From Gammaproteobacteria bacterium (GTDB lineage: Bacteria > Pseudomonadota > Gammaproteobacteria > UBA6429 > Thiohalophilaceae), in assembly GCA_024275115.1 (NCBI GenBank), contig JAJRZT010000065.1:4955-68954 (forward strand): DNA of 64,000 nucleotides, read 5' to 3'. A model generated the notes under the pieces. That model had not been told where the DNA came from. It was given only the letters and a program-made list of their open reading frames with translations, and searched no databases. Made by a program: the position numbers and the translations under genes. Positions 1-64,000 of the stretch are shown one piece after another (position 1 is the stretch's first letter; every line of letters begins with the position of its first letter).

Positions 1-525
1 CCCATCATGTAATTCATAATACCGGGATAGAGCAGAAACAGAGCCAGGGCCAGGCTGCCGCCGAACAAGGCGGTAATGGCATAGGCCGTAAGACTGATTT
101 TCATAAACTCGTGAGCCATGTCATCGTAACGCGCATCGCCACTCTTGAAACCGATGAATTCGATGACAAACACGAAAAGGGGTACCGCTAATACCAGCGC
201 ACCGAAGAACAAATGCATCTGCGCCAACACCCACACTACCGAACGACTCGAAACACCAAAACGACGATAGGATTTGTCTGTCATCTTCGGTGCCGGTTCC
301 GGCTCGGCCAGCGCATTATCTGGCTGCGCTGCCACAGCTTCACTATAGAGTGGTGACTGAGCGGCAACCTGCACATAACCCGTGGGCGCTATGTTATCCT
401 CGATGGAGGAACCTGCCCATGCTACGCCAGCTATAACCACCACCAAATACAACAACAGACCAAACAACACCCTCCACAGCCAGTGGAAATGAGAATAGCT
501 GCGCTGTGTATAATCCGCGTTCATG
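1..525 (-). CDS. Cytochrome bd family subunit I (CydA)-like membrane protein, N-terminal part. The 3' end runs off the window.
   Basis: My own translation of the minus strand from ATG at 525 gives MNADYTQRSYSHFHWLW...AQMHLFFGALVLAVPLFVFVIEFIGFKSGDARYDDMAHEFMKISL... A GAGGAG RBS lies upstream. The pattern resembles the E. coli CydA N-terminus (..AMYHFLFVPLTLG..SGK..YKDM..FW.KL). It is absent from the ORF track because it is truncated at the window edge. Confidence 0.5.
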
Positions 526-561
526 TAGATCTCCTCGACTGTGGCCTATTGATGTTACTTG

Positions 562-708
562 TCATTGTTCTGGTGTCCATTGTGCTGGGGTCAGATCCCA
601 ATTCAGGGGCAAACCCTGCATACCCATAATGGAATGATTCAGGCCATAGAAAAACAGCAACACCAACACGAATGTGACCAGCCAGATCGTGATTGTTTTT
701 AACGACAT
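562..708 (-). CDS. 48-aa single-TM peptide (MSLKTITIWLVTFVLVLLFFYGLNH...) directly upstream of the CydA-like gene
   Basis: ATG at 708 is preceded by a GAGGAA RBS and the stop TGA is at 562-564. It has a hydrophobic core and sits between two co-oriented genes. It is below the 60-aa ORF-track cutoff. Confidence 0.45.
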   Translation of the reverse strand: MSLKTITIWLVTFVLVLLFFYGLNHSIMGMQGLPLNWDLTPAQWTPEQ

Positions 709-735
709 TCGCTATTCCTCAATTTAGGGTGTGCA

Positions 736-915
736 TCAACCATGGTGGGGCACCACACCATGGGAATAGATCAACAGCCACCAGAAAAACACCAGAGTAA
801 CCACTAGCACCCCGATAAATAATCCGAAACCCCAGGTGCTACCTGCCCCTGCCCCACCTGTACTTCTCTCTGGTTCTGGTTCTGTTGCTTTTGAATCGTT
901 TTCCAGTTTTGTCAT
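736..915 (-). CDS. 59-aa single-TM peptide (MTKLENDSKATEPEPER...FGLFIGVLVVTLVFFWWLLIYSHGVVPHHG)
   Basis: ORF track 736..924. The ATG at 915 has a GGTGG RBS 5 nt upstream, so it is preferred over the GTG at 924. It is the first gene behind the minus-strand sigma-54-type promoter. Confidence 0.45.
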   Translation of the reverse strand: MTKLENDSKATEPEPERSTGGAGAGSTWGFGLFIGVLVVTLVFFWWLLIYSHGVVPHHG

Positions 916-995
916 CAATACCACCTCGTTTGCCTAGTCGAACCTCTGAATAACAATAAGGGGACGCTAAATCACTAAATGCCTTTCCACGAAAT

Positions 996-1011
996 AGCAA
1001 CAACCGCGCCA
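996..1011 (-). promoter_or_regulatory. Sigma-54 (-24/-12) type promoter for the small-peptide/CydA-like operon
   Basis: The minus strand reads CTGGCGC-GGTTG-TTGCT, against the consensus TGGCAC-N5-TTGCW. GG and GC have correct spacing and there is one mismatch. It lies about 70-85 nt upstream of the first start codon. Confidence 0.5.
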
Positions 1012-1197
1012 GCTATGCAAAATAACCATAACTCCCTGTTAATATTTGTTTTTAATTTTTTTCCTGAAATCAGAAAGGTCTGAAATTGAACAATCCATTC
1101 ACACACAACATCACCCAAACGTCATATGTTTCACTTTTTCTCCAGCTTGAGCGGAGGCCAAGTGCCCTATAAACAGAGATATACGGGTTAACAAACT

Positions 1198-1244
1198 GAA
1201 CAAACCGTTCCATGACCGGTCATGGCTTATGGAACGAAACGTTC
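1198..1244. promoter_or_regulatory. Compound palindrome, a candidate enhancer (UAS) for the NtrC-type activator
   Basis: GAACaaaccGTTC (1198-1210) is followed by the perfect 16-bp palindrome CCATGACCGGTCATGG (1210-1225) and GAACgaaacGTTC (1232-1244). It sits between the two divergent -24/-12 elements, separated from each by an AT-rich tract. Confidence 0.4.
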
Positions 1245-1322
1245 AAACCAGCGCCTGAAAACAACCAGGAATAATCACTTATATCTTTGTTTAAATAAGA
1301 TTTTTTTTGTTTCTTTATAGTG

Positions 1323-1339
1323 CGGCATAGTATGTGCAT
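1323..1339 (+). promoter_or_regulatory. Sigma-54 (-24/-12) like promoter for the HEAT-repeat operon
   Basis: cGGCAT-AGTAT-GTGCAt. The invariant GG (1324-1325) and GC (1336-1337) are at consensus spacing. It lies about 40 nt upstream of ATG 1379, which has a GGAGAA RBS. Confidence 0.4.
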
Positions 1340-1378
1340 CAGCCCAGTTCATAATGAACCACATCGGAGAACTGGAAG

Positions 1379-3784
1379 ATGACGGCCAAAAACAAAACCA
1401 TCACCGCCATTCGTGGCCTGCTCGCCAAGGGTGATGCCACAGACCGTTGCACCAGCTGTCGCGTTCTGGGGGTTCTGGGTGACAACACAGCGGTTGCCGA
1501 CCTGGTGGAACGTCTACGGGATGAGGACATCGATGTATGTGTGGATGCCGCCGAGGCTCTGGGTCGTATCGGTGATCCCGACAGCCTGACGCCTCTGCTG
1601 GAATCGTTGGATCATGACCCCAGCGGTGAAGTACGCACCGCCGTCATTAGCGCCCTGGGCACCTTTGATGATCCACGCGTCAATACTGCACTCATGCAAA
1701 TCATTGCTGATCGTCCGAATGACCTGGAATGGGATGGTGACTGGGATCCCTGGTGGGATATCCAGCTGCGCGCTGTTGAAATACTGGGACTTAAGCAGGC
1801 CTCGGAGGCAGTACCTGTATTATCGACTCTGCTGAACGATGAAGACATGCAGGACATTGAAAGTGAAACCCTTAAAGCCCTGGCGCAAATGGGTAAGCCC
1901 GGCGTAAAAATACTGGCTCACCGCTTACATCATGGCACTACCCGACAACGCCGGCGTGCCGCCCATGCCATGGCCTACGCGGACAATTCCGAGGTAACAC
2001 GTATTCTGGGGCAGTCGCTGCAAGATGCCAGTGCCGATGTGCGCATCGCCGCTATAGAAAGTCTGGCACAACTGCAAGTCAAGCACTATCTGGGTGTGAT
2101 TCTATTATTGATGCGAGACACCAGTGCCGATGTGCGAAATGCCGCACTTAAAGCGGCCATGGTATTAAGCCAACTGGAAGGCAGCAGCGGCATTACTACA
2201 GACCAACTCAAAAACTTACTGGCGGATCAAAGCAAGCAGGTTCGCTTGACCGCGCTGCAAGCCGTGGGTACTTCCACAGCAAGACCCTTACCGGTGGAAC
2301 TCACCAGTGTCATAGGTATATGTTTACAGGATCCTGATAGTGAAGTCGTGGCAATGGCGTGCGAATTATTATCCGAGGTAGCGGAACCAAGTCTATTGAA
2401 TGAGTTGATAACAATCATCAAGGACTCCAATCGTAATGAGCGCGTTAGGCGTGCAGCCGCGTTGGCCCTGGGTAAAATCACAGGTCAACATGAAAAAACC
2501 AACAGCGAAGTCATACAGGTATTCATGATGGTAGCAATGGACGAAGCGGCCGTCGTGCGGGTCGTCGCCATGCAAACTCTGGTGGAACTGGAGTCTGCTG
2601 ATCATGGCGACGAACAATCCCCTCTGGCATTCGTGATCGATTTATTACGCGGGGATTTCCTGCAAGACACACCCACACCACAACCCCATAAGTCCGACAA
2701 CATCGTTGTACCATTCACTGACACACCTGAAACGAAACCAGCTCATGGCAACACACAGCCAGAAGAGACTGCACACATGGAATATATTGACGTCGATACC
2801 GACGAGGAATTTGCCGAGCCGCCACTGGCGACCTCCACCCTGGCCGCCATCACCATAGACAACGTAGAGACTGCGATATTGCTCGATCAGCATGCGGAAC
2901 CTGAGGTGCAACAGACCGCAGAGAACGATGAGTCCTTGCAGGAATACGAGGAAATCGTGCGCAAGAATGCGGCTGCCGGCGAGTGGCTCCTGGCCAGTCG
3001 CAAGAAGCCTGCCCTGCATCAGCAGATTCGATGCACCGCCGCACGTATGCTGGCCTCCAGTAACAACAAGACAGTGATCAACGCGCTGATTGAAACACTG
3101 AGCGACCCGGATGATGAGTTACGCCGCGAATGCGCCGATGCCATTAGCATTATCGCCCATCGTCATCCGCAAACTGTCGGTCTGATGAATGCCTTTGGTG
3201 CCTTGCTAACGCAATTACACAGTGAGCACCTGGATCTACGCCTCGCCTGTCTACGTGCTCTGGAAGCCCTGGGTAATCGTGCAGCGCTGCCCATGATTTT
3301 AGAACTGGGGGATGATAAGGAAGCCAGTGTGCGCATTCAGTCCATCCGCAGCCTGGTCACATTAGCAACACAAGCTGCGGATCCACAGCAAACAGACCAC
3401 ATGGTACTGGAAGAAATCGAACCACAGGTTATTACCAGGCTATTGTTCAACAGCCTTGATGATTCCGCATCCGGGGTACGCAGCGCCACCATCCGCGGCC
3501 TGCTCAGCTGGCTCAAACACAACCCTGAACTGTGCACAGATGAGAAAATGCAAATACTGACCAACCGGATGCTGGATGCCGCGCTGAGCAGCGATGGCAG
3601 TCAGGCACGGGAAATGGGCCGCGCCCTGCGTTTGCTGGATCCAGAACTCAGTGTAGAACCAATATTGCAGCGTTTACAGGCACTGGATGACAGCGCACTG
3701 CGGCGTTTTGTTCTGGAAGTGCTGGAGGAACTGTATCGCCCTGAAACTCCAGACCCACTGTTATTAACAGGACGAGCCGCGTAA
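1379..3784 (+). CDS. HEAT / PBS-lyase-type repeat protein (801 aa) with a central acidic linker
   Basis: The motif ..VR..A..ALG.IGD.. recurs many times (e.g. VCVDAAEALGRIGDPDSLTPLL, VRTAVISALGTFDD, VRRAAALALGKI, LRRECADAISII). An acidic low-complexity segment (..EEFAEPPLA..AENDESLQEYEE..) lies mid-protein. Confidence 0.8.
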   Translation: MTAKNKTITAIRGLLAKGDATDRCTSCRVLGVLGDNTAVADLVERLRDEDIDVCVDAAEALGRIGDPDSLTPLLESLDHDPSGEVRTAVISALGTFDDPRVNTALMQIIADRPNDLEWDGDWDPWWDIQLRAVEILGLKQASEAVPVLSTLLNDEDMQDIESETLKALAQMGKPGVKILAHRLHHGTTRQRRRAAHAMAYADNSEVTRILGQSLQDASADVRIAAIESLAQLQVKHYLGVILLLMRDTSADVRNAALKAAMVLSQLEGSSGITTDQLKNLLADQSKQVRLTALQAVGTSTARPLPVELTSVIGICLQDPDSEVVAMACELLSEVAEPSLLNELITIIKDSNRNERVRRAAALALGKITGQHEKTNSEVIQVFMMVAMDEAAVVRVVAMQTLVELESADHGDEQSPLAFVIDLLRGDFLQDTPTPQPHKSDNIVVPFTDTPETKPAHGNTQPEETAHMEYIDVDTDEEFAEPPLATSTLAAITIDNVETAILLDQHAEPEVQQTAENDESLQEYEEIVRKNAAAGEWLLASRKKPALHQQIRCTAARMLASSNNKTVINALIETLSDPDDELRRECADAISIIAHRHPQTVGLMNAFGALLTQLHSEHLDLRLACLRALEALGNRAALPMILELGDDKEASVRIQSIRSLVTLATQAADPQQTDHMVLEEIEPQVITRLLFNSLDDSASGVRSATIRGLLSWLKHNPELCTDEKMQILTNRMLDAALSSDGSQAREMGRALRLLDPELSVEPILQRLQALDDSALRRFVLEVLEELYRPETPDPLLLTGRAA

Positions 3785-3887
3785 TAATGAAGCGCTATTT
3801 GATTTCAGTCTGTATCGGCTTATTTAACAAACACATTTGCATAGCATCAGGCGCAAGCGCCTCTTACCCTTATAGGAGAAACAACCC

Positions 3888-4621
3888 ATGAAGACAGCAA
3901 CTCACTTTTTACCCTTATTCCTGTCCCTGGCATTACCGCTCACTGCTCATGCGGCAGCCTACCAGGTAACTACGGTCAAGGACGGCAGCAGCATCAGCGG
4001 CAAGGTCACCTTCAGTGGTAAAGATCCGGCACCCCGCATATACAACATCACAAAAGACAACGAGGTATGTGGCACCGGCAACCGTGAAGTGGATTTTGTC
4101 AAAGTCAGCAAAGGCGGGCTTAGTGATGTCGTGGTCTACCTGGACAAAGTGAAAACTGGCAAAGCTTCACCGATGGTGCCGGCAAACTTAATCAGAAAGG
4201 CTGCGAGTTTACTCCGTTTCTGCAGGTCATGATCAACAAGAGAAATCTCGATGTCCTCAATTCGGATCCTGTTATGCATAACGTACACACCTATGAGCTC
4301 ATGGGCAGCGCTAAACGCACCGTAATCAACATCAGCCAGCCGAATCAAGGCAGCAACATTTCCAAAAAAATTAAACTGCGCCGCGGTGATGCCATGAAGA
4401 TCGAATGCGACGCACATGACTTCATGCACGGCTTTGTATTTGTCGCCCGTAACCCCTACTACGCGGTAGTGAAAAAAGATGGAAGCTTCACCATCGACAA
4501 CGTCCCAGCGGGAAAATATACCATCAATGCCTGGCACGGCACACTTGGCAAACAGAAAGCTAAAGTTTCTGTGGGCGCCAATGGCAAGGTCAGTGTGAAC
4601 TTTGCCTTCAAGGACAAGTAA
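3888..4621 (+). pseudogene. Periplasmic cupredoxin-like protein with a C-terminal carboxypeptidase-regulatory-like beta domain, split by an apparent 1-nt frameshift near 4160-4170
   Basis: ORFs 3888..4232 and 4229..4621 are two halves of one protein. Read upstream, the second frame gives ..FTDGAGKLNQKGCEFTPFLQVMINKRNLDVLNSDPVMHNVH.., continuing ..VVVYLDKVKTGKA from the first frame. It has a signal peptide (LPLTAHAAA), Cu-site-like residues (HNVH; CDAHDFMHG) and the motif DGSFTIDNVPAGKYTINAWH. Confidence 0.65.
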
Positions 4622-4779
4622 TGGGCGTCACAACAACAGACAACAGCGGCAACCCGGGTGGTTTAAACACCCGTGGTTTTTTCCGCCGCCTGACCCCCTT
4701 CGACTACCTGGTGCTGCTGGGAGGCGTCATTAACCTGCTGGTAGTGGGTTTTATCGTTGGATCCTGGCTGCTGCACTAG
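4621..4779 (+). CDS. 52-aa single-TM peptide (MGVTTTDNSGNPGGLNTRGFFRRLTPFDYLVLLGGVINLLVVGFIVGSWLLH)
   Basis: Its ATG overlaps the upstream TAA stop (TAATG at 4619-4623). Codon style is GC3-rich like its neighbours and the C-terminus is hydrophobic. It is below the ORF-track size cutoff. Confidence 0.4.
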   Translation: MGVTTTDNSGNPGGLNTRGFFRRLTPFDYLVLLGGVINLLVVGFIVGSWLLH

Positions 4780-4819
4780 CCGCAACATAACAAACAGCAA
4801 ACAAAGGGAATCCCACAAC

Positions 4820-7015
4820 ATGCCCACTGAAAGCGCAGAAATATTGGAAACCACGGAACCCTTACCTGTCTATCGATCTATCCTGCTGGCCACTGACTCC
4901 TCGGATCATGCCAACCGCAGCATCCTGGAAGCGGTGGTGGTGGCCGGACAATATAATGCCAGGGTGACAGGCACCCATGTATATGCCGCGAAGATGCATG
5001 ATATGCGCTTTCGGCAAATGGAGGGCGGGCTGCCGGAACAGTTTCGTGAAGAACAGGAACTGGAACGTCAACGGGATGTGCATGATGATCTGATCACCCG
5101 CGGCCTTTCCATCATCACGGACTCTTATCTGGATCAGGTCAGTCGCACATGTGCAACGAGCGCCATTCCTTTCGCCCGGCGCTCACTGGAAGGTAAAAAT
5201 TACCGGCAATTGGTTAATGAAACCAACTCCGGTGAGTATGATCTACTCATTCTCGGTGCGCTGGGACTCGGTGCCGTACAGGGCAGCCGCCTTGGTACGG
5301 TTTGCCATCGGGTGGCTCGACGTACGGATATCGATACCCTGATTATCAAACAACCCAAACAATCCATAGCCGCAGGGCCAATCGTAGTCGCCATTGATGG
5401 TTCCGCACGCGCTTATGGTGGACTCTTAACCGCACTTTCCTTTGCTGCACATTGGCAGGTTCCGGTCAAAGTTGTCTCCGCCTTTGACCCCTATTACCAC
5501 TATGTAGCCTTCAACCGTATCGCCGGTGTATTGTCCGAAGAGGCCGGCAAGGTATTCAAGTTCAAGGAACAGGAAAAGCTGCACGAAGAAATTATCGATT
5601 CGGGGCTGGCCAGGATCTACCAGGGCCACCTGGACGTAGCCACCTCCATCGCCGCAGAACATGGCATTGATATAGACACTGAACTACTGGTCGGCAAACC
5701 CCATCATATAATTCATGAATATGTACGCCAGCACAAACCCTCCCTGCTGGTACTGGGTAAAGTGGGCATCCATGCCGATCCGGATCTGGATATCGGTGGC
5801 AACACGGAATATTTATTAGAGGACGTGGGCTGTGCCGTATTACTGAGTCAACGCACCCACAAACCACGTCTGGATGTATTGGCCGATGTCACCACCACCT
5901 GGACTCACGAAGCCGAACAGCGTATGCAGAAGGTACCCGACTTTGTACAAAGCATGGCTCGCATGGCCATCCTGCGTTATGCCCAGGAGCTCGGCCATAC
6001 CGTCATCACGGCAAATATTGTCGAAGAAGCCACGGCGCAACTTATGCCTAGACATGCAGAAAGCGCCATGGAAGAAATCGTCAGCGCCTATGATGCCGGC
6101 GAATTAAAACGCAATGAAAACACCGTTCCTGAAATCGGTGTCGCCATGCAATGGAGCGATGCAGCAAGCACGCTACTGGACACCATTGAAGCTCCCACGG
6201 TACGCCAGAACCTGCGCATTCGTGCCGAGAAAAAGGCCCGTACCGAAGGTGCAACACAGGTAAAGAAACAACACATCGAACACTTCATCAGCGCTACAGA
6301 AGGTAAGAGCACAGGAGAATCCAGTGAAATCCATCTGCACTGGCAAGCCGATGCCCTTGCACGCCTGACACGGGTACCGGAAGGCTTTATGCGCGACAAG
6401 TCCCGAGAGCGCATCGAAGACTTCGCCCGCAGCCAGGGGATTACCCAAATTAATCTTGATGTCGCGGAACAGGGTCTGGCCGAAGCACGCAAAGCCATGG
6501 AGTCCCAAATGCAAAGTGACGGGGATGCCGCCGCGGCGGTAAAAACCAGAACCGGTGACAGCAAATGCCCCTTCGCACATATGGCACAAACCATCCCTAC
6601 GGGCGAAAAAACCAGTGAGTCTTTCGCCAGCATGGCATGGAGCCCTGAAGCGAAGCTGGAACTTGAGCGGGTACCCACGGGATTCTGCCGCGACATGACC
6701 CGCAAGGCGGCCGAAACCATTGCGGCCAAAAAAGGTACCGCTACCATTGAAGCAAGTTTTGTGGAAACCGTCATGAATGTCTTTGAGTCGGGATCCAGTA
6801 AAGCACAGGAAACCCTGCCCTGGGATGATGCCGCACGTGCGCGCATTCAGAAAGCGCCGGATATGATCTGCGGTATGTTGCTAAAAGAAATCGAAGCCTG
6901 GGCACAACGCCATGATCTGTCACACGTAAACGAGGCGGCGGTCAGTGCCGTAAAGGCACAATGGCAGGACGAAGGCCAGTTTCACCTGGAGCCCACCGAT
7001 CCACGGCGTGGTTAA
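4820..7015 (+). CDS. Tandem universal-stress-protein (UspA) domains fused to five PCP_red-like (BchB/ChlB C-terminal type) modules
   Basis: ORF track 4757..7015. The ATG at 4820 (MPTESAEIL) has an AGGGA RBS. The N-terminal half has two USP-like units (ILLATDSS..., LLILGALGLG; IVVAIDGS..., LLVLGKVGIH). The C-terminal half has five repeats built on W-x2-[ED]A-x3-L-x3-P-x-F..R....E.[FY]A...G, with the conserved W codons at 5900, 6152, 6341, 6638 and 6821. Confidence 0.8.
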   Translation: MPTESAEILETTEPLPVYRSILLATDSSDHANRSILEAVVVAGQYNARVTGTHVYAAKMHDMRFRQMEGGLPEQFREEQELERQRDVHDDLITRGLSIITDSYLDQVSRTCATSAIPFARRSLEGKNYRQLVNETNSGEYDLLILGALGLGAVQGSRLGTVCHRVARRTDIDTLIIKQPKQSIAAGPIVVAIDGSARAYGGLLTALSFAAHWQVPVKVVSAFDPYYHYVAFNRIAGVLSEEAGKVFKFKEQEKLHEEIIDSGLARIYQGHLDVATSIAAEHGIDIDTELLVGKPHHIIHEYVRQHKPSLLVLGKVGIHADPDLDIGGNTEYLLEDVGCAVLLSQRTHKPRLDVLADVTTTWTHEAEQRMQKVPDFVQSMARMAILRYAQELGHTVITANIVEEATAQLMPRHAESAMEEIVSAYDAGELKRNENTVPEIGVAMQWSDAASTLLDTIEAPTVRQNLRIRAEKKARTEGATQVKKQHIEHFISATEGKSTGESSEIHLHWQADALARLTRVPEGFMRDKSRERIEDFARSQGITQINLDVAEQGLAEARKAMESQMQSDGDAAAAVKTRTGDSKCPFAHMAQTIPTGEKTSESFASMAWSPEAKLELERVPTGFCRDMTRKAAETIAAKKGTATIEASFVETVMNVFESGSSKAQETLPWDDAARARIQKAPDMICGMLLKEIEAWAQRHDLSHVNEAAVSAVKAQWQDEGQFHLEPTDPRRG

Positions 7016-8333
7016 GCAGACGAATACCATGACCCTCGCAACCCAAACGGAAAACGATCTTTATCTGCTTGCGGTAAATATGACCCGCCGTTGCAATCTG
7101 AATTGCGCCCATTGTTATCTGGATGCAAAAACATTGCGCGAAAGCGGTGAAGATGAACTAACCACCACGGAGGTCTGCAATCTGCTGGACCAGGTGGCCG
7201 AACATAACCCGGAAACTATGGTGGTACTCACCGGCGGCGAACCTCTGATACGCAAGGATCTCGAAACCATGCTGACCCATGGTTCAGAATGTGGTCTATT
7301 CATGGTGATCGGCACCAACGGCATGATGCTTACGGAACGCCGGGTGCAATCCCTGCAGGCCGCTGGCGCCATGGGTTGTGGCATCAGCCTGGATTCCCTC
7401 GACCCTGCGCAACACGATGCCTTCCGCGGTTATCCCGGTGCCTGGCAAAAAACCATGGCAGGCATGGAAAACTGTCGTCGTCATGACCTGTCGTTTCAGG
7501 TTCATTTCTCCGTTACTGAAGCCAATGCTGCGGAAGTACCCGCCATGGTGGATTTCGCCCGTGCCTGTGGTGCGCGCGTATTGAATTTCTTTTTCCTGGT
7601 ATGCACAGGCCGTGGCGAATCCATGTCAGACATCAGCCCCATGGCCTATGAACGCGTGCTCAATCAGATACTGGATACCCAGGAACACAGTGAAGACTTG
7701 ATCATCCGTGCCCGCTGTGCACCCCACTTTCAACGCATCGCCCATCAACGCAATCCAGATTCACTGCTTACCCGAGCACAGGGTTATGACGGCAGCAGTT
7801 GTATTGCGGCCACCCACTACTGTCGCATCACACCGGAAGGTGGTGTCACTGCCTGTCCTTATATCCCCGACGAGGTGGGCAATATCCGCCAACAGACCTT
7901 CAAGGATATCTGGGAACAGGCACCGGGTCTGCAACAACTGCGTCAACCTCAACTGCAAGGCAAATGTGGACGTTGTGAATATATCCAACTGTGCGGCGGT
8001 TGCCGCGCCCGTGCCCTGGCAATGGAAGGCGACCTCATGCAGACCGACCCCTGGTGCCATTATATACCCCAGGAAGGCTCGGTCATCGTGCCTTTCACCG
8101 AACACGCTGATACGCTTCCGTGGAGTCAGGAGGCGCAACAACGACTGCAACGTATTCCCGCCTTTCTGCGCAAGATGGTGAAGAAACGTGCAGAAAGCTA
8201 CGTACGGGAACAGGGTGAGCAAGAGGTCAACATCACGCACCTGGCCACCTTGGTGGAAAAGCGCTTTGGTAAAAACGGTCCACCAGCAGCCCTCAAGGCG
8301 AAAATCAAAACACAGAGTACGCACCATGGATGA
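7008..8333 (+). CDS. Radical SAM/SPASM enzyme of NirJ/AhbC/AhbD type with a C-terminal PCP_red-like module
   Basis: It has a CNLNCAHCY (CxxxCxxC) cluster motif, a GGEPL motif and a Cys-rich SPASM region (..CPYIPDEVGNI..CGRCEYIQLCGGCRARA). The C-terminus reads LPWSQEAQQRLQRIPAFLRKMVKKRAESYVREQG. The start is GTG 7008 or ATG 7029. Confidence 0.85.
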   Translation: MVKQTNTMTLATQTENDLYLLAVNMTRRCNLNCAHCYLDAKTLRESGEDELTTTEVCNLLDQVAEHNPETMVVLTGGEPLIRKDLETMLTHGSECGLFMVIGTNGMMLTERRVQSLQAAGAMGCGISLDSLDPAQHDAFRGYPGAWQKTMAGMENCRRHDLSFQVHFSVTEANAAEVPAMVDFARACGARVLNFFFLVCTGRGESMSDISPMAYERVLNQILDTQEHSEDLIIRARCAPHFQRIAHQRNPDSLLTRAQGYDGSSCIAATHYCRITPEGGVTACPYIPDEVGNIRQQTFKDIWEQAPGLQQLRQPQLQGKCGRCEYIQLCGGCRARALAMEGDLMQTDPWCHYIPQEGSVIVPFTEHADTLPWSQEAQQRLQRIPAFLRKMVKKRAESYVREQGEQEVNITHLATLVEKRFGKNGPPAALKAKIKTQSTHHG

Positions 8334-9750
8334 TACCGACATACTCATCGCTGGTGGCGGCATCTCCGGTTTGACGCTGGCCTGGTGGCTGGCACAAAGT
8401 GGTTACCGGGTAGAAGTATGGGAAGCCGACACTCGTGTCGGCGGCAAAATCCAGAGTACGCAGCAAGACGGTTACCTGATGGAACAGGCCGCCTCGTTAT
8501 TAATGAATTTCCGTCCGGAAGTCTCGGGGCTCATTCATCACACCGGACTGGAATCCAAAAAAACCTGTCGCAATAAACAAGCCGGTGCTCACCGTTACCT
8601 GTTACATCAGGGACAGCTCACCGCCCTGCCCATGCGTATGGGCGGCCTGCTGCGTTCACCACTGTGGAGTCTGCGGGGCAAGCTGCGCCTGCTGGCAGAA
8701 CCCTTTATGCCAGTGGGCACAGACCCCGATGAGTCTGTCAGTCAATTTATTCAACGGCGTCTAGGGCGTGAAATGCTGGAAAAGGCGATGGATCCCTTTG
8801 TCGCAGGCACCCTGGCAGCAGATCCGGATCTCGCCAGCGCCGCCGCCACCCTGCCACGACTCACGGTTCTGGAAAAACGTTATGGCAGTATCACCGCCGG
8901 CATCATCGCCCACCGGCTATTACGCAAGCGCAGTGCCTGTCTCACCGATACCTTTTCATTCGAGGGCGGCATGTCTACCCTGATCGAAACCCTCGCAAAC
9001 ACCCCCGGTGTGCAGGTGCGCACTGGCTATAAGCTGCGAGAACTGGTACGCAGCCCAAAGGGCTGGCAAGCCCGGGCGGAAACCCCTCACGGCGAATATC
9101 AACTGAATACAAAGAAAACCGTGCTGGCAACACCGGCACCGGTGGCTGCACAATTATTAGATAACCTCGACACAGAGTTGGCGGAGCTACTGCGCGGTAT
9201 CCGCTATGCGCCGCTGGCGGTAGTACATATCGGCATGCAGCGCAAACACATAACACATCCACTGGATGGCACCGGCTTTCTCACACCACGCAGTGCCGGG
9301 CTGCCTATTAATGGCAATCTATGGATGAGCAGCCTGTTCAATGGGCGCGCACCACAGGGCAAGGTGTTGATGACGACTTATCTGGGGGGGGCGCGCCGCC
9401 CCGAATTGCTTGAATATGATGATAACCACCTCTTGAATCAGACCTTACAATCCCTGCAACCCCTGCTGGGCTTGCAAAGTGACCCTGAAATGGTGCAGAT
9501 TCAACGTCATACCCAAGGGCTTCCAGTGTATCATGGTGCTTATCAGGCTCGACTGCAGGCTATCGAGGAAAAAATGCATTGTTTACCGAATCTCTATTTA
9601 GAGGCCAATTATCAAGGTGGTGTATCAGTACGCGACCGCATTGCTCGCAGCTACCTGCTGGCACAACGCATCACCGCGGAGCTACCTATCACGAGAACCT
9701 ATGACAAAAAGGACAATTATGCACCCACCCTCGCCACCGACAGCAGATGA
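8326..9750 (+). CDS. FAD-dependent protoporphyrinogen/coproporphyrinogen oxidase-like protein (HemY/CgoX family)
   Basis: In-frame ATG at 8326 gives MDDTDILIAGGGISGLTLAWWL..VEVWEADTRVGGKI, a dinucleotide-binding fold. The C-terminus reads ..LYLEANYQGGVSVRDRI. The ATGGATGA overlap with the radical SAM stop argues against the 8188 start in the ORF track. Confidence 0.7.
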   Translation: MDDTDILIAGGGISGLTLAWWLAQSGYRVEVWEADTRVGGKIQSTQQDGYLMEQAASLLMNFRPEVSGLIHHTGLESKKTCRNKQAGAHRYLLHQGQLTALPMRMGGLLRSPLWSLRGKLRLLAEPFMPVGTDPDESVSQFIQRRLGREMLEKAMDPFVAGTLAADPDLASAAATLPRLTVLEKRYGSITAGIIAHRLLRKRSACLTDTFSFEGGMSTLIETLANTPGVQVRTGYKLRELVRSPKGWQARAETPHGEYQLNTKKTVLATPAPVAAQLLDNLDTELAELLRGIRYAPLAVVHIGMQRKHITHPLDGTGFLTPRSAGLPINGNLWMSSLFNGRAPQGKVLMTTYLGGARRPELLEYDDNHLLNQTLQSLQPLLGLQSDPEMVQIQRHTQGLPVYHGAYQARLQAIEEKMHCLPNLYLEANYQGGVSVRDRIARSYLLAQRITAELPITRTYDKKDNYAPTLATDSR

Positions 9751-10108
9751 GCGGGTGGATGAGAGATCTGTCCCGCATGCCAGCACTGCTGATCCCAAGC
9801 CTGACAAACCGAAAGGATTTCGTCCCTGGCCTTTGATCCTTGCAGTCACTACCGCCTTATTGCTGGTACCCCTATGGAGCAACTGGTATGCCGATCAAGT
9901 ATCCCTGCCGCGTTACTGCAAGAATCCCGAACTTAGCCTGCAACAACTGGAGCAAGTGTTACGGGAAAAACAGCCGGCTGGTGACGGCGCACGTAAACCT
10001 TACATCATTGTTGCCAAATTGTTGTTTCTGATACCTCAGAACGGTAATGAGTCCATCCCCGCCTATCTATCAAGAGTACGCGGAATACTACGTACGCAGT
10101 GTCAATGA
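9701..10108 (+). CDS. Hypothetical membrane-anchored protein
   Basis: ORF track 9617..10108, with internal ATGs at 9701 and 9719. It has a Pro/charged N-terminus and then one TM segment (WPLILAVTTALLLVPLW). It overlaps both neighbouring genes. I recognised no family. Confidence 0.4.
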   Translation: MTKRTIMHPPSPPTADERVDERSVPHASTADPKPDKPKGFRPWPLILAVTTALLLVPLWSNWYADQVSLPRYCKNPELSLQQLEQVLREKQPAGDGARKPYIIVAKLLFLIPQNGNESIPAYLSRVRGILRTQCQ

Positions 10109-12684
10109 ATCTGGTTATCCCAAAACATCAGGAGCTCCGCCGCAACTTTCTGAAACATCTGCTATCGATGCTATTGCTGGCAGCCCTGGTATTGGCTATC
10201 GGAATCTGGGCGCATTATAAGAGCAATGCAAGACTGGAGACCCACACTCGCGATCAGGCGGAAGTCCAAAACGTGGGACTGGCCTGGCAAACCCTGTCCA
10301 CCAGCATGCAATTAGTGTTTGGTGACCTGTTATTCCTTTCACAATTAAACGAATTGAATAATATGCTGGATCGTGCGGATCGACCCTGGCGCAGGGCACT
10401 CAGCGATGAATTGATAAACTTCAGCCGCGCACGCGACCTTTATGCTCAAATCCGCTTCATCGATGCGACCGGCCAGGAAATTGTGCGTGTTAACCACAAC
10501 AACGGCAAGCCGTTTTCCGAGTTAGACATAAACTTGCAGTCCAAGGTGGCGCGTTACTACTTCGGCCAGACCATGGCACTGAAACCCGGCAAAATCTTTG
10601 TATCCCCCTTTGACCTGAATCAGGAAAAGAGCCGTCTGGAACATCCCCTCAAACCCGTCATTCGCGTCGCCACCCCGCTGGTGGACGAACAAGGGCAAAA
10701 GGCCGGCATCCTGATTTTGAATATCCTTGGAGAAAAGTTGGTTCGCGGTTTCAGGGATGCTGCGGTCAACATCGCCGACCAGATTATGTTGGTCAACGCC
10801 GATGGCGACTGGTTAAGCAGTAAAAACCGTGAAGACGAGTGGGGTTTTATTCTGGGGCATGAACGCTCCTTCGCTACCCGTTTTCCGGAAGTCTGGCAAA
10901 ACATTAAAGACCGAGATCAGGGGCAGCTACATCATCAACAGGGTCTGTTTACCTTTGCCACCCTGTTTCCCGACAAGCCAACCGCAAAGAACCGGCAAAG
11001 CACACCACATATTCCTGATAGCATCGGCCAGAAAGCATACGGGCAGCGCAACTGGAAAATTATCGCTCACATTACTCCCCAGGTATTGCACATCGGTCCA
11101 CAGGGCTTTCTGCGCAATAATGCCCTGCTGTATACTGTTATAAGTTTACTGCTTGTTTTACTGGCGCTAGTAGTAGCCTGGGGTCAGGCTCGTCATCAGA
11201 TCATCCTTGCGCAACGCGATTATGAACGGCTTTTCCGTGACACCATGGAAAATGTGGATCTGGCGGTCGTGACCCTGGTTCCTGATGGAAAAATCATCTA
11301 TTGCAACGACTTCTTTTTAAACCAGACCGCCTACAAGAAACACGAGGTATTAGGTAAAGACTGGTTTGATACCTACATATCATCGGAAGACCGCAGCCAG
11401 GAACGAAAATACTTCGCTGGCATCCTGACTAAACCTGAAACCCCGGGGCGTCATAATAACCAGCTCATGACTCAACTCGGAAAGCGACGCCGGTTTCACT
11501 GGAATTACAGTGTCTCTTTAGAACACGATGGGCAGGTTCACAGTGTTACCGCCATCGGCGAAGACACAACGGAGCACCACCATACAAAGGTGGAATTGAA
11601 CAAGCTGATTAATGCCGTGGAACAAAGCCCCAATACCGTGCTGATCACCGATACTCAAGGCCTGATTGAATATGTAAATCCCAACTTCACCAACCTCACC
11701 GGTTACACAAAAGAAGAAGTCATTGGCAAAAGCCCCAGCATTTTGAAAACCGGAGAAACACCGCCTGAGGTCTATAAGGAGTTGTGGAGTACTATCTCCA
11801 ATGGCGGCGAATGGCGTGGCGAGTTTCATAATCGTAAGAAAAACGGTGAACTGTACTGGGAATTCACCATTATTTCGCCGATTGTTGACAGCAAAGGCAA
11901 CATCACAAATTTTCTTGCCGTCAAGGAAGATGTCACGGAACGCAAACGCCTACAACAGGAAGTGGAGGATCGTAACAAGGAATTGATACGTACCCAATCA
12001 CTTACGGTTATCGGCCGCATGGCCAGCATGATAGCCCATGATCTACGCAACCCTTTATCTTCGGTAAAAATGAGCCTGCAAATCCTGGGTAAGCAGAACC
12101 AGAAAAAAGAGGAGTCCGAGGAACTCAAAGACATTGCTCTGGCGCAGGTGCACTACATGGAAGAGATCCTGGAGGACATGTTGCAGTACTCACGCCCCGA
12201 TGCCTTAAAGCCGGAATGGCTGGATATCAACAAGCTACTGGATATGGCGGTGGCCCTGACGGGCAAGGCCATCAATGAGCGCAATGCCAAAATAACCACA
12301 AACTACGCCGCCCAATTACCCACTCTGCACGGTGACCCCAACAAGTTGCGCCAGGTCTTCAGCAACCTGATCATGAATGCCTTACAGGCCATGGACAATA
12401 CCGGCATCCTGCCGGAAGTCGATATTCAAACCAGCCTTGAGTTATACGACAACGAGCCCCGCGTGCGCGTTGAAATCTGCGATAACGGGCCTGGCATTAA
12501 CGGTACGGAAGCGGACAAGCTGTTTGAACCATTCTTCACCACCCGCACGAAAGGCACTGGACTGGGCCTGGCCATTGTTAAACGACTGCTGGAGCAACAT
12601 CACGGTGCCGTCCAGCTGCTACCTGGTGAAAAAGGCGGCATACGTGCCGTAGTTATTCTCCCCACGAGTCAGTTAAAGGTATGA
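10099..12684 (+). CDS. Sensor histidine kinase: periplasmic Cache-like domain, two PAS domains, HisKA and HATPase
   Basis: Two TM segments flank a roughly 290-aa extracytoplasmic domain. PAS S-box-like segments are present (..VTLVPDGKIIYCND.., ..ITDTQGLIEYVNPNFTNLTGYTKEEVIG..). The H-box is MIAHDLRNPL and the G-box is GTGLGLAIVKRL. Confidence 0.85.
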   Translation: MSMNLVIPKHQELRRNFLKHLLSMLLLAALVLAIGIWAHYKSNARLETHTRDQAEVQNVGLAWQTLSTSMQLVFGDLLFLSQLNELNNMLDRADRPWRRALSDELINFSRARDLYAQIRFIDATGQEIVRVNHNNGKPFSELDINLQSKVARYYFGQTMALKPGKIFVSPFDLNQEKSRLEHPLKPVIRVATPLVDEQGQKAGILILNILGEKLVRGFRDAAVNIADQIMLVNADGDWLSSKNREDEWGFILGHERSFATRFPEVWQNIKDRDQGQLHHQQGLFTFATLFPDKPTAKNRQSTPHIPDSIGQKAYGQRNWKIIAHITPQVLHIGPQGFLRNNALLYTVISLLLVLLALVVAWGQARHQIILAQRDYERLFRDTMENVDLAVVTLVPDGKIIYCNDFFLNQTAYKKHEVLGKDWFDTYISSEDRSQERKYFAGILTKPETPGRHNNQLMTQLGKRRRFHWNYSVSLEHDGQVHSVTAIGEDTTEHHHTKVELNKLINAVEQSPNTVLITDTQGLIEYVNPNFTNLTGYTKEEVIGKSPSILKTGETPPEVYKELWSTISNGGEWRGEFHNRKKNGELYWEFTIISPIVDSKGNITNFLAVKEDVTERKRLQQEVEDRNKELIRTQSLTVIGRMASMIAHDLRNPLSSVKMSLQILGKQNQKKEESEELKDIALAQVHYMEEILEDMLQYSRPDALKPEWLDINKLLDMAVALTGKAINERNAKITTNYAAQLPTLHGDPNKLRQVFSNLIMNALQAMDNTGILPEVDIQTSLELYDNEPRVRVEICDNGPGINGTEADKLFEPFFTTRTKGTGLGLAIVKRLLEQHHGAVQLLPGEKGGIRAVVILPTSQLKV

Positions 12685-14123
12685 TACGCACTATGGAAAA
12701 TAAATCTTTAAACACCACCGGCAACACTGCATCTGCCGGGAAACGTGACCGTATCCTGATCGTGGATGATGACGTAGCCATCTGCCGCACCCTGCAGCTG
12801 CACTTGCAGGGACAAGGTTATCTAATTGCCACGGCACACAGTATCGATGAAGGCATGCAGGCTGCCAATACACAGACACCAGATATGATCATCCTGGATA
12901 TCCGCATGCCAGGCACCTCCGGTCTCGAAGGCCTGCCCGAATTCAAAAAGATTTTTCCCAATACCCATGTGATTATAATCACCGCCTTCCAAGACATGGA
13001 GAGCACCATTCAAGCTATGCAACGAGGTGCGGAAGACTATATCCACAAGCCCATCGACATCGACGAGCTGGACCGTGTTATGAAACGCATCCTGACCAAT
13101 AATGCTGAATGCCAAATCATCGATACCGATATTCGCGCACCGGCAGCAGGCTCGGTAAGCATGGTGGGACGCAGTTGGGCCATGAAGGAGGTATTCAAGA
13201 ACATCGGCCTGGTGGCGGCTAGCCCGGTCACGGTATTGATCACTGGCGACAGCGGCACGGGCAAAGAGCTGGTCGCGCAGGCCATCCACCGTTCCGGCAG
13301 TAATCCGGACGCCCCCTTCGTCGCAATCAATTGTGCGGCTCTGGTGGAGACCCTGTTGGAATCCGATATGTTTGGCCATGAAAAAGGCGCCTTTACCGGT
13401 GCCACCAGCCAACAACAAGGCAAATTTGCCCTAGCAGAAAACGGCACGATCTTTTTGGATGAAATAGGTGAATTGTCGCCCACCATGCAAGCAAAACTGT
13501 TACGTGTGCTACAGGAGAAGGAATACACTCCCCTGGGAGCCAAGCAGCCCCGACATACTAATGCCCGAGTTATCGCCGCCACTAATGTGGATCTCAACGA
13601 GAAGGTGCAGAGCGGCGGGTTCCGTGGAGACCTGCTCTACCGTTTACAAGTGGTCACCTTGCATCTACCACCCTTGCGTGAACGCAAGGAAGATATCACT
13701 GCGCTCATCCCTGCACTACTGGCACGTATCAATCGCGATTTGCATAAAAATATCTGTCAGGTTTCCCAGGAAGTACTGGATGGGCTTCAAAGCTATGACT
13801 GGCCAGGCAATGTACGTGAACTGGAAAACAGCCTGGCCAAGGCCGTAGCCTTGTGTTCAGGCACGATTCTCACACCGGATCTGTTTGGCAATATCTGCGG
13901 TGAATCCGCAGTAACTGAAAAACCCCTGGAAGAAACGAGCCTGCAGGAAATTGAAAAGATCCATGTACTACGTGTATTGGAAGCACAAGGATGGCACAAG
14001 GGCAAAACCTGCGAGATCCTTGGCATATCCCGGCCACGCCTGCGCCGGCTGCTCAATCAATATGGGTTGCCCTCATCAGACGGCGTGATGCCGGATGATG
14101 ACATTGATTCGGACGATACATGA
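12681..14123 (+). CDS. NtrC-family sigma-54-dependent response regulator (REC, AAA+, Fis-type HTH)
   Basis: The REC domain reads ILIVDDD...DMIILDIRMPG. Walker A is GDSGTGKE and the sigma-54 contact loop is GHEKGAFTGA. The C-terminal HTH reads KTCEILGISRPRLRRLL. An ATGA overlap links it to the kinase gene. Confidence 0.9.
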   Translation: MIRTMENKSLNTTGNTASAGKRDRILIVDDDVAICRTLQLHLQGQGYLIATAHSIDEGMQAANTQTPDMIILDIRMPGTSGLEGLPEFKKIFPNTHVIIITAFQDMESTIQAMQRGAEDYIHKPIDIDELDRVMKRILTNNAECQIIDTDIRAPAAGSVSMVGRSWAMKEVFKNIGLVAASPVTVLITGDSGTGKELVAQAIHRSGSNPDAPFVAINCAALVETLLESDMFGHEKGAFTGATSQQQGKFALAENGTIFLDEIGELSPTMQAKLLRVLQEKEYTPLGAKQPRHTNARVIAATNVDLNEKVQSGGFRGDLLYRLQVVTLHLPPLRERKEDITALIPALLARINRDLHKNICQVSQEVLDGLQSYDWPGNVRELENSLAKAVALCSGTILTPDLFGNICGESAVTEKPLEETSLQEIEKIHVLRVLEAQGWHKGKTCEILGISRPRLRRLLNQYGLPSSDGVMPDDDIDSDDT

Positions 14124-14357
14124 TAAACCCCGCCAGAGTTCCATCTCGCCTCCTGGTAAGAAATGCGGGCTAAGTCTGACTACCCAGGTCGCAGATGCCA
14201 AGAAACAATAGCTTATTGAGAGTATTAACCTTTAGCGGGCCGCACGTTACACATAACCAATAATTTAGCAGAACGATGCATAACTGATCTCGGCAAAAGT
14301 CCTGCCATAATATATTGTTTAGATACTACATAACCTCAGAGCTGCATAAGTACTTTA

Positions 14358-14392
14358 AATAAAAAGCCGAAGCAGCTTTCACTGCTTCGGCT
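14358..14392 (-). terminator. Rho-independent terminator downstream of sat
   Basis: Stem AGCCGAAGCAG / CTGCTTCGGCT with a 6-nt loop. On the minus strand it is followed by a T-run (TTTTTATTT). Confidence 0.6.
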
Positions 14393-14419
14393 TTCGTAGG
14401 TATGAGCTAAAAACTAAAC

Positions 14420-15604
14420 TTAAAGCGTCTGGTAATAATCAATCAAGATTTTAGCCACTTCTGGGCGTGAGAATTCTTTAGGTGGCGCTTCGCCGTTGCC
14501 TAACATTTCACGTACTTTAGTTCCTGACAAAAGAACAAAGTCATCTTTTTCATGATCAGGTGCTTCACGCATCATCACCACTTTATTCAGTTTCTTCGAC
14601 CAGGCGGTGTGATCTGCCATGAACATTTCAATGTCCATTGCACCCTTAGGCACTTCGTCTTCGAAAATAGTTTGTGCATCAAAGGCACCGTAGTAATCGC
14701 CCACACCGGCGTGGTCACGACCAATGATAAAGTGCGTTGCACCCATATTTTGACGGAAGTAAGCATGTAACACCGCTTCACGTGGACCAGCATAAAGCAT
14801 ATCGAAACCGTAACCCGTTACCATTGCGCTGTTTGCAGGGAAATAAACTTCTACCATTTTACGAATAGCAGCGTCACGAACAGGAGCAGGGATGTCACCT
14901 TTTTTCAATTTACCCAACAACATGTGAATAACCAGGCCATCACAACCTAAACGATCCATTGCCATGTGGCAAAGTTCTTCATGTGCAAGGTGCATTGGAT
15001 TACGCGTTTGGAAAGCAACAACTTTTTTCCAGCCATGCTCAGAAATTTCATTACGAATCTCAACAGCGGTACGGAAAGTATCTGGGAATTCAGTTTGGAA
15101 GTAGCTAAAATTTAAGACCTGAATCGGGCCGGAAACAGCCGTTTGACCCTGACCATTAAATGCAGCAACACCTGGGTGTTCCATATCATCCGTACGATAA
15201 ACTTTATCGGTCATCGTTTTCATTTGCGCGTCCGTTACTTGCTCAATGGCTTCAACATCCATAACAGCAATAACAGGGTTACCGTCCACATTCGGGTCAC
15301 GCAACGCAATACGTTTTGCATCACCAATGGCATCGGCATTTTCTAATAAGCACATTACTGGAACGGGGAAGAATGAACCGTCGGTAAGGGTCATTTTTTC
15401 TGCGGCACCCATTGCATCAGCAACGCTCATAAAACCTTTTAACGGGCTAAAATAACCACCAGCCATCATTACTGCATTACCGGCAGCTTGTGAACTGATC
15501 ACGACAGAAGGTAGAGACTTCGCTTCTTTGCTCAGCTTGTCATGTTCGGCAACGTCATAGACGAAGCGCGGTTGTAATTCATCGGAACCTATTGGTTTAA
15601 TCAT
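14420..15604 (-). CDS. sat: Sulfate adenylyltransferase (ATP sulfurylase)
   Basis: Motifs QTRNPMHLAHEEL and HFIIGRDHAGVG. The start is taken at MIKPIGSDEL (ATG 15604, GAGGA upstream) rather than 15619. Confidence 0.9.
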   Translation of the reverse strand: MIKPIGSDELQPRFVYDVAEHDKLSKEAKSLPSVVISSQAAGNAVMMAGGYFSPLKGFMSVADAMGAAEKMTLTDGSFFPVPVMCLLENADAIGDAKRIALRDPNVDGNPVIAVMDVEAIEQVTDAQMKTMTDKVYRTDDMEHPGVAAFNGQGQTAVSGPIQVLNFSYFQTEFPDTFRTAVEIRNEISEHGWKKVVAFQTRNPMHLAHEELCHMAMDRLGCDGLVIHMLLGKLKKGDIPAPVRDAAIRKMVEVYFPANSAMVTGYGFDMLYAGPREAVLHAYFRQNMGATHFIIGRDHAGVGDYYGAFDAQTIFEDEVPKGAMDIEMFMADHTAWSKKLNKVVMMREAPDHEKDDFVLLSGTKVREMLGNGEAPPKEFSRPEVAKILIDYYQTL

Positions 15605-15813
15605 CCTGTGTATCCTCATTGTTGGTTATGGCCTCGCCGTTGACTGCAAGAAGCGAGCGACACATTTCGTCATTTTAAAATCTGTAAATACTGGAATGGT
15701 TCTACGAACCTGCTCCAGTACCCATAAAAAAGTACGCCAACTATACAGCACTCTATACTCAGGTGAATATTAAGGTAATTTATAAGGCCATAGATGCGCT
15801 AAGCTATTGAAAT

Positions 15814-16698
15814 TTAAAGGTGTATAAATTCGGCTAATTGGCGAAATTCGTCCGAACGGGCACTGCCCTTGCGCCAGACCAGCCCAATCTCGCGATAACT
15901 GTTTTCCTGTAATGGCGTGAGCCTGATTTTTGTGCCGCGCAACAAGGCCGAGCCGACCGCCATTTCAGGTAAAAAGGTAATCCCTAAATCACTTTCGACC
16001 ATCTGCACTAACGTGAATAAGCTGGTTGCACTAAAGCGGCTTATTTTTTCCGGTTTGCGTAATTTACACGCGGCTAAGGCATGATCACGTAAACAATGCC
16101 CTTCTTCGAGCAATAAAATACTCTCACTATCGAGTTGACCAAATTTATAATTGTCGGGATCAACGAAATGGCTTTTAATACGACTTGCCAGCATAAACTT
16201 GTCTTTGAATAAACAAAGCTGCTCGGTGTTTTTAAGCTCATAAGGCAAAGCCAGCAATAAAATATCCAGTTCACCACTCATTAATTGATGATAAATTTTC
16301 TCCGACTGATCTTCTTTAAAATACAGCTCTAAATGGGGAAATTGTTCGCGGATCGCGGGTAAAACTTTAGGCAATAAAAAGGGCGCAATAGTTGGAATAA
16401 CCCCCATTTTTAACATTCCTGTTAAAGGTGACTGATAGTCCTGAGCAATTTCAAGCAAACCTTCTGCATCGCGTAAGCACCGTTGCGCCTGCTGAATAAT
16501 ACGCTGGCCAATGGCAGTGATGGTGACACTTTTATTGGTTCTGTCCACCAGCTGCACATTGAGCAGGGTTTCCAGCTCTTTTATTGCGACACTGAATGCC
16601 GGTTGTGAAACAAAACAGGCTTTGGCCGCTTTACCAAAATGCGCCGTTTCATTCAGTGCAACTAAATAGCGTAGCTGCTTTAGCGTTGGCAAATGCAT
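15814..16698 (-). CDS. oxyR: LysR-family peroxide sensor OxyR
   Basis: It has an N-terminal LysR HTH. The redox pair context EEGHCLRDHALAAC has two Cys spaced as C199/C208 of E. coli OxyR (GHCLRDQ....C). It is divergent from a peroxiredoxin gene. Confidence 0.8.
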   Translation of the reverse strand: MHLPTLKQLRYLVALNETAHFGKAAKACFVSQPAFSVAIKELETLLNVQLVDRTNKSVTITAIGQRIIQQAQRCLRDAEGLLEIAQDYQSPLTGMLKMGVIPTIAPFLLPKVLPAIREQFPHLELYFKEDQSEKIYHQLMSGELDILLLALPYELKNTEQLCLFKDKFMLASRIKSHFVDPDNYKFGQLDSESILLLEEGHCLRDHALAACKLRKPEKISRFSATSLFTLVQMVESDLGITFLPEMAVGSALLRGTKIRLTPLQENSYREIGLVWRKGSARSDEFRQLAEFIHL

Positions 16699-16854
16699 AT
16701 TAACAGCCTCGAATTATCGCACTTATACTCATAACTTAAATATATCAATATAATAGATTTAATCAAATATATTTATCATTCATTCCCCTTTAAAATGCTT
16801 TCCATCAGTCAGCAACACGACTTAAAAAATTTAATCTAATACGAGGTATTTAAT

Positions 16855-17586
16855 ATGTTAAGCAATAAAGAAGGTCAGGCCATTCCCAATGTCACATTCC
16901 ATACCCGCGATAACGACGAATGGAAAGATGTTACAACCGATGAACTATTCGCCAATAAAACCGTGGCAGTTTTCAGCTTACCCGGTGCATTTACACCCAC
17001 TTGCTCGTCCAGCCATTTGCCACGCTACAATGAACTTGCAAAAAGCTTTGCCGACAATGGCGTTGACGATATTATTTGTGTCTCGGTCAACGATACATTC
17101 GTAATGAATGCCTGGAAACAGGATCAGGCCGCCGAAAACATTACCATTATCCCCGATGGCAATGGCGAGTTCACCGAAGGCATGGATATGCTGGTTGATA
17201 AAAACGACCTTGGTTTTGGCAAACGTTCATGGCGCTATTCAATGCTGGTTAAAAATGGCGTGATTGAGAAAATGTTTATCGAAGAAAATGTACCCGGTGA
17301 CCCTTTTGAAGTGTCCGATGCCGACACCATGCTCGACTATATTAATCCTCAAGCTAAACGGCCTGATACAGTCAGCCTGTTCACTAAAAAGGACTGCCCG
17401 CATTGTGCGCGCGCGAAACAGTTACTGGATGAAAAAGGTTTAGGTTACGAAGTGATTGAACTCAATAAGAATGTCACTGAAAAAAGTCTAAATACCATTA
17501 CTGGCGCAGATACCGTTCCACAAATCTACATTAATGGTCAGCATGTCGGCAATGCCGATGCACTTGAAAAATACTTTAATACATAA
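16855..17586 (+). CDS. Peroxiredoxin (Prx5-type)-glutaredoxin hybrid
   Basis: The N-terminal motif is [10 protein letters not shown] and the C-terminal glutaredoxin motif is CPHC, followed by [13 protein letters not shown]. Confidence 0.85.
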
Positions 17587-17615
17587 GTATTTTTCACCCG
17601 CGCGGTATAATGCAA

Positions 17616-17642
17616 AGTTGCCCGGACGCTATCCGGGCAACT
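17616..17642. terminator. Hairpin between convergent genes, a possible bidirectional terminator
   Basis: AGTTGCCCGGA-cgcta-TCCGGGCAACT, a perfect 11-bp stem. The flanking T-tracts are weak. Confidence 0.4.
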
Positions 17643-17677
17643 CTGCAATTAACAACATCCACAAATAGCGACTTTCG

Positions 17678-17986
17678 CTACAAATGCCCATTTTTCTCCA
17701 CAGCGGTAACCCAATAAATACATCGCCCCGCGAGACCCTGAGTTTTGCTGCGTATAGTGTCAAGCACCATATCGACATCACCATCTTCAAGCATAATGTC
17801 CACTCGTACCCGTGGCGTGTAACCCACCACTTTATCTCTTGCCGAAAGAAAAGGATCATTTTCGACCTGCACACCATGCCCTTCCACCTTACAAAAGGTA
17901 AACCCAGAAACCTGTTCCAGACTACGTAACTGATCAGCCAGCGCCTGCTGCACGTTAGAGTGAATAATAAGGATTAAATGCTTCAT
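17678..17986 (-). CDS. DUF3240-like small protein (PII-like fold family commonly found after czcA-type genes)
   Basis: 102 aa, with an ATGA overlap with the RND pump stop. The family assignment is from memory of gene context and size, not from a search. Confidence 0.5.
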   Translation of the reverse strand: MKHLILIIHSNVQQALADQLRSLEQVSGFTFCKVEGHGVQVENDPFLSARDKVVGYTPRVRVDIMLEDGDVDMVLDTIRSKTQGLAGRCIYWVTAVEKNGHL

Positions 17987-20900
17987 ACGTTTTTCTCCTT
18001 CTCTGCCACAATACCTGATTTACGCAGGGTAAAAGTTTCCAGCCAGGCATACAGTGTTGGTAACAAAACCAGGGTTAATAAGGTTGATGTGAACAAGCCA
18101 CCTATAACAACCACCGCTAATGGTCGTTGCAACTCTGAGCCTGGCCCGGTTGCTGCCAGTAACGGAACCAGCCCCAGGCTGGCGATCAATGCGGTCATCA
18201 ATACTGGACGTAGACGTCGCTCCGCACCTTCCTGTACCGCCTGTAAAATACTGCTCCCTGCTTCACGTAACTGATTAAAGAAGCTCACCATCACCACGCC
18301 GTTAAGTACCGCGACACCAAACAAGGTGATAAACCCTACCGAGGCAGGCACGGATAGATACAACCCGGATAAATACAGGCTGACGACCCCGCCAATCATC
18401 GCGAATGGAATATTCAGAAGAATAAGCCCGGCCTGAGACAATGAACGGAATGTTACAAATAACATCAGGAAAATAAGTGCGATAGCAATGGGCACCACCA
18501 CGCCCAGTCGCTTAGCCGCACGTTGCTGGTTTTCAAACTGGCCTCCAAAAGTTACATAATATCCGGAAGGTAATTTTATATTGGTTTCAATGCTGCGCTG
18601 CACTTCTTCAACAAAACTCACCACGTCACGCCCTTCCACATTGGACTGCACCACCACCTGACGTTTAGCCGACTCACGGGCAATTTCAACCGGACCGTCA
18701 ACTTCATGTACGTGAGCCAGTAAACGTATCGGCACTTTAGCGCCACGCGGCGTTTCAACCAGCAAAGCCTTGATATCTTTCACCGAAGTACGTGCAGCTT
18801 GCGGATAGCGTAATAAAATACCGGTGCGGCGATTATCTTCAATAATTTCCGTCGCAACCTGACCGGCAACGGCCGTTTCGATCAGCGTATTAATATCTTC
18901 TACATTAATACCGTAGCGTGCAATAGCCGCCGGACTTATATCAACTTGCAAATAAGTCTGCCCGGACAACCGGCCACGAAACACGTCCACCGCGCCCACT
19001 GTTTTATTTACCAGTGTTTCAATTTGTGTTGAGAGGGTTTCCAGTACTTTCAGGTCGTCACCATAAAGTTTAATCGCCATCGCAGCGCGCACACCGGTTA
19101 ACATTTCTGAAACACGCATATCAATCGGCTGGGTAAAGGCGATATCAATTCCTTCAAAACGGTCCAGCTTTTCACGCAACTTTTCTAATAATGTCGCTTG
19201 ATCGATTGTCCATTCATCGCGCGGGCGGGTAATAATAAAATTATCGGTTTGATACAAGCCCATCGGATCCATACGTAATTCATCCGCACCGGTGCGTGAT
19301 ACCACCCCGGTCACTTCAGGAATTTCCATAAACGCTTTTTGAATCGGCGCATCCCGCTCCAGTGAGTGCCGCAACGATATATCAGATTCTTTTTCAACTA
19401 TAATGACCGTCGAACCTTCATCCATCAGCGGCATAAACTCTTTACCAATATGCGGGAACAGCGCAATGGTGCCAGCCAATGCCAGTAACGCAACACTGAT
19501 AGGGATAGCGCGAAAACGCAAAGCCCAACTTACTACCGGACGATAAAGATTTTTCAGGTGACGCAATAACCACTCTTCTTTCTCAGGGTCACCTTTATCT
19601 AAGCTCTTTTTATCGTCACCCGCTTTCATTAATAAACTCGCCAGCACCGGAATAACCGTTAATGATAAAATCAGCGAACCCATCAGTGCAAAAGAAATGG
19701 TGACTGCCAGCGGGGTAAACATTTTTCCTTCCAGCCCGGTTAAGCTGAATATTGGCAGGAACACCACGATAATAATCAGTACCCCACTGATCACTGGCGT
19801 TGCCACTTCCAGTACCGCGCGATAAATTAAGTGCAATCGATTAACACCTTTAGGGGCTTTGTTTAACTGAGTATGAATATTTTCCACCACCACCACCGCA
19901 GCATCAACCAGAATACCAATGGCTATGGCTACACCGCCCAGCGACATCAGGTTAGCCGAAACACCCACCAGACGCATCATAATAAAGGTAAATAAAACCG
20001 CCAGGGGTAAAACCAGTGCAACGGTTAAAGCCGCTCGCAGATTACCCAGCATAACAATCAATACCAGTAACACCAGCAACACCGCTTCACCCAACACCTT
20101 TTCCACCGTCCAGACGGCCGCTGTCACCAGCTCACTTCGATCATAAAAAGGTATAATTTTAATCCCCTCGGGCAAGGTGGGTTTGAGGGCTTCCAGTTCA
20201 CGCTTAACGCCCTCCACGGTACTACGACTATTGGCTCCCTTACGCGATAAAACTAAACCGGTTACCACTTCACCTTCACCATCCGCTGTCACCGCACCGT
20301 AACGGGTTAACGAGCCAATGCGAACTGTTGCCAGTTTTCCAATCTGAATAGGAACACCATTACGCGTTGCCACGGTGATACCACGAATGTCTGCTTCATT
20401 ACGTAACAAACCTCGGGTACGCACCAGTAACATTTTCTCACCACGCTCAATACGGTCACCGCCGGCATTGCGGTTATTTTCCTGCAACGCCTTAAACAAA
20501 TCATCCATACCCAGACCATATTTTACCAGTGCATCTGGGTTAGGCATTACTTCAAAGGCGCGCACTTCACCACCCAGTGAATTCACGTCGGCCACACCTT
20601 TAACCGTGCGTAAACGTGGACGGATAACCCAGTCCTGAATAATACGCAGTTCGCTATTGCTATAACCCTCACCTTCGATGCGGTACATATACATTTCACC
20701 CAACGGCGTGGTCACCGGCGCAAGCCCGCCATCCACACCTTTCGGTAAATCACCCCATACCTGACTAAGACGTTCATTCACCTGGTTACGCGCCCAGTAA
20801 ATATCGGTGCCATCCTCAAAGTCAATTTTAATAATACTCAAAGCATACTTGGTCACCGAACGTAGTACCTTTTGCCGTGGCAAACCCTGCATTTCCATTT

Positions 20901-21108
20901 CAATGGGAAAGGTAATTCGGCTTTCCACTTCAGTTGGTGACAGCCCTGGTGCTTTTACAATAATTTGTACCTGTGGTGCTGAAATATCAGGGAAAGCATC
21001 AATGGGTAAGGTCTTGAATGCCCACACACCACCCACCGATAAAGCCGTTGCAAGCAATAACATCATCAGCCGCTGGATTAATGAAAAACGTATTAAACTG
21101 GCAATCAT
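17983..21108 (-). CDS. CusA/CzcA-family heavy-metal efflux RND transporter
   Basis: 1041 aa with a typical N-terminus (..LPIDAFPDISAPQVQIIVKAPGLSPTEVE..) and 12-TM RND architecture. Confidence 0.9.
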   Translation of the reverse strand: MIASLIRFSLIQRLMMLLLATALSVGGVWAFKTLPIDAFPDISAPQVQIIVKAPGLSPTEVESRITFPIEMEMQGLPRQKVLRSVTKYALSIIKIDFEDGTDIYWARNQVNERLSQVWGDLPKGVDGGLAPVTTPLGEMYMYRIEGEGYSNSELRIIQDWVIRPRLRTVKGVADVNSLGGEVRAFEVMPNPDALVKYGLGMDDLFKALQENNRNAGGDRIERGEKMLLVRTRGLLRNEADIRGITVATRNGVPIQIGKLATVRIGSLTRYGAVTADGEGEVVTGLVLSRKGANSRSTVEGVKRELEALKPTLPEGIKIIPFYDRSELVTAAVWTVEKVLGEAVLLVLLVLIVMLGNLRAALTVALVLPLAVLFTFIMMRLVGVSANLMSLGGVAIAIGILVDAAVVVVENIHTQLNKAPKGVNRLHLIYRAVLEVATPVISGVLIIIVVFLPIFSLTGLEGKMFTPLAVTISFALMGSLILSLTVIPVLASLLMKAGDDKKSLDKGDPEKEEWLLRHLKNLYRPVVSWALRFRAIPISVALLALAGTIALFPHIGKEFMPLMDEGSTVIIVEKESDISLRHSLERDAPIQKAFMEIPEVTGVVSRTGADELRMDPMGLYQTDNFIITRPRDEWTIDQATLLEKLREKLDRFEGIDIAFTQPIDMRVSEMLTGVRAAMAIKLYGDDLKVLETLSTQIETLVNKTVGAVDVFRGRLSGQTYLQVDISPAAIARYGINVEDINTLIETAVAGQVATEIIEDNRRTGILLRYPQAARTSVKDIKALLVETPRGAKVPIRLLAHVHEVDGPVEIARESAKRQVVVQSNVEGRDVVSFVEEVQRSIETNIKLPSGYYVTFGGQFENQQRAAKRLGVVVPIAIALIFLMLFVTFRSLSQAGLILLNIPFAMIGGVVSLYLSGLYLSVPASVGFITLFGVAVLNGVVMVSFFNQLREAGSSILQAVQEGAERRLRPVLMTALIASLGLVPLLAATGPGSELQRPLAVVVIGGLFTSTLLTLVLLPTLYAWLETFTLRKSGIVAEKEKNV

Positions 21109-21110
21109 GA

Positions 21111-22415
21111 TTATTTCACCCCGCCCATATTCATACCAAAATCAGGCGCGTTGTTATCCAACAGCGAAATGCCTGCTGACATCCGTACTGCGGCAAGTTC
21201 AAGCCAGGCTTGTTGCAATAATTCAAGGTAACGTGCCCGCACATCAAAATAGGTATTATTGGCGTCAATTAAAGTAAGAATATACAACTCACCCGCCTTA
21301 AACCCTTTGCGCGTTAAGCTAAAAACATGTTGTGCCGGTTTTAAAAGATGTTTGCGGTAATGTTCAGCCTGTTTAATCAGGTGACCGAGATGCAAGTGGC
21401 TTTTATGCAGACGCGTTCGCAAATTACGTTGTTGCATCTTTAACTCCGCTTGCGCCTGATGCACGGCAAAGCGCGCCTGGGTAACACGGCCATTATTTTT
21501 ATTCCATAACGGAACCTGAACACTCAACATAACACCGGTACTCTGTTGGCGACGATTGGCAATATATTCTTCAGTGCGAAACAGACTTAAGGTTGGATCA
21601 GAAAAACGCTGTGCGCGTGCAACCGCAACCCCCGCCTGTGAAGCTGCGACAGCCTGTTTATAGGCTTGCAGTGACGGATGCTGTTGCATACTCTTTTCCA
21701 TCACGCTGAAGCTCTCAATAGCTGTCACTGGTGTGAGTGCCACCAATGCTATTTTGTTTTCAAGGGGTAACCGCAATAAAGATTTAAAACTTGCGGCCGC
21801 CTCATCAAATTGACCTTCGGCCATGTCCGCAGTTTGTTTCGCCGACTGCAATACAATATTCAAACGCATCGTTTCCAGCGGGGTAAGATAACGTATAAGC
21901 GGGTCATGATTACTTCCGGTATGTTGAAAACGATGCGCTTGCTGCAATCGTTTTTTTGCCAGTTGCAATTTGGCCTGAGCAAACTGCAAAATATGCAGGC
22001 GTTGCGCCACCTTATATTCCAGCGCCAAACGCTGCTGACGGAATAAAGCCTGCGCACTGGCAACCTCGGCTTCGGCCTGTGTACGTTGGTGCTTTAATCG
22101 CCCCATCGGTATGGGTTGTGAAATTTCTAACTGGGTAACATTGTAGCCACCACTGGATGATTCCAAGCCTAGCGTTTCATCCACTTGAACGCTCACACTG
22201 GGGTTCGGCCATGCGCCAGCTTGTTCCAGCTTGCCCTGCTGTTTGCCTATTGCAGCATTAGCTGCTTTTATTTCCGGTGCCACTTCCAATGCACGTTGAA
22301 TACTGGCGCCCAGTGTCCAACGTGACTCAGGTGACGCCAATGTTAGTGGAGCCAATGTTAACAATGAAGCAGCCAGAGCAACACTTAGCAATGAAGGTAT
22401 TAATATCTTAGTCAT
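21111..22415 (-). CDS. TolC/CzcC-like outer membrane efflux factor
   Basis: It has a signal peptide and coiled-coil-rich OEP repeats (..RQQRLALEYKVAQ.., ..AQAELKMQQRNLR..). The ORF track extends to 22427, but ATG 22415 (MTKILIP) is the likelier start. Confidence 0.8.
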   Translation of the reverse strand: MTKILIPSLLSVALAASLLTLAPLTLASPESRWTLGASIQRALEVAPEIKAANAAIGKQQGKLEQAGAWPNPSVSVQVDETLGLESSSGGYNVTQLEISQPIPMGRLKHQRTQAEAEVASAQALFRQQRLALEYKVAQRLHILQFAQAKLQLAKKRLQQAHRFQHTGSNHDPLIRYLTPLETMRLNIVLQSAKQTADMAEGQFDEAAASFKSLLRLPLENKIALVALTPVTAIESFSVMEKSMQQHPSLQAYKQAVAASQAGVAVARAQRFSDPTLSLFRTEEYIANRRQQSTGVMLSVQVPLWNKNNGRVTQARFAVHQAQAELKMQQRNLRTRLHKSHLHLGHLIKQAEHYRKHLLKPAQHVFSLTRKGFKAGELYILTLIDANNTYFDVRARYLELLQQAWLELAAVRMSAGISLLDNNAPDFGMNMGGVK

Positions 22416-22595
22416 AAAATTATCCATCTCAATTTATAGCGAACAGGGTTTTTGATTACTGTTTTAAATGCCTTAAATAAACTTGTTCGTAAACAAACAA
22501 TATTTTTTCGTGATACGAAAATACAACAACCAAAGGAGCAACTTTTTCGGTGTTTAAATTTTTATCAATAACCGTCACATGTAATATGACAGAAA

Positions 22596-23018
22596 TTAAA
22601 TTATGGCGGTGCGAGGAGGGGCGCGGAGAGGTGGATAAAGTAAGTAGTTGAGTGAGGGGCGTTCTATTCTAAAAATCCATTTTTTACGAAACAGGGATAA
22701 AAATAGAATGTATAAACTAATACATATAAATGTAAATAATAAAATAAATGAATTAAACGATTCGACTTTTTTTACCAGGCTACCGGAACTCACTTCAATT
22801 TCGGCAGGGCGGTCGCTGCCATTTTGATATTGAGCATCGTACATCGTGTCCTGCTGCGAATAGGCAGGGTGCAACGCAATGCTGTGCCCGCTATGGGTCG
22901 CTGAGGCACTTTCATCTTGAACATGCATATGCAACCTGGACGCTTGCCCAAATAATAGCGCAAAACCCAGGCATGCGATCAGCAAATAGCTGGAAATATT
23001 ATTATGCTGCCTTCTCAT
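22596..23018 (-). CDS. Hypothetical small membrane protein with a His-rich segment (HMHVQDESASATHSGHSIALH)
   Basis: ORF track 22596..23048. It has an N-terminal hydrophobic segment, a second TM near the C-terminus, and ends ..PPLRAPPRTAII. It is AT-rich and I recognised no family. Confidence 0.3.
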   Translation of the reverse strand: MRRQHNNISSYLLIACLGFALLFGQASRLHMHVQDESASATHSGHSIALHPAYSQQDTMYDAQYQNGSDRPAEIEVSSGSLVKKVESFNSFILLFTFICISLYILFLSLFRKKWIFRIERPSLNYLLYPPLRAPPRTAII

Positions 23019-23175
23019 AACGCAAAAGTTTATACAGCGCCACCGCATAATGCAAACTAATTAGCAACGGACAACAATCGCTATCTAAATTTGTGGCGCG
23101 CTAAAGACCTGTGTTTTTAATGTTATTAATTAACATGAACTCGGGGCACATTCTCGTGTCATACAGCTACCTATG

Positions 23176-23216
23176 TAGGTCTCTCTGCGCCACATTAGGT
23201 CTCTCTGCGCCACATT
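23176..23216. repeat. Perfect tandem duplication of a 20-bp unit (AGGTCTCTCTGCGCCACATT x2)
   Basis: Read directly: 23177-23196 equals 23197-23216. It is intergenic, about 230 nt upstream of the YkgJ-like gene. Confidence 0.9.
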
Positions 23217-23442
23217 CGCCTTCTGCTCGGCACCCGCTATAATCATTAACAGCTAAAACGAATATAAAAACAATGACTTAGATCAGCCAACATTTTCGAA
23301 TATCCAACTATATTTTATACTCACCCTTTAATTTAAGGTATAATACGCCACCGTAGAAATTTCCTTTTCAGCAAAAGCCCGAATAATGACGTCATTTGGG
23401 CCTATTTCATTTTGGCGCAATAAACTGCAAGAGACACAAATT

Positions 23443-24354
23443 ATGAGTATTGAAGATACACAAGGCCCTTTTGACAATATCCCGCATAACAGCCCGGTTC
23501 AACCACAACGTTTAAGTGGCGAGGATAAATTTAATTTCAGCTGTTACAAAGGCATCTCTTGCTTTAATGCCTGTTGCCGTCAAGCTGACATTACTTTAAC
23601 GCCCTATGACATATTACGGCTTAAAGATAACCTTGGGATGACCTCGACCGAGTTTTTGAAAAAGCACACCGTCCCTTTTGAAATTGATGGACAGGGCTTA
23701 CCCGGCGTTAAACTTCGCACCGAAGATGATGACCCCATTTGCCTGTTACTGGATGGCGATAATGGCTGTAGTGTTTACGAAGATCGCCCATCAGCCTGTC
23801 GTTATTACCCGGTTGGTTTGCTTAACATGCGTGCCTTTAAAGCCGAAAAGGAAGAGCAACATTACTTTATGGTGAAAGAAAGCCACTGTACCGGCCACAA
23901 TGAAGATCGTGAAATTAGCATTGATGCGTACCGTAAAGAGCAAGGTCTGGAGGAATATGACGAGTTTAACTGGCAGTACTACCGTTTAATTTTAAAGAAA
24001 AAATCCTCTGGCCCCACCATTGGTAAACCCTCCACGCAAAGCTTCCATTTTTTCTTCACCGCGGCCTACGATGTTGATCGTTTCCGTGAGTTTGTAAAAT
24101 CACCTAACTTTCTAAAAGTGTATGCTATTGCAGAAGATGAATATAAAGAATTGCTGAAAGATGACTACAAACTGGTTAGCTTTGGTTTAATGTTAATGCA
24201 TCAGGTTTTATTTGGCGAGAATACCATTCCACTGGTAGAAAATGCTTACGAAAATCGCATTGAAGAGCGTAAAGATATACTTGAAGCAAAAAGACAGTTA
24301 GCCGAAGAAATTGCAAAAAAAGAAGATCCTACTGATCAGTATATTCAGGATTAG
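23443..24354 (+). CDS. YkgJ-family Cys-cluster (CxxCxxCC-type zinc/iron-chelating) protein
   Basis: Motifs FSCYKGISCFNACC and CLLLDGDNGCSVYEDRPSACRYYP. The start is taken at MSIEDTQ (23443) inside ORF 23386..24354. Confidence 0.65.
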   Translation: MSIEDTQGPFDNIPHNSPVQPQRLSGEDKFNFSCYKGISCFNACCRQADITLTPYDILRLKDNLGMTSTEFLKKHTVPFEIDGQGLPGVKLRTEDDDPICLLLDGDNGCSVYEDRPSACRYYPVGLLNMRAFKAEKEEQHYFMVKESHCTGHNEDREISIDAYRKEQGLEEYDEFNWQYYRLILKKKSSGPTIGKPSTQSFHFFFTAAYDVDRFREFVKSPNFLKVYAIAEDEYKELLKDDYKLVSFGLMLMHQVLFGENTIPLVENAYENRIEERKDILEAKRQLAEEIAKKEDPTDQYIQD

Positions 24355-24495
24355 ATTTAGTGCCCGTTTTTTTGTACGGTCACTTATGCCTGAGCTTGCA
24401 ACTCAAGCGCGGCGTCTACTAATAAAAGAAGAAGTACATTAAGTGATAAAATTGCTCATTGCGAGGAGGACTAACCGCCCCAGCAATGAGCATAA

Positions 24496-24548
24496 TACGA
24501 TACTTTTATTTACGATACTTTTATTTACGATACTTTTATTTACGATAC
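24496..24548. repeat. 3.5 tandem copies of a 15-bp unit (TACGATACTTTTATT)
   Basis: Read directly: 24496-24510, 24511-24525, 24526-24540, and a partial copy 24541-24548. The last copy contains the stop codon and last codons (..YRK*) of the minus-strand PstS-like gene. Confidence 0.9.
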
Positions 24549-25429
24549 AGGCCCCGTCGACTCGCGCGCTCTGCCTGTTCAACTTGCTTCATTACCAGGC
24601 CAATCGCATCCGCATAGGGCACCGTACCTGCTTTACGAATAATCGCCATACCTTCGCGGCTGAGTGCGAATTTTATAAATTTACGCACTTTAGGCGAGCT
24701 GCTTCGGCCTTTGGTAACAAGGTATAGCGGACGATACAAAAGGTACTGTCCATTCTTAATATTATCAAATGTAGGCGCTTTACCGTCCAGTTTCAAAATT
24801 TTCACATCACGTCGCTTTGCACTACTGATCCCAGTGGTACCAATACCAATAAGGTTTTTCTGTATCCCTTTTTCTAATGGACCCGACGATTTCACAACGT
24901 ACTTAGCCACAGGGAAAGTCTGATCATAGTTAGCAAAAACAAGCTCACGTAATGTCCGCCCTACACCTGAAAATTTACCTTTACGAACATAGAGCTCTAT
25001 TGGCCCATTGTTACCCCCCAGTTCTTTCCAGTTTCTGATCTTACCCAGATAAACACCCTGAAGCTGTTCAAATGTGATGCTATCGACCGGGTTGTTTTTA
25101 TGCACTATCACTGCCAGTGCATCCCAGGCAACCGGGATTTGATAAGCACTGCGCTCTTCCGGATGCCTGTCCATTGCCACACGACAGGCTCCACCAATAT
25201 CAATAAGCCCTTTTGTGGCATTGCGAATACCTTTAGTCGCGCCACCGCCACTGATATTCACTTTTATACCCGTTTTCTTTTCATAGGCTTTGGCAAGCTC
25301 TTTCATAAAGGCTTTTTTGGTAATACCACAGCCTGCCCAGTTAATTTCATTTGCTGCAGATGAATAAGCAGATATGGAGATGGTACTAAAAACCAGAAAA
25401 GTGATGAATGCTAAGATTTTGCTACTCAT
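24536..25429 (-). CDS. PstS-family (phosphate-type) periplasmic substrate-binding protein, orphan
   Basis: It has a signal peptide (MSSKILAFITFLVFSTISISAYS) and the motifs GCGITKKAF..., ISGGGATKG and IGTTGIS. ATG 25429 has a GGAGGAG RBS. There are no adjacent permease or ATPase genes. Confidence 0.7.
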   Translation of the reverse strand: MSSKILAFITFLVFSTISISAYSSAANEINWAGCGITKKAFMKELAKAYEKKTGIKVNISGGGATKGIRNATKGLIDIGGACRVAMDRHPEERSAYQIPVAWDALAVIVHKNNPVDSITFEQLQGVYLGKIRNWKELGGNNGPIELYVRKGKFSGVGRTLRELVFANYDQTFPVAKYVVKSSGPLEKGIQKNLIGIGTTGISSAKRRDVKILKLDGKAPTFDNIKNGQYLLYRPLYLVTKGRSSSPKVRKFIKFALSREGMAIIRKAGTVPYADAIGLVMKQVEQAERASRRGLYRK

Positions 25430-25820
25430 AATATGTCTCCTCCAACATAAATATAGACGCTTATACTTATCTGAATACCTATATAGCAAATACTTTAAAA
25501 TATTCACGCCATAAATAAAGTGTAAATTCCTTTTCAAAACTTATTATCGGCTGATAAATCAAATAGTTAAGCAATTTTTATTGTAATATTAGCTCTTTAA
25601 GCCTTTTTGTCCGACTAATTATCGGAATAACAGGCCTAGTGATTGCTGAAACGGCGAACAACCTACACACCTGGAGCATCCTTATCTATACCTACGAATA
25701 TCATTTTAAAAGTCCTTTACAATGAAAACACTATTAAATCAACAGGGTAGAGGGAAACTCTAAAATATTGGTTAAAGTATAACCTATTCCTAAAACAACT
25801 GACTATAAAATTACAAGCAT

Positions 25821-25854
25821 AAAAAAAGCCCGCTTACATAAGCAGGCTTTTTTA
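25821..25854 (-). terminator. Rho-independent terminator after the qmoAB-hdrCB operon
   Basis: Stem AAGCCTGCTTA / TAAGCGGGCTT with one mismatch, followed on the minus strand by TTTTTTT. Confidence 0.6.
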
Positions 25855-25875
25855 CATTAAAACAAATACCACACT

Positions 25876-26739
25876 TTATTTGGCAATTTCCTCTAATTGT
25901 TTTGGGGTAATAATTTGCCCGTCTAAACCGGATTGCTTACGATCTTTACCATACGCCACACTCATTAATGTTGAGTAATACACAACCGGCATATTAAACT
26001 TGGTTTTGTATTTGGCATTAATGTCATTTTGATAGGCTTCAACATTCAACTGACACACCGGACAAGGTGTGACAATCATATCCGCACCACCGTCATAAGC
26101 TGCTTCAATAATGTCTTTGATTAAGGCTTGTGATTTTTCGGGTTCAGAAAAAGCGAGTGCACCACCACAACAAGATACTTTCTTGTCGTAGTTTTCAATT
26201 GGCTCGGCACCCATTGTTTCAACCAGCTTGTCTAAGTATTTTGGGTTTTCAAAAGACTCGCCATCAATGCCGAAAGGTCGATTCGTTTGGCAGCCCACAT
26301 AGCCAGCAATTTTAATACCGTCTAAAGGTTTTTTAACGTGCTTGCCAAGTTCGTCAAAACCGAAGTCTTCAATTAACACTTCCGCCATATGACGTACATT
26401 TTGATCGGCTTTAACCGATAAACCACCGGCCGCTAAGGCTTCGTTGGTTTCTTTCATTAATTCTTCATCGGCATTTAAGCGTTCTTTGGTTTCGCGTGTG
26501 GCTAACCAGCAAGCGGCACAAGTTGCAACAATGTCCTGACCCGGGCTTGCTTGCTCAGATAACGCCATGTTACGTGCACTTAATGCTAAACGGGGTAACT
26601 CACCACCTTCTGCATAACCGATAGACGCGGCACAGCAGTTCCAGTCTGGAATAGTGTTAAGTTTAATATCTAAAACATCACACATCGTTTCAACCGATGT
26701 TTGATAGTTAGAACCTGACGCTGCTTTTGTGATGAGCAA
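25876..26739 (-). CDS. hdrB: Heterodisulfide reductase subunit B-like protein (CCG domains). The 5' end is apparently frameshifted (see findings).
   Basis: ..IPDWNCCAAS.., ..TCAACW.., ..VSCCGGA.., ..TPCPVCQLN.. are CCG-type Cys motifs. A separate 11-codon reading frame from ATG 26771 encodes MAKKEYSFYPGCS, the usual HdrB N-terminus. Confidence 0.8.
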   Translation of the reverse strand: MLITKAASGSNYQTSVETMCDVLDIKLNTIPDWNCCAASIGYAEGGELPRLALSARNMALSEQASPGQDIVATCAACWLATRETKERLNADEELMKETNEALAAGGLSVKADQNVRHMAEVLIEDFGFDELGKHVKKPLDGIKIAGYVGCQTNRPFGIDGESFENPKYLDKLVETMGAEPIENYDKKVSCCGGALAFSEPEKSQALIKDIIEAAYDGGADMIVTPCPVCQLNVEAYQNDINAKYKTKFNMPVVYYSTLMSVAYGKDRKQSGLDGQIITPKQLEEIAK

Positions 26740-26781
26740 CCAGGGTAAAATGAATATTCTTTTTTCGCCATGAGTGCTCTC

Positions 26782-27396
26782 CTAGTCAAACTTCGTCATT
26801 TTAGCGTCTTCAATTTCACGCGCTTTTTTCAAAATCGCATGAAAACCGCTGGTATCTTTAATACCATGGCCACCTAAGATTTCCATTGGTGACAAACGTT
26901 TTGTTTTCATCATGCTCATACCGAGTGGCATGGCTTTTATCGCCACTTTAATACCATTAACCAGGCCGTTCATAAAATAGAGTGCAATACCCAATTTCAA
27001 TTCGTTAACGCGGCCTTTTTTGGTTAAGTTATTCCAAAATAAGATTGCGAACTTGCGTGTTGGCTGATTTTTAGGTGCAAGACCTAAACGGTGTGCGTAG
27101 TTAGCAAGACCGTGCATGATATGCGTAATGGGTAATTCACGTGGGCAACGGGCAATACAGTTGTAACATGATGTACACATCCACATTGCATCACTTGCTA
27201 ACACTTCGTCACGTTTACCGGCGCGAATCATCATAAAGATTTTTTGCGGGGTGTGTTCCCAGGCATTGCCTAATGGGCATGAACCGGCACATACACCACA
27301 CTGCATGCACATTTTAACCCAATGACCTTCTTCTACGTTCGCTTCGACTTCTTTAAGGAAGTTATTACGATAATAATTAATTGCATCTGTAGCCAT
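26782..27396 (-). CDS. hdrC: Heterodisulfide reductase subunit C-like 4Fe-4S protein
   Basis: Ferredoxin-type motifs CMQCGVCAGSCP and CTSCYNCIARCP. Confidence 0.8.
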   Translation of the reverse strand: MATDAINYYRNNFLKEVEANVEEGHWVKMCMQCGVCAGSCPLGNAWEHTPQKIFMMIRAGKRDEVLASDAMWMCTSCYNCIARCPRELPITHIMHGLANYAHRLGLAPKNQPTRKFAILFWNNLTKKGRVNELKLGIALYFMNGLVNGIKVAIKAMPLGMSMMKTKRLSPMEILGGHGIKDTSGFHAILKKAREIEDAKMTKFD

Positions 27397-27405
27397 GACT
27401 TCCTC

Positions 27406-29622
27406 CTAGAATTTAAACGGACTTAAACCGATTTTTTCAATCGTTTCAGCCATGTCATTAATGAGTTTAGGTGCGCGTTCGATATCGGTAATCGCAATCT
27501 CATAGGTTTCAACCCGTTCAGGCTCTAACGCTAAAGATTGCAGTGTATCGGCAACCTTGCTCATACGCTGATGGGCAATTTCTGAACCCTTAACAAAGTG
27601 ACACTGATAGTTTTCGCCTTTCTGGCACCCCATCAGGATAACGCCATCGTAACCGGAGTTCATCGCATCGGTAATCCAGATAAGATTGACCGAACCTAAA
27701 CAACGTACAGGAATAACCCGGGCATATGCGCTGTATTCTGTTTTATTCATTGCCCCCATATCGAGTGCTGGGTAGGCATCGTTTTCGCATGCAAGAACTA
27801 AAATACGCGGCTTTTCTTCAAACTCGTCCGGAATATCAACATTCTTAAGCTGTTGACCAACCGTGTCCACCGAATAGTTTTCGAACGAGATAACCCGAAC
27901 CGGGCAAGCACCCATACAGGTACCACAACGTCGGCAACGTGCTTCGTTGAATTGCGGGAAGCGTTGTTCATCTTCATCAATCGCACCAAATGGGCATTCC
28001 ACCGTGCAACGTTTGCACTGCGTACAACCTTCTCGACGGAACGATGGGTAACTTAAATCACCCGACCGAGGGTGTGCTGCACGACCTTTGCCGGCGTTTT
28101 CAATTTCCTGTAATGCTTTCATGGTGGCACCCACCGCATCTTCAATCGCTTGCGCACCGTCCATTGGACGACGCACAGGGCCACAGGTATAAATACCGGT
28201 ACGGCGTGTTTCGTAAGGGAAACAGATAAAGTGCGAGTCGTTAAAACCTTTGGTTAACTGAGGAATATCTTTGCCCTGACGGTAGTCGAGATTAAGAATG
28301 GAATCGACGTTAACCGTAAATTGACCGGGTTCATCCTGACCGACTTCGTCGATATCGACACCGCCGTTTGGAATCATGCCGGTGGCTAGAACTACTAAAT
28401 CGGCTTTTTCTGCCGTGTCTTCATCAAGAATAACATCTTTAAACTTAACGCTAAGTGAATCACCATCCTGAACCACTTGGCTAACGTCACCTTTAGTAAA
28501 GGTTACACCGTTCTTCTGACCCGCACGGTAAAAATCTTCACCGCTAACACCCGGCGTACGTAAATCAGAATAAATAATATTCGTATCCACATCCGGGTTT
28601 TGTTCTTTAAAGTATAACGCCTGTTTAATCGACGTTTGACAACAATGACCCGAGCAGTAATTTAAATGCCCTTCTTTGTCGCTACGCTGGCCGGCACACT
28701 GAACAAACACAACACTGTTAATGTCTTTGCCGTCTTTGGTTTTAATTGCACCGCCGTTTGCCGCCAATGCCATTTCATCGAGTTCGGCTTGCGTGACAAC
28801 ATTAGATGCTTTGCCGTAACCGAGTTCAGGTAGCTGGCTCGCATCGTATTCTCTGTAACCGGTTGCCTGAACAATCGCACCGAAGTTTTCAGTGGTTGTG
28901 TTGCCGCTTTCAGCAGAAATATCTGCCGAGAAACGACCCGGCGCACCGGATGTTTTAGTCAATGTTGAATTAAGGTGAACGGTAATATTATTGTCCGCCT
29001 CAATCGCCGCAATCATATCGGCAACGCCGGTATCCGCCGGTGCATCATAAGGCGCTTTCATTGGCAAGCCCTTATACATTCTGGCTGCTGCACCACCGAG
29101 TACCGCTGATTTTTCAACTAAATGCACCGGGTAGCCAGTTTTAGAAGCTTCGATTGCTGCGGTCATACCCGACACACCGCCACCCACAACCAATAATGTT
29201 TTATTATAAACCGCTTCTTCACTGCCTTGCGGGCGCTCCATGAATTTCACTTCATTCACGGCCATACGAACATAGTCATCGGCCATTTCTTGCGTGGTTT
29301 CTTTAGCTTCATCGGTATCGGGGCGAACCCAGATAACCCCTTCACGAATATTGCCGCGTGAGATAGCAACATTATCAAAATTAAAGGCTTCGACTTTAGC
29401 ACGTCGTGAACAGGCGCAAATCGCAACGTGGTTAACACCTTCGTTGTCGATATCGTCCTGAATCATTTTAATGCCGTCAGCATTACATAAAAATTCATGC
29501 TCTTTGGCTACGTGTGCTTTTGCATCGCGAGTGGCAATTTGTACCATTTGTGCTGTATCAACACGGTCACCAATACCACAACCTTTACAAATATAAGCAC
29601 CGATTTTCTTTTCGTCTGCCAT
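27406..29622 (-). CDS. qmoB: QmoB (HdrA-like flavoprotein with 2x[4Fe-4S] and a C-terminal MvhD-like domain)
   Basis: FAD fold LLVVGGGVSGMTAAIEA, iron-sulfur motifs CTQCKRCTVECP and CRRCGTCMGACP, and a C-terminal ..ILVLACENDAYPA..VRCLGSVN..GYDGVILMGC.. segment typical of MvhD. Confidence 0.8.
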   Translation of the reverse strand: MADEKKIGAYICKGCGIGDRVDTAQMVQIATRDAKAHVAKEHEFLCNADGIKMIQDDIDNEGVNHVAICACSRRAKVEAFNFDNVAISRGNIREGVIWVRPDTDEAKETTQEMADDYVRMAVNEVKFMERPQGSEEAVYNKTLLVVGGGVSGMTAAIEASKTGYPVHLVEKSAVLGGAAARMYKGLPMKAPYDAPADTGVADMIAAIEADNNITVHLNSTLTKTSGAPGRFSADISAESGNTTTENFGAIVQATGYREYDASQLPELGYGKASNVVTQAELDEMALAANGGAIKTKDGKDINSVVFVQCAGQRSDKEGHLNYCSGHCCQTSIKQALYFKEQNPDVDTNIIYSDLRTPGVSGEDFYRAGQKNGVTFTKGDVSQVVQDGDSLSVKFKDVILDEDTAEKADLVVLATGMIPNGGVDIDEVGQDEPGQFTVNVDSILNLDYRQGKDIPQLTKGFNDSHFICFPYETRRTGIYTCGPVRRPMDGAQAIEDAVGATMKALQEIENAGKGRAAHPRSGDLSYPSFRREGCTQCKRCTVECPFGAIDEDEQRFPQFNEARCRRCGTCMGACPVRVISFENYSVDTVGQQLKNVDIPDEFEEKPRILVLACENDAYPALDMGAMNKTEYSAYARVIPVRCLGSVNLIWITDAMNSGYDGVILMGCQKGENYQCHFVKGSEIAHQRMSKVADTLQSLALEPERVETYEIAITDIERAPKLINDMAETIEKIGLSPFKF

Positions 29623-29625
29623 GTT

Positions 29626-30906
29626 CTATCCCTCCGATCCAGCGACGCGATTCACAACCTGCACGGCCCGTAAGGCACTTGCGGTTGCACTTTGTACGGC
29701 GCGGTTTACATCTAATGCATCTGTCGAACAACCGGCTGCAAAAATACCGCCGTTTGATTCAGCTTGCTCGATATAACCATTTTCATTTACAACCACCTTC
29801 ATAGGGAAGTCGCTCACGCTTGGTTCCATACCAATCGCTAACACAACTAAATCATGTTCGTTGTCGTAACGGTTATAACCTTCGGTATCCACACCACGCA
29901 GGATGGGGTTGCCATTGCCTTTGTTTTCGTCGATACGAGCTACTTTTGATTTGGTAAAAGTAACATTGGGGTTAGCTTTAACTTTTTGATGGAAGTCGTC
30001 GATACGGTCGATTGCACGGATATCTATATAATAAATAGTGGACTTGCCGTCATCGCCATAAGCGTCTTCAACGTAATGGGTTTGCTTGAGTGAGGCCATA
30101 CAACAAATACGTGAACAGTGTTTTAAGTGGTTACGATCCCGTGAACCAGCGCATTGGATAAATGCCACGTTCTTCGCTTCGGCGTTATCACTTGGGCGTA
30201 ATAATTTACCGCCAGTTGGGCCATGTGGGTCGGCCATGCGTTCAAACTCAACCGAGGTAATCACATTTTGAATACGGTCATAACCATAAGGTTGAATCTT
30301 CGCCGCATCGTAAGGCTGCCAGCCAGTTGCCCAGATGATGGCACCTACGGTTAAAGTGGTTTCCTGCTCCTGCATATCCAGATCGATTGCACCGAACTTG
30401 CAGGCTTCTTTGGCTTTAGTCGCATCGGGCGTACCGATGATGGCTGGATCTAAAACATAACGCTGTGGGTGCGCCATAGCACTTGGCAAGTAAGCCCCTT
30501 TACGTTTGTTTAAATTGTAATTATGCTCATTGTCGAATTCGGCTTCGACTGCCGTACCACATGCACCACAAGCCGTGCAGCTTTCGTTCACATAACGCGG
30601 CGCTGTTTTTAAAGTAACACTGTAGTTGCCTTCTTCGCCTTCAACGGCCGATACTTCGGTCATGGTTAATAAGCGCAGGTTAGGGTTCATTTTCAATCGA
30701 CGCTGATTGATTTCCATACCGCAGGTGGGGTGACACATTTTAGGGAAATATTTATAGAGTTTACCTACTCGACCACCCACAGAAGGGGTTTTTTCCACCA
30801 AAATAACTTGTTTACCAAATTCAGCCGCTTCCAGCGCAGCGGTCATCCCGCTAATTCCGCCGCCCACGACTAAAATGGTCTCATTTGTAGCGATTATATC
30901 CGCCAT
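29626..30906 (-). CDS. qmoA: QmoA (HdrA-like FAD protein)
   Basis: ILVVGGGISGMTAALEAA..VILVEK. The 426-aa length and its position directly upstream of qmoB fit QmoA. Confidence 0.8.
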   Translation of the reverse strand: MADIIATNETILVVGGGISGMTAALEAAEFGKQVILVEKTPSVGGRVGKLYKYFPKMCHPTCGMEINQRRLKMNPNLRLLTMTEVSAVEGEEGNYSVTLKTAPRYVNESCTACGACGTAVEAEFDNEHNYNLNKRKGAYLPSAMAHPQRYVLDPAIIGTPDATKAKEACKFGAIDLDMQEQETTLTVGAIIWATGWQPYDAAKIQPYGYDRIQNVITSVEFERMADPHGPTGGKLLRPSDNAEAKNVAFIQCAGSRDRNHLKHCSRICCMASLKQTHYVEDAYGDDGKSTIYYIDIRAIDRIDDFHQKVKANPNVTFTKSKVARIDENKGNGNPILRGVDTEGYNRYDNEHDLVVLAIGMEPSVSDFPMKVVVNENGYIEQAESNGGIFAAGCSTDALDVNRAVQSATASALRAVQVVNRVAGSEG

Positions 30907-31331
30907 CGACTCAGCTCCTAAACTATACGGCTTACACTAGTACCCACCAGCGAAGCGATAATTTGACGTTAAAATTCTGTAATTCTTATTTTTACTTTAA
31001 ATAACAGCAAGTTAGTTACCCCAATAAATCATTTTACCCGCCTTTTGGCACGACCTATGGATGCTATTAAAAGTGGGAGCAACTTTGACCGATCAGCGGC
31101 TGAAAAACAAGTCATAAATATCTCTATGACCATAAAATGATTTTATTTAAGCGGTTGATTGCATAGGCTTAATTTATTTGATTAGACAGCAAATACCCCA
31201 CCAAAGTACTAAGCTAATTTAGACAAATGTAGGCGGCGACTCGGGATAAAAATCTTAATCCTTTAAAGTTGATAGCATGGTTAGCCTCGGGCTCATAATA
31301 CCGTCTCCGCTAATAATTTAATTATATAGAA

Positions 31332-32000
31332 TTAGTGCATTTGCCCAATATAAGCAGCTAAGGCTTTAATTTCTCCATCTGAAAGCCTTTTTGACACCCC
31401 TTCCATAATGGGACTGCGACGTTTAGTACTTTTTCCCATTGCCGCCGTATTTGAATTTTGGCGGAAGCGGCGTAATGTGTTTTCAACATATAGCGTTTTC
31501 TGACCCGCAATACGAGCGAAGTCTGCTTTACCGATACCCTTTTCACCGTGACACATGCCACACTTACCTGCATATAACGGCTGCCCCTGGGTTGCTAGCT
31601 GAGTATCTGTTTTAACCGGTATAACCCGCATATTGGCATAGAATATTGTCAGGTTAACCTTGTCTTCAGGGGAAAAATTCTTTGCTAATGCGTTCATTAC
31701 AAAATCTTTTCGCCTTCCATCTGCAAATTTCTGGATTTGCTCAAGCAGGTACACAGGATTTTGTGAAGCCAGATTAGGAATATCCATCTTCACACTATTG
31801 CCGTCTTTTCCATGGCATTGACTGCACAACAAAGCACGCTCTTTACCCATTACAATTGCCTGTTGTTTAAGTTCAGGGGATGATTGTTTTTTTTTCAAAT
31901 CAATAAACATCTGCGTCGATTTTATATCTTTTGCATATGCCGGCAAACTGGAAAAACAAAACACCATAACGATAATAATACGACTTATTGAAATAAGCAT
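31332..32000 (-). CDS. Dihaem cytochrome c4-type protein
   Basis: Two CxxCH sites (CSQCHG, CGMCHG), each followed by a distal Met region. It has a signal peptide from MLISISRIIIVMVFCFSSLPAYA. Confidence 0.8.
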   Translation of the reverse strand: MLISISRIIIVMVFCFSSLPAYAKDIKSTQMFIDLKKKQSSPELKQQAIVMGKERALLCSQCHGKDGNSVKMDIPNLASQNPVYLLEQIQKFADGRRKDFVMNALAKNFSPEDKVNLTIFYANMRVIPVKTDTQLATQGQPLYAGKCGMCHGEKGIGKADFARIAGQKTLYVENTLRRFRQNSNTAAMGKSTKRRSPIMEGVSKRLSDGEIKALAAYIGQMH

Positions 32001-32427
32001 TTTACACCTCATACCCTTCATATTTTTTGTACACCAATAAAATATTGTTCAATTCGAAATACCGCAGCTGAATAATCTTTATTATTTAGAAAAAGAGCAG
32101 CAACGATGGAGTACAGTATAAAGAAAATATAACACCTTGTCAGACGTCGATTTATTAAACAACCAACTGATTATGGCTGTCTACACTCATATTGAACAAC
32201 CAATACCCGACTGAAAGACTAAGGGTTTCTTATCATAAATTAAATTAAGTTAATGAAATTTAGCAAAAAGAGCAGAGAAACAATATTGAGCCCCAAAACG
32301 CCACCTTTTGAATATTATTTTTAATGCATTAACATAGTTGTACACGATTAAATTAGGAACGGAACTTACGAGGCTACTTTTGTCTATAATGTATACCGAA
32401 CCTGTCAGTCTGGGATAACACAGCAAA

Positions 32428-32976
32428 ATGAAACCTAAAGTAAAAAAACGGAGTGTTATTTTCACAGTGATTCTGGCTCTTGGCAATGTCACTGGGTTGG
32501 TCATTGCAACACCTGCCAATACCGAAACAATCAGCACGAGCTGGCAGCTAACCCTGAACCAGGATCTGACCATTCCCGGACAAAGTGCAGGTATTTACCT
32601 GCAACATGGCAAGGCGGTTACCGAAGCAAATACCGATCAATATTACCCAAACTGCCGGCTGGAAGTACGTTACCCTCAAGATAAACCACAAACCATAACA
32701 GCCGATACTTTCAGTATTTACCGTGTTAAATGGACCGAAGAGGATGTTTTACTGCACTCGAATCAGTACGCATCCAATGGGATAATACAGGTTTCAAGCC
32801 CCACAGCGGATGACTATACCACCACGCTCTACCTACGTTCCGGGAAACAACCTGATGTAACTCGGCTTATTTGCAGGCACTGGGAAGATCCCACCGGCTT
32901 TGCTGAACACCTAAGCGTAAAGCAAATTCGCAGCGCGTTGGGAAAGATATTTACCCTGCAACCAAAAAATAAATAA
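32428..32976 (+). CDS. Hypothetical secreted protein (182 aa)
   Basis: It has an N-terminal signal-like segment (KKRSVIFTVILALGNVTGLVIATPA). I recognised no family. Confidence 0.45.
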   Translation: MKPKVKKRSVIFTVILALGNVTGLVIATPANTETISTSWQLTLNQDLTIPGQSAGIYLQHGKAVTEANTDQYYPNCRLEVRYPQDKPQTITADTFSIYRVKWTEEDVLLHSNQYASNGIIQVSSPTADDYTTTLYLRSGKQPDVTRLICRHWEDPTGFAEHLSVKQIRSALGKIFTLQPKNK

Positions 32977-33062
32977 ATTATGCCGGCCATTGGGTCAAGC
33001 CAGGCTTACTTAACCTGCCTGTGAGTGTTTGATTTGACCCGGTTGTTGAAATAAACAATAGG

Positions 33063-33761
33063 CTATTGTCCGTAACGCCCTTTTAGAGTAACGGTAAGCT
33101 TAATCGTGTCGTTATATGTTTCCAGCTCAACCGTTTCTCTTTTCCCATTTTGCTGAATTAAATACGTTGTTTTAAATGTATTATCGAGATCGCCGGATGG
33201 TTTAGTCGTCGTGTTTAAAAATATTAGTTTTGCCAGGCCATTAAAACCATCGTCGAGCTGCCACGACAAGGTGGAGGTGAAATTTCTCTTGTCGATATAA
33301 GTGCCTATTATTCCTGACTGGCCTATTTTGGCTCTGACTGGAATGTCTGTTGTTGTTGCTTTTACCGTTGTAATATCACCACTAACGCCTACGAAACGCC
33401 TGACATTAACATTGGTACTATAATAACTCGTTACGATCGCTGTACCAAAGCCCATGCCCACCGCAAAAAACGCCGTTGTTGTTTGAATAGGAGATACTCT
33501 GATACCTAAAAAAGCGGTCCTCAATAAGAGCTTTTCAGCAATATTGCCGGTCAAATTTATCCCTCTGCTATCCGATCCGGTCAAGGATGCAGAAACATCG
33601 TAGTCGATAAAATAATTACCTGGGAATAATTGAAACTTAATGCTAGTGCTTGTCGGCTGTGCTTTATTGGCCGCAGAAGCGGCAGTGAGGGCAAAGAAAT
33701 AAGCACCCAATATCAATACGCTAACTAGAAAATATTTTTTTGTATTATTTTTAGTGTTCAT
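33063..33761 (-). CDS. Hypothetical secreted beta-rich protein (232 aa)
   Basis: ATG 33761 has a GGAGG RBS. The signal peptide is KKYFLVSVLILGAYFFALTAASA. It is Thr/Ser/Gly-rich and I recognised no family. Confidence 0.45.
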   Translation of the reverse strand: MNTKNNTKKYFLVSVLILGAYFFALTAASAANKAQPTSTSIKFQLFPGNYFIDYDVSASLTGSDSRGINLTGNIAEKLLLRTAFLGIRVSPIQTTTAFFAVGMGFGTAIVTSYYSTNVNVRRFVGVSGDITTVKATTTDIPVRAKIGQSGIIGTYIDKRNFTSTLSWQLDDGFNGLAKLIFLNTTTKPSGDLDNTFKTTYLIQQNGKRETVELETYNDTIKLTVTLKGRYGQ

Positions 33762-34157
33762 GTGACCTCCATTTCTATTTCTTAATTCATCGCCAATATT
33801 TTGTAAAAGATTATAACAATATAGTAAAGTAAGTTGAGCGATCGAGGGACAAAACACCAATATCATTGCTATTAGCGATTAGCACGCATTGATTGAACGT
33901 TCGCTTTCTTATTTTAATGGGCAAACGATCCTTCTACTCATTGAAGTACCCTATATATAGTATAAACTTCACCTAAAAATGGCATGTGCTCAACTTTTTC
34001 TAGCCTTACCCGATACAGCAGCTTAAACTTGAGTGCTTTAGTCAACGACTCTTGTATCTAGTAAGGTGATACATTAGAATATTAGAGTTCGCTAATTAAC
34101 TATTCATAGAATTTATCCATCCATTAAATTACCACTAATTGAACGATTGAGTCCTTT

Positions 34158-37082
34158 ATGTCCTATTCCAGTACTGCATCCACTGAACAAGCTTCCGCTA
34201 ACGAACGCACCGTCAACGCTAGAATCGAAGTTAAAAATACCACTTGCTATATGTGTGCTTGCCGCTGCGGAATTCGTGTCACTATACGCGATGGTGAAGT
34301 TCGCTATATTCAGGGCAACCCAGAACACCCATTAAATAAAGGGGTTATTTGCGCAAAAGGTGCTTCGGGCATTATGAAGCAATACTCACCTGCGCGCTTA
34401 ACTAAGCCGTTAAAACGTAAAGCAGGGGCTGACCGGGGTGATGCAGAATTTGAAGAAATTAGCTGGGAAGAGGCACTTTCAACCATTAGCGAACGCTTAG
34501 AGCATCTTCGCAAAACCGACCCGAAGAAATTCGCGCTGTTTACTGGCCGCGACCAAATGCAGGCCTTAACCGGCATGTTTGCCAAGCAATTCGGCACACC
34601 TAACTATGCGGCACACGGCGGTTTTTGCTCGGTCAATATGGCCGCAGGGATGATTTACACCATTGGTGGCTCGTTCTGGGAGTTTGGTGGGCCAGATTTA
34701 GACCGTGCAAAATTATTTGTGATGATCGGCACCGCCGAAGATCATCATTCCAACCCAATGAAAATGGCTCTGTCTAAATTCAAGCGTAATGGCGGTCGTT
34801 TTATTTCGATTAACCCGGTTCGTAGTGGTTATTCGGCCATTGCCGACGAATGGGTGCCGATTAAACCCGGCACCGACGGTGCTTTATTCCTGGCCTTAAT
34901 TCATGAGCTGATTAAACAGGGTTTATATGACCGTGAATTTTTAACCCAGTACTCTAATTCTGCACAACTTATTATTGATGATGCTCAAGACGATGACGAT
35001 GGCATGTTCATTCGAACCGATGTACCACAGGACACCGAATGTTTTGATGCCCAGGATGCTGTCTGGTGGGATCGCCTAACCGACAAACCGGTTCGTACCC
35101 ACACAAAAGAAGCCGACCCTTTCTTACTGGGCGAATTCACTATGCCCGATGGCACCAAAGCTAAGCCTGCATTCCAGATGCTAAAAGAACGGGTTGAGCA
35201 ATACACCCCAGAATGGGCGAGTAAAATTACCGGCATTTCAGCCGACACCATTCAACGCCTTGCCTACGAAATGGGCATTACCGCACGCGATGAAAAAATT
35301 GAATTACCGATTGCCTGGACGGATGTTTGGGGCAACGACCACGACACCGTAACCGGCAACCCAGTTGCCTTCCATTCAATGCGCGGAACAGCCGCCCATT
35401 CCAATGGCTTCCAGACCATTCGTGCAATGTCGATACTCATGTCGTTACTTGGCACCATTGACCGTCCCGGTGGCTTCCGCCATAAAGCGCCCTTCCCGCG
35501 TCCTATTCCACCGTGTGCTAAAACACCCAAAGGCCCGGAAGGCGTACAACCAGAAACACCACTAGGTGGCATGCCCCTCGGCTGGCCAGCCGACCCAGAT
35601 GATTTGTTTGTTGAAGACGATGGTACACCAGTACGTATCGATAAAGCCTTTTCATGGGAATATCCGCTATCGGCGCACGGCTTAATGCACAATGCCATTA
35701 CCAATGCATGGCGCGGCGACCCGTACGAAATTGATACCCTGATGATATTTATGGCCAACATGGCGTGGAACTCCAGCATGAACACCACTGAAGTGCGTAA
35801 AATGCTCAACGACAAAAAAGAAGACGGCGAATATAAAATTCCGTTCTTAATTGTTGCCGATGCCTTCCAGTCTGAAATGACCGCCTACGCCGATTTAATT
35901 TTACCCGACACCACTTACCTCGAACGCCATGACGTTATGAGTATGTTAGACCGGCCTATTTCTGAATTCGATGGCCCGGTTGACTCGGTACGTATTCCGG
36001 TGGTTGAACCTAAAGGCGACTGCCGACCATTCCAGGAAGTCATTATTGAACTGGGCTCACGTTTAAAACTACCCGCCTTTACCAATGATAAAGGCGAACG
36101 CAAATTCCGTGACTACCCGGACTTTGTAGTGAACTATGAAACCGAACCGGGTTCTGGCATTGGCTTCCTCGCCGGTTGGCGCGGCAAAGGCGGCGAAAAG
36201 TTTATGAAAGGTGAGCCTAACCCTAACCAATGGGAAATGTACGAAAAAAATAATTGCGTTTATCAGTATCATTTACCAAAATCATTCCAGTACATGCGTA
36301 ACTGGAATGCCGGTTACTTACAATGGGCGCAGGAACACCGTTTAACAAAATACGCCGAACCCATTAACATTCATATTTATTCTGAAGTGTTACAAAAATT
36401 CCGTTTAGCGGCACAAGGCAAACGTGAAGGCAAACAACCGCCTGAACATTTACGTAAACGTGTAGAAACCCATTTTGATCCGCTGCCATTTTATAGCGAG
36501 CCATTAGAATCGCAATTAACGGACAAACATAAGTACCCTTTAAACGCGATTACCCAACGGCCGATGGCGATGTACCATTCATGGGATTCACAAAATGCCT
36601 GGTTACGTCAAATCCACGCGCACAACTATTTGCATCTGCACCCTTCGCTCGGTGAAAAGCATGGCTTTGCCGATGGTGACTGGATCTGGGTTGAGTCGAT
36701 GCACGGTAAAGTACGTTGCATGTGCCGCTTTAGTGAAGCGGTTGAACCGGGTACAGTGTGGACATGGAACGCCATTGGTAAGGCATCCGGTGCATGGAAT
36801 CTGGACAAAGATGCCAATGAATCTAAAAAAGGTTTTCTGTTGAACCATTTAATTTCGGAAGAGCTCCCCGCCAATGAAGCGGGTGAGCACCTATCAAACT
36901 CTGACCCGATTACAGGGCAGGCAGGTTGGTATGATGTGCGGGTTCGCGTATATAAAGCCGATGAAAACGAAGCAGCCGAAACGTATCCGCAGTTTGATGC
37001 CATCAAAAGCTACCCCGGTCAGGATAAGCCCCGCAAGTGGTTAAGTTTTTTTGCTGGCAAATTTAATAAAGCTAAAAAGTAA
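34158..37082 (+). CDS. soeA: Molybdopterin (bis-PGD) oxidoreductase catalytic subunit without a Tat signal; SoeA-like cytoplasmic sulfite dehydrogenase
   Basis: An N-terminal FS0 Cys cluster (CYMCACRCG...VICAKG) is present. No RR motif precedes it. It is 974 aa and is followed by FeS and NrfD/DmsC-type subunits, the SoeABC architecture described in Allochromatium vinosum. Confidence 0.65.
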   Translation: MSYSSTASTEQASANERTVNARIEVKNTTCYMCACRCGIRVTIRDGEVRYIQGNPEHPLNKGVICAKGASGIMKQYSPARLTKPLKRKAGADRGDAEFEEISWEEALSTISERLEHLRKTDPKKFALFTGRDQMQALTGMFAKQFGTPNYAAHGGFCSVNMAAGMIYTIGGSFWEFGGPDLDRAKLFVMIGTAEDHHSNPMKMALSKFKRNGGRFISINPVRSGYSAIADEWVPIKPGTDGALFLALIHELIKQGLYDREFLTQYSNSAQLIIDDAQDDDDGMFIRTDVPQDTECFDAQDAVWWDRLTDKPVRTHTKEADPFLLGEFTMPDGTKAKPAFQMLKERVEQYTPEWASKITGISADTIQRLAYEMGITARDEKIELPIAWTDVWGNDHDTVTGNPVAFHSMRGTAAHSNGFQTIRAMSILMSLLGTIDRPGGFRHKAPFPRPIPPCAKTPKGPEGVQPETPLGGMPLGWPADPDDLFVEDDGTPVRIDKAFSWEYPLSAHGLMHNAITNAWRGDPYEIDTLMIFMANMAWNSSMNTTEVRKMLNDKKEDGEYKIPFLIVADAFQSEMTAYADLILPDTTYLERHDVMSMLDRPISEFDGPVDSVRIPVVEPKGDCRPFQEVIIELGSRLKLPAFTNDKGERKFRDYPDFVVNYETEPGSGIGFLAGWRGKGGEKFMKGEPNPNQWEMYEKNNCVYQYHLPKSFQYMRNWNAGYLQWAQEHRLTKYAEPINIHIYSEVLQKFRLAAQGKREGKQPPEHLRKRVETHFDPLPFYSEPLESQLTDKHKYPLNAITQRPMAMYHSWDSQNAWLRQIHAHNYLHLHPSLGEKHGFADGDWIWVESMHGKVRCMCRFSEAVEPGTVWTWNAIGKASGAWNLDKDANESKKGFLLNHLISEELPANEAGEHLSNSDPITGQAGWYDVRVRVYKADENEAAETYPQFDAIKSYPGQDKPRKWLSFFAGKFNKAKK

Positions 37083-37102
37083 GATAAAACAGGATTCAAA
37101 TA

Positions 37103-37834
37103 ATGACTCAGTTAGCATTAGTTATCGACTTAAACGTTTGCGTCGGCTGCCATGCCTGCGTAACCAGCTGTAAAGAATGGAATACCTCTGGCCCCGCCGG
37201 TTCAATGTGTGACGATAACCCTTACGGGAAAGATCCAACTGGCACATTCTTTAACCGTGTACAAACCTATGAAGTCGGCGAATTCCCATTAACCGAAACC
37301 GTTCACTTCCCTAAAAGTTGTTTGCATTGTGAAGATCCACCGTGTGTACCCGTTTGCCCTACTGGCGCAAGTTATAAACGCGAGTCCGACGGCATTGTCT
37401 TAGTTGATTACGATAAGTGCATTGGTTGCCGTTACTGTTCATGGGCCTGCCCTTACGGTGCACGTGAAATTGATGAGCATCAGAAGGTAATGAAAAAATG
37501 TACCCTGTGTGTTGACCGAATTTATGATGAAGAATTACCCGAAGAAGAACGTAAACCAGCTTGCGTATTAGCTTGCCCAACCAGCGCGCGTTTATTTGGT
37601 GATGTACATGATTCGGAATCGGAAATATCCGTTGCCATTCGTGAAGAAGGTGGTTACCAACTTATGCCAGAGTGGGGAACAAAACCATCTAACCATTATT
37701 TACCACGGCGTAAAATACGTAAACATATTCATAAAGATGAACTGGAACGTGCAGATAACCCATTGAATAAAGAACAACGTAAACCGCATGGTCCGATTGA
37801 TGCGCCTACGTTGGATGATTCAACCAGTTGGTAA
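37103..37834 (+). CDS. soeB: 4x[4Fe-4S] electron-transfer subunit (SoeB-like)
   Basis: Motifs CVGCHACVTSC, CLHCEDPPCVPVCP, CIGCRYCSWACP and CTLCVDR..ACVLACP. Confidence 0.7.
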   Translation: MTQLALVIDLNVCVGCHACVTSCKEWNTSGPAGSMCDDNPYGKDPTGTFFNRVQTYEVGEFPLTETVHFPKSCLHCEDPPCVPVCPTGASYKRESDGIVLVDYDKCIGCRYCSWACPYGAREIDEHQKVMKKCTLCVDRIYDEELPEEERKPACVLACPTSARLFGDVHDSESEISVAIREEGGYQLMPEWGTKPSNHYLPRRKIRKHIHKDELERADNPLNKEQRKPHGPIDAPTLDDSTSW

Positions 37835-37846
37835 TCAATTATATAT

Positions 37847-37945
37847 CGTCAACGGGGTATGCACCCCGCTGACGACCAAAGGGGAGAGCTCCGCTTCTCC
37901 CCTTTGGAAACCCCAACGGTTTTGTGCCCGCCGCAAGCGGACGGG
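37847..37945 (+). repeat. Three consecutive GC-rich hairpins in the soeB-soeC spacer (REP-like or mRNA-processing element)
   Basis: Three stems: GTCAACGGGG-tatgca-CCCCGCTGAC (1 mismatch), CCAAAGGGGAGA-gctccgct-TCTCCCCTTTGG (perfect 12 bp), and CCCGCCG-caag-CGGaCGGG (bulged). Confidence 0.6.
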
Positions 37946-38019
37946 GAATTTAGATTTAACTTTAATATATTTTGTTGGTCAGAGCGGCCAGCTGATTTAG
38001 AAACAGAGGAACAAACACA

Positions 38020-38997
38020 ATGAATCCCGCATTCAGTGTCATATTTTTAACAACTTTAATTGGCGTTGGCCAGGGCTTATTTTTAGCCTTATTCACAGGA
38101 CAAAGTTACTCCGCCGTTAAATTACTTCCGGCTGCGACCAGCGTCGAGTTTTACAGTATTGGTGGTCTGATTGCGCTGCTGTTTTTAGTCGGTGGGCTGA
38201 TTGCTTCATTCTTCCACCTTGGCCATCCGGAACGTGCATGGCGTGCAGCGGCGATGTGGCGCACCTCCTGGTTATCGCGTGAAGTGCTCGCTCTACCCGC
38301 CGTCATGGGCTTACTGTTTATTTATGCTCTTATGCATTATATGGAATGGGATATCGTGCTATTTACCAGCGAAGCCGGTGCCGAGCTTTCTGTTTCACTT
38401 ATCGTGGGCATCTTAGGTATGCTGGCAACTTTTGCATTGTTCTTATGCACCGGCATGATTTACGCCTGCATTAAATTTTTACAGGAATGGCATACCCCAC
38501 TTACCGTTATTAACTACACCTTGCTCGGCACCGCTTCCGGTTTTGTATTAGCAACGGCATTCGCAACTTACACTGCGCCGGGCTTGCTTAAGTTCTTCGG
38601 CATATGGTCGATTATTATTACCCTCACAGCTTTAATTACTCGTGTTGCATCTTTATTACGTAACCGCAACATTAAATACAAATCATCAGCACAAACCGCC
38701 ATTGGTGTGCGCCATACCAAAGTAAAACAAATTGCAATGGGCATGATGGGCGGTTCGGTTAACACTCGTGACTTTAATCATCATATGTCTGCATTGTTTT
38801 TTAAATCCATTAAATGGGTTTTTCTGGTGCTGGTTTTTGTTGTTCCAAGTATCTTAATCTGGGCGGGCATCGAAGAGGCTAATCGTACGCTGCTATTCAG
38901 TGCTTTTATCGTGCAGTACATTGGTTTAATTGCCGAGCGTTGGTTTTTCTTTGCACAGGCGAATCATCCACAAAATATTTACTATCAAACTGTTTAA
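38020..38997 (+). CDS. soeC: NrfD/DmsC-type polytopic membrane anchor (SoeC-like)
   Basis: 325 aa with about 8 hydrophobic helices and no haem-binding motif noticed. It is the third gene of the Mo-enzyme operon. Confidence 0.65.
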   Translation: MNPAFSVIFLTTLIGVGQGLFLALFTGQSYSAVKLLPAATSVEFYSIGGLIALLFLVGGLIASFFHLGHPERAWRAAAMWRTSWLSREVLALPAVMGLLFIYALMHYMEWDIVLFTSEAGAELSVSLIVGILGMLATFALFLCTGMIYACIKFLQEWHTPLTVINYTLLGTASGFVLATAFATYTAPGLLKFFGIWSIIITLTALITRVASLLRNRNIKYKSSAQTAIGVRHTKVKQIAMGMMGGSVNTRDFNHHMSALFFKSIKWVFLVLVFVVPSILIWAGIEEANRTLLFSAFIVQYIGLIAERWFFFAQANHPQNIYYQTV

Positions 38998-39008
38998 ACT
39001 GCATTAAA

Positions 39009-39040
39009 GCGTAGCCTGTTTGCTCTCTGGCAGGCTACGC
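39009..39040 (+). terminator. Hairpin after soeC, a possible terminator
   Basis: GCGTAGCCTG-(12 nt)-CAGGCTACGC, a perfect 10-bp stem. The T-tract is weak. Confidence 0.45.
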
Positions 39041-39151
39041 ATTTCCCCCACCTGCCCCAGGATGAACTTAATCGCATATTGCGATGTCTATGGTACAATC
39101 AAAATATGATCCAGGAACAGCCCATTACCAATATATCAAAAGAGCTACCTT

Positions 39152-40114
39152 ATGAAAAAACACAGCGTTTTTATTTCTGTTTTCTTTTTGATTTTTAGTC
39201 TTAACGTACAAGCGGGTAGCATAGAAAAAAAATATCCGACCGTTGATGTTGATTTAAAAGCCGTTAAAGTATCCAAACACGTTTACTTTGTTCAGGGTAA
39301 GGCCGGCATTGCCACCGACAACGCAGGCTTTATTTCTAATGCTGGCTTTGTTGTAACCAATGAAGGTGTGGTTGTCTTTGATGCCTTAGGCACACCATCA
39401 CTGGCTGTAAAACTTTACAAAGAAATTCGAAAAGTCACCCAGCAACCCATTCGCTATGTGATTATGAGCCATTACCATGCCGACCATCTTTATGGCTTGC
39501 AGGTTTTTAAAGAACTCGGTGCAAAAGTTATTGCACCACAAGGTGCGCGTGTTTATCTTGCATCGGATGTATCGGATAATTTATTAGCAACACGGCGTGT
39601 CGACCTTGCTCCATGGGTAAACGAGTCAACCCATCTTGTTCCGGCCGATCAATATATCAGCACGGAATACAAATTTAGTTTAGGTGGTATTCAGTTTAAA
39701 ATAACCCCGCTGGGTAACGCCCATTCAGAAGGTGACTTAACCTTGTTGGTTGAACCGGATAATGTTTTATTTTCAGGCGATTTAATATTTGAAGGGCGTA
39801 TTCCTTTTGTTGGCCAGGCGAATATTTTTAACTGGCTAAAAGCGCTGGAAACAATGCGCAATGTTAATGTTTCGGCTGTTTTGCCCGGCCATGGCCCGTT
39901 AGCAAAAGATCCCAATGCTTTAATCAATATGACCTATAACTACCTGTCACTTCTTAAAAATACCATGCAAACCGCCGTTGAAAACTGGACCCCATTTGCC
40001 GAAGCCTATGCACAAATAGACTGGGGGGATTATATGTTCCTGCCCGCCTTTGATGCAGCGAATAGAATGAATGCTTATAATGTCTTTTTATTTATGGAAA
40101 GAACGAACCAATAA
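39152..40114 (+). CDS. Secreted MBL-fold metallo-hydrolase
   Basis: It has a signal peptide and an HxHxDH motif (SHYHADHLYG). Confidence 0.75.
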   Translation: MKKHSVFISVFFLIFSLNVQAGSIEKKYPTVDVDLKAVKVSKHVYFVQGKAGIATDNAGFISNAGFVVTNEGVVVFDALGTPSLAVKLYKEIRKVTQQPIRYVIMSHYHADHLYGLQVFKELGAKVIAPQGARVYLASDVSDNLLATRRVDLAPWVNESTHLVPADQYISTEYKFSLGGIQFKITPLGNAHSEGDLTLLVEPDNVLFSGDLIFEGRIPFVGQANIFNWLKALETMRNVNVSAVLPGHGPLAKDPNALINMTYNYLSLLKNTMQTAVENWTPFAEAYAQIDWGDYMFLPAFDAANRMNAYNVFLFMERTNQ

Positions 40115-40152
40115 ATAATTTAGCGTTTCTAAATCACCCGTATAAATTAGAC

Positions 40153-40779
40153 TTAAAACTTATAACGCAAACCCAGTGCCCAGGCATTTGATGCACCATG
40201 CACACCGTCAAATAATCCAAACACACCTGAACGATGATGAATCCGCAACACCACTTGCCAATTTTTATTTTCAGGGTGAGCAAAGGTTGTTTCAAAAGCA
40301 AGAAAATTTAATAACCTCGTTGCACGCTCATGATTATCGGCTTCAAACTGAGGGGTAACAGTTGTGTATGAAAGTCCTTCTCCAAGTGCAAAGCTCATAT
40401 CAATAACATTGTCCCAGAACATATCCGCCAAACGTATAAAAATAGCAGCTGTATACTCTTTATATTTTTCTACTCCCTGATGTTTTGCAAATTGCCCTTC
40501 AAATTCAATATCAAACTGTTTAAACGAATTAATTTTTCTTGCCACCGCCAAAGAAATAAAATTCTGATTGCTGGGGAAATCGGCACTAAACAGTATCGTG
40601 TCAGTGGTTGTGTCCGCCGTCTTTGTTGCAACAAAAAATGAGACGGACCAGATATTTTCTGTGGCAACGCTATCTGTGGCAAAACTACTATGCATCCCCA
40701 AAAAAAATACCGCGGCAATAAGCAGGCTGTAAACACCCGCTGTATAGTTAGATTTTATCGAAAAAAGCATATATTTCAC
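40153..40779 (-). CDS. Outer-membrane beta-barrel protein, possibly PagL/acyloxyacyl-hydrolase-like
   Basis: It has a signal-like N-terminus, alternating beta pattern and a C-terminal ..LGLRYKF. The ..IHHRSGVFG.. segment is reminiscent of the PagL family. This assignment is weak. Confidence 0.4.
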   Translation of the reverse strand: MKYMLFSIKSNYTAGVYSLLIAAVFFLGMHSSFATDSVATENIWSVSFFVATKTADTTTDTILFSADFPSNQNFISLAVARKINSFKQFDIEFEGQFAKHQGVEKYKEYTAAIFIRLADMFWDNVIDMSFALGEGLSYTTVTPQFEADNHERATRLLNFLAFETTFAHPENKNWQVVLRIHHRSGVFGLFDGVHGASNAWALGLRYKF

Positions 40780-40915
40780 CTTAATATAATTACCTTTTAA
40801 TATTCAACAACTTAGCACCTTCCCGTTAGTATATTTAACCCTGTTCCGCTTAAGTTTACTCTGGGACTGCCGATATACTGAAATAGAAGTATGACGTAAA
40901 AACAGGTGCAGCAGT

Positions 40916-41338
40916 ATGGCTATCGATAAAACACTTTATGACCGCCTCGGTGGCAAACCAACCTACGTAACAGTACACAAAATATTTTATGACAAAGCCT
41001 ATGCCCATCCCTGGCTAAGTCGCTACTTTACAGACAAACCCCAGGAACTGCTGGAAAACCAGCAAACGGATTTTATGATTCAGCTAATGGGCGGGCCAAA
41101 ATGCTATTCGGGTAAATCGCCCAAGTCAGCTCACCAGCATATCCTGATCACCGATGAACTTTTTGAGCTGCGGGCACAAATGCTTTCGGAATCCATCACC
41201 GAAGCCGGCATCAGCGATGAATTAAGAGACGAATGGTTAGCTGCAGATGCCACTTTCCAACGTGCACTGGTAAAAACATCAGAAGATGAATGTGTGCGGG
41301 CTTACCCAACCCAGCCTGTCCTTAATTTTCAACGCTAA
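40916..41338 (+). CDS. Truncated (2-on-2) globin family protein
   Basis: LYDRLGGKPTYVTVHKIFYDKAY..., ..QTDFMIQLMGGP.., ..HQHILITDELF... Confidence 0.7.
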   Translation: MAIDKTLYDRLGGKPTYVTVHKIFYDKAYAHPWLSRYFTDKPQELLENQQTDFMIQLMGGPKCYSGKSPKSAHQHILITDELFELRAQMLSESITEAGISDELRDEWLAADATFQRALVKTSEDECVRAYPTQPVLNFQR

Positions 41339-41503
41339 AAGTAAATGCTGCTGAATACAAGCTTCATCCCCTTGCAGATTTTCAAACAAAACCTTCACAT
41401 TTCCGCTATCAATTTCCTAAAATCGTTCCGTATATTGTGAAATACACTAACTATTTTTAGCCATACCGCTTACAATCAACACATATTTCAAGATATCACA
41501 ACA

Positions 41504-42802
41504 ATGAACAACTTAGACTTATTGCAAAAATTTTTGTCCGATAAATTACAAACTATTCTGGTTGTTGATAGTGCATGGCAACTGGCCGTTTTGTTTATCG
41601 CGTTTATTATTGCCTGGAAACTGAATAGTCACTGGAACAAGCGCTTAACCGCGCACCTCGGTGAAGAAGAGCAACATGGCATTTCCCGTTTTTTATTGCG
41701 GGGCTCCGGTTACCTTGTCTTTCCTGTTATTACTCTGTTGTTTATTTATATCGGTGTTATCGGTTTGCAGTTCTATAATATTGCAACCCCGCTTCTTGAT
41801 GTCATTATTCCATTGCTGCTGTCACTTGCCGCTATTCGTGTATCGGTATACAGCTTAAGGCGCGCCTTTACCAAAACCCGCAATTTACGCACATGGGAAG
41901 GTTTTATCAGTATCAGTATCTGGGGACTGGTTGCGCTGCATTTACTCGGCTGGTTACCAGACATACTCAGCGCACTAGACAGCGCGGCAATTACCTTTGG
42001 TGATAATCGCGTATCTATTCTGTCTGTTAGTAAATTTATCATTATTGCGGGTATTTATATTGTTGCCGCTCGCTGGCTTGCGATGTTAATTGAACAACGT
42101 ACCCAGCGTTCAAAAGTGATTAGCTCCAGCATGCAAGTGGGCTTAAGCAAGTTTGCAACGGTCGCCTTATACAGCATTGCAATCATTATTGCTCTAAACA
42201 GCGTGGGCATCGATCTAACAACGTTAACCGTGTTTGGTGGCGCAATTGGTGTGGGCCTAGGCTTTGGCTTAAAAAGTATTGCGAGTAATTTTATTAGTGG
42301 TTTTATCTTGCTGTTTGATCGTTCGATTAAACCTGGTGATGTCATCAGCATTGGCGACCGGTTTGGCTGGGTAGTGGCCCTGCATGCCCGTTATATTGTT
42401 GTTAAAGATAGGGACGGGGTAGAAACGCTCATTCCAAATGAAAATATTATTACCTCGGAAGTGACAAACTGGAGTTATAGTGATAAGCATGTACGTGTAA
42501 AAATTCCCGTTCAAGTGAGTTACAACGATGATGTTGAACAGGCTATGCAACTCATGCTCGATGCCTGTCATATTTCTCCACGTGTATTAAAAACACCTGA
42601 GCCAACCGTTCGGCTAACAAACTTTGCTGATAATGGTATCGAACTTGAGCTAAGGCTTTGGCTTGATGACCCTGAACAGGGGGTTGGCAGTGTTAAGTCC
42701 GATATTAACCTTGCTATATGGAAAGCATTTAAAGAAAATTCCATCACCATTCCATTTCCACAACGCGATGTTCATCTTATAAAAGATGCACTTGCTGACT
42801 AA
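41504..42802 (+). CDS. MscS-family mechanosensitive channel
   Basis: It has multiple N-terminal TMs, the pore helix ..FGGAIGVGLGFGLKSIASNFISGFILLFDRSIKPGDVI.., and a beta domain. Confidence 0.85.
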   Translation: MNNLDLLQKFLSDKLQTILVVDSAWQLAVLFIAFIIAWKLNSHWNKRLTAHLGEEEQHGISRFLLRGSGYLVFPVITLLFIYIGVIGLQFYNIATPLLDVIIPLLLSLAAIRVSVYSLRRAFTKTRNLRTWEGFISISIWGLVALHLLGWLPDILSALDSAAITFGDNRVSILSVSKFIIIAGIYIVAARWLAMLIEQRTQRSKVISSSMQVGLSKFATVALYSIAIIIALNSVGIDLTTLTVFGGAIGVGLGFGLKSIASNFISGFILLFDRSIKPGDVISIGDRFGWVVALHARYIVVKDRDGVETLIPNENIITSEVTNWSYSDKHVRVKIPVQVSYNDDVEQAMQLMLDACHISPRVLKTPEPTVRLTNFADNGIELELRLWLDDPEQGVGSVKSDINLAIWKAFKENSITIPFPQRDVHLIKDALAD

Positions 42803-42807
42803 ATCTG

Positions 42808-43392
42808 CTATTCAAAATCATTAACTAAAGCTTGCTGTGTATTACTGTCAATAGGTGATACCTTCTGCATAAAGCCCTCATAATCAATGCCCATGGATAA
42901 AGCCTTACCTGACTTGAGTGCCGCAATCATTTCATCGCTAAACTCAAAACGCATAAAATGCACCGCGGATGTTTTTTCATCCCGATTTCTATCCATGTCT
43001 TCATCGGCAATCGCATAGACCTTATCGAAGCCTTCCACCTGTATCCAGACTTTTTCCTCGATACCACCAAGTGTTTCGAGTACACGCTGGCGTTCTTCTG
43101 CATCTGAATATTCAATCATAAAGGTTGCTTTGAGATTTTTACCCTCAGGTATTAACGGGTTATAGGCTGACAGTTCTTCATTAATGCCATCGGCTTCAAA
43201 GATTTTCTCAATACGTAGCATTTCCTGTATTTGATACTGAATCGTCATACGATCTTCAAAATATAAAGTCGCATTCTCACCTAATGCAACCTGGCGGTTT
43301 TTTTTGTGCTCTAATACGGATGCTCGATAATCCTGCCTTTTGTTTGCATATTCTTCTAAAGAAAATAAATCATCACGGGTTAAATTTTTCAT
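42808..43392 (-). CDS. DUF3501-like protein
   Basis: 194 aa. The assignment is from memory of the conserved rubrerythrin/FeS-CCG/DUF3501 gene trio. It needs an HMM check. Confidence 0.5.
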   Translation of the reverse strand: MKNLTRDDLFSLEEYANKRQDYRASVLEHKKNRQVALGENATLYFEDRMTIQYQIQEMLRIEKIFEADGINEELSAYNPLIPEGKNLKATFMIEYSDAEERQRVLETLGGIEEKVWIQVEGFDKVYAIADEDMDRNRDEKTSAVHFMRFEFSDEMIAALKSGKALSMGIDYEGFMQKVSPIDSNTQQALVNDFE

Positions 43393-43412
43393 GCTGTTTC
43401 TCTGTCTCTAAC

Positions 43413-44741
43413 TTAAATGGCGTAAGCTTTTCTTAATAAGCTAAGCGGGTGTGTCGGCGCTACGGAACCGTCATTCAGCCCGTTTTCTATTTGATGCCCG
43501 GCCATCGGGCAGTCACTGGAATAATAATCTGCTTCAAACTGTTTAACCTTATTCACTACCGGCCGGGCGATTTTCATGGATATTTTATGGAATTCAACTT
43601 TTACTGCATAGGTACCGTCATGGCCGGAACAGCGTTCAATCGGCAGTACTTCGGTGTCAGGAATAAGCTGAAGGAGATCGCGGGTTTTCATACCTATTTT
43701 TTGTACTCGTAAATGACAGGCCACCTGATAGGCGATTTTGCCAAGTGGTTTTTTAAAGTCGATCTTTAGCTTGTCTTCTTTGTGGCGTAGCATTAAGTAT
43801 TCAAACGGATCAAAAAATGCCTGTTGTACTTTTTGAACATCTGCATTCTCAGGAAACATTAATGGTAACTCCTGTTTAAACATCAACACACACGACGGTA
43901 CGGCGGCAACAAGGTCAAAACCATCATCCACTAATTTGGCAAGCACAGGAATGTTTACCTGCATGGCTTTTTCGACTGCTTGCAGGTCACCTAATTCCAG
44001 CTTTGGCATACCGCAACATTGTTCTTTTTCTGCAATCGTTGTTTGAATACCATTGTGTTCAAAAACAGCAACCAGATCATCATTAAGTTGTGGCTCATTG
44101 ACATTACAATAGCAGGTTGCAAATAAAGCAACTTTGCCGGTTGTTTTGTTACCGGCATCAACCGTTATAACCTGGCTGCCTTTATAACGGGAGCGGAACG
44201 ATGAACTATGGTATTCGGGTAAAACCGCATCGGCATGCACACCTAAAACAGACTGTAATACTTTACGTGCTGATTTTAGTTTATTAATAAAATTAACCGT
44301 TTGAGCAACAACCGGTGTACCGACCAGCTTGCCAACCGTATCGGTTGCCGATAATAATTTATCTCGGGAGGATGCGCCCTGCTGTTTAAACTTAACAGCT
44401 TTGGCGCGTAACATCACATGGGGAAAATCAAGGTTCCATTCATGCGGTGGCACATAGGGGCACTTGGTTAAATAACAAAGGTCACACAGATAACAGTGGT
44501 CGACCACTTTCCAGTAGTCCTGTTTTTCAACGCCGTCCACTTCCATGGTATTGGACTCATCGACCAAATCAAAGAGTGTCGGGAAAGCATTGCATAAACT
44601 CACGCAGCGACGGCAACCATGGCAAATATCATACACGCGCTCTAGCTCATTGAATAAAGCGCCCTCATTATAAAATTCCGGATTTTTCCAATCGAGAGGA
44701 TGACGCATTGGAGCTTCTAAACTGCCTTCACGAGGAGCCAT
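43413..44741 (-). CDS. HdrD/GlpC-like iron-sulfur protein (2x[4Fe-4S] plus CCG domains)
   Basis: CHGCRRCVSLCNAFP and CYLCDLCYLTKCPYVP, followed by CCG-type motifs (..EQCCGMP.., ..CSGHDG..). Confidence 0.8.
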   Translation of the reverse strand: MAPREGSLEAPMRHPLDWKNPEFYNEGALFNELERVYDICHGCRRCVSLCNAFPTLFDLVDESNTMEVDGVEKQDYWKVVDHCYLCDLCYLTKCPYVPPHEWNLDFPHVMLRAKAVKFKQQGASSRDKLLSATDTVGKLVGTPVVAQTVNFINKLKSARKVLQSVLGVHADAVLPEYHSSSFRSRYKGSQVITVDAGNKTTGKVALFATCYCNVNEPQLNDDLVAVFEHNGIQTTIAEKEQCCGMPKLELGDLQAVEKAMQVNIPVLAKLVDDGFDLVAAVPSCVLMFKQELPLMFPENADVQKVQQAFFDPFEYLMLRHKEDKLKIDFKKPLGKIAYQVACHLRVQKIGMKTRDLLQLIPDTEVLPIERCSGHDGTYAVKVEFHKISMKIARPVVNKVKQFEADYYSSDCPMAGHQIENGLNDGSVAPTHPLSLLRKAYAI

Positions 44742-44822
44742 AGGAGATACCCTTTGATTTAATAATGAGACTTAAATTATCGCTCCAGCCATCAGGAAAT
44801 GATGGCCAGAGAAACAACGAGT

Positions 44823-45242
44823 TTAATCGTCCAGATTATCTAATGCTTTCTGGAACCGATTAGCATGTGAACGTTCTGCTTTGGCCAGCGTTTCAAACCA
44901 GTCTGCAATTTCATCGAAATTTTCTTCACGTGCCGCTTTCGCCATACCCGGGTACATGTCGGTGTATTCATGTGTTTCACCGGCGATGGCAGCTTTAAGG
45001 TTGTCGCTGGTTGAACCAATCGGTAGACCGGTTGCTGGGTCGCCACTTTCTTCCAGATATTCCAGATGACCGTGCGCATGGCCCGTTTCGCCTTCGGCGG
45101 TTGAACGGAAAACAGTCGATACATCGTTATAACCTTCAACGTCTGCTTTTGCCGCAAAATATAAATAACGACGGTTCGCCTGTGATTCACCGGCGAAAGC
45201 GTCTTTCAAGTTTTGTTCTGTTTTACTTCCTTTTAAGGACAT
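44823..45242 (-). CDS. Rubrerythrin-family di-iron protein (no rubredoxin domain)
   Basis: [23 protein letters not shown] and ..[25 protein letters not shown].. (ExxH pairs). ATG 45242 has a GAGG RBS. Confidence 0.85.
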
Positions 45243-45349
45243 AATGTCACCTCTTTTTGTTATCAATTGAAAAAATAGTCAACGTCAAAACGACTTTGCA
45301 TTCAGGTTGAAAAACTTACCCTAAATCCGGGCCAATAAGCTCAAAACCC

Positions 45350-45370
45350 AATTTAGAATCAGTCTAAATT
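45350..45370. promoter_or_regulatory. Perfect 8-5-8 palindrome AATTTAGA-atcag-TCTAAATT upstream of the rubrerythrin operon, a candidate operator
   Basis: Read directly. It lies about 110-130 nt upstream of ATG 45242. The cognate regulator is unknown. Confidence 0.3.
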
Positions 45371-45508
45371 GGTATGAAAAATAGCCCAGATAGGGTTGGG
45401 TGTCAAGTTAATTTAAATCGCAACCGGGAACCGGGCACTCCATTTAATAATAGTTCACCGATCACAATTAAAACACTGAGTTAGATCAATTTTAGGCAGA
45501 ATAAAACC

Positions 45509-45530
45509 GTTCAGCCTGTTCTGGCTGGAC
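45509..45530 (-). terminator. Possible terminator after ccmI
   Basis: On the minus strand: GTCCAGCC-agaaca-GGCTGAAC (1 mismatch), followed by GGTTTTATT. Confidence 0.4.
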
Positions 45531-45564
45531 GTGAAAAAAATTGGTTATGTTAGATTTCCGTTGT

Positions 45565-46833
45565 TTACGGTAATACCTTGTTAATAAGCACGGTCACCGA
45601 GTGGGTGTCTTTTACTGTTACTGGTTCTGACTGGCCCTGTGCGTCACCGCTTTCAGGTGTCGCCTGACCCGATTTGGAAACCCGGACAATAATATTAACT
45701 TCGGCAAAACTGGACAGCTTCATTGTCGGTTGCATTGCCATACTGTCGTCCAGCACGATTGTAAAAGGAAGGTCTTTTACCTGCTTGCGCACTATCGCCA
45801 ATGGCATTTTAGGGCCTTTGGCAGCACGCGCATACACCAGAACGAAGTCATCGGGCGATACCTTGCTCCTGATGTTGTCGGCTAACTTTACACTCACACG
45901 AATACTCGTGGCCGTAACATCGCCACTACCCGACTCAACAGGTACGGTAGGTTGCACTGCTTTTATCGTCGGCTCCAACCCCATTTTACGTTCAGCCGCA
46001 GCAATAAGTGACTGAATTTGTTCAACAGAGCGTGGCTCATTTGCAACAATGGGCAATAATTTTTTCCATAATTTAATTGCCGTTTTGCCATCGCCACTTT
46101 CAGCATAGCCTAAACCCGCCAACCATAAAGCCATTGGGTTATCCGGCTTTTTCTCCAATGCCTTTTTAATCAACTCAAAAGGTTCACCGGCCATACGCCC
46201 GCCACGCTCCATCGTCATTGCATCGGCCAGGGTAATCAGAACCGTAACATCATCGCCCACCAGTTGGCGCAAATGTTTTAATGCGGCTACGGCACGATCA
46301 TATTTTTTTAGTGACATATAAGTTCGAGCCAGGGTGTACCAGCCATCCTGATTGTCAGGATTTTTTTCCAGTTTTGACTCAAGCAGTAATGCCATCTCCT
46401 CAACCGAGCCAAGATGTTTTTTGCTGTCCACCTCTGTTGATGGCTGCACCTGCTGCATTGCCTGTGTATCCCGATTAATAGTGTCGGGTGTTCCCCATAA
46501 CCAGTACAAAGCCAGCGCCAGTAGAGGAATAACCGTAATAATGACATACGCACTGTTTTCAACTTTTGGTGAAGCTGTCTGCGCTGCTGCACTATCACGA
46601 ATATCTTCTAATAGCGACTTTTCAATTTCAGTTCGGGTTTGTTCAAATTCCTGCTGTGAAATTTCTTCCTGCTGTAGACGTAATTCCAGTTCGGTTAAAC
46701 GTTCTTTTGCTATCGCTGCATTTTGTGAATCTGTATCGTCCAGACTAACTGCACGTTTACCGAGTAACGCCGGTGTAATGAGCCATAACACCAGGATAAC
46801 AAGAAGTAAGGAAAAAAACATAAAGCCCATCAT
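45565..46833 (-). CDS. ccmI: Cytochrome c biogenesis protein CcmI (TPR)
   Basis: It has an N-terminal TM pair, TPR-like repeats and is the last gene of the ccm operon. Confidence 0.75.
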   Translation of the reverse strand: MMGFMFFSLLLVILVLWLITPALLGKRAVSLDDTDSQNAAIAKERLTELELRLQQEEISQQEFEQTRTEIEKSLLEDIRDSAAAQTASPKVENSAYVIITVIPLLALALYWLWGTPDTINRDTQAMQQVQPSTEVDSKKHLGSVEEMALLLESKLEKNPDNQDGWYTLARTYMSLKKYDRAVAALKHLRQLVGDDVTVLITLADAMTMERGGRMAGEPFELIKKALEKKPDNPMALWLAGLGYAESGDGKTAIKLWKKLLPIVANEPRSVEQIQSLIAAAERKMGLEPTIKAVQPTVPVESGSGDVTATSIRVSVKLADNIRSKVSPDDFVLVYARAAKGPKMPLAIVRKQVKDLPFTIVLDDSMAMQPTMKLSSFAEVNIIVRVSKSGQATPESGDAQGQSEPVTVKDTHSVTVLINKVLP

Positions 46834-47300
46834 GATGCATCATCCTTTTTTAATGTGCTCTGCAATAATCGTTGAGCACGTTGATGCTCCGCATCGCTTA
46901 GCTCAACAGAGCCAGCCTGGCTACGTTGCCTGATAACTCTAAACAATACAGTCATTGCTATCAAAAAAAAGATAAGCGGCCCCAACCATAATAAAAGAGT
47001 AATGGTTTTAAAGGGTGGCTTATACAAGACAAAATCACCATAACGTGCGACCATAAAATCAGCAATCTGCTGATTGCTTTTACCTTCTGAAATCATTTGA
47101 TAAACCTTGTCGCGCATATCTTTCGCCAGCTCAGAATTAGAATCTTTTAAATTCTGGTTCTGACAAACAAGACACCGTAGTTCATCAATTAATATATTAT
47201 AACGAGCTTCAAGCTCAGCTCGTTCGAACTGCCGAAATTCAACACCTGCATGAACCAGGTTTAACTGCAAAATCATAAATAAAACTATAAAAATACGCAT
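46830..47300 (-). CDS. ccmH: Cytochrome c biogenesis protein CcmH
   Basis: LRCLVCQNQNL motif, signal peptide and one TM. Confidence 0.85.
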   Translation of the reverse strand: MRIFIVLFMILQLNLVHAGVEFRQFERAELEARYNILIDELRCLVCQNQNLKDSNSELAKDMRDKVYQMISEGKSNQQIADFMVARYGDFVLYKPPFKTITLLLWLGPLIFFLIAMTVLFRVIRQRSQAGSVELSDAEHQRAQRLLQSTLKKDDAS

Positions 47301-47322
47301 CGTGTTCTGTACCTGAAGTAAA

Positions 47323-47859
47323 TTATTTTTCTGCTCGCAGCTCTTTAATTAAAGGGATAACAATTTCGTTTAAGTCTTTATAACTTATCGGACCAATATG
47401 CTTGTAACGAATAATGCCCTTCTTGTCGATAAAGAATGTTTCCGGCACACCGTAAACACCGTAGTCAAAACCCACCAAACCTTTTTGATCCGTAACCACC
47501 ACACTGTATGGATTACCTAATTGTCTTAGCCAGGCTTTAGCCTCGGCGTTAGTATCTTTATAATTAAAGCCAACAATATCCACTATATTTTGTTTAGCTA
47601 ATTGATTAAACATGGGATGTTCAGCCCGACAGGCAACACACCATGATGCCCAGATATTTAATAACCAGACCTTACCCTTTAACATTTGCGGGTTGAATTT
47701 TACACTGGGGTCATCCAGCCGTGGCAACTCGAAATACGGTGCAGGTTTACCAACTAAAGGGGACGGTACCTTTCGCGGGTCATTGCTAAGCCCAGCCGCC
47801 AGCAAGGCAACCAGCAAAACAAAAGCTATCAGCGGCAGAAGGAATTTTATTTTTAACAT
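47323..47859 (-). CDS. ccmG: Thiol:disulfide oxidoreductase DsbE/CcmG
   Basis: WASWCVACRAEHP and GVYGVPETFFI motifs. Confidence 0.9.
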   Translation of the reverse strand: MLKIKFLLPLIAFVLLVALLAAGLSNDPRKVPSPLVGKPAPYFELPRLDDPSVKFNPQMLKGKVWLLNIWASWCVACRAEHPMFNQLAKQNIVDIVGFNYKDTNAEAKAWLRQLGNPYSVVVTDQKGLVGFDYGVYGVPETFFIDKKGIIRYKHIGPISYKDLNEIVIPLIKELRAEK

Positions 47860-47868
47860 CGCTATTTC

Positions 47869-49800
47869 TTACTTCGCTTTGCGATAACGCTTATCGGTTG
47901 CCGCTAATAAACCACCAAAGCCCATAATTAATGTGCCTAACCAAATCCAGCGGATAAACGGTTTATGATACAAGCGCAATGCCCAGCCACCCTTGTCACC
48001 ACGTGGTTCACCCATGGCGACAAACAGGTCACGGAAAAGGCCGGCATCAATTGCCGCTTCGGTCATGGGGCTACGCTGCACTGTGTAAATACGTTTTTCC
48101 GGTTCCATGTCGGCAATCACAACACCGTCTTTACTAACGATAACGTGTGCACGTTCACCTTCGTAATTAGGGCCAATAATACGTTTTGAATCAATAAACT
48201 TGAAATCATAGCCGGCTAAAGAATACGATTCCCCCGGTATTAACAGCACATCTTTTTCAGTTGAGTAAATAGAGGTTAGTGTTACTCCCACCGTAAAGAC
48301 CGCAATACCAATGTGCGCAATATGCATACCATAAATGGCACGTGGTGTTTTCTTCAAACCATCCCATGAGATAGCTTTAGTTTTAAAGCGCTGTTTAAAA
48401 CTGGAACCCATATTCAGCACAACCCACCATGCAAGTGTGGTTCCTATCATTGCACCAAGAGTAAACGTTGGCATTGCCATAGTACTTAAAGTACCGAGAA
48501 CCAGACTAATAGCCAGGTAGGCTAACAAGTGTTTTTTTAGTCGATGAATACTGTCCTGTTTCCAGCGAACAAAAACACCTATACCCATAAGTGCCACCAG
48601 CGGTACCATGATAGGTATAAAGACACTATTAAAATAAGGAGGGCCAACCGAAATTTTACCCAAGTTTAACGCATCTATCACTAAGGGGTATAAGGTACCA
48701 AGTAAAATAGTTGCTGTCGCAACAACTAAAAGAATGTTATTTAATAAAAGTGCCGTTTCTTTTGAGAACCATGAAAAGCGCGTGTTAGATTTAATCGCTG
48801 ACGCACGCCATGCATACAAAGCGAGTGAGCCGCCCACCACCAACACCAGAAATATTAATATAAACAAACCACGGCCCGGATCGCTGGCAAAAGAATGCAC
48901 CGAGGTTAGCACGCCAGAACGAACTAAAAACGCACCCAACAAACTTAAAGAAAAAGCAAAGATAGCCAGCAACACTGTCCATGCTTTAAGGCTGCCACGT
49001 TTTTCAGTCACCGCTAATGAATGGATAAGTGCCGTTGCCACTAGCCACGGCATAAACGATGCGTTTTCAACCGGGTCCCAAAACCACCAGCCACCCCAAC
49101 CGAGTTCGTAATAAGCCCACCAACTACCGAGTGAGATACCGAGTGTTAAAAAGACCCATGCAATGCTGGTCCATGGCCGTGACCAACGCGCCCAGGCAGC
49201 ATCAAGCTTCCCCGCAAGCATTGCAGCAATCGCAAATGCAAAAGCAACCGACAAACCAACGTAACCCATATAAAGCATAGGCGGGTGAATAATTAAACCA
49301 AAATCCTGTAGCAGTGGATTTAAATCACGACCTTCAAGCGGTGCAGGGAAAATACGTTCAAATGGGTTAGAGGTAACCAGTATAAAAAGAATAAAACCAA
49401 TACTGATAAAGCCCATCACACTTAGCACGCGCGCAATCATTACATCGGGTACTTTTTTGCTAAAAATAGCCACCGCTGACGTCCACACGCCCAGTGATAG
49501 TGCCCAAAGAAGTAAGGAGCCTTCATGTGCACCCCATACGGCTGAAATACGAAATTCCAGGGGTAACCGGGTGTTTGAATTATTCGCTGCATACAAAACA
49601 GAAAAATCATTCTGTATAAAAATATAAACCAGGCAGCCAAAGGAAACCGATAGTGCCAGGAACTGCGCCTGTGCGAGTGGGCGCGCCACGCTAATCCAGG
49701 CCGGAATATTTTTTGCCGCACCAACCAGTGGCAATGTTGTTTGTAAAACTGCAACAATCAAAGCCATTATCAGTGCGAACTGACCAAATTCAGGTATCAC
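47869..49800 (-). CDS. ccmF: Haem lyase CcmF
   Basis: WGGWWFWDPVEN tryptophan-rich motif. 643 aa and polytopic. Confidence 0.9.
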   Translation of the reverse strand: MIPEFGQFALIMALIVAVLQTTLPLVGAAKNIPAWISVARPLAQAQFLALSVSFGCLVYIFIQNDFSVLYAANNSNTRLPLEFRISAVWGAHEGSLLLWALSLGVWTSAVAIFSKKVPDVMIARVLSVMGFISIGFILFILVTSNPFERIFPAPLEGRDLNPLLQDFGLIIHPPMLYMGYVGLSVAFAFAIAAMLAGKLDAAWARWSRPWTSIAWVFLTLGISLGSWWAYYELGWGGWWFWDPVENASFMPWLVATALIHSLAVTEKRGSLKAWTVLLAIFAFSLSLLGAFLVRSGVLTSVHSFASDPGRGLFILIFLVLVVGGSLALYAWRASAIKSNTRFSWFSKETALLLNNILLVVATATILLGTLYPLVIDALNLGKISVGPPYFNSVFIPIMVPLVALMGIGVFVRWKQDSIHRLKKHLLAYLAISLVLGTLSTMAMPTFTLGAMIGTTLAWWVVLNMGSSFKQRFKTKAISWDGLKKTPRAIYGMHIAHIGIAVFTVGVTLTSIYSTEKDVLLIPGESYSLAGYDFKFIDSKRIIGPNYEGERAHVIVSKDGVVIADMEPEKRIYTVQRSPMTEAAIDAGLFRDLFVAMGEPRGDKGGWALRLYHKPFIRWIWLGTLIMGFGGLLAATDKRYRKAK

Positions 49801-49805
49801 GTTTT

Positions 49806-50249
49806 TTATTCCTTTATGTATTCAGTGGGTTTCTTTTTCATGGTTGCAGCCACTTCAGGCGGCATGTAATTTTCGTCATGCTTGGCAAGGACTTCTTCAG
49901 CAATAAACTCACCTTTGGCATTCAGTTTGCCTTTAGTAATAATTCCCTGCCCTTCACGAAACAAATCCGGCAAGATGCCACTGTACTTTACCGTCATCGC
50001 TTTTTCATTATCGGTAATATCAAACCAGACATCGGTATTGGTATCTGATCTTTTTACACTGCCATCCACAACAATCCCACCCATACGGAATAAACGATTT
50101 TCAGGCGCCTTACCTGCCTGCACATCTGACGGTGAGAAGAAAAACATCAGGTTCTGGTTAAAAGCCGTTAGTGCAAAACCGGTTGCTGTTGCAACACCAA
50201 TAATCATGATGATGATAAGTATAAGTCGACGTTTACGAAGGGGATGCAT
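49806..50249 (-). CDS. ccmE: Haem chaperone CcmE
   Basis: It has an N-terminal anchor and the ..LAKHDENYMPPEV haem-binding His motif. Confidence 0.9.
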   Translation of the reverse strand: MHPLRKRRLILIIIMIIGVATATGFALTAFNQNLMFFFSPSDVQAGKAPENRLFRMGGIVVDGSVKRSDTNTDVWFDITDNEKAMTVKYSGILPDLFREGQGIITKGKLNAKGEFIAEEVLAKHDENYMPPEVAATMKKKPTEYIKE

Positions 50250-50301
50250 TGTTTTCTCCTACTGCTATTTTGCCTGTGATTATTTCAGGTGCTTGCACTT
50301 T

Positions 50302-50484
50302 TTACTCTGAAGTGGCTGATTGTTCATTTTGGATAATACCGCGAATACGTTTTTCCATGCGGCGCTTTTCTATTAACGGCAAGACAATACTGAGCCCATA
50401 GGCAAGCAAGGCAATCGCATAAGACGACCAGACATAACTGGCATAGCCACCCATATGAATAAAAGTATTAAATGCATCCATCAC
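50302..50484 (-). CDS. ccmD: Haem exporter protein CcmD
   Basis: 60 aa with a single TM. It overlaps ccmC by ATGA, the canonical position. Confidence 0.75.
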   Translation of the reverse strand: MMDAFNTFIHMGGYASYVWSSYAIALLAYGLSIVLPLIEKRRMEKRIRGIIQNEQSATSE

Positions 50485-51224
50485 GAACCACCCTTAAATA
50501 AATTTGCAACCCACTGGCTGCGGCGTTCACGCCAGAGTAAATCGTTACGCGCACGCAGTAGCACAACAATGGCGTATAAAAATTTATGAGCAACGGCCAT
50601 CAACAATAAAGGTATGAGCATGCGAGTATCAATCGACGGTGCATCAAACTTTGTAATCGTTGGCCCCTGATGCAAGGTACTCCACCATTCAACCGAATAA
50701 TGAATAATTGGAATATTTACCACACCCACTAAAGCCAGAATAGCAACGGCACGTGCCGCTTTGCGTTTGTCATCAATGGCACTGTATAGCGCAAGCACAC
50801 CCAGATATAAAAACAACAGCAATAACTCGGAAGTTAAACGTGCATCCCAAACCCACCAGGTTCCCCACATGGGTTTACCCCAGATAGAACCAGTTACCAG
50901 TGCTAAAAAAGTAAACACCGCACCAATATGTGCGCTATTAATAAGAATTATTTCTGCAATTTTTATTCGCCAGATTAAAGCCATCGCGCCACTGAAGGCC
51001 ATCACCATATAAACGAACATTGACATCCAGGCCGCGGGCACATGAATATAAATAATACGAAAACTATCGCCTTGTTGATAATCGGCTGGAGCCAGAACCA
51101 AACCACCATAAAGACCGGTTGCAAATAAAATTAAACAGATCCCGGTTAACCACGGTAATAAACGTCCACTTAAGGCATAAAAGTAAGGTGGTGAACCCAA
51201 CTGATAAATAAAACGCATAATCAT
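50481..51224 (-). CDS. ccmC: Haem exporter protein CcmC
   Basis: WGTWWVWDARL WWD motif. Confidence 0.9.
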   Translation of the reverse strand: MIMRFIYQLGSPPYFYALSGRLLPWLTGICLILFATGLYGGLVLAPADYQQGDSFRIIYIHVPAAWMSMFVYMVMAFSGAMALIWRIKIAEIILINSAHIGAVFTFLALVTGSIWGKPMWGTWWVWDARLTSELLLLFLYLGVLALYSAIDDKRKAARAVAILALVGVVNIPIIHYSVEWWSTLHQGPTITKFDAPSIDTRMLIPLLLMAVAHKFLYAIVVLLRARNDLLWRERRSQWVANLFKGGS

Positions 51225-51228
51225 AAAA

Positions 51229-51897
51229 CTAACTCACACTCATTTTTAATGCGGCCGATGCTGCCCAGGGGGTTAAGCTTAACGACAGGAGTAATAAAGC
51301 AGATAACATGCCGATGGCTGCGGCGGGTTGGAAACCGGCTGCGGCCGCATCGACTGCCTGACTTGCAAAGATTAAAACCGGCACATACAGTGGTAAAACC
51401 AGAAGCGACAGTATCACACCTCCACGACGTAAACCAACGGTTAACGCAACCCCTACCGATCCAATCGCACTTAAAATGGGTGTACCCAACAACAGTGTTA
51501 TAAATAATGTTTCGATACCTTCCACGGATAACCCTAAAAACAGTGCCAGTAATGGCCCCGCTATCACAACCGGCAAACCGGTTATTAGCCAGTGGGCAAT
51601 AATTTTGGCCAATATTAATAGTGACATCGGTTGTGCACTGATCAACATTTGCTCTAAAGAGCCGTCTTCCATATCGGTACGAAAAATCCTGTCCAGGCTT
51701 AATAATGCAGCTAACAACGCCGCCACCCAGATAATACCCGGAGCAATTCTTTCGAGTATCGTTGCCTCTGCACCGATCCCCAATGGAAACAGCACCACCA
51801 CCAGTACAAAAAACAATACCGGGTTCATTAATTCAGCACGGTGTCGTACCGCTAAAATTAAATCCCGTTGTAATATAATAAAAAATGCTTGCAACAT
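51229..51897 (-). CDS. ccmB: Haem exporter permease CcmB
   Basis: 222-aa polytopic protein between ccmA and ccmC. Confidence 0.85.
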   Translation of the reverse strand: MLQAFFIILQRDLILAVRHRAELMNPVLFFVLVVVLFPLGIGAEATILERIAPGIIWVAALLAALLSLDRIFRTDMEDGSLEQMLISAQPMSLLILAKIIAHWLITGLPVVIAGPLLALFLGLSVEGIETLFITLLLGTPILSAIGSVGVALTVGLRRGGVILSLLVLPLYVPVLIFASQAVDAAAAGFQPAAAIGMLSALLLLSLSLTPWAASAALKMSVS

Positions 51898-51898
51898 C

Positions 51899-52567
51899 TT
51901 ACGCCACGGCCGATAAATTTAAACGCGTACAACGCACATTTCGGATGTCTAACGATTGATGTGAGGTTATCACCGCCAAACCGCCTCGTTCAATGTGCGC
52001 CTGTATCGCCTGTTCTATAAACGCTACTCCTTTGGTATCTAAAGCCGTTAAAGGTTCATCTAAAATCCACAATGCGCTGTCATTGAGCAAACAACGGGCA
52101 AACGCCAAACGCCGACGCTGCCCCGCAGACAGATGAAACGCGAGGGTATTTTCCTTATTTTCCAGGCCGATATTCTTTAGAATTTCGCCCAGAATTTTTT
52201 TGTCCGACACCTTATATATGGAACGCGATAAAACCATCGCCACTCTCAGGTTTTCAAGCACCGTTAAATCCTGCTTAATGCCATCGCTGTGGCCCACATA
52301 ACTCAACTGCAAATGATAGTCATAGGCTTGTTTTTGAATAGCAACATCGTCCCAGTACACTTCACCTTCATCGGCCATCGTTAAGCCGCACAGCACCCGC
52401 AGCAAGGTTGTTTTGCCCGAGCCATTTTCACCTTCAAGGTGCAACACTTCTTTTGGCTGCAACTCAAAACTTATATTTTTAAACAACCAGCGATCCTGTT
52501 TTTCAACCGATAATTTTTTGGCTGATAAGGCTTTGCTTCGTGTATAAGCCGGTAATGAACTGAACAT
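51899..52567 (-). CDS. ccmA: Haem exporter ATPase CcmA
   Basis: Walker A GENGSGKTTLLR, signature LSAGQRRR, Walker B LWILDEP. Confidence 0.9.
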   Translation of the reverse strand: MFSSLPAYTRSKALSAKKLSVEKQDRWLFKNISFELQPKEVLHLEGENGSGKTTLLRVLCGLTMADEGEVYWDDVAIQKQAYDYHLQLSYVGHSDGIKQDLTVLENLRVAMVLSRSIYKVSDKKILGEILKNIGLENKENTLAFHLSAGQRRRLAFARCLLNDSALWILDEPLTALDTKGVAFIEQAIQAHIERGGLAVITSHQSLDIRNVRCTRLNLSAVA

Positions 52568-52716
52568 TTAATTCTCTATAAAATAATGGAAGGCTAAGAA
52601 TACACGTTTAAGAAGCAATTAATAAGCGAATAAAAGCAATATTCACTACTAAAACAGGAGCCAAATGAGCTGGGTTGATTTAAGTCAGTCTTTTTTATTA
52701 AATATCAAATAACCCT

Positions 52717-53322
52717 ATGTATAATGTGTATAGCGCTAACAAGATAGCCAATGATTTCGATTTCGTTCATGATGGGTGGTATGACAGACGGGAACATAAG
52801 CTAAACATGGAATCTCCTGGTCCAGCCGATACAGGACAAGATGATTCGACCAATGTTTTTGGCCTTGTCATCACACGCTCTTACTGGCAGCAAGGGGATT
52901 TCTGGCTTGCATGCATTGCCGCCGCCCTGTTTTGGTTAGTTTTTCGACTTTTAAATGTGCCTATGCCTGGCGATATTGCCTTCCCGGCGCTCAGTAGCAC
53001 ACTATTACTGCTTATTTTTGTTTCCCCCGTTCTGGAAGAAATTGTCTTTCGGGGCTTAATTCAGGAGTCGATTCATCAACTACTCAGCCACAATCGCCTC
53101 TCCACCATTCTCTTCTGGCGTATTAGCAATGCCAATTTTCTGGCAAGCGTTCTTTTTAGTCTCAGCCACCTTTGGGCGCATTCTGCATTTTGGGCACTGG
53201 CAACGCTTGCCCCATCACTTATTTTCGGCTATTTCAAAGACAAGTATCAGTCGCTGCAACCTGCTATTGTGCTGCATATTTTCTATAATCTTGGTTTCTA
53301 TCTGTTTTTATGGCCATATTAA
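52717..53322 (+). CDS. CPBP-family (CAAX-type) intramembrane protease
   Basis: EEIVFRGLIQ, FSLSHLW and VLHIFYN motifs. The true start may be internal. Confidence 0.7.
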   Translation: MYNVYSANKIANDFDFVHDGWYDRREHKLNMESPGPADTGQDDSTNVFGLVITRSYWQQGDFWLACIAAALFWLVFRLLNVPMPGDIAFPALSSTLLLLIFVSPVLEEIVFRGLIQESIHQLLSHNRLSTILFWRISNANFLASVLFSLSHLWAHSAFWALATLAPSLIFGYFKDKYQSLQPAIVLHIFYNLGFYLFLWPY

Positions 53323-53416
53323 TAAAAATAGTGCAAAGTATTGACATTGATCAGTATTAATAAACACTAATATACTTATACTAGTAACATCACCCGCACA
53401 ATATAAGGGCAGCTTA

Positions 53417-54472
53417 ATGTTAACTCAGCGTTTTTTATTTCTAACAGTACTCAGTGGTTTTATTCTAACGGGATCCCAGGCTGCTTATGCCGACAGCTCA
53501 GACGGCGAGCGCCTGTACACCAAACATTGTTCGGTATGTCATGGCAGCAAAGGCAGTGGTGGTGTGGGTATCCCACTAGATCTGGAATCATTTCTCAATA
53601 GCATTAGCGATGAATACCTTATTAAAACAATCGAGCATGGCCGTGTGGGTCGTACCATGCCGGCCTTTAAAAAACTGGGTGACGAAAATATACAAGCCCT
53701 CGTCAAATACATACGCAGTTTTACTAACACCGAAGCAGTCACGTTCGACCCAACGCCAATAAAAGGCAATATCGAACACGGTAAAGCACTCTTTAAAAGC
53801 AAATGCGCCAGTTGTCATGGTGACCACGGCCAGGGCGGCAAAGGTACCGGGGTCACTTTTTCCAGACCACGCGACCTAAGCATTATTCCACCCGCATTGA
53901 ACAACGCCGGCTTCCTTGCTTCAGCCAGCGATGAAATGATTAAGCACACCTTAATGACCGGGCGCAAAAATACACCCATGAACTCTTTCCTTAAACAGGG
54001 GTTATCTGAATCGGATATTAACGATGTGGTTGCCTACATTCGCCATTTTGAGACCAAACAGGTGCCCAAGCTTCGTGACCAGAAACTGGATGCGATTATT
54101 ATGGCGGAGTCACCTTATTCACTTGAAGAAACATTAGAGAGCCTGAAAAAAGCCGTTATCGGCAAAAACTTCAGAATTATTCGTCAGCAGACTGTAGACG
54201 ATGGTTTGGTGGATAAAAACAAACAAAATAAAAAACAGATTATTCTTTATTTCTGTAATTTCCAGTTCTTAAATGAGTCACTTGCTCTGGATCCAAGAAT
54301 TGGTTTGTTTTTACCTTGCCGGGTTACTATTGTGCAACAGGGTGACTCTGTAAAAGTAATGGCCATTAATCCACTACGCTTAAGTAAACTGTTTAATAAT
54401 GATGAGTTAGATGATGCCTGTAAGAACATGTCTAATCTCTATACTGAAATTATAGAAGAAGCGACTTTATAA
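53417..54472 (+). CDS. Dihaem cytochrome c fused to a C-terminal DUF302 domain
   Basis: It has a signal peptide and two CxxCH sites (CSVCHG, CASCHG). The C-terminal ..ILYFCNFQFLNESLALDPRIGLFLPCRVTIVQQGDSVKVMAINP matches my recollection of the DUF302 signature (..CNP....dP..g..LPCrv.v.....v...nP). Confidence 0.7.
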   Translation: MLTQRFLFLTVLSGFILTGSQAAYADSSDGERLYTKHCSVCHGSKGSGGVGIPLDLESFLNSISDEYLIKTIEHGRVGRTMPAFKKLGDENIQALVKYIRSFTNTEAVTFDPTPIKGNIEHGKALFKSKCASCHGDHGQGGKGTGVTFSRPRDLSIIPPALNNAGFLASASDEMIKHTLMTGRKNTPMNSFLKQGLSESDINDVVAYIRHFETKQVPKLRDQKLDAIIMAESPYSLEETLESLKKAVIGKNFRIIRQQTVDDGLVDKNKQNKKQIILYFCNFQFLNESLALDPRIGLFLPCRVTIVQQGDSVKVMAINPLRLSKLFNNDELDDACKNMSNLYTEIIEEATL

Positions 54473-54936
54473 TGAATAAAAAAATCACAGCAACATTTTT
54501 AAGTATTATTTTAGCTTTTATCGGTATGCAATCTGCCGTTATTGCAGATGAACTGATAATGACACGTTCAACGGAAGACTTCCCTGAAACCATGTTACTG
54601 CTGCAAAACGCAATTAAAAAACAGGGCTATATACCATCACGTGTGCAACGTGTTGATATCGGGCTAACCAAATCAGGTTATAAAACCGATAAGTATCGTG
54701 TTGTGTTTTTTGGTAAAGCAGATGAAATAAAAACCATCAGCCAAAAATTACCTGAACTCATTCCCTATTTACCGCTGAAGATTTCAATTTTTGCAGAAGC
54801 CGGGCAAACAATACTCGTTACGATTGACCCAATGTCTTTCGATCAAATGTATCCAGACTCCTCTCTCACGCCTGTTTTTAAGCGCTGGTCAGAAGACATA
54901 CATGCCATTTTTGACAGTATTCAGAATCTAGACTAG
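54472..54936 (+). CDS. Secreted stand-alone DUF302 protein
   Basis: It has a signal peptide. ..YRVVFFGKADEI...LIPYLPLKISIFAEAGQTILVTIDP is DUF302-like. An ATAATG stop/start junction links it to the upstream gene. Confidence 0.6.
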   Translation: MNKKITATFLSIILAFIGMQSAVIADELIMTRSTEDFPETMLLLQNAIKKQGYIPSRVQRVDIGLTKSGYKTDKYRVVFFGKADEIKTISQKLPELIPYLPLKISIFAEAGQTILVTIDPMSFDQMYPDSSLTPVFKRWSEDIHAIFDSIQNLD

Positions 54937-55135
54937 AGTCTGTTGATCTTTCAGATGTTAGATTGATTTTGAGGTAATTTCGCCCCTGACAAGGCATTTT
55001 TACGTATCAAGGCACTCCACTGATAGTAAAAAACAACACAGGCAGGGATGAAATTAGCCAAAATCAGACAATATATGGAAGCTCAACAGACCCACAATAT
55101 CGCCAACTTTGTCAGGCATCAACCTGGCAGTGTGA

Positions 55136-55609
55136 TTATAAACGAGAAGATGCTTTGTCTACCGCTTTCTGCAAAGCAACACCCATCTCCTTAAGAGTAT
55201 GGTTTTTTGTAAGGGTTGTTATTACTTCCCGTGTATTGCCATCGACAAGCAAAATAAAGCCTGTTTTGTTAGCATATTTTTCCCATACCTTGCTTAACCC
55301 CAGGGATACTGCTAAATACGCTGACTGCTGTCTGTCGTACTTACGAGTATGATCAAGGACAACATGAAGAACTGGCTGGGTATCAAATTTGGTTTGGAAC
55401 TCTTTATAAGTCGTTGCCATCGCTTTGCAAGACGAGCACCAATCCGCATAAAATTTCACAGCGATTACAACAGGGGGCACTGCATCGGTTGAAGATTTAT
55501 TCTGTGCGGCTTGTGCCCATGCTCCAAACATAAACGAAAACCACATTATTGCTATAAGACCAACTGTCTTAGTGCTTACAAACTTGCTACTTTTTTCTTG
55601 TTTACTCAT
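55136..55609 (-). CDS. Membrane-anchored thioredoxin-like protein
   Basis: It has an N-terminal TM and a FYADWCSSCKAM (WCxxC) motif. Confidence 0.7.
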   Translation of the reverse strand: MSKQEKSSKFVSTKTVGLIAIMWFSFMFGAWAQAAQNKSSTDAVPPVVIAVKFYADWCSSCKAMATTYKEFQTKFDTQPVLHVVLDHTRKYDRQQSAYLAVSLGLSKVWEKYANKTGFILLVDGNTREVITTLTKNHTLKEMGVALQKAVDKASSRL

Positions 55610-55710
55610 CGTCTAATTCCTCCGTAATATAAACAGCAACATGCTGCCACACTAAGAAGACCTAACTAACCCCAAAATCCTTACATTTTAATTGTAAGGA
55701 TCTCTCTATC

Positions 55711-56241
55711 ATGAAGGTCTACAATGACATGATGGATAACAAACAACTAACTTTTGAGAATTTAGTCCATGCCTATTCGGCCGAACTCTACCGTTTTGCC
55801 TTCTGGCAGTGCAAAAACAAAGACTTAACCGAAGACTTATTACAGGAATGTTTTGCTCGAGCATGGAAATCGTTGCACACACTCAAAGATGAAAAAGCCG
55901 CCCGAGCCTGGCTTTATACTATTTTAAGACGTGAGATTGCCCGCCATTTTGGGCGCAATAAGACAAATGATATTTCACTGGACGACATGAACGTTGACTT
56001 ACCCGACGCACAATATGATTGCAGCGTTTCTGATGATATTAATTTGCGCCAGGCTCTGGATAAGCTCCCGATTGATTACCGTGAAGCCCTGATGCTACAG
56101 GTTCTCGGTGGTTATTCTTGCGAAGAAATTGCCGAGATATCTGCAACCAAAGCAGGCACGATTATGACTCGCCTCTTTCGTGCCCGTCAGAAATTACGAC
56201 AATTGTTAACTGCCGAAAATAAATCTTCGGTAAATTTTTAG
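55711..56241 (+). CDS. ECF (RpoE-type) sigma-70 family sigma factor
   Basis: Region 2 reads ..YRFAFWQCKNKDLTEDLLQECFARAW.. and the region 4 HTH reads ..YSCEEIAEISATKAGTIMTRLFRARQKL... Confidence 0.85.
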   Translation: MKVYNDMMDNKQLTFENLVHAYSAELYRFAFWQCKNKDLTEDLLQECFARAWKSLHTLKDEKAARAWLYTILRREIARHFGRNKTNDISLDDMNVDLPDAQYDCSVSDDINLRQALDKLPIDYREALMLQVLGGYSCEEIAEISATKAGTIMTRLFRARQKLRQLLTAENKSSVNF

Positions 56242-56263
56242 TCATTGTTTCAGGTTAAATAGA

Positions 56264-56980
56264 ATGAATTGTATCGACGTACACAGAAAACTCGCAACAG
56301 AACCGAATAGTAGAGATGACGCTATCAATGCTCATCTGCAAACATGTTCTGCCTGCACTAAATTTGCTGAGTCCATTGAACAGCTTGACCGCTCTATTCA
56401 TGATGCCGCCAATATCACTGTCCCCGATGGTCTGGCTGAACGCATTCTTTTAAAACAAAGCTTCAAACAACAACGCCAATTACGTACTAACCGTTTTAAA
56501 TTCTATGCCGTGGCGGCCAGCGTGTTACTGCTCTTTGGGCTAAGCCTTAATTTGCATTATTTACCCTGGCAAAAAAATGCATTATCACTGGGTGATATTG
56601 CTATCAACCACGTAACACAGGAAATGTATCATTTAACCAAAAATAACAATATTCAACTTGCAAAACTTAACCACGTACTTCAGCCTTTTAATATCAAATT
56701 AAACAAGCCCATTGGTTCGATAATCTACGCTGGTGCCTGTCCAATTCAAAATTCGCGCGGCGTGCATATTGTTTTACGTACTAAAAATGAAACAGCGACC
56801 TTATTAGTCATGCCAGACGAAAATATTACGCGCCGCATATCACTCACCAAGGATGGCTTTAAAGCAACCATTGTCCCTGCTAAAAATGGCAGTATTGCCA
56901 TTATCACTTCCCTGGATAGTAAAGCCGACCTGGAACAACGGATTGAGAATAGCCTCAATCAGGCTATCGACTATATTTGA
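56264..56980 (+). CDS. Anti-sigma factor (zf-HC2 N-terminus, one TM; DUF3379-like)
   Basis: H-x3-C-x2-C (HLQTCSACTKF), a central TM (FYAVAASVLLLFGLSL) and a position immediately after the ECF sigma gene. Confidence 0.7.
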   Translation: MNCIDVHRKLATEPNSRDDAINAHLQTCSACTKFAESIEQLDRSIHDAANITVPDGLAERILLKQSFKQQRQLRTNRFKFYAVAASVLLLFGLSLNLHYLPWQKNALSLGDIAINHVTQEMYHLTKNNNIQLAKLNHVLQPFNIKLNKPIGSIIYAGACPIQNSRGVHIVLRTKNETATLLVMPDENITRRISLTKDGFKATIVPAKNGSIAIITSLDSKADLEQRIENSLNQAIDYI

Positions 56981-57108
56981 CGACGTTTTATGCTTTTTTA
57001 ATGCCCTGGATCAAAAAAACAGACTATATTAATCAGGATTTACATATTAGGATTTGCTCATTCATCCTATAATAGGGCATATTAGAGTCAGCCCATAAAG
57101 GTACAGCA

Positions 57109-58119
57109 ATGCCCGTCATGCCAAAGCCCAGACAGCACCCAGCCACACTCGTTGACCCGAACGGTCGTCAAATTAAATACCTTCGTGTTTCGGTAACCGA
57201 CCGCTGTGACCTGCGTTGCAATTATTGCCTTCCTAAAGGTTTCAACGACTTTCAAGAGCCCTCAGACTGGTTAAGCTTTGACGAAACTACCCGCATTATT
57301 GCTGCTTTTGCCCGGCTTGGTGCCACTCAGGTGCGCCTCACCGGTGGCGAGCCACTTGTCCGGCATAACTTCTCAGAATTAGTGACCAAAATCACTTCCA
57401 TTCCCGAGCTCAGCGATCTGTCGCTAAGCACCAATGCCACTCGACTGGCCAAACAAGCCGTCAACTTAAAACGCGCGGGTATTGAACGCATTAATGTCAG
57501 CCTGGATAGTCTGGATGCCGATAAATTTAAACAAATTACTCAGGGTAAATTACAAAAAGTACTTGATGGCTTACAAGCGGCCAAGCAAGCAGGCATTAGC
57601 CCCATAAAAATCAATATGGTTGTAATGAAAGGCGTGAATGATGACGAAGTGCAAGACATGGTGAACTACTGCATTGAAAATGATTTTACCCTGCGTTTTA
57701 TTGAAACCATGCCAATGGGCAACACCGGGCGCGAAGCCACTAACCAGTACATGAGCTTACAACTTGTTCGCCAGCAACTTGAAAATCATTTTGAGCTTAT
57801 CCCCACGCAAATGAAAGGTGGCGGCCCGGCACGTTATTACCAAATAGCTAATACTCAAATCAATATTGGTTTTATTACCCCTATTTCGCAACATTTTTGT
57901 GAAACCTGTAACCGGGTTCGCTTAACAGTCGATGGAACTTTACACCTTTGTTTAGGTCAAGAACATAGTTACCCTTTGCGCGACTTACTGCGTAGTGGCA
58001 TCAGTGATGCAGAACTGGAACAACATATTATAAAAGCGATAGCTTTAAAACCGGAGAACCATGAATTTTCTGAGAACCCCACAAAACTTGTCCGTTTTAT
58101 GTCACAAACAGGCGGCTAG
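57109..58119 (+). CDS. moaA: GTP 3',8-cyclase MoaA
   Basis: CDLRCNYCLP radical SAM motif, GGEPLVR, and the C-terminal CETCNRVRLTVDGTLHLCLG cluster. Confidence 0.9.
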   Translation: MPVMPKPRQHPATLVDPNGRQIKYLRVSVTDRCDLRCNYCLPKGFNDFQEPSDWLSFDETTRIIAAFARLGATQVRLTGGEPLVRHNFSELVTKITSIPELSDLSLSTNATRLAKQAVNLKRAGIERINVSLDSLDADKFKQITQGKLQKVLDGLQAAKQAGISPIKINMVVMKGVNDDEVQDMVNYCIENDFTLRFIETMPMGNTGREATNQYMSLQLVRQQLENHFELIPTQMKGGGPARYYQIANTQINIGFITPISQHFCETCNRVRLTVDGTLHLCLGQEHSYPLRDLLRSGISDAELEQHIIKAIALKPENHEFSENPTKLVRFMSQTGG

Positions 58120-58618
58120 GCACACATTCAAAAATAATGCGCACAAGCTGCTATTGAGTTTATTTGCACTGTTTTTATTAATCCCCGTTAACAGCTATGC
58201 GGAAGCTGGAACAAACCTGGAAGATGTTCTTAAATTAAAGACCCCACCCCCAGGTGTTATCATTGAGATTGTTACTGACGATGAGAATAATCTGGACTGG
58301 GCTCTGCCACGTGCAGAAGAGTACATTCAACAACTACGTGAAAAATTCCCAGACCTCCCTCTTGCTATTGTCAGCCATGGCCCCGAACAATTTGCTTTAA
58401 CTGAAAAAAATCAGCACGAAAATAAAGAAATACACCAGCTGGTTAAGTCATTAGGCAAGGCTGATGTGCCGGTTCACATATGTGAAACCTTTGCCGGCTG
58501 GCGAGGTTTGGCCGCAGAAGATTTCCCTGACTACGTTAATGTCGCTGCTGCCGGCCCGGCGCAAGTAAATGACTATATTGCGATTGGTTATGAGTTGATT
58601 ATTATTGATGAAGAGTAA
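58061..58618 (+). CDS. Secreted hypothetical protein, possibly DsrE/DsrF-like fold
   Basis: Signal-like KLLLSLFALFLLIPVNSYA. ..VIIEIVTDDE.., ..LAIVSHGPEQFAL.. and ..VHICETFAGWRGL...VNVAAAGPAQVNDYIAIGYELI resemble the DsrE-like family pattern. The only ATG start overlaps moaA by 59 nt. Confidence 0.4.
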   Translation: MNFLRTPQNLSVLCHKQAARHTFKNNAHKLLLSLFALFLLIPVNSYAEAGTNLEDVLKLKTPPPGVIIEIVTDDENNLDWALPRAEEYIQQLREKFPDLPLAIVSHGPEQFALTEKNQHENKEIHQLVKSLGKADVPVHICETFAGWRGLAAEDFPDYVNVAAAGPAQVNDYIAIGYELIIIDEE

Positions 58619-58620
58619 TG

Positions 58621-60360
58621 CTACATAATCTGGTATACGGTTGCCATTTCACTGTTAAATGTTTTTACACAGTTGCGACCACGCTTTTTCGCTTCATACA
58701 TTGCAACATCAACCTTGTGTAAAACATTTCGAACATCCATATCTTCGGATAATATTTCACTATAAATGCCAATACTCACCGTTACCTGTAAGCACGTATT
58801 CCGCCAGTTAATCCGTAAATCTTCAATTGCCTGACGGATTTGATTTGCCCGCGACATCGCAACACGATGATCACAACACAACCTTAAGACAAACTCATCA
58901 CCAGCATAACGTGCAGCAACGTCACCCTTACGCATAAACTGTTCAAGCTTACGTGCAACGTGCGTCAATACTTCATCACCGGCTGCATGCCCGTAGTTAT
59001 CGTTAATCGTTTTAAAATTATCAATATCAAAAAGTAATATTGATAAATGCCCTGAATTATCCTCACGGTGTGACAGCGCATCGGATAAATCCATTTCAAA
59101 ATAACGACGGTTGGCTAACGAGGTTAAAAAATCACTTCTAACCGTTTCCTCTAATTTACTATTCGCAACCCGTAGCTTTTTAGTTGCATCATTAATTCTG
59201 TATTGAAGGTTGCGGTTAAGTTCTGCCACTTCACTTTTTGTATGCTGCAAACCTCGCACCAGTGATTTCATCGCAAAGCCTAATTGCTTCGCTTCGCGTG
59301 GTTCATAGTCCATGGGGTAATCAATGTCACCATCTAAATCATTATCCAGCAACTTCTGGCTTGCGGCAGCTAAACGGTTAATAGGCCGAGTGATCCAACC
59401 CGAAATAAGCACACCAATAATAATCGCAACAATTAAACCCAACCCTCCCCATAAATAATTGGAGTACATAAACTGGCTAACTTGCGCAGCCACTTCACTT
59501 TTTGGTTGTGGCACCATAATACCCCAGCCTGTACCAGGTACCGATGCATAGCCAGCAACCATGTCCTGCTTGATAAACGATGAATAAAATTCGGTTACGC
59601 CCTGCTTACCCGCCATCATGGCCTGCACCACAGGCCAGCTGCTCAGATCTTTCATTTCGACCATCCATTCCGGATTAGGATGCGCAATCACCCGCCCGTT
59701 TTGGTCAACAATCGCAGAATGCCCACGCTGGCCAAATTTTATTTGCTGGCGTATTTTTTCAATCAGGCTAACGCGTAATTCAGCTAATAAAACACCCATT
59801 AGTGAGCCTTGTGCAGTAAATACCGGCATACCCATAATAATGGTGGGCTTTAAATTAAACGGGCTGGGTTTTATACCTGAAATATATTGCTCATCCGTCT
59901 GACGTACAAACAAAAAACTACGTTCGGCTGTAAAAAGGTTCGCCGAAACAGACTTATTACCCATGGATACGTCATCGGCCACTTTATACGCCAACATTTT
60001 CCCCTCCGCATCCACATACGCTATCGATGCAAAGCCCTTTAGCTTATCAACCGTGGTATTCATAACCGCTGTGAGCTGCTCGGGGTTTTTAAGAACAGGC
60101 TTAATCGTTTCAGACAAAAGACTGAGAGAGGCAAAATGATCCTCAACATAAATTTGAACAGGAGAAGTCAGGTTTTCGGCAAGCAGCTGGTGTTTTTCGC
60201 GGATTTCGCGCCAGCCGTTATCCCAGGCCGTTTTATTCAGGTGTACCGCAAGCAGACTTATCGGTAATAGTGCAGTAATAACCATCACTAAAATAAGCAA
60301 ACGGTTCACTGGTTGAGACAAAATTCGCTGGAACAACATGATTAAACCCCATAAAATCAT
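58621..60360 (-). CDS. Diguanylate cyclase with a periplasmic Cache-like sensor and HAMP domain
   Basis: The C-terminal GGDEF domain has an AGDEF variant (RYAGDEF) and an RxxD I-site (RKGD) five residues upstream. It has two TMs and a HAMP-like segment. Confidence 0.85.
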   Translation of the reverse strand: MILWGLIMLFQRILSQPVNRLLILVMVITALLPISLLAVHLNKTAWDNGWREIREKHQLLAENLTSPVQIYVEDHFASLSLLSETIKPVLKNPEQLTAVMNTTVDKLKGFASIAYVDAEGKMLAYKVADDVSMGNKSVSANLFTAERSFLFVRQTDEQYISGIKPSPFNLKPTIIMGMPVFTAQGSLMGVLLAELRVSLIEKIRQQIKFGQRGHSAIVDQNGRVIAHPNPEWMVEMKDLSSWPVVQAMMAGKQGVTEFYSSFIKQDMVAGYASVPGTGWGIMVPQPKSEVAAQVSQFMYSNYLWGGLGLIVAIIIGVLISGWITRPINRLAAASQKLLDNDLDGDIDYPMDYEPREAKQLGFAMKSLVRGLQHTKSEVAELNRNLQYRINDATKKLRVANSKLEETVRSDFLTSLANRRYFEMDLSDALSHREDNSGHLSILLFDIDNFKTINDNYGHAAGDEVLTHVARKLEQFMRKGDVAARYAGDEFVLRLCCDHRVAMSRANQIRQAIEDLRINWRNTCLQVTVSIGIYSEILSEDMDVRNVLHKVDVAMYEAKKRGRNCVKTFNSEMATVYQIM

Positions 60361-60528
60361 CCACGAAATGTGATGCAGTTCACACTATACCGGCATTTTT
60401 GGTTATTAAATAGCCAACTTAGGCTTAGGTTATATAATTCAATCTCACTAAACAACATAACCAATTGATTTTAAACAAATTATCTAAAGAGGAAAAATCA
60501 CAAAAACCTGAATAAAGTAAGGTTAAAC

Positions 60529-61326
60529 TTACTTCAATAGCAGTATTACCGCAATAATGAGTAAACCCACAGCAAACACCCTTTGCAGAATCACCTCAGG
60601 CAAACGATGCGCGCAACGCGCACCGAGCGGTGCGAGCAAAACACTGAATAACCCCACAGCAACAAACGCCGGCAGATAAACAAAACCGATGCTGTACTCC
60701 GGCAGCAATAAATTTCCCGCCCCCGCCCACACAAAAAACAAGCTACCAGCAATAGCGATGGGCAAACCCAGCGCGGCCGATGTTGCTATCGCCTTTCGAA
60801 TCGGCAGACCGTTCCAACGGAAAAAGGGCACACTCAGGGTTCCACCGCCAATCCCAACCAGCGCAGAAACCATACTGATAAAAATTGCAACCCACGTTAA
60901 CCCAAAATTCCCGGGCAAGCGAGTGCTATGTACTTTAGTTTGTGCATTGCTTAAAAGTTTAAAAGCAACAAACATTTCAAACAGTGCGAAAGTCATCTTT
61001 AGCATGTCGGCCTTCAAGTTTTTTGCCAACAAAGCGCCCAGCAATGCACCAATAAAAATACCCGCCACCATCCGTTTAACCGTAGACCATTGCACCGCAC
61101 CATGCGCATGGTGTGTCCGTGCAGAAGAAATCGATGTTAATATAATGGTGGCCAGCGAAGTGCCAATCGCAAGGTGCATGCTAATGGCTGGGTCAAAACC
61201 CTGTAAGAAAAAACAATACATTAAGGCAGGCACAATAATCAACCCACCGCCAACACCAAACAGCCCCGCAAGAAAGCCTGCAGTTGTTCCGGTAACCACG
61301 TAGAGGAAAAGAATAGACAAACTCAA
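60529..61326 (-). CDS. TauE/SafE-family (DUF81) anion exporter
   Basis: 265 aa with 7-8 TMs and Gly-rich repeats (GLFGVGGGLIIVP / LVGIGGGTLSVP). Confidence 0.8.
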   Translation of the reverse strand: MSLSILFLYVVTGTTAGFLAGLFGVGGGLIIVPALMYCFFLQGFDPAISMHLAIGTSLATIILTSISSARTHHAHGAVQWSTVKRMVAGIFIGALLGALLAKNLKADMLKMTFALFEMFVAFKLLSNAQTKVHSTRLPGNFGLTWVAIFISMVSALVGIGGGTLSVPFFRWNGLPIRKAIATSAALGLPIAIAGSLFFVWAGAGNLLLPEYSIGFVYLPAFVAVGLFSVLLAPLGARCAHRLPEVILQRVFAVGLLIIAVILLLK

Positions 61327-61468
61327 AAGTTTTTACTCGATTTATACTAAATTATTTAGTTGAACCTACCTTATCCAGATTGTTTTAGTATTAACAAATT
61401 CTATATAATAGTATATAAGCAATGGACTACTGAAAGTTAATCTTTAGCCAAATAGTGATAAACAGAAA

Positions 61469-62698
61469 ATGAGCATAAAAATTTACGCCGTTGGCGGCTT
61501 TGTCCGTGATCAGTTACTTGGCATTACCAGTAAAGATAAAGACTGGGTAGTGGTGGGTGCAACAGCAGAACAAATGCTGGCACAGGGCTATAAAGCCGTA
61601 GGGAAAGATTTTCCGGTTTTTTTGCACCCGAAAACAAAACAGGAATATGCATTAGCGCGCACTGAGCGTAAAACAGCCGCAGGCTACACTGGCTTTAGCT
61701 TTAATGCCAATACCAATGTGACTCTTGAAGATGACTTAATGCGCAGAGACTTAACGGTTAATGCCATTGCTCAGGATGAACAAGGCAATATTATCGATCC
61801 CTACAATGGCCAGCAGGATATAAAAGATCGTATTCTGCGCCATGTTTCCCCCGCCTTTGTTGAAGACCCTTTACGCGTGCTGCGCGTTGCCCGTTTTGCC
61901 GCACGGTTTGCTTATCTGGGGTTCACGGTTGCAGAGGAAACACGCTTGCTGATGCAACAAATTGTTCAATCCGGCGAAATTGACTCGCTGGTTGCCGAGC
62001 GTGTATGGCAGGAACTGCACGCAACACTACAAACCCGCAACCCAGAAGTTTTTTTTGAATTATTACGAGAATGCGGCGCATTAAAGATATTACTACCGGA
62101 ACTGGACTGCCTGTTTGGTGTACCACAAACAAAAGAATATCACCCTGAAATTGACACTGGTATTCATACCTTAATGGTACTGGAGCAAGCCGTAAAATTA
62201 AGCACTGAACCTGATATTCGTTTTGCCGCACTGCTGCATGATCTTGGCAAAGGGCTGACACCAAAAAATGAATTACCAAAACATATCGGCCATGAGCACC
62301 GTGGTATTAAACCGGTTAAACAGGTATGCAATCGATTTAAAACACCGAAGTCTTTTCGTGAACTTGCACTGATTGTGACTGAATACCATTTAAACTATCA
62401 CCGCATTGAAGAATTAAAACCTAAAACGGTGGTTAAATATTTACAGCTGATGGATGCCTTTCGCCGCCCCGAGCGTTTTGAAAAATTTTTACTGGCCTGC
62501 GAAGCCGATTCACGTGGCCGCACTGGTTTAGAAAATAAAAAATTTAAACAACCCATAATATTTCGTGACTATTTTAAAGCAGCCAACGGGGTCGATTATT
62601 CAGAATTAAAAGAACAGGGCTTACAGGGAAAAGATTTTGCAGTAGCGTTAAACCTACTTAGAACAAAGGCTATCGCTAACATAAAGAATTTTAATTAA
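61469..62698 (+). CDS. cca: Multifunctional CCA-adding enzyme (tRNA nucleotidyltransferase with HD domain)
   Basis: YAVGGFVRDQLLG, DLTVNA, and the HD motif LLHDLGKG. Confidence 0.9.
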   Translation: MSIKIYAVGGFVRDQLLGITSKDKDWVVVGATAEQMLAQGYKAVGKDFPVFLHPKTKQEYALARTERKTAAGYTGFSFNANTNVTLEDDLMRRDLTVNAIAQDEQGNIIDPYNGQQDIKDRILRHVSPAFVEDPLRVLRVARFAARFAYLGFTVAEETRLLMQQIVQSGEIDSLVAERVWQELHATLQTRNPEVFFELLRECGALKILLPELDCLFGVPQTKEYHPEIDTGIHTLMVLEQAVKLSTEPDIRFAALLHDLGKGLTPKNELPKHIGHEHRGIKPVKQVCNRFKTPKSFRELALIVTEYHLNYHRIEELKPKTVVKYLQLMDAFRRPERFEKFLLACEADSRGRTGLENKKFKQPIIFRDYFKAANGVDYSELKEQGLQGKDFAVALNLLRTKAIANIKNFN

Positions 62699-62838
62699 TA
62701 CCCGTTTTGTATAAGTTTGATTTTTTATGTTATTACTGAGTAATATTGTCGTGCTTACTGCTCGCAATGACCTGGTTTTTTTCATTGCAAGCAGTCAGCA
62801 ATTTGTTTTCTTATATGAGACCGAGGTTAATCACATCG

Positions 62839-63636
62839 TTATAAAAAAATAACAAGCAGCACAATACCCAGTACAAAGCGATATATAACAAACGGCATCA
62901 TTCCTACCCGTTCTAAAAAGGCTAAAAACACATGGATGCAGGCATAAGCGATTATGCCGGATAAAAATACACCCAGGAATATCTCACTCCAGTTAACCAC
63001 ATGCCCATTCTGTATTAACTGCAAGGATTTATAACTGCCTGATGCTAAAATAGCCGGGATAGACAACAGGAAAGAAAAACGCGCTGCCGCAGTTCGGCTT
63101 AAGCCTAATAAAAGTGCGGCGGTCATGGTAATACCGGAGCGCGATGTACCGGGGATAAGTGCCAGTGCCTGTGCAAAGCCGATAATCAGAATGTCACGCC
63201 AGGATAAACTATGTTCATCACGTTGCCGCGAACCTTGAACATCGGCAAGCCATAGAAGCGCACCAAAACCAATCGTAGTATAAGCAATAACCATTGGCGA
63301 ACGTAAGGTACTGTCAATAATATCGCTAAACAACAAGCCTGCAATCATAACCGGAATGGTGCCAAAAATAACGGCCCAGGCTAGGCGACTTTCACCCACA
63401 CGCTTACGCTTGACACAGGACGCGCTCCAGTCAACCGCCATCGCCGTGACTTCTTTTTTAAAATACAGCATCACCGCAGAGAGTGTGCCGACATGAACGG
63501 CAATATCAAAAGCCAGCCCCTGATCCTGCCAGCCAGTGGCAATCGGCACCAAAATTAAATGCGCGGAACTTGAAATGGGTAAAAATTCGGTAAAGCCCTG
63601 TACTAAAGCTAAAGTAATAATTTGTATTAACGTCAT
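62839..63636 (-). CDS. uppP: Undecaprenyl-diphosphate phosphatase
   Basis: EFLPISSSAHLIL and PGTSRSG motifs. 265 aa and polytopic. Confidence 0.9.
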   Translation of the reverse strand: MTLIQIITLALVQGFTEFLPISSSAHLILVPIATGWQDQGLAFDIAVHVGTLSAVMLYFKKEVTAMAVDWSASCVKRKRVGESRLAWAVIFGTIPVMIAGLLFSDIIDSTLRSPMVIAYTTIGFGALLWLADVQGSRQRDEHSLSWRDILIIGFAQALALIPGTSRSGITMTAALLLGLSRTAAARFSFLLSIPAILASGSYKSLQLIQNGHVVNWSEIFLGVFLSGIIAYACIHVFLAFLERVGMMPFVIYRFVLGIVLLVIFL

Positions 63637-63662
63637 GCGGCTTCCTATGCAATAAACAATAA

Positions 63663-64000
63663 TTATAAATGATCGCGCATGTCTTTAAAATGAAAAGCGG
63701 CCAGCTCAGCCTGGCAGTTTTTACTAAAACCGATTACTTTTACAAGTTCTCCCATCTCATAGGGCATGGTAAGTTTTTTTACCTGATTAGCCAGTTCCAT
63801 TTGTGCGGCAATATTATTTTGTTCAATGTATTCACTCGCAGCTAGTTCAGTTAATGCCGCAAGACCGGCTCCTAACAAAAAGTTTGACTGACACGTATAA
63901 CCGGCCACGCTCAGTCCATTGTCTATCGCACAGTCGGCCAGTGCAGTAAAATCAATGTGTGCGGTTAAATCCTGTAAGCCGGGATAACTAAAAGGATTGC
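63663..64000 (-). CDS. MidA/NDUFAF7-like (DUF185) SAM-dependent methyltransferase, C-terminal part. The 5' end runs off the window.
   Basis: The reading frame stays open to the window edge: ..NPFSYPGLQDLTAHIDFTALADCAIDNGLSVAGYTCQSNFLLGAG...MGELVKVIGFSK. The 81-aa track ORF is only its tail. Confidence 0.55.
   Translation of the reverse strand, partial: NPFSYPGLQDLTAHIDFTALADCAIDNGLSVAGYTCQSNFLLGAGLAALTELAASEYIEQNNIAAQMELANQVKKLTMPYEMGELVKVIGFSKNCQAELAAFHFKDMRDHL

Follow-up and report, generated by a model that had tools for sequence, protein, structure and literature searches.

A conserved gene trio of tetrapyrrole-enzyme type often adjoining a cytochrome bd-like oxidase operon, a candidate for a dedicated haem line

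At the start of a 64,000-nucleotide stretch of gammaproteobacterial DNA (hereafter the window), two gene strings diverge from a common intergenic region. One enters a gene for a CydA-like membrane protein; the other includes an AhbD-like radical SAM enzyme, a HemY-like flavoenzyme and a tandem universal stress protein (USP) that carries repeated PCP_red domains. What are such tetrapyrrole-type proteins doing beside a bd-like oxidase? The first-pass annotation had left two options: a route for cofactor synthesis, modification or insertion dedicated to the bd-like enzyme, or a tetrapyrrole-sensing and chaperoning stress module.

Genes of the divergent locus

The genes are as follows; those on the plus strand are ORF calls.

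1-524, minus strand: CydA-like (putative OR-N2-type) membrane subunit, N-terminal 174 residues; the gene runs off the window start
562-708, minus strand: 48-aa single-TM peptide with one hydrophobic segment, probably a small oxidase subunit
736-924, minus strand: first gene of this operon, for a single-TM peptide of about 55-62 aa whose C-terminal HHG is conserved
1379-3784, plus strand: HEAT gene
3888-4621, plus strand: periplasmic protein (signal peptide, cupredoxin-like middle, C-terminal beta-sandwich), frameshifted into two ORF pieces, 3888-4232 and 4229-4621
4621-4779, plus strand: 52-aa single-TM peptide, conserved among relatives
4757/4820-7015, plus strand: tandem-USP/PCP_red gene; from 4820 it encodes 731 aa with five PCP_red modules of the BchB/ChlB C-terminal type
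7008-8333, plus strand: radical SAM gene, likely start the ATG at 7029
8326-9750, plus strand: HemY-like gene
9617-10108, plus strand: small TM protein gene, true start probably near 9750-9806
10099-12684, plus strand: sensor histidine kinase gene
12681-14123, plus strand: NtrC-type activator gene

The first-pass annotation had drawn a string of nine co-directional genes, which held, all on the plus strand, as did its three stop/start overlaps, read straight from the sequence: TAATG (4619-4623), ATGGATGA (8326-8333) and ATGA (12681-12684). Pfam or curated models bore out its HEAT protein, NirJ2/AhbD-type radical SAM enzyme, HemY-family oxidase and kinase/NtrC pair, and its divergent CydA-like gene with two tiny TM peptides behind a -24/-12 element was also confirmed. 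Its statement that every part points to tetrapyrroles was overstated, because the cupredoxin-like protein and the SCO1/SenC gene of relatives point to copper, and because the HEAT, USP and two-component proteins are not tetrapyrrole-specific. The cluster contains no ferrochelatase, haem exporter or further haem genes.

The tandem-USP/PCP_red protein matched Usp in two stretches (5.2e-25) and PCP_red (9.9e-44) in Pfam. Scanned singly against PF08369, its five modules scored 56.5, 22.9, 48.2, 42.6 and 22.5 bits, and a sixth module, at the C-terminus of the radical SAM enzyme, 59.1 bits. The gathering score of 32.5 bits was exceeded by modules 1, 3 and 4 and by the radical SAM module; modules 2 and 5, which are full length, remained under it (E about 1e-4). 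The five-plus-one modules proposed earlier therefore held, as all six match PF08369 and four pass its gathering score, and the proposed check that the repeats score as PF08369 came out positive. The modules belong to the same domain family as the BchB/ChlB C-terminal domain of DPOR; unlike in DPOR, the domain occurs five times on a tandem-USP protein and is also appended to a radical SAM enzyme, and the locus encodes no nitrogenase-like catalytic body. Contact of PCP_red with a tetrapyrrole is established only within DPOR, and to our knowledge no function has been found for free-standing PCP_red proteins (2KRU, 2L09).

Homologues of the USP/PCP_red protein form more than 4000 clusters at about 60% identity. 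The first USP domain carries the ATP-binding motif G-x2-G-x9-G-T. A Cys-Pro-Phe motif, located in a linker predicted to be disordered, is invariant (C583-P-F) across a 16-sequence alignment, and CP(F/L/M) was present in 69/72 orthologues. A fold search returned only tandem USPs (UspE, Rv2623 and the ATP-bound TTHA0350); the inter-domain arrangement of the model was of low confidence (pTM 0.46).

The radical SAM enzyme matched Radical_SAM (PF04055, 3.6e-19), SPASM (PF13186, 1.4e-8) and PCP_red (1.3e-14), and its CX3CX2C motif (CNLNCAHC) and the eight cysteines of the C-terminal SPASM region are intact, so that, from sequence alone, it belongs to the radical SAM/SPASM superfamily. It scored 320.9 bits on NirJ2 (TIGR04055) and 305.1 bits on AhbD (TIGR04545), both under the 500-bit equivalog cut-off, and just 118 bits on the peptide maturase PqqE, about 200 below the tetrapyrrole models. 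By these comparisons AhbD and NirJ2 are its closest relatives, and it is a member of neither by the NCBI criterion; since neither cut-off is reached, its reaction may differ. Like the haem d1 genes (nirFDLGHJEN) by nirS and the Ahb pathway (AhbABCD), the locus has a NirJ/AhbC/AhbD-family enzyme beside a presumed client enzyme. In contrast to both, it has no homologues of NirE, NirDLGH/AhbAB or NirN/NirF, it includes a HemY-family flavoenzyme and PCP_red modules, and the equivalog cut-offs are not reached.

The HemY-like gene overlaps the radical SAM gene at 8326-8333, which we read as translational coupling. Its product matched Amino_oxidase (2.6e-52) and scored 253.9 bits on TIGR00562, well over the cut-off of 97.85 bits; its best PDB matches were PgoX of M. 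xanthus (2IVD, 6.5e-59, residues 5-450) and the B. subtilis enzyme (3I6D, 6.5e-44). Membership of the FAD-dependent HemY family (protoporphyrinogen/coproporphyrinogen oxidases) can be inferred on this basis; the choice between copro- and proto-substrate is undecided, because PgoX is a closer match to the protein than B. subtilis CgoX is. In some bacteria AhbD partners a HemY-type CgoX outside the Ahb pathway; these CgoX+AhbD variants of the coproporphyrin-dependent pathway, reported from Gram-positive anaerobes and facultative anaerobes, where they serve housekeeping haem synthesis (PMC13564367), likewise combine a HemY-family with an AhbD-type enzyme without other Ahb genes. The pair described here differs from them in that its genes overlap, are under putative sigma-54 regulation and are tied to an oxidase operon, with no ferrochelatase, and in that PgoX, not Bacillus CgoX, is the closer match to its HemY-like protein. 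None of the three proteins (USP/PCP_red, radical SAM, HemY-like) has a hydrophobic segment, and they are therefore probably cytoplasmic.

Linkage of the trio to the oxidase operon

The genes for the tandem-USP/PCP_red, radical SAM and HemY-like proteins recur together as a conserved trio. Several hundred species of Proteobacteria that oxidise sulfur or iron have it, as does an Acidobacteria MAG; a search of the literature and of family models turned up no paper or curated family that describes it. Neighbourhoods, obtained via orthologues, were counted in 40 loci flanked by 8 kb or more on each side. The radical SAM gene was present in 39/40 of them, the HemY-like gene in 37, an EbdC-like gene in 32 and the CydA-like gene in 31, while 9/40 had no CydA-like gene within 10 kb. 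In the same proportion (31/40), the trio adjoins an operon of CydA-like, cytochrome c and EbdC-like genes, in at least four arrangements, and this linkage spans Gamma-, Beta-, Zeta- and Alphaproteobacteria as well as the Acidobacteria MAG. The oxidase operon is divergent in the Endoriftia type, lies immediately upstream in the same direction in L010, L047 and L085, and lies downstream in L073, a variety that argues against mere inherited gene order. The full neighbourhood is kept in Candidatus Endoriftia persephone and in a relative with 95%-identical intergenic DNA. The earlier suggestion that recurrence of the gene set be checked is thus answered positively, in many genomes, and of the two options offered the conserved linkage favours the first, a route that makes, modifies or inserts a cofactor for the bd-like enzyme, the function itself being inferred.

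What kind of oxidase is it? The window stops inside the CydA-like gene, and the rest of the operon is inferred from relatives such as the L084 locus, where a 631-aa protein is identical to the fragment at 165 of its 174 residues. Residues 93-173 of the fragment correspond to positions 2-82 of PF01654 (27.5 bits, 1.5e-6; cut-off 26.2 bits), and His104, within QMHLFF, aligns to the haem-ligand His of solved bd oxidases. The Endoriftia orthologue aligns to these structures mainly N-terminally (91-255 of 5DOQ; up to 326 of 9R2G), with QMH over the ligand His (His19-equivalent) and FFLES over the conserved Glu region. A crude hydropathy scan of the 631-aa orthologue gave 13-16 hydrophobic segments; about 14 TM helices and the lack of a quinol-binding Q-loop are traits expected of OR-N2. 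No curated NCBIfam model matched the CydA-like, USP/PCP_red or peptide genes.

These features recall the OR-N2 operons of Murali, Gennis and Hemp 2021 (bioRxiv 10.1101/2021.01.16.426971), whose CydA homologue, too, resembles canonical CydA only in the N-terminal helices of the haem/oxygen site. As judged from sequence alone, the defining trait, CydA homology confined to these helices with the ligand His kept, is met. In the relatives the likeness extends to a CydA-like protein of ~630 aa with many TM segments, several cytochromes c and an EbdC homologue; the operons of L001-L003 and L084 contain several cytochromes c and an EbdC (EB_dh) homologue without a second CydA-like gene. It is thus likely, by inference from sequence and without phylogenetic placement, that the divergent operon fits this already named and uncharacterised family of cytochrome bd-like enzymes, a correction to the first-pass annotation, which had treated the enzyme as unnamed. 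OR-N2 was described mainly from Nitrospirota, whereas the present loci belong to sulfur- and iron-oxidising Proteobacteria; our CydA-like homologue search yielded only close relatives (at least 76% identity), and the Nitrospirota operons were outside its reach. There is no word in the searched text and supplement of that preprint on genes for USP/PCP_red, radical SAM, HemY-like, HEAT or two-component proteins, and a literature search on PCP_red/PF08369, or on AhbD-like/NirJ2 proteins with cytochrome bd, found nothing relevant. Of the two small peptides of the operon, the 48-aa one shows 63% identity to a 50-aa peptide of the Endoriftia locus and occurs in most divergent loci; the one at 736-924 resembles a 45-aa peptide of L002 and a 55-aa gene of L084.

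One locus raises a question about the client. In Sulfuricaulis (L004) the trio faces an operon for a NarG/EBDH-type molybdoenzyme whose gamma subunit is a cytochrome c/EB_dh protein, so that the EbdC-type haem b subunit, and not CydA, may be what the trio really serves.

Accessory genes, promoters and palindromes

The gammaproteobacterial form of the locus has further genes. The 801-aa HEAT protein consists of HEAT/PBS-lyase-type repeats (HEAT_2 6.6e-62, HEAT_PBS 3.4e-17) with an acidic central linker and no apparent signal peptide; it gave only partial matches to CpcE/CpcF/NblB, far under their cut-offs, and its gene was found in 23/40 well-flanked loci. The periplasmic gene is split by a 1-nt deletion (TTT to TT) near 4165-4167, judged against the L084 orthologue, which is one 244-aa ORF (P0241) and is 96% identical over the downstream protein part. 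Pfam detected no cupredoxin domain in this protein, only a C-terminal CarboxypepD_reg/fn3_3 beta-sandwich. The AF2 model of P0241 (pLDDT 81, pTM 0.79) was matched by Foldseek with probability 1.0 to plastocyanin, amicyanin, pseudoazurin and the cupredoxin domain of NirK, at a TM of about 0.6 on the target yet with E values of only 1e-4 to 1e-2. H131, H134 and C174-x2-H177-x2-M180 are invariant. The predicted structure and this ligand motif support a cupredoxin, with metal binding inferred; the earlier description of a periplasmic cupredoxin-like protein held in part, since the gene is broken here and the cupredoxin is seen at fold level only. The 52-aa peptide lies between the periplasmic and USP genes in 13/13 loci examined (motif DY.A.V.G.IN..VIG.IVGYWLL). 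The small protein at 9617-10108, with a single TM and two conserved cysteines, matched no Pfam or curated family model; it shows 43% identity to a 109-aa protein of the Endoriftia locus and occurs in 25/40 loci.

The string ends with a two-component pair. The kinase has two TM segments around a periplasmic Cache-like domain, followed by two PAS domains, HisKA and HATPase; its PAS region resembles that of NifL (TIGR02938, 208 bits against a cut-off of 242 bits). The activator, whose gene is present in 26/40 loci, is composed of a receiver domain, an AAA+ domain (Sigma54_activat 4.4e-67) and a Fis-type HTH (HTH_8), and scored 413.7 bits on the NtrC model, under its cut-off of 558.6 bits.

The following elements were identified in the intergenic region.

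996-1011, minus strand: sigma-54 -24/-12 element TGGCGCGGTTGTTGCT, preceding the oxidase operon
1095-1109, no strand assigned: candidate upstream activator site TGAACAATCCATTCA, fitting the TGAAC-N5-GTTCA family
1197-1211 and 1231-1245, no strand assigned: palindrome copies TGAACAAACCGTTCC and GGAACGAAACGTTCA, inverted repeat
1322-1337, plus strand: weaker sigma-54-like element CGGCATAGTATGTGCA, 42 nt ahead of the HEAT gene start

The oxidase-side element has one mismatch to TGGCAC-N5-TTGCW and is present in 35/37 related intergenic regions, compared with about 1.5 expected from shuffles. The HEAT-side element of the window has three mismatches and retains the GG-N10-GC core; elements on this side were found in 34/37 loci (again about 1.5 expected), most of them as TGGCAY/TGGTAC-N5-xTGCW, 21-125 nt ahead of the HEAT gene. 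When the whole window was scanned with the sigma-54 pattern at up to two mismatches, 43 sites were found for 45.7 expected, which is not above chance; the significance of the element rests on its position and its conservation in relatives. A sigma-70-like site was looked for in 925-1378 and was not found. A well-placed GG-N10-GC site, its conservation in orthologous regions and an AAA+ activator encoded nearby together fulfil what is expected of a sigma-54 promoter. The sigma-54 control claimed at first for this locus is thus supported and extended to both divergent operons, transcription itself being inferred.

Both operons share the conserved TGAAC-N5-GTTCA palindrome; which protein binds it is inferred. 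With a spacer of exactly 5, the motif occurred 25 times across the 33 divergent-type intergenic regions examined. The 15-mer TGAACAATCCATTCA recurs identically in L007 and L011, and TGAACAAACCGTTCC and GGAACGAAACGTTCA are both intact in L084, whose intergenic DNA is 95% identical to that of the window. A central palindrome, CCATGACCGGTCATGG (1211-1226), was considered as an activator site and dropped, having three changes in L084.

Proposed function and alternative readings

The explanation that we put forward, with as much reason to doubt as to accept it, is that the two divergent sigma-54 operons are one regulon and that the plus-strand operon provides a haem supply, modification or loading module dedicated to the oxidase complex, its chemistry being inferred. 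The minus-strand operon would encode an OR-N2-type bd-like complex made of the two small TM peptides and the CydA-like subunit of roughly 630 aa, with, in close relatives, a cytochrome c and a membrane-anchored multi-haem c / EbdC-type haem b subunit. The core of the plus-strand operon would be a private, cytoplasmic terminal-haem line; whether housekeeping HemN/HemF and HemJ/HemG are encoded elsewhere in these genomes was not assessed. In this scheme the AhbD-like enzyme would carry out oxygen-independent propionate-to-vinyl chemistry on a coproporphyrin-type substrate and the HemY-family flavoenzyme would oxidise the porphyrinogen ring. The reactive tetrapyrrole may be held and passed on by the six PCP_red lid modules (five of them carried by the ATP-binding tandem-USP scaffold, the sixth by the radical SAM enzyme), the Cys-Pro motif of the scaffold serving as a putative transient haem site before the product is loaded into the oxidase subunits. 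The HEAT, cupredoxin-like and small membrane proteins would be additions of the gammaproteobacterial form, maybe as scaffold or copper-handling parts, and the Cache/PAS kinase and NtrC-type activator would induce both operons via the TGAAC-N5-GTTCA sites. The domain identities, linkage, promoters and palindrome are shown; the substrates, the order of steps, the carrier role of PCP_red, the identity of the product and the palindrome-binding protein are inferred, with no biochemical demonstration of function. Dedicated haem-modifying or haem-delivering proteins for terminal oxidases and other respiratory enzymes are known in CtaB and CtaA (haem o/a synthases) and in HemW; the logic would be analogous, with no sequence relationship to the trio.

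The alternative that survives best, and remains a possibility, is that the trio makes a non-canonical modified haem or other metallo-tetrapyrrole used only by OR-N-type oxidases or EbdC-type subunits. A bolder form, likewise no more than possible, has the AhbD-like and HemY-like enzymes making an unknown tetrapyrrole cofactor, with PCP_red as a new class of carrier domain. By analogy, haem d1 genes lie by nirS and haem o/a synthase genes by haem-copper oxidases. The radical SAM enzyme is related to AhbD/NirJ2 yet under both cut-offs, the trio and one enzyme family stay closely linked across phyla, it has never been established which cofactors OR-N enzymes carry (PMC10839748; bioRxiv 10.1101/2021.01.16.426971), and curated NCBIfam models cover neither the CydA-like, the USP/PCP_red nor the peptide genes. 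Against this, the sequences specify no new product, ordinary late haem b chemistry can account for both enzymes, and the residues of the oxygen-reduction site align with those of canonical bd oxidases.

It seems unlikely that the trio is a haem chaperone or sensor without net synthesis, the second option of the first-pass annotation. Here the radical SAM protein would be HemW-like, and the Cys-Pro motif and ATP-binding USP domains would let the USP/PCP_red protein buffer free haem or sense it. HemW, a HemN paralogue, is a radical SAM haem chaperone delivering haem to respiratory enzymes and provides a precedent; one review (PMC10114771) has 'insertion' in its title. The location of the Cys-Pro motif within a predicted disordered linker, the G-x2-G-x9-G-T motif of the first USP domain and the fold match to ATP-bound TTHA0350 also agree with this reading. 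However, the intact CX3CX2C and the full set of SPASM cysteines suggest catalysis, and it is hard to see what a HemY-family oxidase that exceeds its curated cut-off would do in a pure chaperone system. Moreover, the trio occurs without the kinase/activator pair in L010, L047 and L085 and is therefore not primarily a regulatory input.

Still less probable is that the two enzymes are plain housekeeping proteins of late haem synthesis, a HemN-like step and HemY, whose genes just happen to lie near a haem-rich oxidase operon. The HemY-like protein does pass TIGR00562, and the two chemistries fit steps that follow one another in normal haem synthesis. However, in the gammaproteobacterial form the genes are in a putative sigma-54 operon, PCP_red modules, which are not known on housekeeping enzymes, are fused to them or accompany them, their place beside the oxidase operon is kept through several rearrangements and across phyla, and the radical SAM enzyme is of the AhbD and not the HemN type. 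Finally, a RiPP-like maturation of a small encoded peptide, suggested by the frequent action of SPASM enzymes on peptides and by the 52-aa ORF shortly upstream (with the USP gene between it and the radical SAM gene), can be all but ruled out, as the peptides are single TM helices without a Cys/Ser/Thr-rich core and are missing from minimal operons, and models of peptide maturases give the enzyme about 200 bits less than those of tetrapyrrole enzymes; the small peptides were rejected as RiPP precursors on these sequence features and on their absence from minimal operons.

OR-N bd-like oxidases are regarded as the principal or even the sole high-affinity terminal oxidases in nitrite oxidisers, and they also occur widely in sulfur-oxidising symbionts and in iron oxidisers; which cofactors and subunits they have, and what activity, has never been determined. 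The apparently co-regulated tetrapyrrole enzymes beside the oxidase are a testable lead on the identity and delivery of its cofactor, and the defined promoter and palindrome architecture gives a handle for expression studies. The trio adjoining an OR-N2-type oxidase suggests, as an inference that could fall either way, that this respiratory enzyme may have its own line of haem supply or maturation. If true, this would be the first function outside its original context for a free-standing PCP_red domain, and the first for a very abundant, highly conserved family of 'universal stress proteins' (more than 4000 clusters).

The plus-strand gene string and its proteins

The plus strand is occupied from 1379 to 14123 by a tightly packed gene string, in which stop/start overlaps are read at 4619-4623 (TAATG), 8326-8333 (ATGGATGA) and 12681-12684 (ATGA). 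Pfam searches gave the following assignments.

Plus strand, HEAT protein, 801 aa: HEAT_2 (6.6e-62), HEAT_PBS (3.4e-17)
Plus strand, USP/PCP_red protein, 731 aa: two Usp stretches, PCP_red (9.9e-44)
Plus strand, radical SAM enzyme, 441 aa: Radical_SAM, SPASM, PCP_red
Plus strand, HemY-like protein, 474 aa: Amino_oxidase (2.6e-52)
Plus strand, histidine kinase: sensor domain, two PAS, HisKA, HATPase
Plus strand, activator: receiver domain, Sigma54_activat (4.4e-67), HTH_8

The first-pass annotation had described this string, its three overlaps and these domains. String and overlaps held, and Pfam bore out the domains except a cupredoxin, for which no family model matched. Its count of five PCP_red modules in the USP protein and one in the radical SAM enzyme was also correct, since each matched PF08369 (gathering score 32.5 bits) when scanned singly: modules 1-5 scored 56.5, 22.9, 48.2, 42.6 and 22.5 bits, and the module of the radical SAM enzyme 59.1 bits.

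The USP/PCP_red protein has the fold of tandem USPs such as UspE, Rv2623 and the ATP-bound TTHA0350, and its homologues form more than 4000 clusters with about 60% identity across the full length. Its first USP domain carries the ATP motif G-x2-G-x9-G-T. A Cys-Pro-Phe motif is invariant among 16 aligned sequences, and CP(F/L/M) is present in 69 of 72 orthologues; disorder is predicted for the linker that holds this motif, which resembles haem regulatory motifs.

The radical SAM enzyme scored 320.9 bits with the NirJ2 model and 305.1 bits with AhbD, both below the 500-bit cut-off, and 177 and 173 bits with AhbC and NirJ. It is the closest relative of haem b synthase, yet not a member by the NCBI criterion. 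Its orthologues (loci L001-L083) fall into two size classes: the shorter, to which the window enzyme belongs, has about 400-470 aa and a single PCP_red module, and the longer has about 650-750 aa and carries two to four of them. The HemY-like protein exceeded the cut-off of the protoporphyrinogen oxidase model (253.9 against 97.85 bits) and is closer to Myxococcus xanthus PgoX (6.5e-59) than to the Bacillus subtilis enzyme (6.5e-44). In some bacteria without the other Ahb pathway components, AhbD has a HemY-type CgoX as its partner (PMC13564367), so the pairing of the two enzymes has a precedent. No hydrophobic segment was found in the USP/PCP_red, radical SAM or HemY-like proteins, whose genes we call the trio.

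The periplasmic gene of the string is broken: similarity to a single 246-aa orthologue changes frame between about 4160 and 4190, and alignment with L084, a close relative of the window, places the loss of one T from a TTT run near 4165-4167. This leaves ORFs of 114 and 130 aa, of which the public record annotates only the latter; the break is either a sequencing error or very recent. Pfam recognised only a C-terminal CarboxypepD_reg/fn3_3 beta-sandwich and no cupredoxin family in the periplasmic protein. When the intact orthologue was modelled with AlphaFold2 (pLDDT 81, pTM 0.79), a middle domain of about 100 residues matched plastocyanin, amicyanin, pseudoazurin and NirK/CuA cupredoxin domains with a Foldseek probability of 1.0, and H131, H134 and C174-x2-H177-x2-M180 are invariant among 26 homologues. 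The earlier label "cupredoxin-like" therefore holds in part, resting on a predicted fold and a ligand pattern and not on a family model.

The source of the window is a sulfur oxidiser. ATP sulfurylase and a Qmo/Hdr-like set (CCG-domain protein, HdrA-like protein with an MvhD/FlpD domain, FAD protein) lie at 14420-15619 and 25876-30906, as is typical for sulfur-oxidising Gammaproteobacteria whose APS pathway runs in reverse. Genes for cytochrome c maturation (CcmH/CycH-like, CcmF, CcmC-type) occupy 45565-51897, some 30 kb away from the haem-rich oxidase genes, and at 53417-54472 a 351-aa fusion of two cytochrome c domains with DUF302 gave a weak tblastn match (28%) to the cytochrome c/EB_dh query. 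Also present are an RND efflux pump and an outer-membrane factor (17983-22427), a 974-aa molybdopterin oxidoreductase (34158-37082), MoaA (57109-58119) and a dCache-GGDEF diguanylate cyclase (58621-60360).

Linkage of the trio to an oxidase operon

Divergent from the string lie the following genes, which, like the -24/-12 element before them, had been noticed at first pass and held.

Minus strand, upstream part of the operon: two small transmembrane peptides
Minus strand, cut by the window start: N-terminus of a CydA-like protein (PF01654, 27.5 bits against a cut-off of 26.2)

The window fragment shares 165 of its 174 residues with the CydA-like protein of L084, and the entire neighbourhood is kept in contigs of Candidatus Endoriftia persephone. 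The operons there read:

Endoriftia, minus strand: small peptides, CydA-like protein (630 aa), cytochrome c (275 aa), multi-haem c/EB_dh protein (800 aa), SCO1/SenC
L084: two peptides, CydA-like protein (631 aa), cytochrome c (265 aa), cytochrome c/EB_dh protein (809 aa), CCP_MauG peroxidase

This make-up agrees with the OR-N2 operons, in which a 14-helix CydA homologue is encoded together with an EbdC homologue and several cytochromes c (Murali, Gennis and Hemp; bioRxiv 10.1101/2021.01.16.426971). The CydA-like orthologue aligns with solved bd oxidases chiefly over the N-terminal helices, the ligand His being kept; no NCBIfam model covers it. The family is thus already named, yet uncharacterised, and later papers still describe OR-N enzymes so (PMC10839748, PMC9040806). 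The far-end gene differs: it encodes SCO1/SenC, of the copper chaperone type, in Endoriftia (L001 1-430) and in L010 (3936-4646), and a CCP_MauG di-haem peroxidase in L084 (1-1016). SCO1/SenC and the cupredoxin-like protein together hint at a copper component.

With each species represented by a single genome, a scan gave at least 581 confirmed matches to the USP/PCP_red protein. Carriers include:

Sedimenticola, Thiodiazotropha, Thiolapillus
tubeworm and clam symbionts; Parabeggiatoa
Gallionella, Nitrosomonadales, Zetaproteobacteria, Parvularculaceae

We placed the components on 80 loci by tblastn and counted them in the 40 loci whose flanks reach 8 kb or more on both sides.

Components present at the 40 well-flanked loci
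Radical SAM enzyme: 39/40
HemY-like protein: 37/40
EbdC-like protein: 32/40
CydA-like protein: 31/40
Periplasmic protein: 26/40
Kinase: 26/40
Activator: 26/40
Small membrane protein: 25/40
HEAT protein: 23/40

The gene set therefore recurs as a neighbourhood, a check proposed at first pass; the trio is its conserved core, the HEAT, kinase and activator genes being less constant. The position of the oxidase operon varies:

Window arrangement: divergent from the trio operon
L010, L047: immediately upstream of the trio, same direction
L073: downstream of the trio
L085 (Acidobacteria MAG): upstream, in the order cytochrome c, CydA-like-cytochrome c fusion, MrpD-like, cytochrome c/EB_dh, cytochrome c, then trio

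Since the linkage persists through rearrangements, across classes and in a second phylum, a functional tie is indicated. In L085 (2264-15748; GCA_001767445.1) the fusion has 820 aa and the MrpD-like antiporter subunit 491 aa, and the trio follows directly; this operon recalls the MrpD-containing "TO_2" complex of Manganitrophus (PMC9040806). In L047 (6888-9690), L039, L073 and L083 (Gallionellaceae, Zetaproteobacteria), genes for a 585-aa beta-propeller protein (YNCE, Lactonase and weak Cytochrom_D1 matches) and a 320-aa cytochrome c separate the trio from the oxidase genes, in the slot that the gammaproteobacterial form fills with its HEAT and periplasmic genes.

The Sulfuricaulis MAG locus L004 is an informative exception: it has no CydA-like gene up to 10 kb from the trio, which faces a NarG/EBDH-type molybdoenzyme operon with a cytochrome c/EB_dh protein as gamma subunit. 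The client could therefore be an EbdC-type haem b subunit and not CydA. This divergent operon (678-9095) encodes a 1182-aa alpha subunit, a Fer4_11 beta subunit, a Nitrate_red_del chaperone, the gamma subunit (cytochrome c2/EB_dh) and a protein homologous to the periplasmic beta-sandwich protein.

Sigma-54 elements in the divergent region

We surveyed 37 related divergent intergenic regions, the window included, for GG-N10-GC with at most two mismatches. An element faced the oxidase operon in 35 regions and the HEAT operon in 34, against about 1.5 elements per strand in shuffled controls. The window contains:

996-1011, minus strand: -24/-12 element TGGCGCGGTTGTTGCT, facing the oxidase operon
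1322-1337, plus strand: weaker sigma-54 match CGGCATAGTATGTGCA, 42 nt ahead of the HEAT start, positioned as in relatives
1095-1109, 1197-1211, 1231-1245: three slightly degenerate copies of TGAAC-N5-GTTCA

No sigma-70-like site was found in 925-1378. The sigma-54 control proposed at first pass thus held for the -24/-12 element and is extended by conservation to both operons, in the absence of transcription data. The palindrome TGAAC-N5-GTTCA provided the most enriched words of the related regions (25 occurrences with a spacer of exactly 5), and all three window copies are intact in L084. They may be binding sites of the NtrC-type activator of the cluster, an inference made without binding data. 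The kinase has a Cache-like domain flanked by two transmembrane segments, followed by NifL-like PAS domains, an architecture that, from sequence alone, would be compatible with periplasmic ligand input and redox input.

Possible roles of the trio

The reading we put forward, with as much doubt as confidence, is a dedicated, sigma-54-induced module for terminal haem supply and loading of the OR-N2 complex. The radical SAM enzyme and the HemY-like oxidase would perform consecutive late steps, and the PCP_red modules would serve as tetrapyrrole lids or carriers. Against it, the cluster has neither ferrochelatase nor exporter, the substrates are uncertain, the function of PCP_red outside DPOR is unknown, and a nearby CydA-like gene is missing from 9 of the 40 loci.

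Alternatively, the product might be a new modified tetrapyrrole. That the module only chaperones or senses haem is unlikely; in the radical SAM enzyme CX3CX2C and the eight cysteines of the SPASM region are all intact. It is very unlikely that a trio linked in this manner to oxidase genes represents housekeeping haem genes. Peptide maturation by the radical SAM enzyme is all but excluded: the PqqE model gave just 118 bits, and each small peptide is a conserved single transmembrane helix whose sequence shows no RiPP-like core.

In the literature and the curated family models searched, we found no paper and no family that covers the trio or its connection with the oxidase. For haem d1 and haem a, cofactor genes stand beside those of their respiratory enzyme, and the trio and oxidase follow the same logic. 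There is a real, though modest, chance that the trio conceals a new cofactor.

Follow-up and report, generated by a model that had tools for sequence, protein, structure and literature searches.

A tandem universal stress protein with five PCP_red repeats is encoded beside a radical SAM/SPASM enzyme in non-phototrophic bacteria

The PCP_red domain (PF08369) has been described in the BchB/ChlB subunits of DPOR and in the stand-alone proteins of the structures 2KRU (Chlorobium) and 2L09 (Nostoc Asr4154). Proteins with two universal stress protein (USP, PF00582) domains are represented by M. tuberculosis Rv2623, E. coli/Salmonella UspE/YdaA and T. thermophilus TTHA0350. Radical SAM enzymes with a SPASM domain are often peptide modifiers, including of repeated motifs, and the family also comprises AhbD (heme b synthase), the NirJ, NirJ1 and NirJ2 proteins and AhbC. 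For DPOR, Leu426 of ChlB (P. marinus numbering) has been reported to be necessary for substrate binding (PMC13474568), and the helix that is said to lie over the pigment is named simply as 'the BchB C-terminal helix' (PMC4071322). Cys-Pro (CP) motifs for heme are typically found in flexible loops, and the IRP2-derived peptides CPFH and CPFLH bind heme with KD values from sub-micromolar to micromolar (PMC10377097). In addition, bd-like oxidases without the quinol site (OR-N family, Murali et al.) are presumed to act as the terminal oxidases in bacteria that oxidise nitrite, sulfur, iron and manganese (bioRxiv 10.1101/2021.01.16.426971; PMC12342949).

We have analysed a gene which brings several of these elements together. 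It lies on a 64,000-nucleotide stretch of gammaproteobacterial DNA (the window) at 4820..7015 on the plus strand, encodes a protein of 731 aa with Pfam Usp and PCP_red matches, and has orthologues at 59–88% identity. The open reading frame spans 4757..7015 (+); translation from a TTG start would yield 752 aa, and translation from the ATG at 4820 yields 731 aa. We take the ATG as the likely start, since the TTG is overlapped by a conserved small upstream ORF (4621-4779). Neither a signal peptide nor a transmembrane segment is visible, and the protein is cytoplasmic. In hmmscan, the whole protein scores 147.6 bits for PCP_red (E 9.9e-44), far above the gathering score of 32.5 bits, and 89.1 bits for Usp in two stretches. 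An exact-sequence database look-up with the 731-aa protein returned no record. The minus-strand ORFs at 6088-6846 and 6173-6589, which run across the repeats, were taken as shadow ORFs of the conserved plus-strand gene. We have also ruled out a BchB fragment or a mis-assembled DPOR gene, as nitrogenase-like domains are absent: the Pfam scan found no Oxidored_nitro domain in the protein, and the BchB/ChlB model TIGR01278, with its cut-off at 490 bits, gives 94.7 bits and is matched only at positions 455-510 of 512.

An earlier note, made from the sequence alone, had read this protein as a double USP domain followed by five PCP_red-like modules similar to the BchB/ChlB C-terminus, with in-frame Trp codons at 5900, 6152, 6341, 6638 and 6821, and had proposed hmmscan of each repeat as a check. 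The reading holds in every one of these parts. The codons encode Trp361, Trp445, Trp508, Trp607 and Trp668, and each repeat scanned singly against PF08369 matches it over nearly all of the 45 model positions. Repeat 1 (residues 359-412; 5894..6055) scores 55.9 bits (E about 4e-15), repeat 3 (506-559; 6335..6496) 47.5 bits (E 1.8e-12) and repeat 4 (605-658; 6632..6793) 41.9 bits (E 1e-10), all on the plus strand; these three are formal members of the family. Repeat 2 (443-496; 6146..6307, +) with 22.1 bits (E 1.6e-4) and repeat 5 (666-719; 6815..6976, +) with 21.9 bits (E 1.9e-4) are divergent copies under the gathering score, with E values of about 1e-4. Since the E values were computed against 24,736 models, all five matches are far beyond chance.

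The five repeats are not interchangeable, because each has a signature of its own, which is preserved in about 50 orthologues. Repeat 1 has the family consensus [TSWTxEAExrMerVPsFVrxMArMAILRYAQExGHTVIT], while repeat 4 has a conserved G-F-C-R-D-M-T whose Cys623 is conserved at 90% or more. In repeat 2, P-x-F is absent and the helix pattern is that of the other repeats (AlphaFold2 model, pLDDT about 83). Over the full length, the mean column identity across classes is 59%. The AlphaFold2 model of the whole protein shows the order strand, short helix, long helix, strand and helix in all five modules, with a pLDDT of 85-92 for repeat 5. The modules are confidently modelled and the linkers disordered, with pLDDT below 50 at residues 427-439, 493-502 and 566-603, so that the anatomy is one of beads on a string. 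The pTM is 0.48, so the inter-domain geometry of this model is not informative.

As Foldseek with the full model gave USP matches only, a model of a single repeat was needed for the repeat fold. The model of repeat 3 (pLDDT 92.7) superposes on 2KRU with a TM score of 0.73 and an rmsd of 1.6 A, on 2L09 with a TM score of 0.68, and on ChlB (2YNM_D) with an rmsd of 1.2 A over 49 columns. These three are its best Foldseek matches, and the repeat shares their small fold of a strand and three helices. At the sequence level, the repeat profile matches ChlB 2XDQ_B residues 458-507 with an E value of 3e-11, and also 2KRU, 2L09, 2YNM_D and 3AEK_B. The next structural neighbours of repeat 3 after the PCP_red entries are AAA+ lid domains, and the fold is a generic small helical module. 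A role of PCP_red as a Pchlide lid, or in tetrapyrrole binding at all, is not established from the DPOR papers. Leu426 lies upstream of the PCP_red segment, which covers 477-519 in 2YNM_D; as the substrate-binding residue of DPOR is outside the domain, PCP_red may be unrelated to pigment contact.

The N-terminal half contains USP domain 1 (about residues 18-177; 4871..5350, +) and USP domain 2 (about residues 186-343; 5375..5848, +), both seen by Pfam and in the AlphaFold2 model. With the full model, Foldseek returns Rv2623, UspE and TTHA0350 at E about 1e-11 (4e-12 to 1e-10), and the target-normalised TM scores to tandem USPs are 0.65-0.83. Together with the two Usp HMM stretches, this fold places the protein among the tandem USPs. 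Domain 1 carries the canonical nucleotide-binding motif G146-x2-G149-x9-G159-T160 in 120/120 homologues. It corresponds to the G-x2-G-x9-G-[ST] pattern of the ATP-binding USP subclass (MJ0577 type). Domain 2 has the variant G313-x2-G316-x9-G326-G327 without Ser/Thr, and the G-G form is found in 117/120 homologues.

The linker between repeats 3 and 4 contains Cys583-Pro584-Phe585 (6566..6574, +), followed here by Ala-His. Amid a variable linker, this CPF motif is kept in 115 of 120 homologues, the other five being without the Cys, and the His after it is not conserved. The surrounding linker is modelled with a pLDDT of 28-41. By sequence, a heme regulatory motif is defined as a Cys-Pro with a hydrophobic residue directly after it, placed in a flexible stretch, and CPF resembles such a motif. 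On the other hand, relatives have rubredoxin-like Cys4 modules or CP[VI]xH motifs at the same place, and the Cys4 modules in this linker point away from heme and towards metal or redox chemistry. No CP motif was found in the PCP_red tails of 71 radical SAM enzymes.

The architecture is not an unusual one, for the sequence databases hold thousands of clusters and hundreds of genomes with it. Full-length orthologues (about 60% identity) are encoded by hundreds of genomes, from Proteobacteria, Acidobacteria and Nitrospirae that oxidise sulfur and iron, and are annotated solely as 'universal stress protein'. A further point of the earlier note, that no characterised protein is known with this architecture, agrees with our literature searches: those on PCP_red (PF08369, IPR013580), and those on USP, radical SAM, protoporphyrinogen oxidase, bd-like oxidases and the host taxa together, gave nothing relevant, and these genes are mentioned neither in a Gallionellaceae pangenome paper nor in a comparative study of Nitrospirales. 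The protein is a conserved one, and we have found no paper on any member.

Directly downstream, with its start overlapping the stop of the USP gene, lies a radical SAM/SPASM gene (7008..8333, +). Its product matches the Pfam families Radical_SAM, SPASM and PCP_red (54.4 bits), the single PCP_red module being C-terminal at about 8121-8243. Its NCBIfam scores are 320.9 bits for NirJ2, 305.1 for AhbD, 177 for AhbC, 173 for NirJ and 118 for PqqE, all under the respective equivalog cut-offs (500 bits for NirJ2 and AhbD). Judged by these scores, the enzyme belongs to the AhbD/NirJ clade and to neither of the named families. A tetrapyrrole is only a candidate for its substrate, since all the equivalog cut-offs are missed and SPASM enzymes often act on peptides. 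We have sampled 80 loci for synteny, of which 63 were counted for downstream genes and 40, being fully flanked, for neighbours within 10 kb; as the 80 loci are the closest relatives, the proportions are biased to one clade. The radical SAM gene directly follows the USP-PCP_red gene in 59 of 63 loci, and a radical SAM-SPASM-PCP_red gene still adjoins in distant relatives of about 40% identity or less (loci L086 and L089). The PCP_red modules on the radical SAM enzyme number 1-3 by an HMM of our own, and four W-x-x-[EA]-A starts are seen in Endoriftia. The repeat numbers on the two proteins show no simple compensation, the pairs being 5+3, 5+1, 4+1 and 3+3.

The start of the third gene (8326..9750, +) in turn overlaps the radical SAM stop. 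It encodes a divergent HemY-family flavoprotein, similar to protoporphyrinogen/coproporphyrinogen oxidases, which scores 253.5 bits for TIGR00562 (cut-off 97.85) and stays under the narrower equivalogs NF008845 (201.6 against 560) and NF009081 (138.3 against 702). It is found downstream in 54 of 63 loci and is absent from L086 and L089. On the other side of the USP gene are an 801-aa HEAT-repeat protein of PBS-lyase type (1379..3784, +; HEAT_2 206 bits, HEAT_PBS E 3e-17), for which CpcE, CpcF and NblB matches are sub-threshold and which is syntenic in 19/40 loci; a secreted CarboxypepD_reg-like protein (3888..4621, +), in two frames here with a split near 4172-4232 and a single 246-aa gene in Endoriftia; and a small membrane protein of 52 aa conserved upstream (4621..4779, +), detected by tblastn with a 38-aa Endoriftia gene. 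Behind the HemY-like gene follow a conserved membrane-anchored protein of about 100 aa (9806..10108, +), with 44% identity to a 109-aa Endoriftia gene, no Pfam match and presence in 20/40 loci, and a pair that closes the cluster (10099..14123, +): a PAS sensor histidine kinase (10099-12684) and a sigma-54-dependent response regulator (12681-14123), found in 24/40 loci. The whole cluster is one GC-rich compositional island, with a GC content of 0.523 against 0.435 in the rest of the window.

A cytochrome bd-like (CydA-like) gene, transcribed divergently from this cluster, runs off the window, which contains its 5' part (1..473, minus strand). By tblastn, the fragment is 57% identical to residues 12-172 of an Endoriftia bd-like protein, an orthologue with Pfam Cyt_bd_oxida_I, and we place the gene at the bd-like level only, in no subfamily (OR-N or other). 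A scan for sigma-54 promoters gave one site with one mismatch at 997-1011 (-), upstream of the bd-like operon, and the window has no more sites of this kind than chance would give. Of the 40 loci, 33 have an EB_dh cytochrome c within 10 kb and 30 have a bd-like gene, while 6/40 have no bd-like, EB_dh or Mo enzyme gene in this range. The pairing with a respiratory operon recurs in Acidobacteria and in the distant locus L089, and Sulfuricaulis has a Mo-bisPGD/NarJ/EB_dh set in place of the bd-like operon.

As the USP-PCP_red gene nearly always has a radical enzyme of heme type and an unusual respiratory oxidase for neighbours, its product is a probable helper in making or delivering the heme of the oxidase. 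Our preferred reading, held tentatively and with somewhat less than even confidence, is that the protein would be a cytoplasmic scaffold or sensor of a dedicated tetrapyrrole-modifying module which serves a bd-like respiratory complex. The adjacent AhbD/NirJ2-like radical SAM/SPASM enzyme would be the catalyst of this module, assisted in Proteobacteria and Acidobacteria by the HemY-family oxidase, and the complex served would consist of the cytochrome bd-like subunit, c-type cytochromes and an EB_dh heme-b domain. The tandem USP core would form a folded hub with bound adenine nucleotide, and the five three-helix modules on their disordered linkers would be multivalent docking units for the radical SAM enzyme, which bears PCP_red itself, or for a partner common to both proteins. 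The Cys-Pro-Phe of the repeat 3-4 linker may ligate heme transiently, for product sensing or for handing it on. The earlier suggestion of a multivalent docking scaffold for tetrapyrrole or partner protein thus survives in part: partner docking agrees with the context, as PCP_red modules are present on the adjacent radical SAM enzyme too, whereas the tetrapyrrole link rests on the gene context and not on the repeat itself. A much wider proposal, which we consider doubtful, is that the two PCP_red proteins and, where present, the HemY-like protein make up a hitherto unrecognised pathway of heme maturation. A specific heme, which may be a modified one, would be made for or delivered to the bd-like/EB_dh complexes of sulfur, iron and nitrite oxidisers, with PCP_red as a general domain for tetrapyrrole hand-off or docking and CPF as a transient heme site.

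The same gene pair could also be read without any bound tetrapyrrole. The PCP_red array might dock on the radical SAM enzyme while the linker Cys element carries a metal or redox centre, so that electrons are delivered or removed for SAM cleavage or oxidative decarboxylation and the USP core gates this by its nucleotide state; a rubredoxin-like Cys4 module of the relatives would then be reduced to CPF here. RUBY_RBDX (rubredoxin-like) modules do lie between the PCP_red repeats in the relatives P0127, P0124, P0189 and P0156, and in P0127 they are located within the repeat 3-4 linker. Among 149 multi-repeat representatives, 37 have a Cys4 linker and 26 a CP linker, and the constant pairing with the radical SAM enzyme, including L086 and L089, would suit such an adaptor. 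We hold it to be rather unlikely, as the single linker Cys of the 731-aa protein and of 115/120 close homologues cannot form a Cys4 site, no further conserved Cys is near (Cys623 lies within repeat 4), and a structural zinc ribbon would be just as good a reading of the rubredoxin-like modules. Still more improbable is that the radical SAM/SPASM enzyme modifies one residue in each repeat of its neighbour, which we regard as the remotest of the readings. Repeats with an invariant Trp next to an enzyme of a class that frequently modifies repeated peptide motifs would invite it, yet the nearest families of the enzyme are tetrapyrrole enzymes and not peptide maturases, the enzyme has PCP_red repeats too, and the 731-aa protein, with its folded domains, does not resemble the substrates known for SPASM enzymes.

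Two further readings turn on the respiratory genes. NarJ/TorD-type chaperones accompany Mo enzymes, and after this model PCP_red could bind apoprotein segments of the bd-like/cytochrome c/EB_dh complex or factors for its assembly (e.g., the HEAT protein), as an assembly chaperone or regulator without tetrapyrrole chemistry. That the gene is tightly linked to the bd-like/EB_dh operon in different phyla speaks for this, as does the co-encoded HEAT-repeat protein, and the Kuenenia NXR cluster also has a USP gene (kustd1706) and a bd-like gene (kustd1712) (PMC6423088). But the linkage to the radical SAM gene (59/63) is tighter than that to the bd-like gene (30/40), locus L086 has the radical SAM pair with no oxidase operon visible, and the USP-PCP_red protein is cytoplasmic, unlike the respiratory subunits in the membrane or periplasm; overall, we consider this unlikely. 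Finally, the protein might be an ordinary stress-responsive USP with a helical tail of no specific role, its neighbourhood reflecting co-regulation at low oxygen. In favour of this, its annotation is 'universal stress protein' in every source, USP genes are often found close to respiratory genes, and the PAS kinase and sigma-54 regulator are co-encoded. This seems highly improbable in view of the very high full-length conservation with invariant positions specific to each repeat, the same rare domain on the neighbouring enzyme, and the persistence of the gene pair in distant lineages; the overlap of the USP stop with the radical SAM start also suggests translational coupling.

If the preferred reading of a tetrapyrrole module is right, the three-gene set of tetrapyrrole-enzyme ancestry beside bd-like operons would be a testable handle on the heme supply to such complexes. 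It would give the first functional context for PCP_red outside chlorophyll synthesis, and the first for a large family labelled only 'universal stress protein'. If CPF binds heme, there would be bacterial heme-regulatory-motif signalling tied to a biosynthetic module.

Compared with the known systems, the 731-aa protein has the two-USP pseudo-dimer fold in common with Rv2623, UspE/YdaA and TTHA0350. It differs from them in its 370-residue PCP_red tail, in the G-G motif variant of domain 2, and in the helical inserts 53-72 and 223-248, which are nearly invariant and modelled with low confidence. Its repeats are homologous in sequence and fold to the PCP_red domains of DPOR BchB/ChlB, 2KRU and 2L09 (rmsd 1.2-1.9 A) and share the W-x2-[EA]A...P-x-F-x-R...A signature with them. 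In BchB/ChlB the domain is appended to an enzyme of tetrapyrrole metabolism, as it is here to the neighbouring radical SAM enzyme; in contrast, BchB/ChlB has one copy and the present protein five on flexible linkers, its hosts are non-phototrophic, and the nitrogenase-like catalytic domains are lacking. As in the heme regulatory motifs of IRP2, HRI and other transient heme binders, a K/R/G-C-P-F core lies in a disordered segment, and the CPFAH of the window is like the IRP2-derived CPFLH (heme KD about 0.7 uM, PMC10377097). Unlike those, the putative motif here is bacterial and single, its downstream His is not conserved, and relatives of the protein have rubredoxin-like modules at its position. 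As for AhbD, the NirJ proteins and AhbC, the best HMM matches of the radical SAM enzyme, NirJ2 and AhbD, span the full catalytic and SPASM region, while the clade found here is distinguished from these families by 1-4 C-terminal PCP_red modules and by its constant pairing with the USP-PCP_red protein.

The open reading frame at 4757-7015 on the plus strand encodes 752 aa if read from its TTG and 731 aa if read from the ATG at 4820. Two features make this ATG the likely start codon of the USP-PCP_red gene: a conserved ORF for a 52-aa membrane protein reaches to 4779, and 4820 is preceded by the Shine-Dalgarno-like AAAGGGA. Counted from it, the repeats R1-R5 open at W361, W445, W508, W607 and W668, i.e., exactly at the Trp codons 5900, 6152, 6341, 6638 and 6821 that the earlier note had read. 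When the whole protein is scanned with Pfam, PCP_red reaches 147.6 bits and Usp is found in two stretches. We have also scanned the repeats singly (PF08369 gathering score, 32.5 bits). Each aligns with PF08369 end to end; R1 (55.9 bits, E 4e-15), R3 (47.5 bits, E 1.8e-12) and R4 (41.9 bits, E 1e-10) score above the gathering level, while R2 (22.1 bits, E 1.6e-4) and R5 (21.9 bits, E 1.9e-4) stay below it. This confirms the proposed five PCP_red modules and double USP domain, with the sole qualification that R2 and R5 are divergent and sub-threshold. Two long antisense ORFs, 6088-6846 (-) (252 aa) and 6173-6589 (-) (138 aa), overlap the repeat region, most likely as shadow ORFs of the plus-strand gene, which is conserved and GC-rich.

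The suspected likeness of the repeats to the ChlB/BchB C-terminus holds at both the profile and the structure level. A profile built from the repeats matches residues 458-507 of T. elongatus ChlB (2XDQ_B, E 3e-11), as well as 2KRU and 2L09, which are stand-alone PCP_red proteins, and the BchB/ChlB chains in 2YNM, 3AEK and 8VQH. Repeat 3 modelled alone (pLDDT 92.7) has 2KRU as its top PDB match (TM 0.73, rmsd 1.6 A), with 2L09 also among the best, and superposes on the PCP_red segment of ChlB in the DPOR complex (2YNM_D) with an rmsd of 1.2 A over 49 columns; AAA+ lid domains rank next. For the whole protein, AlphaFold2 with 50 orthologues as input (mean pLDDT 73.7, pTM 0.48) predicts a tandem USP core and, behind it, five modules of the form strand-helix-helix-strand-helix, which are joined by low-confidence linkers at residues 427-439, 493-502 and 566-603. 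With Foldseek, the N-terminal half groups with the tandem-type USPs Rv2623, UspE/YdaA and ATP-bound TTHA0350.

The architecture is widespread, as the homologue counts indicate. Searching at the protein level gave 4,024 clusters with E <= 1e-5; the best 120 of them are all full-length and 59-88% identical, carry both Pfam domains and, if named, are called 'universal stress protein'. A scan of one genome per species with two patterns gave at least 600 pattern matches (594 confirmed among the matches listed) and at least ~300 USP-PCP_red genes, and with a profile, 1,652 PCP_red-like clusters were obtained among 1.84 billion representatives; 69 of them, at E <= 1e-30, are multi-repeat proteins. 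The hosts include Sedimenticola, Thiodiazotropha, tubeworm and clam symbionts, Beggiatoa-like bacteria, Thiolapillus, Acidiferrobacteraceae, Gallionella/Ferrigenium, Sulfuricellaceae, Parvularculaceae, Mariprofundaceae, Nitrospirae and Acidobacteria. Over the 50-orthologue alignment, mean column identity is 59% and every repeat retains its own signature across taxa; the five copies are old, each under its own constraint.

In the USP part, domain 1 keeps the canonical G-x2-G-x9-G-[ST] motif in 120/120 homologues and domain 2 a G-G variant of the nucleotide motif in 117/120. Here, too, lie the two segments that vary least in the whole family: residues 53-72 (4976-5035; HVYAAKxHDxRFRQMEGGLP) and 223-248 (5486-5563; DPYYHYVAFNRIAGVLSEEAGKVFxF), both rich in His, Met and Tyr. 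It is exactly at these segments that the AlphaFold2 pLDDT drops below 50. Stretches that are invariant yet of low confidence are typical for segments ordering only upon ligand or partner binding, and either of the two may form a site for a ligand or partner.

The linker between repeats 3 and 4 is otherwise variable and disordered, and contains Cys-Pro-Phe in 115 of the 120 homologues (SKCPFAHM in the window). The K/R/G-C-P-F form in a flexible loop is shared with the heme regulatory motif: CP motifs are typically situated in loops, and for the IRP2-derived peptides TPILCPFHL and TPILCPFLHQPV the KD for heme is ~0.7-0.8 uM (PMC10377097). On the other hand, several observations run contrary to a simple heme reading. 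The His after CPF is not conserved, and the Cys is missing in 5/120 homologues. In distant relatives, this linker holds one or two rubredoxin-like Cys4 modules (RUBY_RBDX) or paired CP[VI]xH; of the 149 representatives with several repeats, Cys4 linkers occur in 37 and CP linkers in 26. One relative, P0156, combines three PCP_red modules and a rubredoxin-like module with a Haem_oxygenas_2 domain. Considering both the CPF conservation and the Cys4/CP modules of the relatives, the linker is probably a conserved site for a Cys-based ligand, putatively heme or metal. Such Cys4 modules or CP[VI]xH motifs between PCP_red repeats were seen in P0127, P0124, P0189, P0135, P0136 and P0156 and at loci L086 and L089; the P0156 gene adjoins those for an Rrf2 regulator and COX3.

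The window locus corresponds gene for gene to that of Endoriftia. It runs from a cytochrome bd-like gene (minus strand, start 473, off the window edge) through a small membrane protein, a HEAT-repeat protein (1379-3784), a secreted CarboxypepD_reg protein (3888-4621, +) and the 52-aa membrane protein to the USP-PCP_red gene, which is followed by a radical SAM/SPASM-PCP_red enzyme (7008-8333), a HemY-family oxidase (8326-9750), a ~100-aa membrane protein, a PAS histidine kinase and, as the last gene, a sigma-54 response regulator ending at 14123. The CarboxypepD_reg-like gene is spread over two overlapping frames, 3888-4232 and 4229-4621 (+), where Endoriftia has one 246-aa gene; this may reflect a frameshift, a pseudogene or else an error in sequencing.

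We have surveyed 83 loci, 63 with enough sequence and 40 with >=8 kb of flank on either side. The radical SAM gene lies directly 3' of the USP-PCP_red gene in 59/63 and a HemY-like gene 3' in 54/63, while an EB_dh-containing cytochrome c (33/40) and a bd-like gene (30/40) occur within 10 kb. Acidobacteria have the same gene set in another order. In two very distant relatives with extra domains (L086 and L089), a radical SAM/SPASM-PCP_red gene is still alongside; L089 also has bd-like, cytochrome c and EB_dh genes, and lacks HemY-like. From these counts together with the variant and distant loci, the invariant core is the pair of USP-PCP_red and radical SAM-PCP_red genes, usually with a bd-like/EB_dh operon. 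L086 additionally encodes a 328-aa protein composed solely of PCP_red modules. In Sulfuricaulis (L005, 1501-9149), the bd-like operon is replaced: next to the trio of USP, radical SAM and HemY-like genes lie those for a Mo-bisPGD enzyme of periplasmic type (1182 aa) with its Fe-S subunit, for a chaperone resembling NarJ and for a cytochrome c-EB_dh protein; because of this, what the loci have in common may be the EB_dh heme-b domain and not the bd-like subunit.

By composition, the cluster resembles an island acquired horizontally: GC is 0.523 and GC3 0.55-0.59 (six genes) over 1-14123, and 0.435 and 0.39-0.48 (eleven genes) over 14124-64000. This suggests that it moves as a unit. The composition steps sharply at the cluster end, where the next gene is ATP sulfurylase, 14420-15619 (-). 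A sigma-54-like -24/-12 element (TGGCGCGGTTGTTGC, 997-1011 (-), one mismatch) upstream of the divergent bd-like operon fits the co-encoded sigma-54 response regulator, but such matches within the window are not above chance (8 found, 7.2 expected).

The radical SAM enzyme has CxxxCxxC and the SPASM cysteines. Its top NCBIfam matches are NirJ2 (320.9 bits) and AhbD (305.1), then TIGR04053, AhbC, NirJ and NirJ1, against only 118 for PqqE, and it is below all NCBIfam equivalog cut-offs; it belongs to the tetrapyrrole-modifying clade, though as no named member. Its family is as large as the USP-PCP_red family and inconsistently annotated (radical SAM protein, AhbD or PqqE). It carries one PCP_red module in the window; the Endoriftia enzyme and those of most Betaproteobacteria have three to four. 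The flavoprotein at 8326-9750 passes TIGR00562 (protoporphyrinogen oxidase; 253.5 bits, cut-off 97.85) but falls short of all the narrower equivalogs.

The earlier note had argued from BchB that the array may be a tetrapyrrole or partner-protein docking scaffold. The homology stands, but pigment contact by PCP_red itself cannot be claimed, since Leu426 of P. marinus ChlB, which is reported to be required for substrate binding (PMC13474568), lies upstream of the PCP_red segment, 477-519 by profile match. Two different enzymes of the tetrapyrrole clade, DPOR subunit B and the radical SAM enzyme, bear this rare domain, and here it is multicopy on both members of the invariant pair; this favours docking or hand-off within a tetrapyrrole pathway.

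Building on the observed domain identity, anatomy, conservation and linkage, we infer the substrate, docking, heme binding and a link to the oxidase's cofactor. Tentatively, the protein may be a cytoplasmic scaffold or sensor of a dedicated tetrapyrrole-processing module (the radical SAM enzyme, with or without the HemY-like oxidase) that would serve the bd-like/cytochrome c/EB_dh complex encoded alongside. In this reading, the USP core would act as a hub that binds nucleotide, the PCP_red beads would offer multivalent docking, and heme would bind transiently at CPF. That it is instead a redox adaptor for the radical SAM enzyme seems unlikely, and an assembly chaperone of the respiratory complex is less probable still, a role with which it agrees that the Kuenenia NXR cluster also holds a uspA gene, kustd1706, and a bd-like gene (PMC6423088). 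We consider it improbable that the protein is an ordinary USP with a decorative tail, and even more so that it is a substrate of the radical SAM enzyme.

The component domains are already known, and public databases show the architecture. For this uncharacterised family, our literature search found no publication on the USP plus PCP_red array, nor a description of the fixed pairing, next to bd-like oxidase operons, with an AhbD/NirJ-like enzyme that itself bears PCP_red. A further reading, a new route of heme maturation for bd-like terminal oxidases, seems unlikely. Compared with BchB/ChlB (TIGR01278), the protein has in common the C-terminal ~55 positions only; as these alone match, with 94.7 bits against a cut-off of 490, its identity as a BchB is ruled out.
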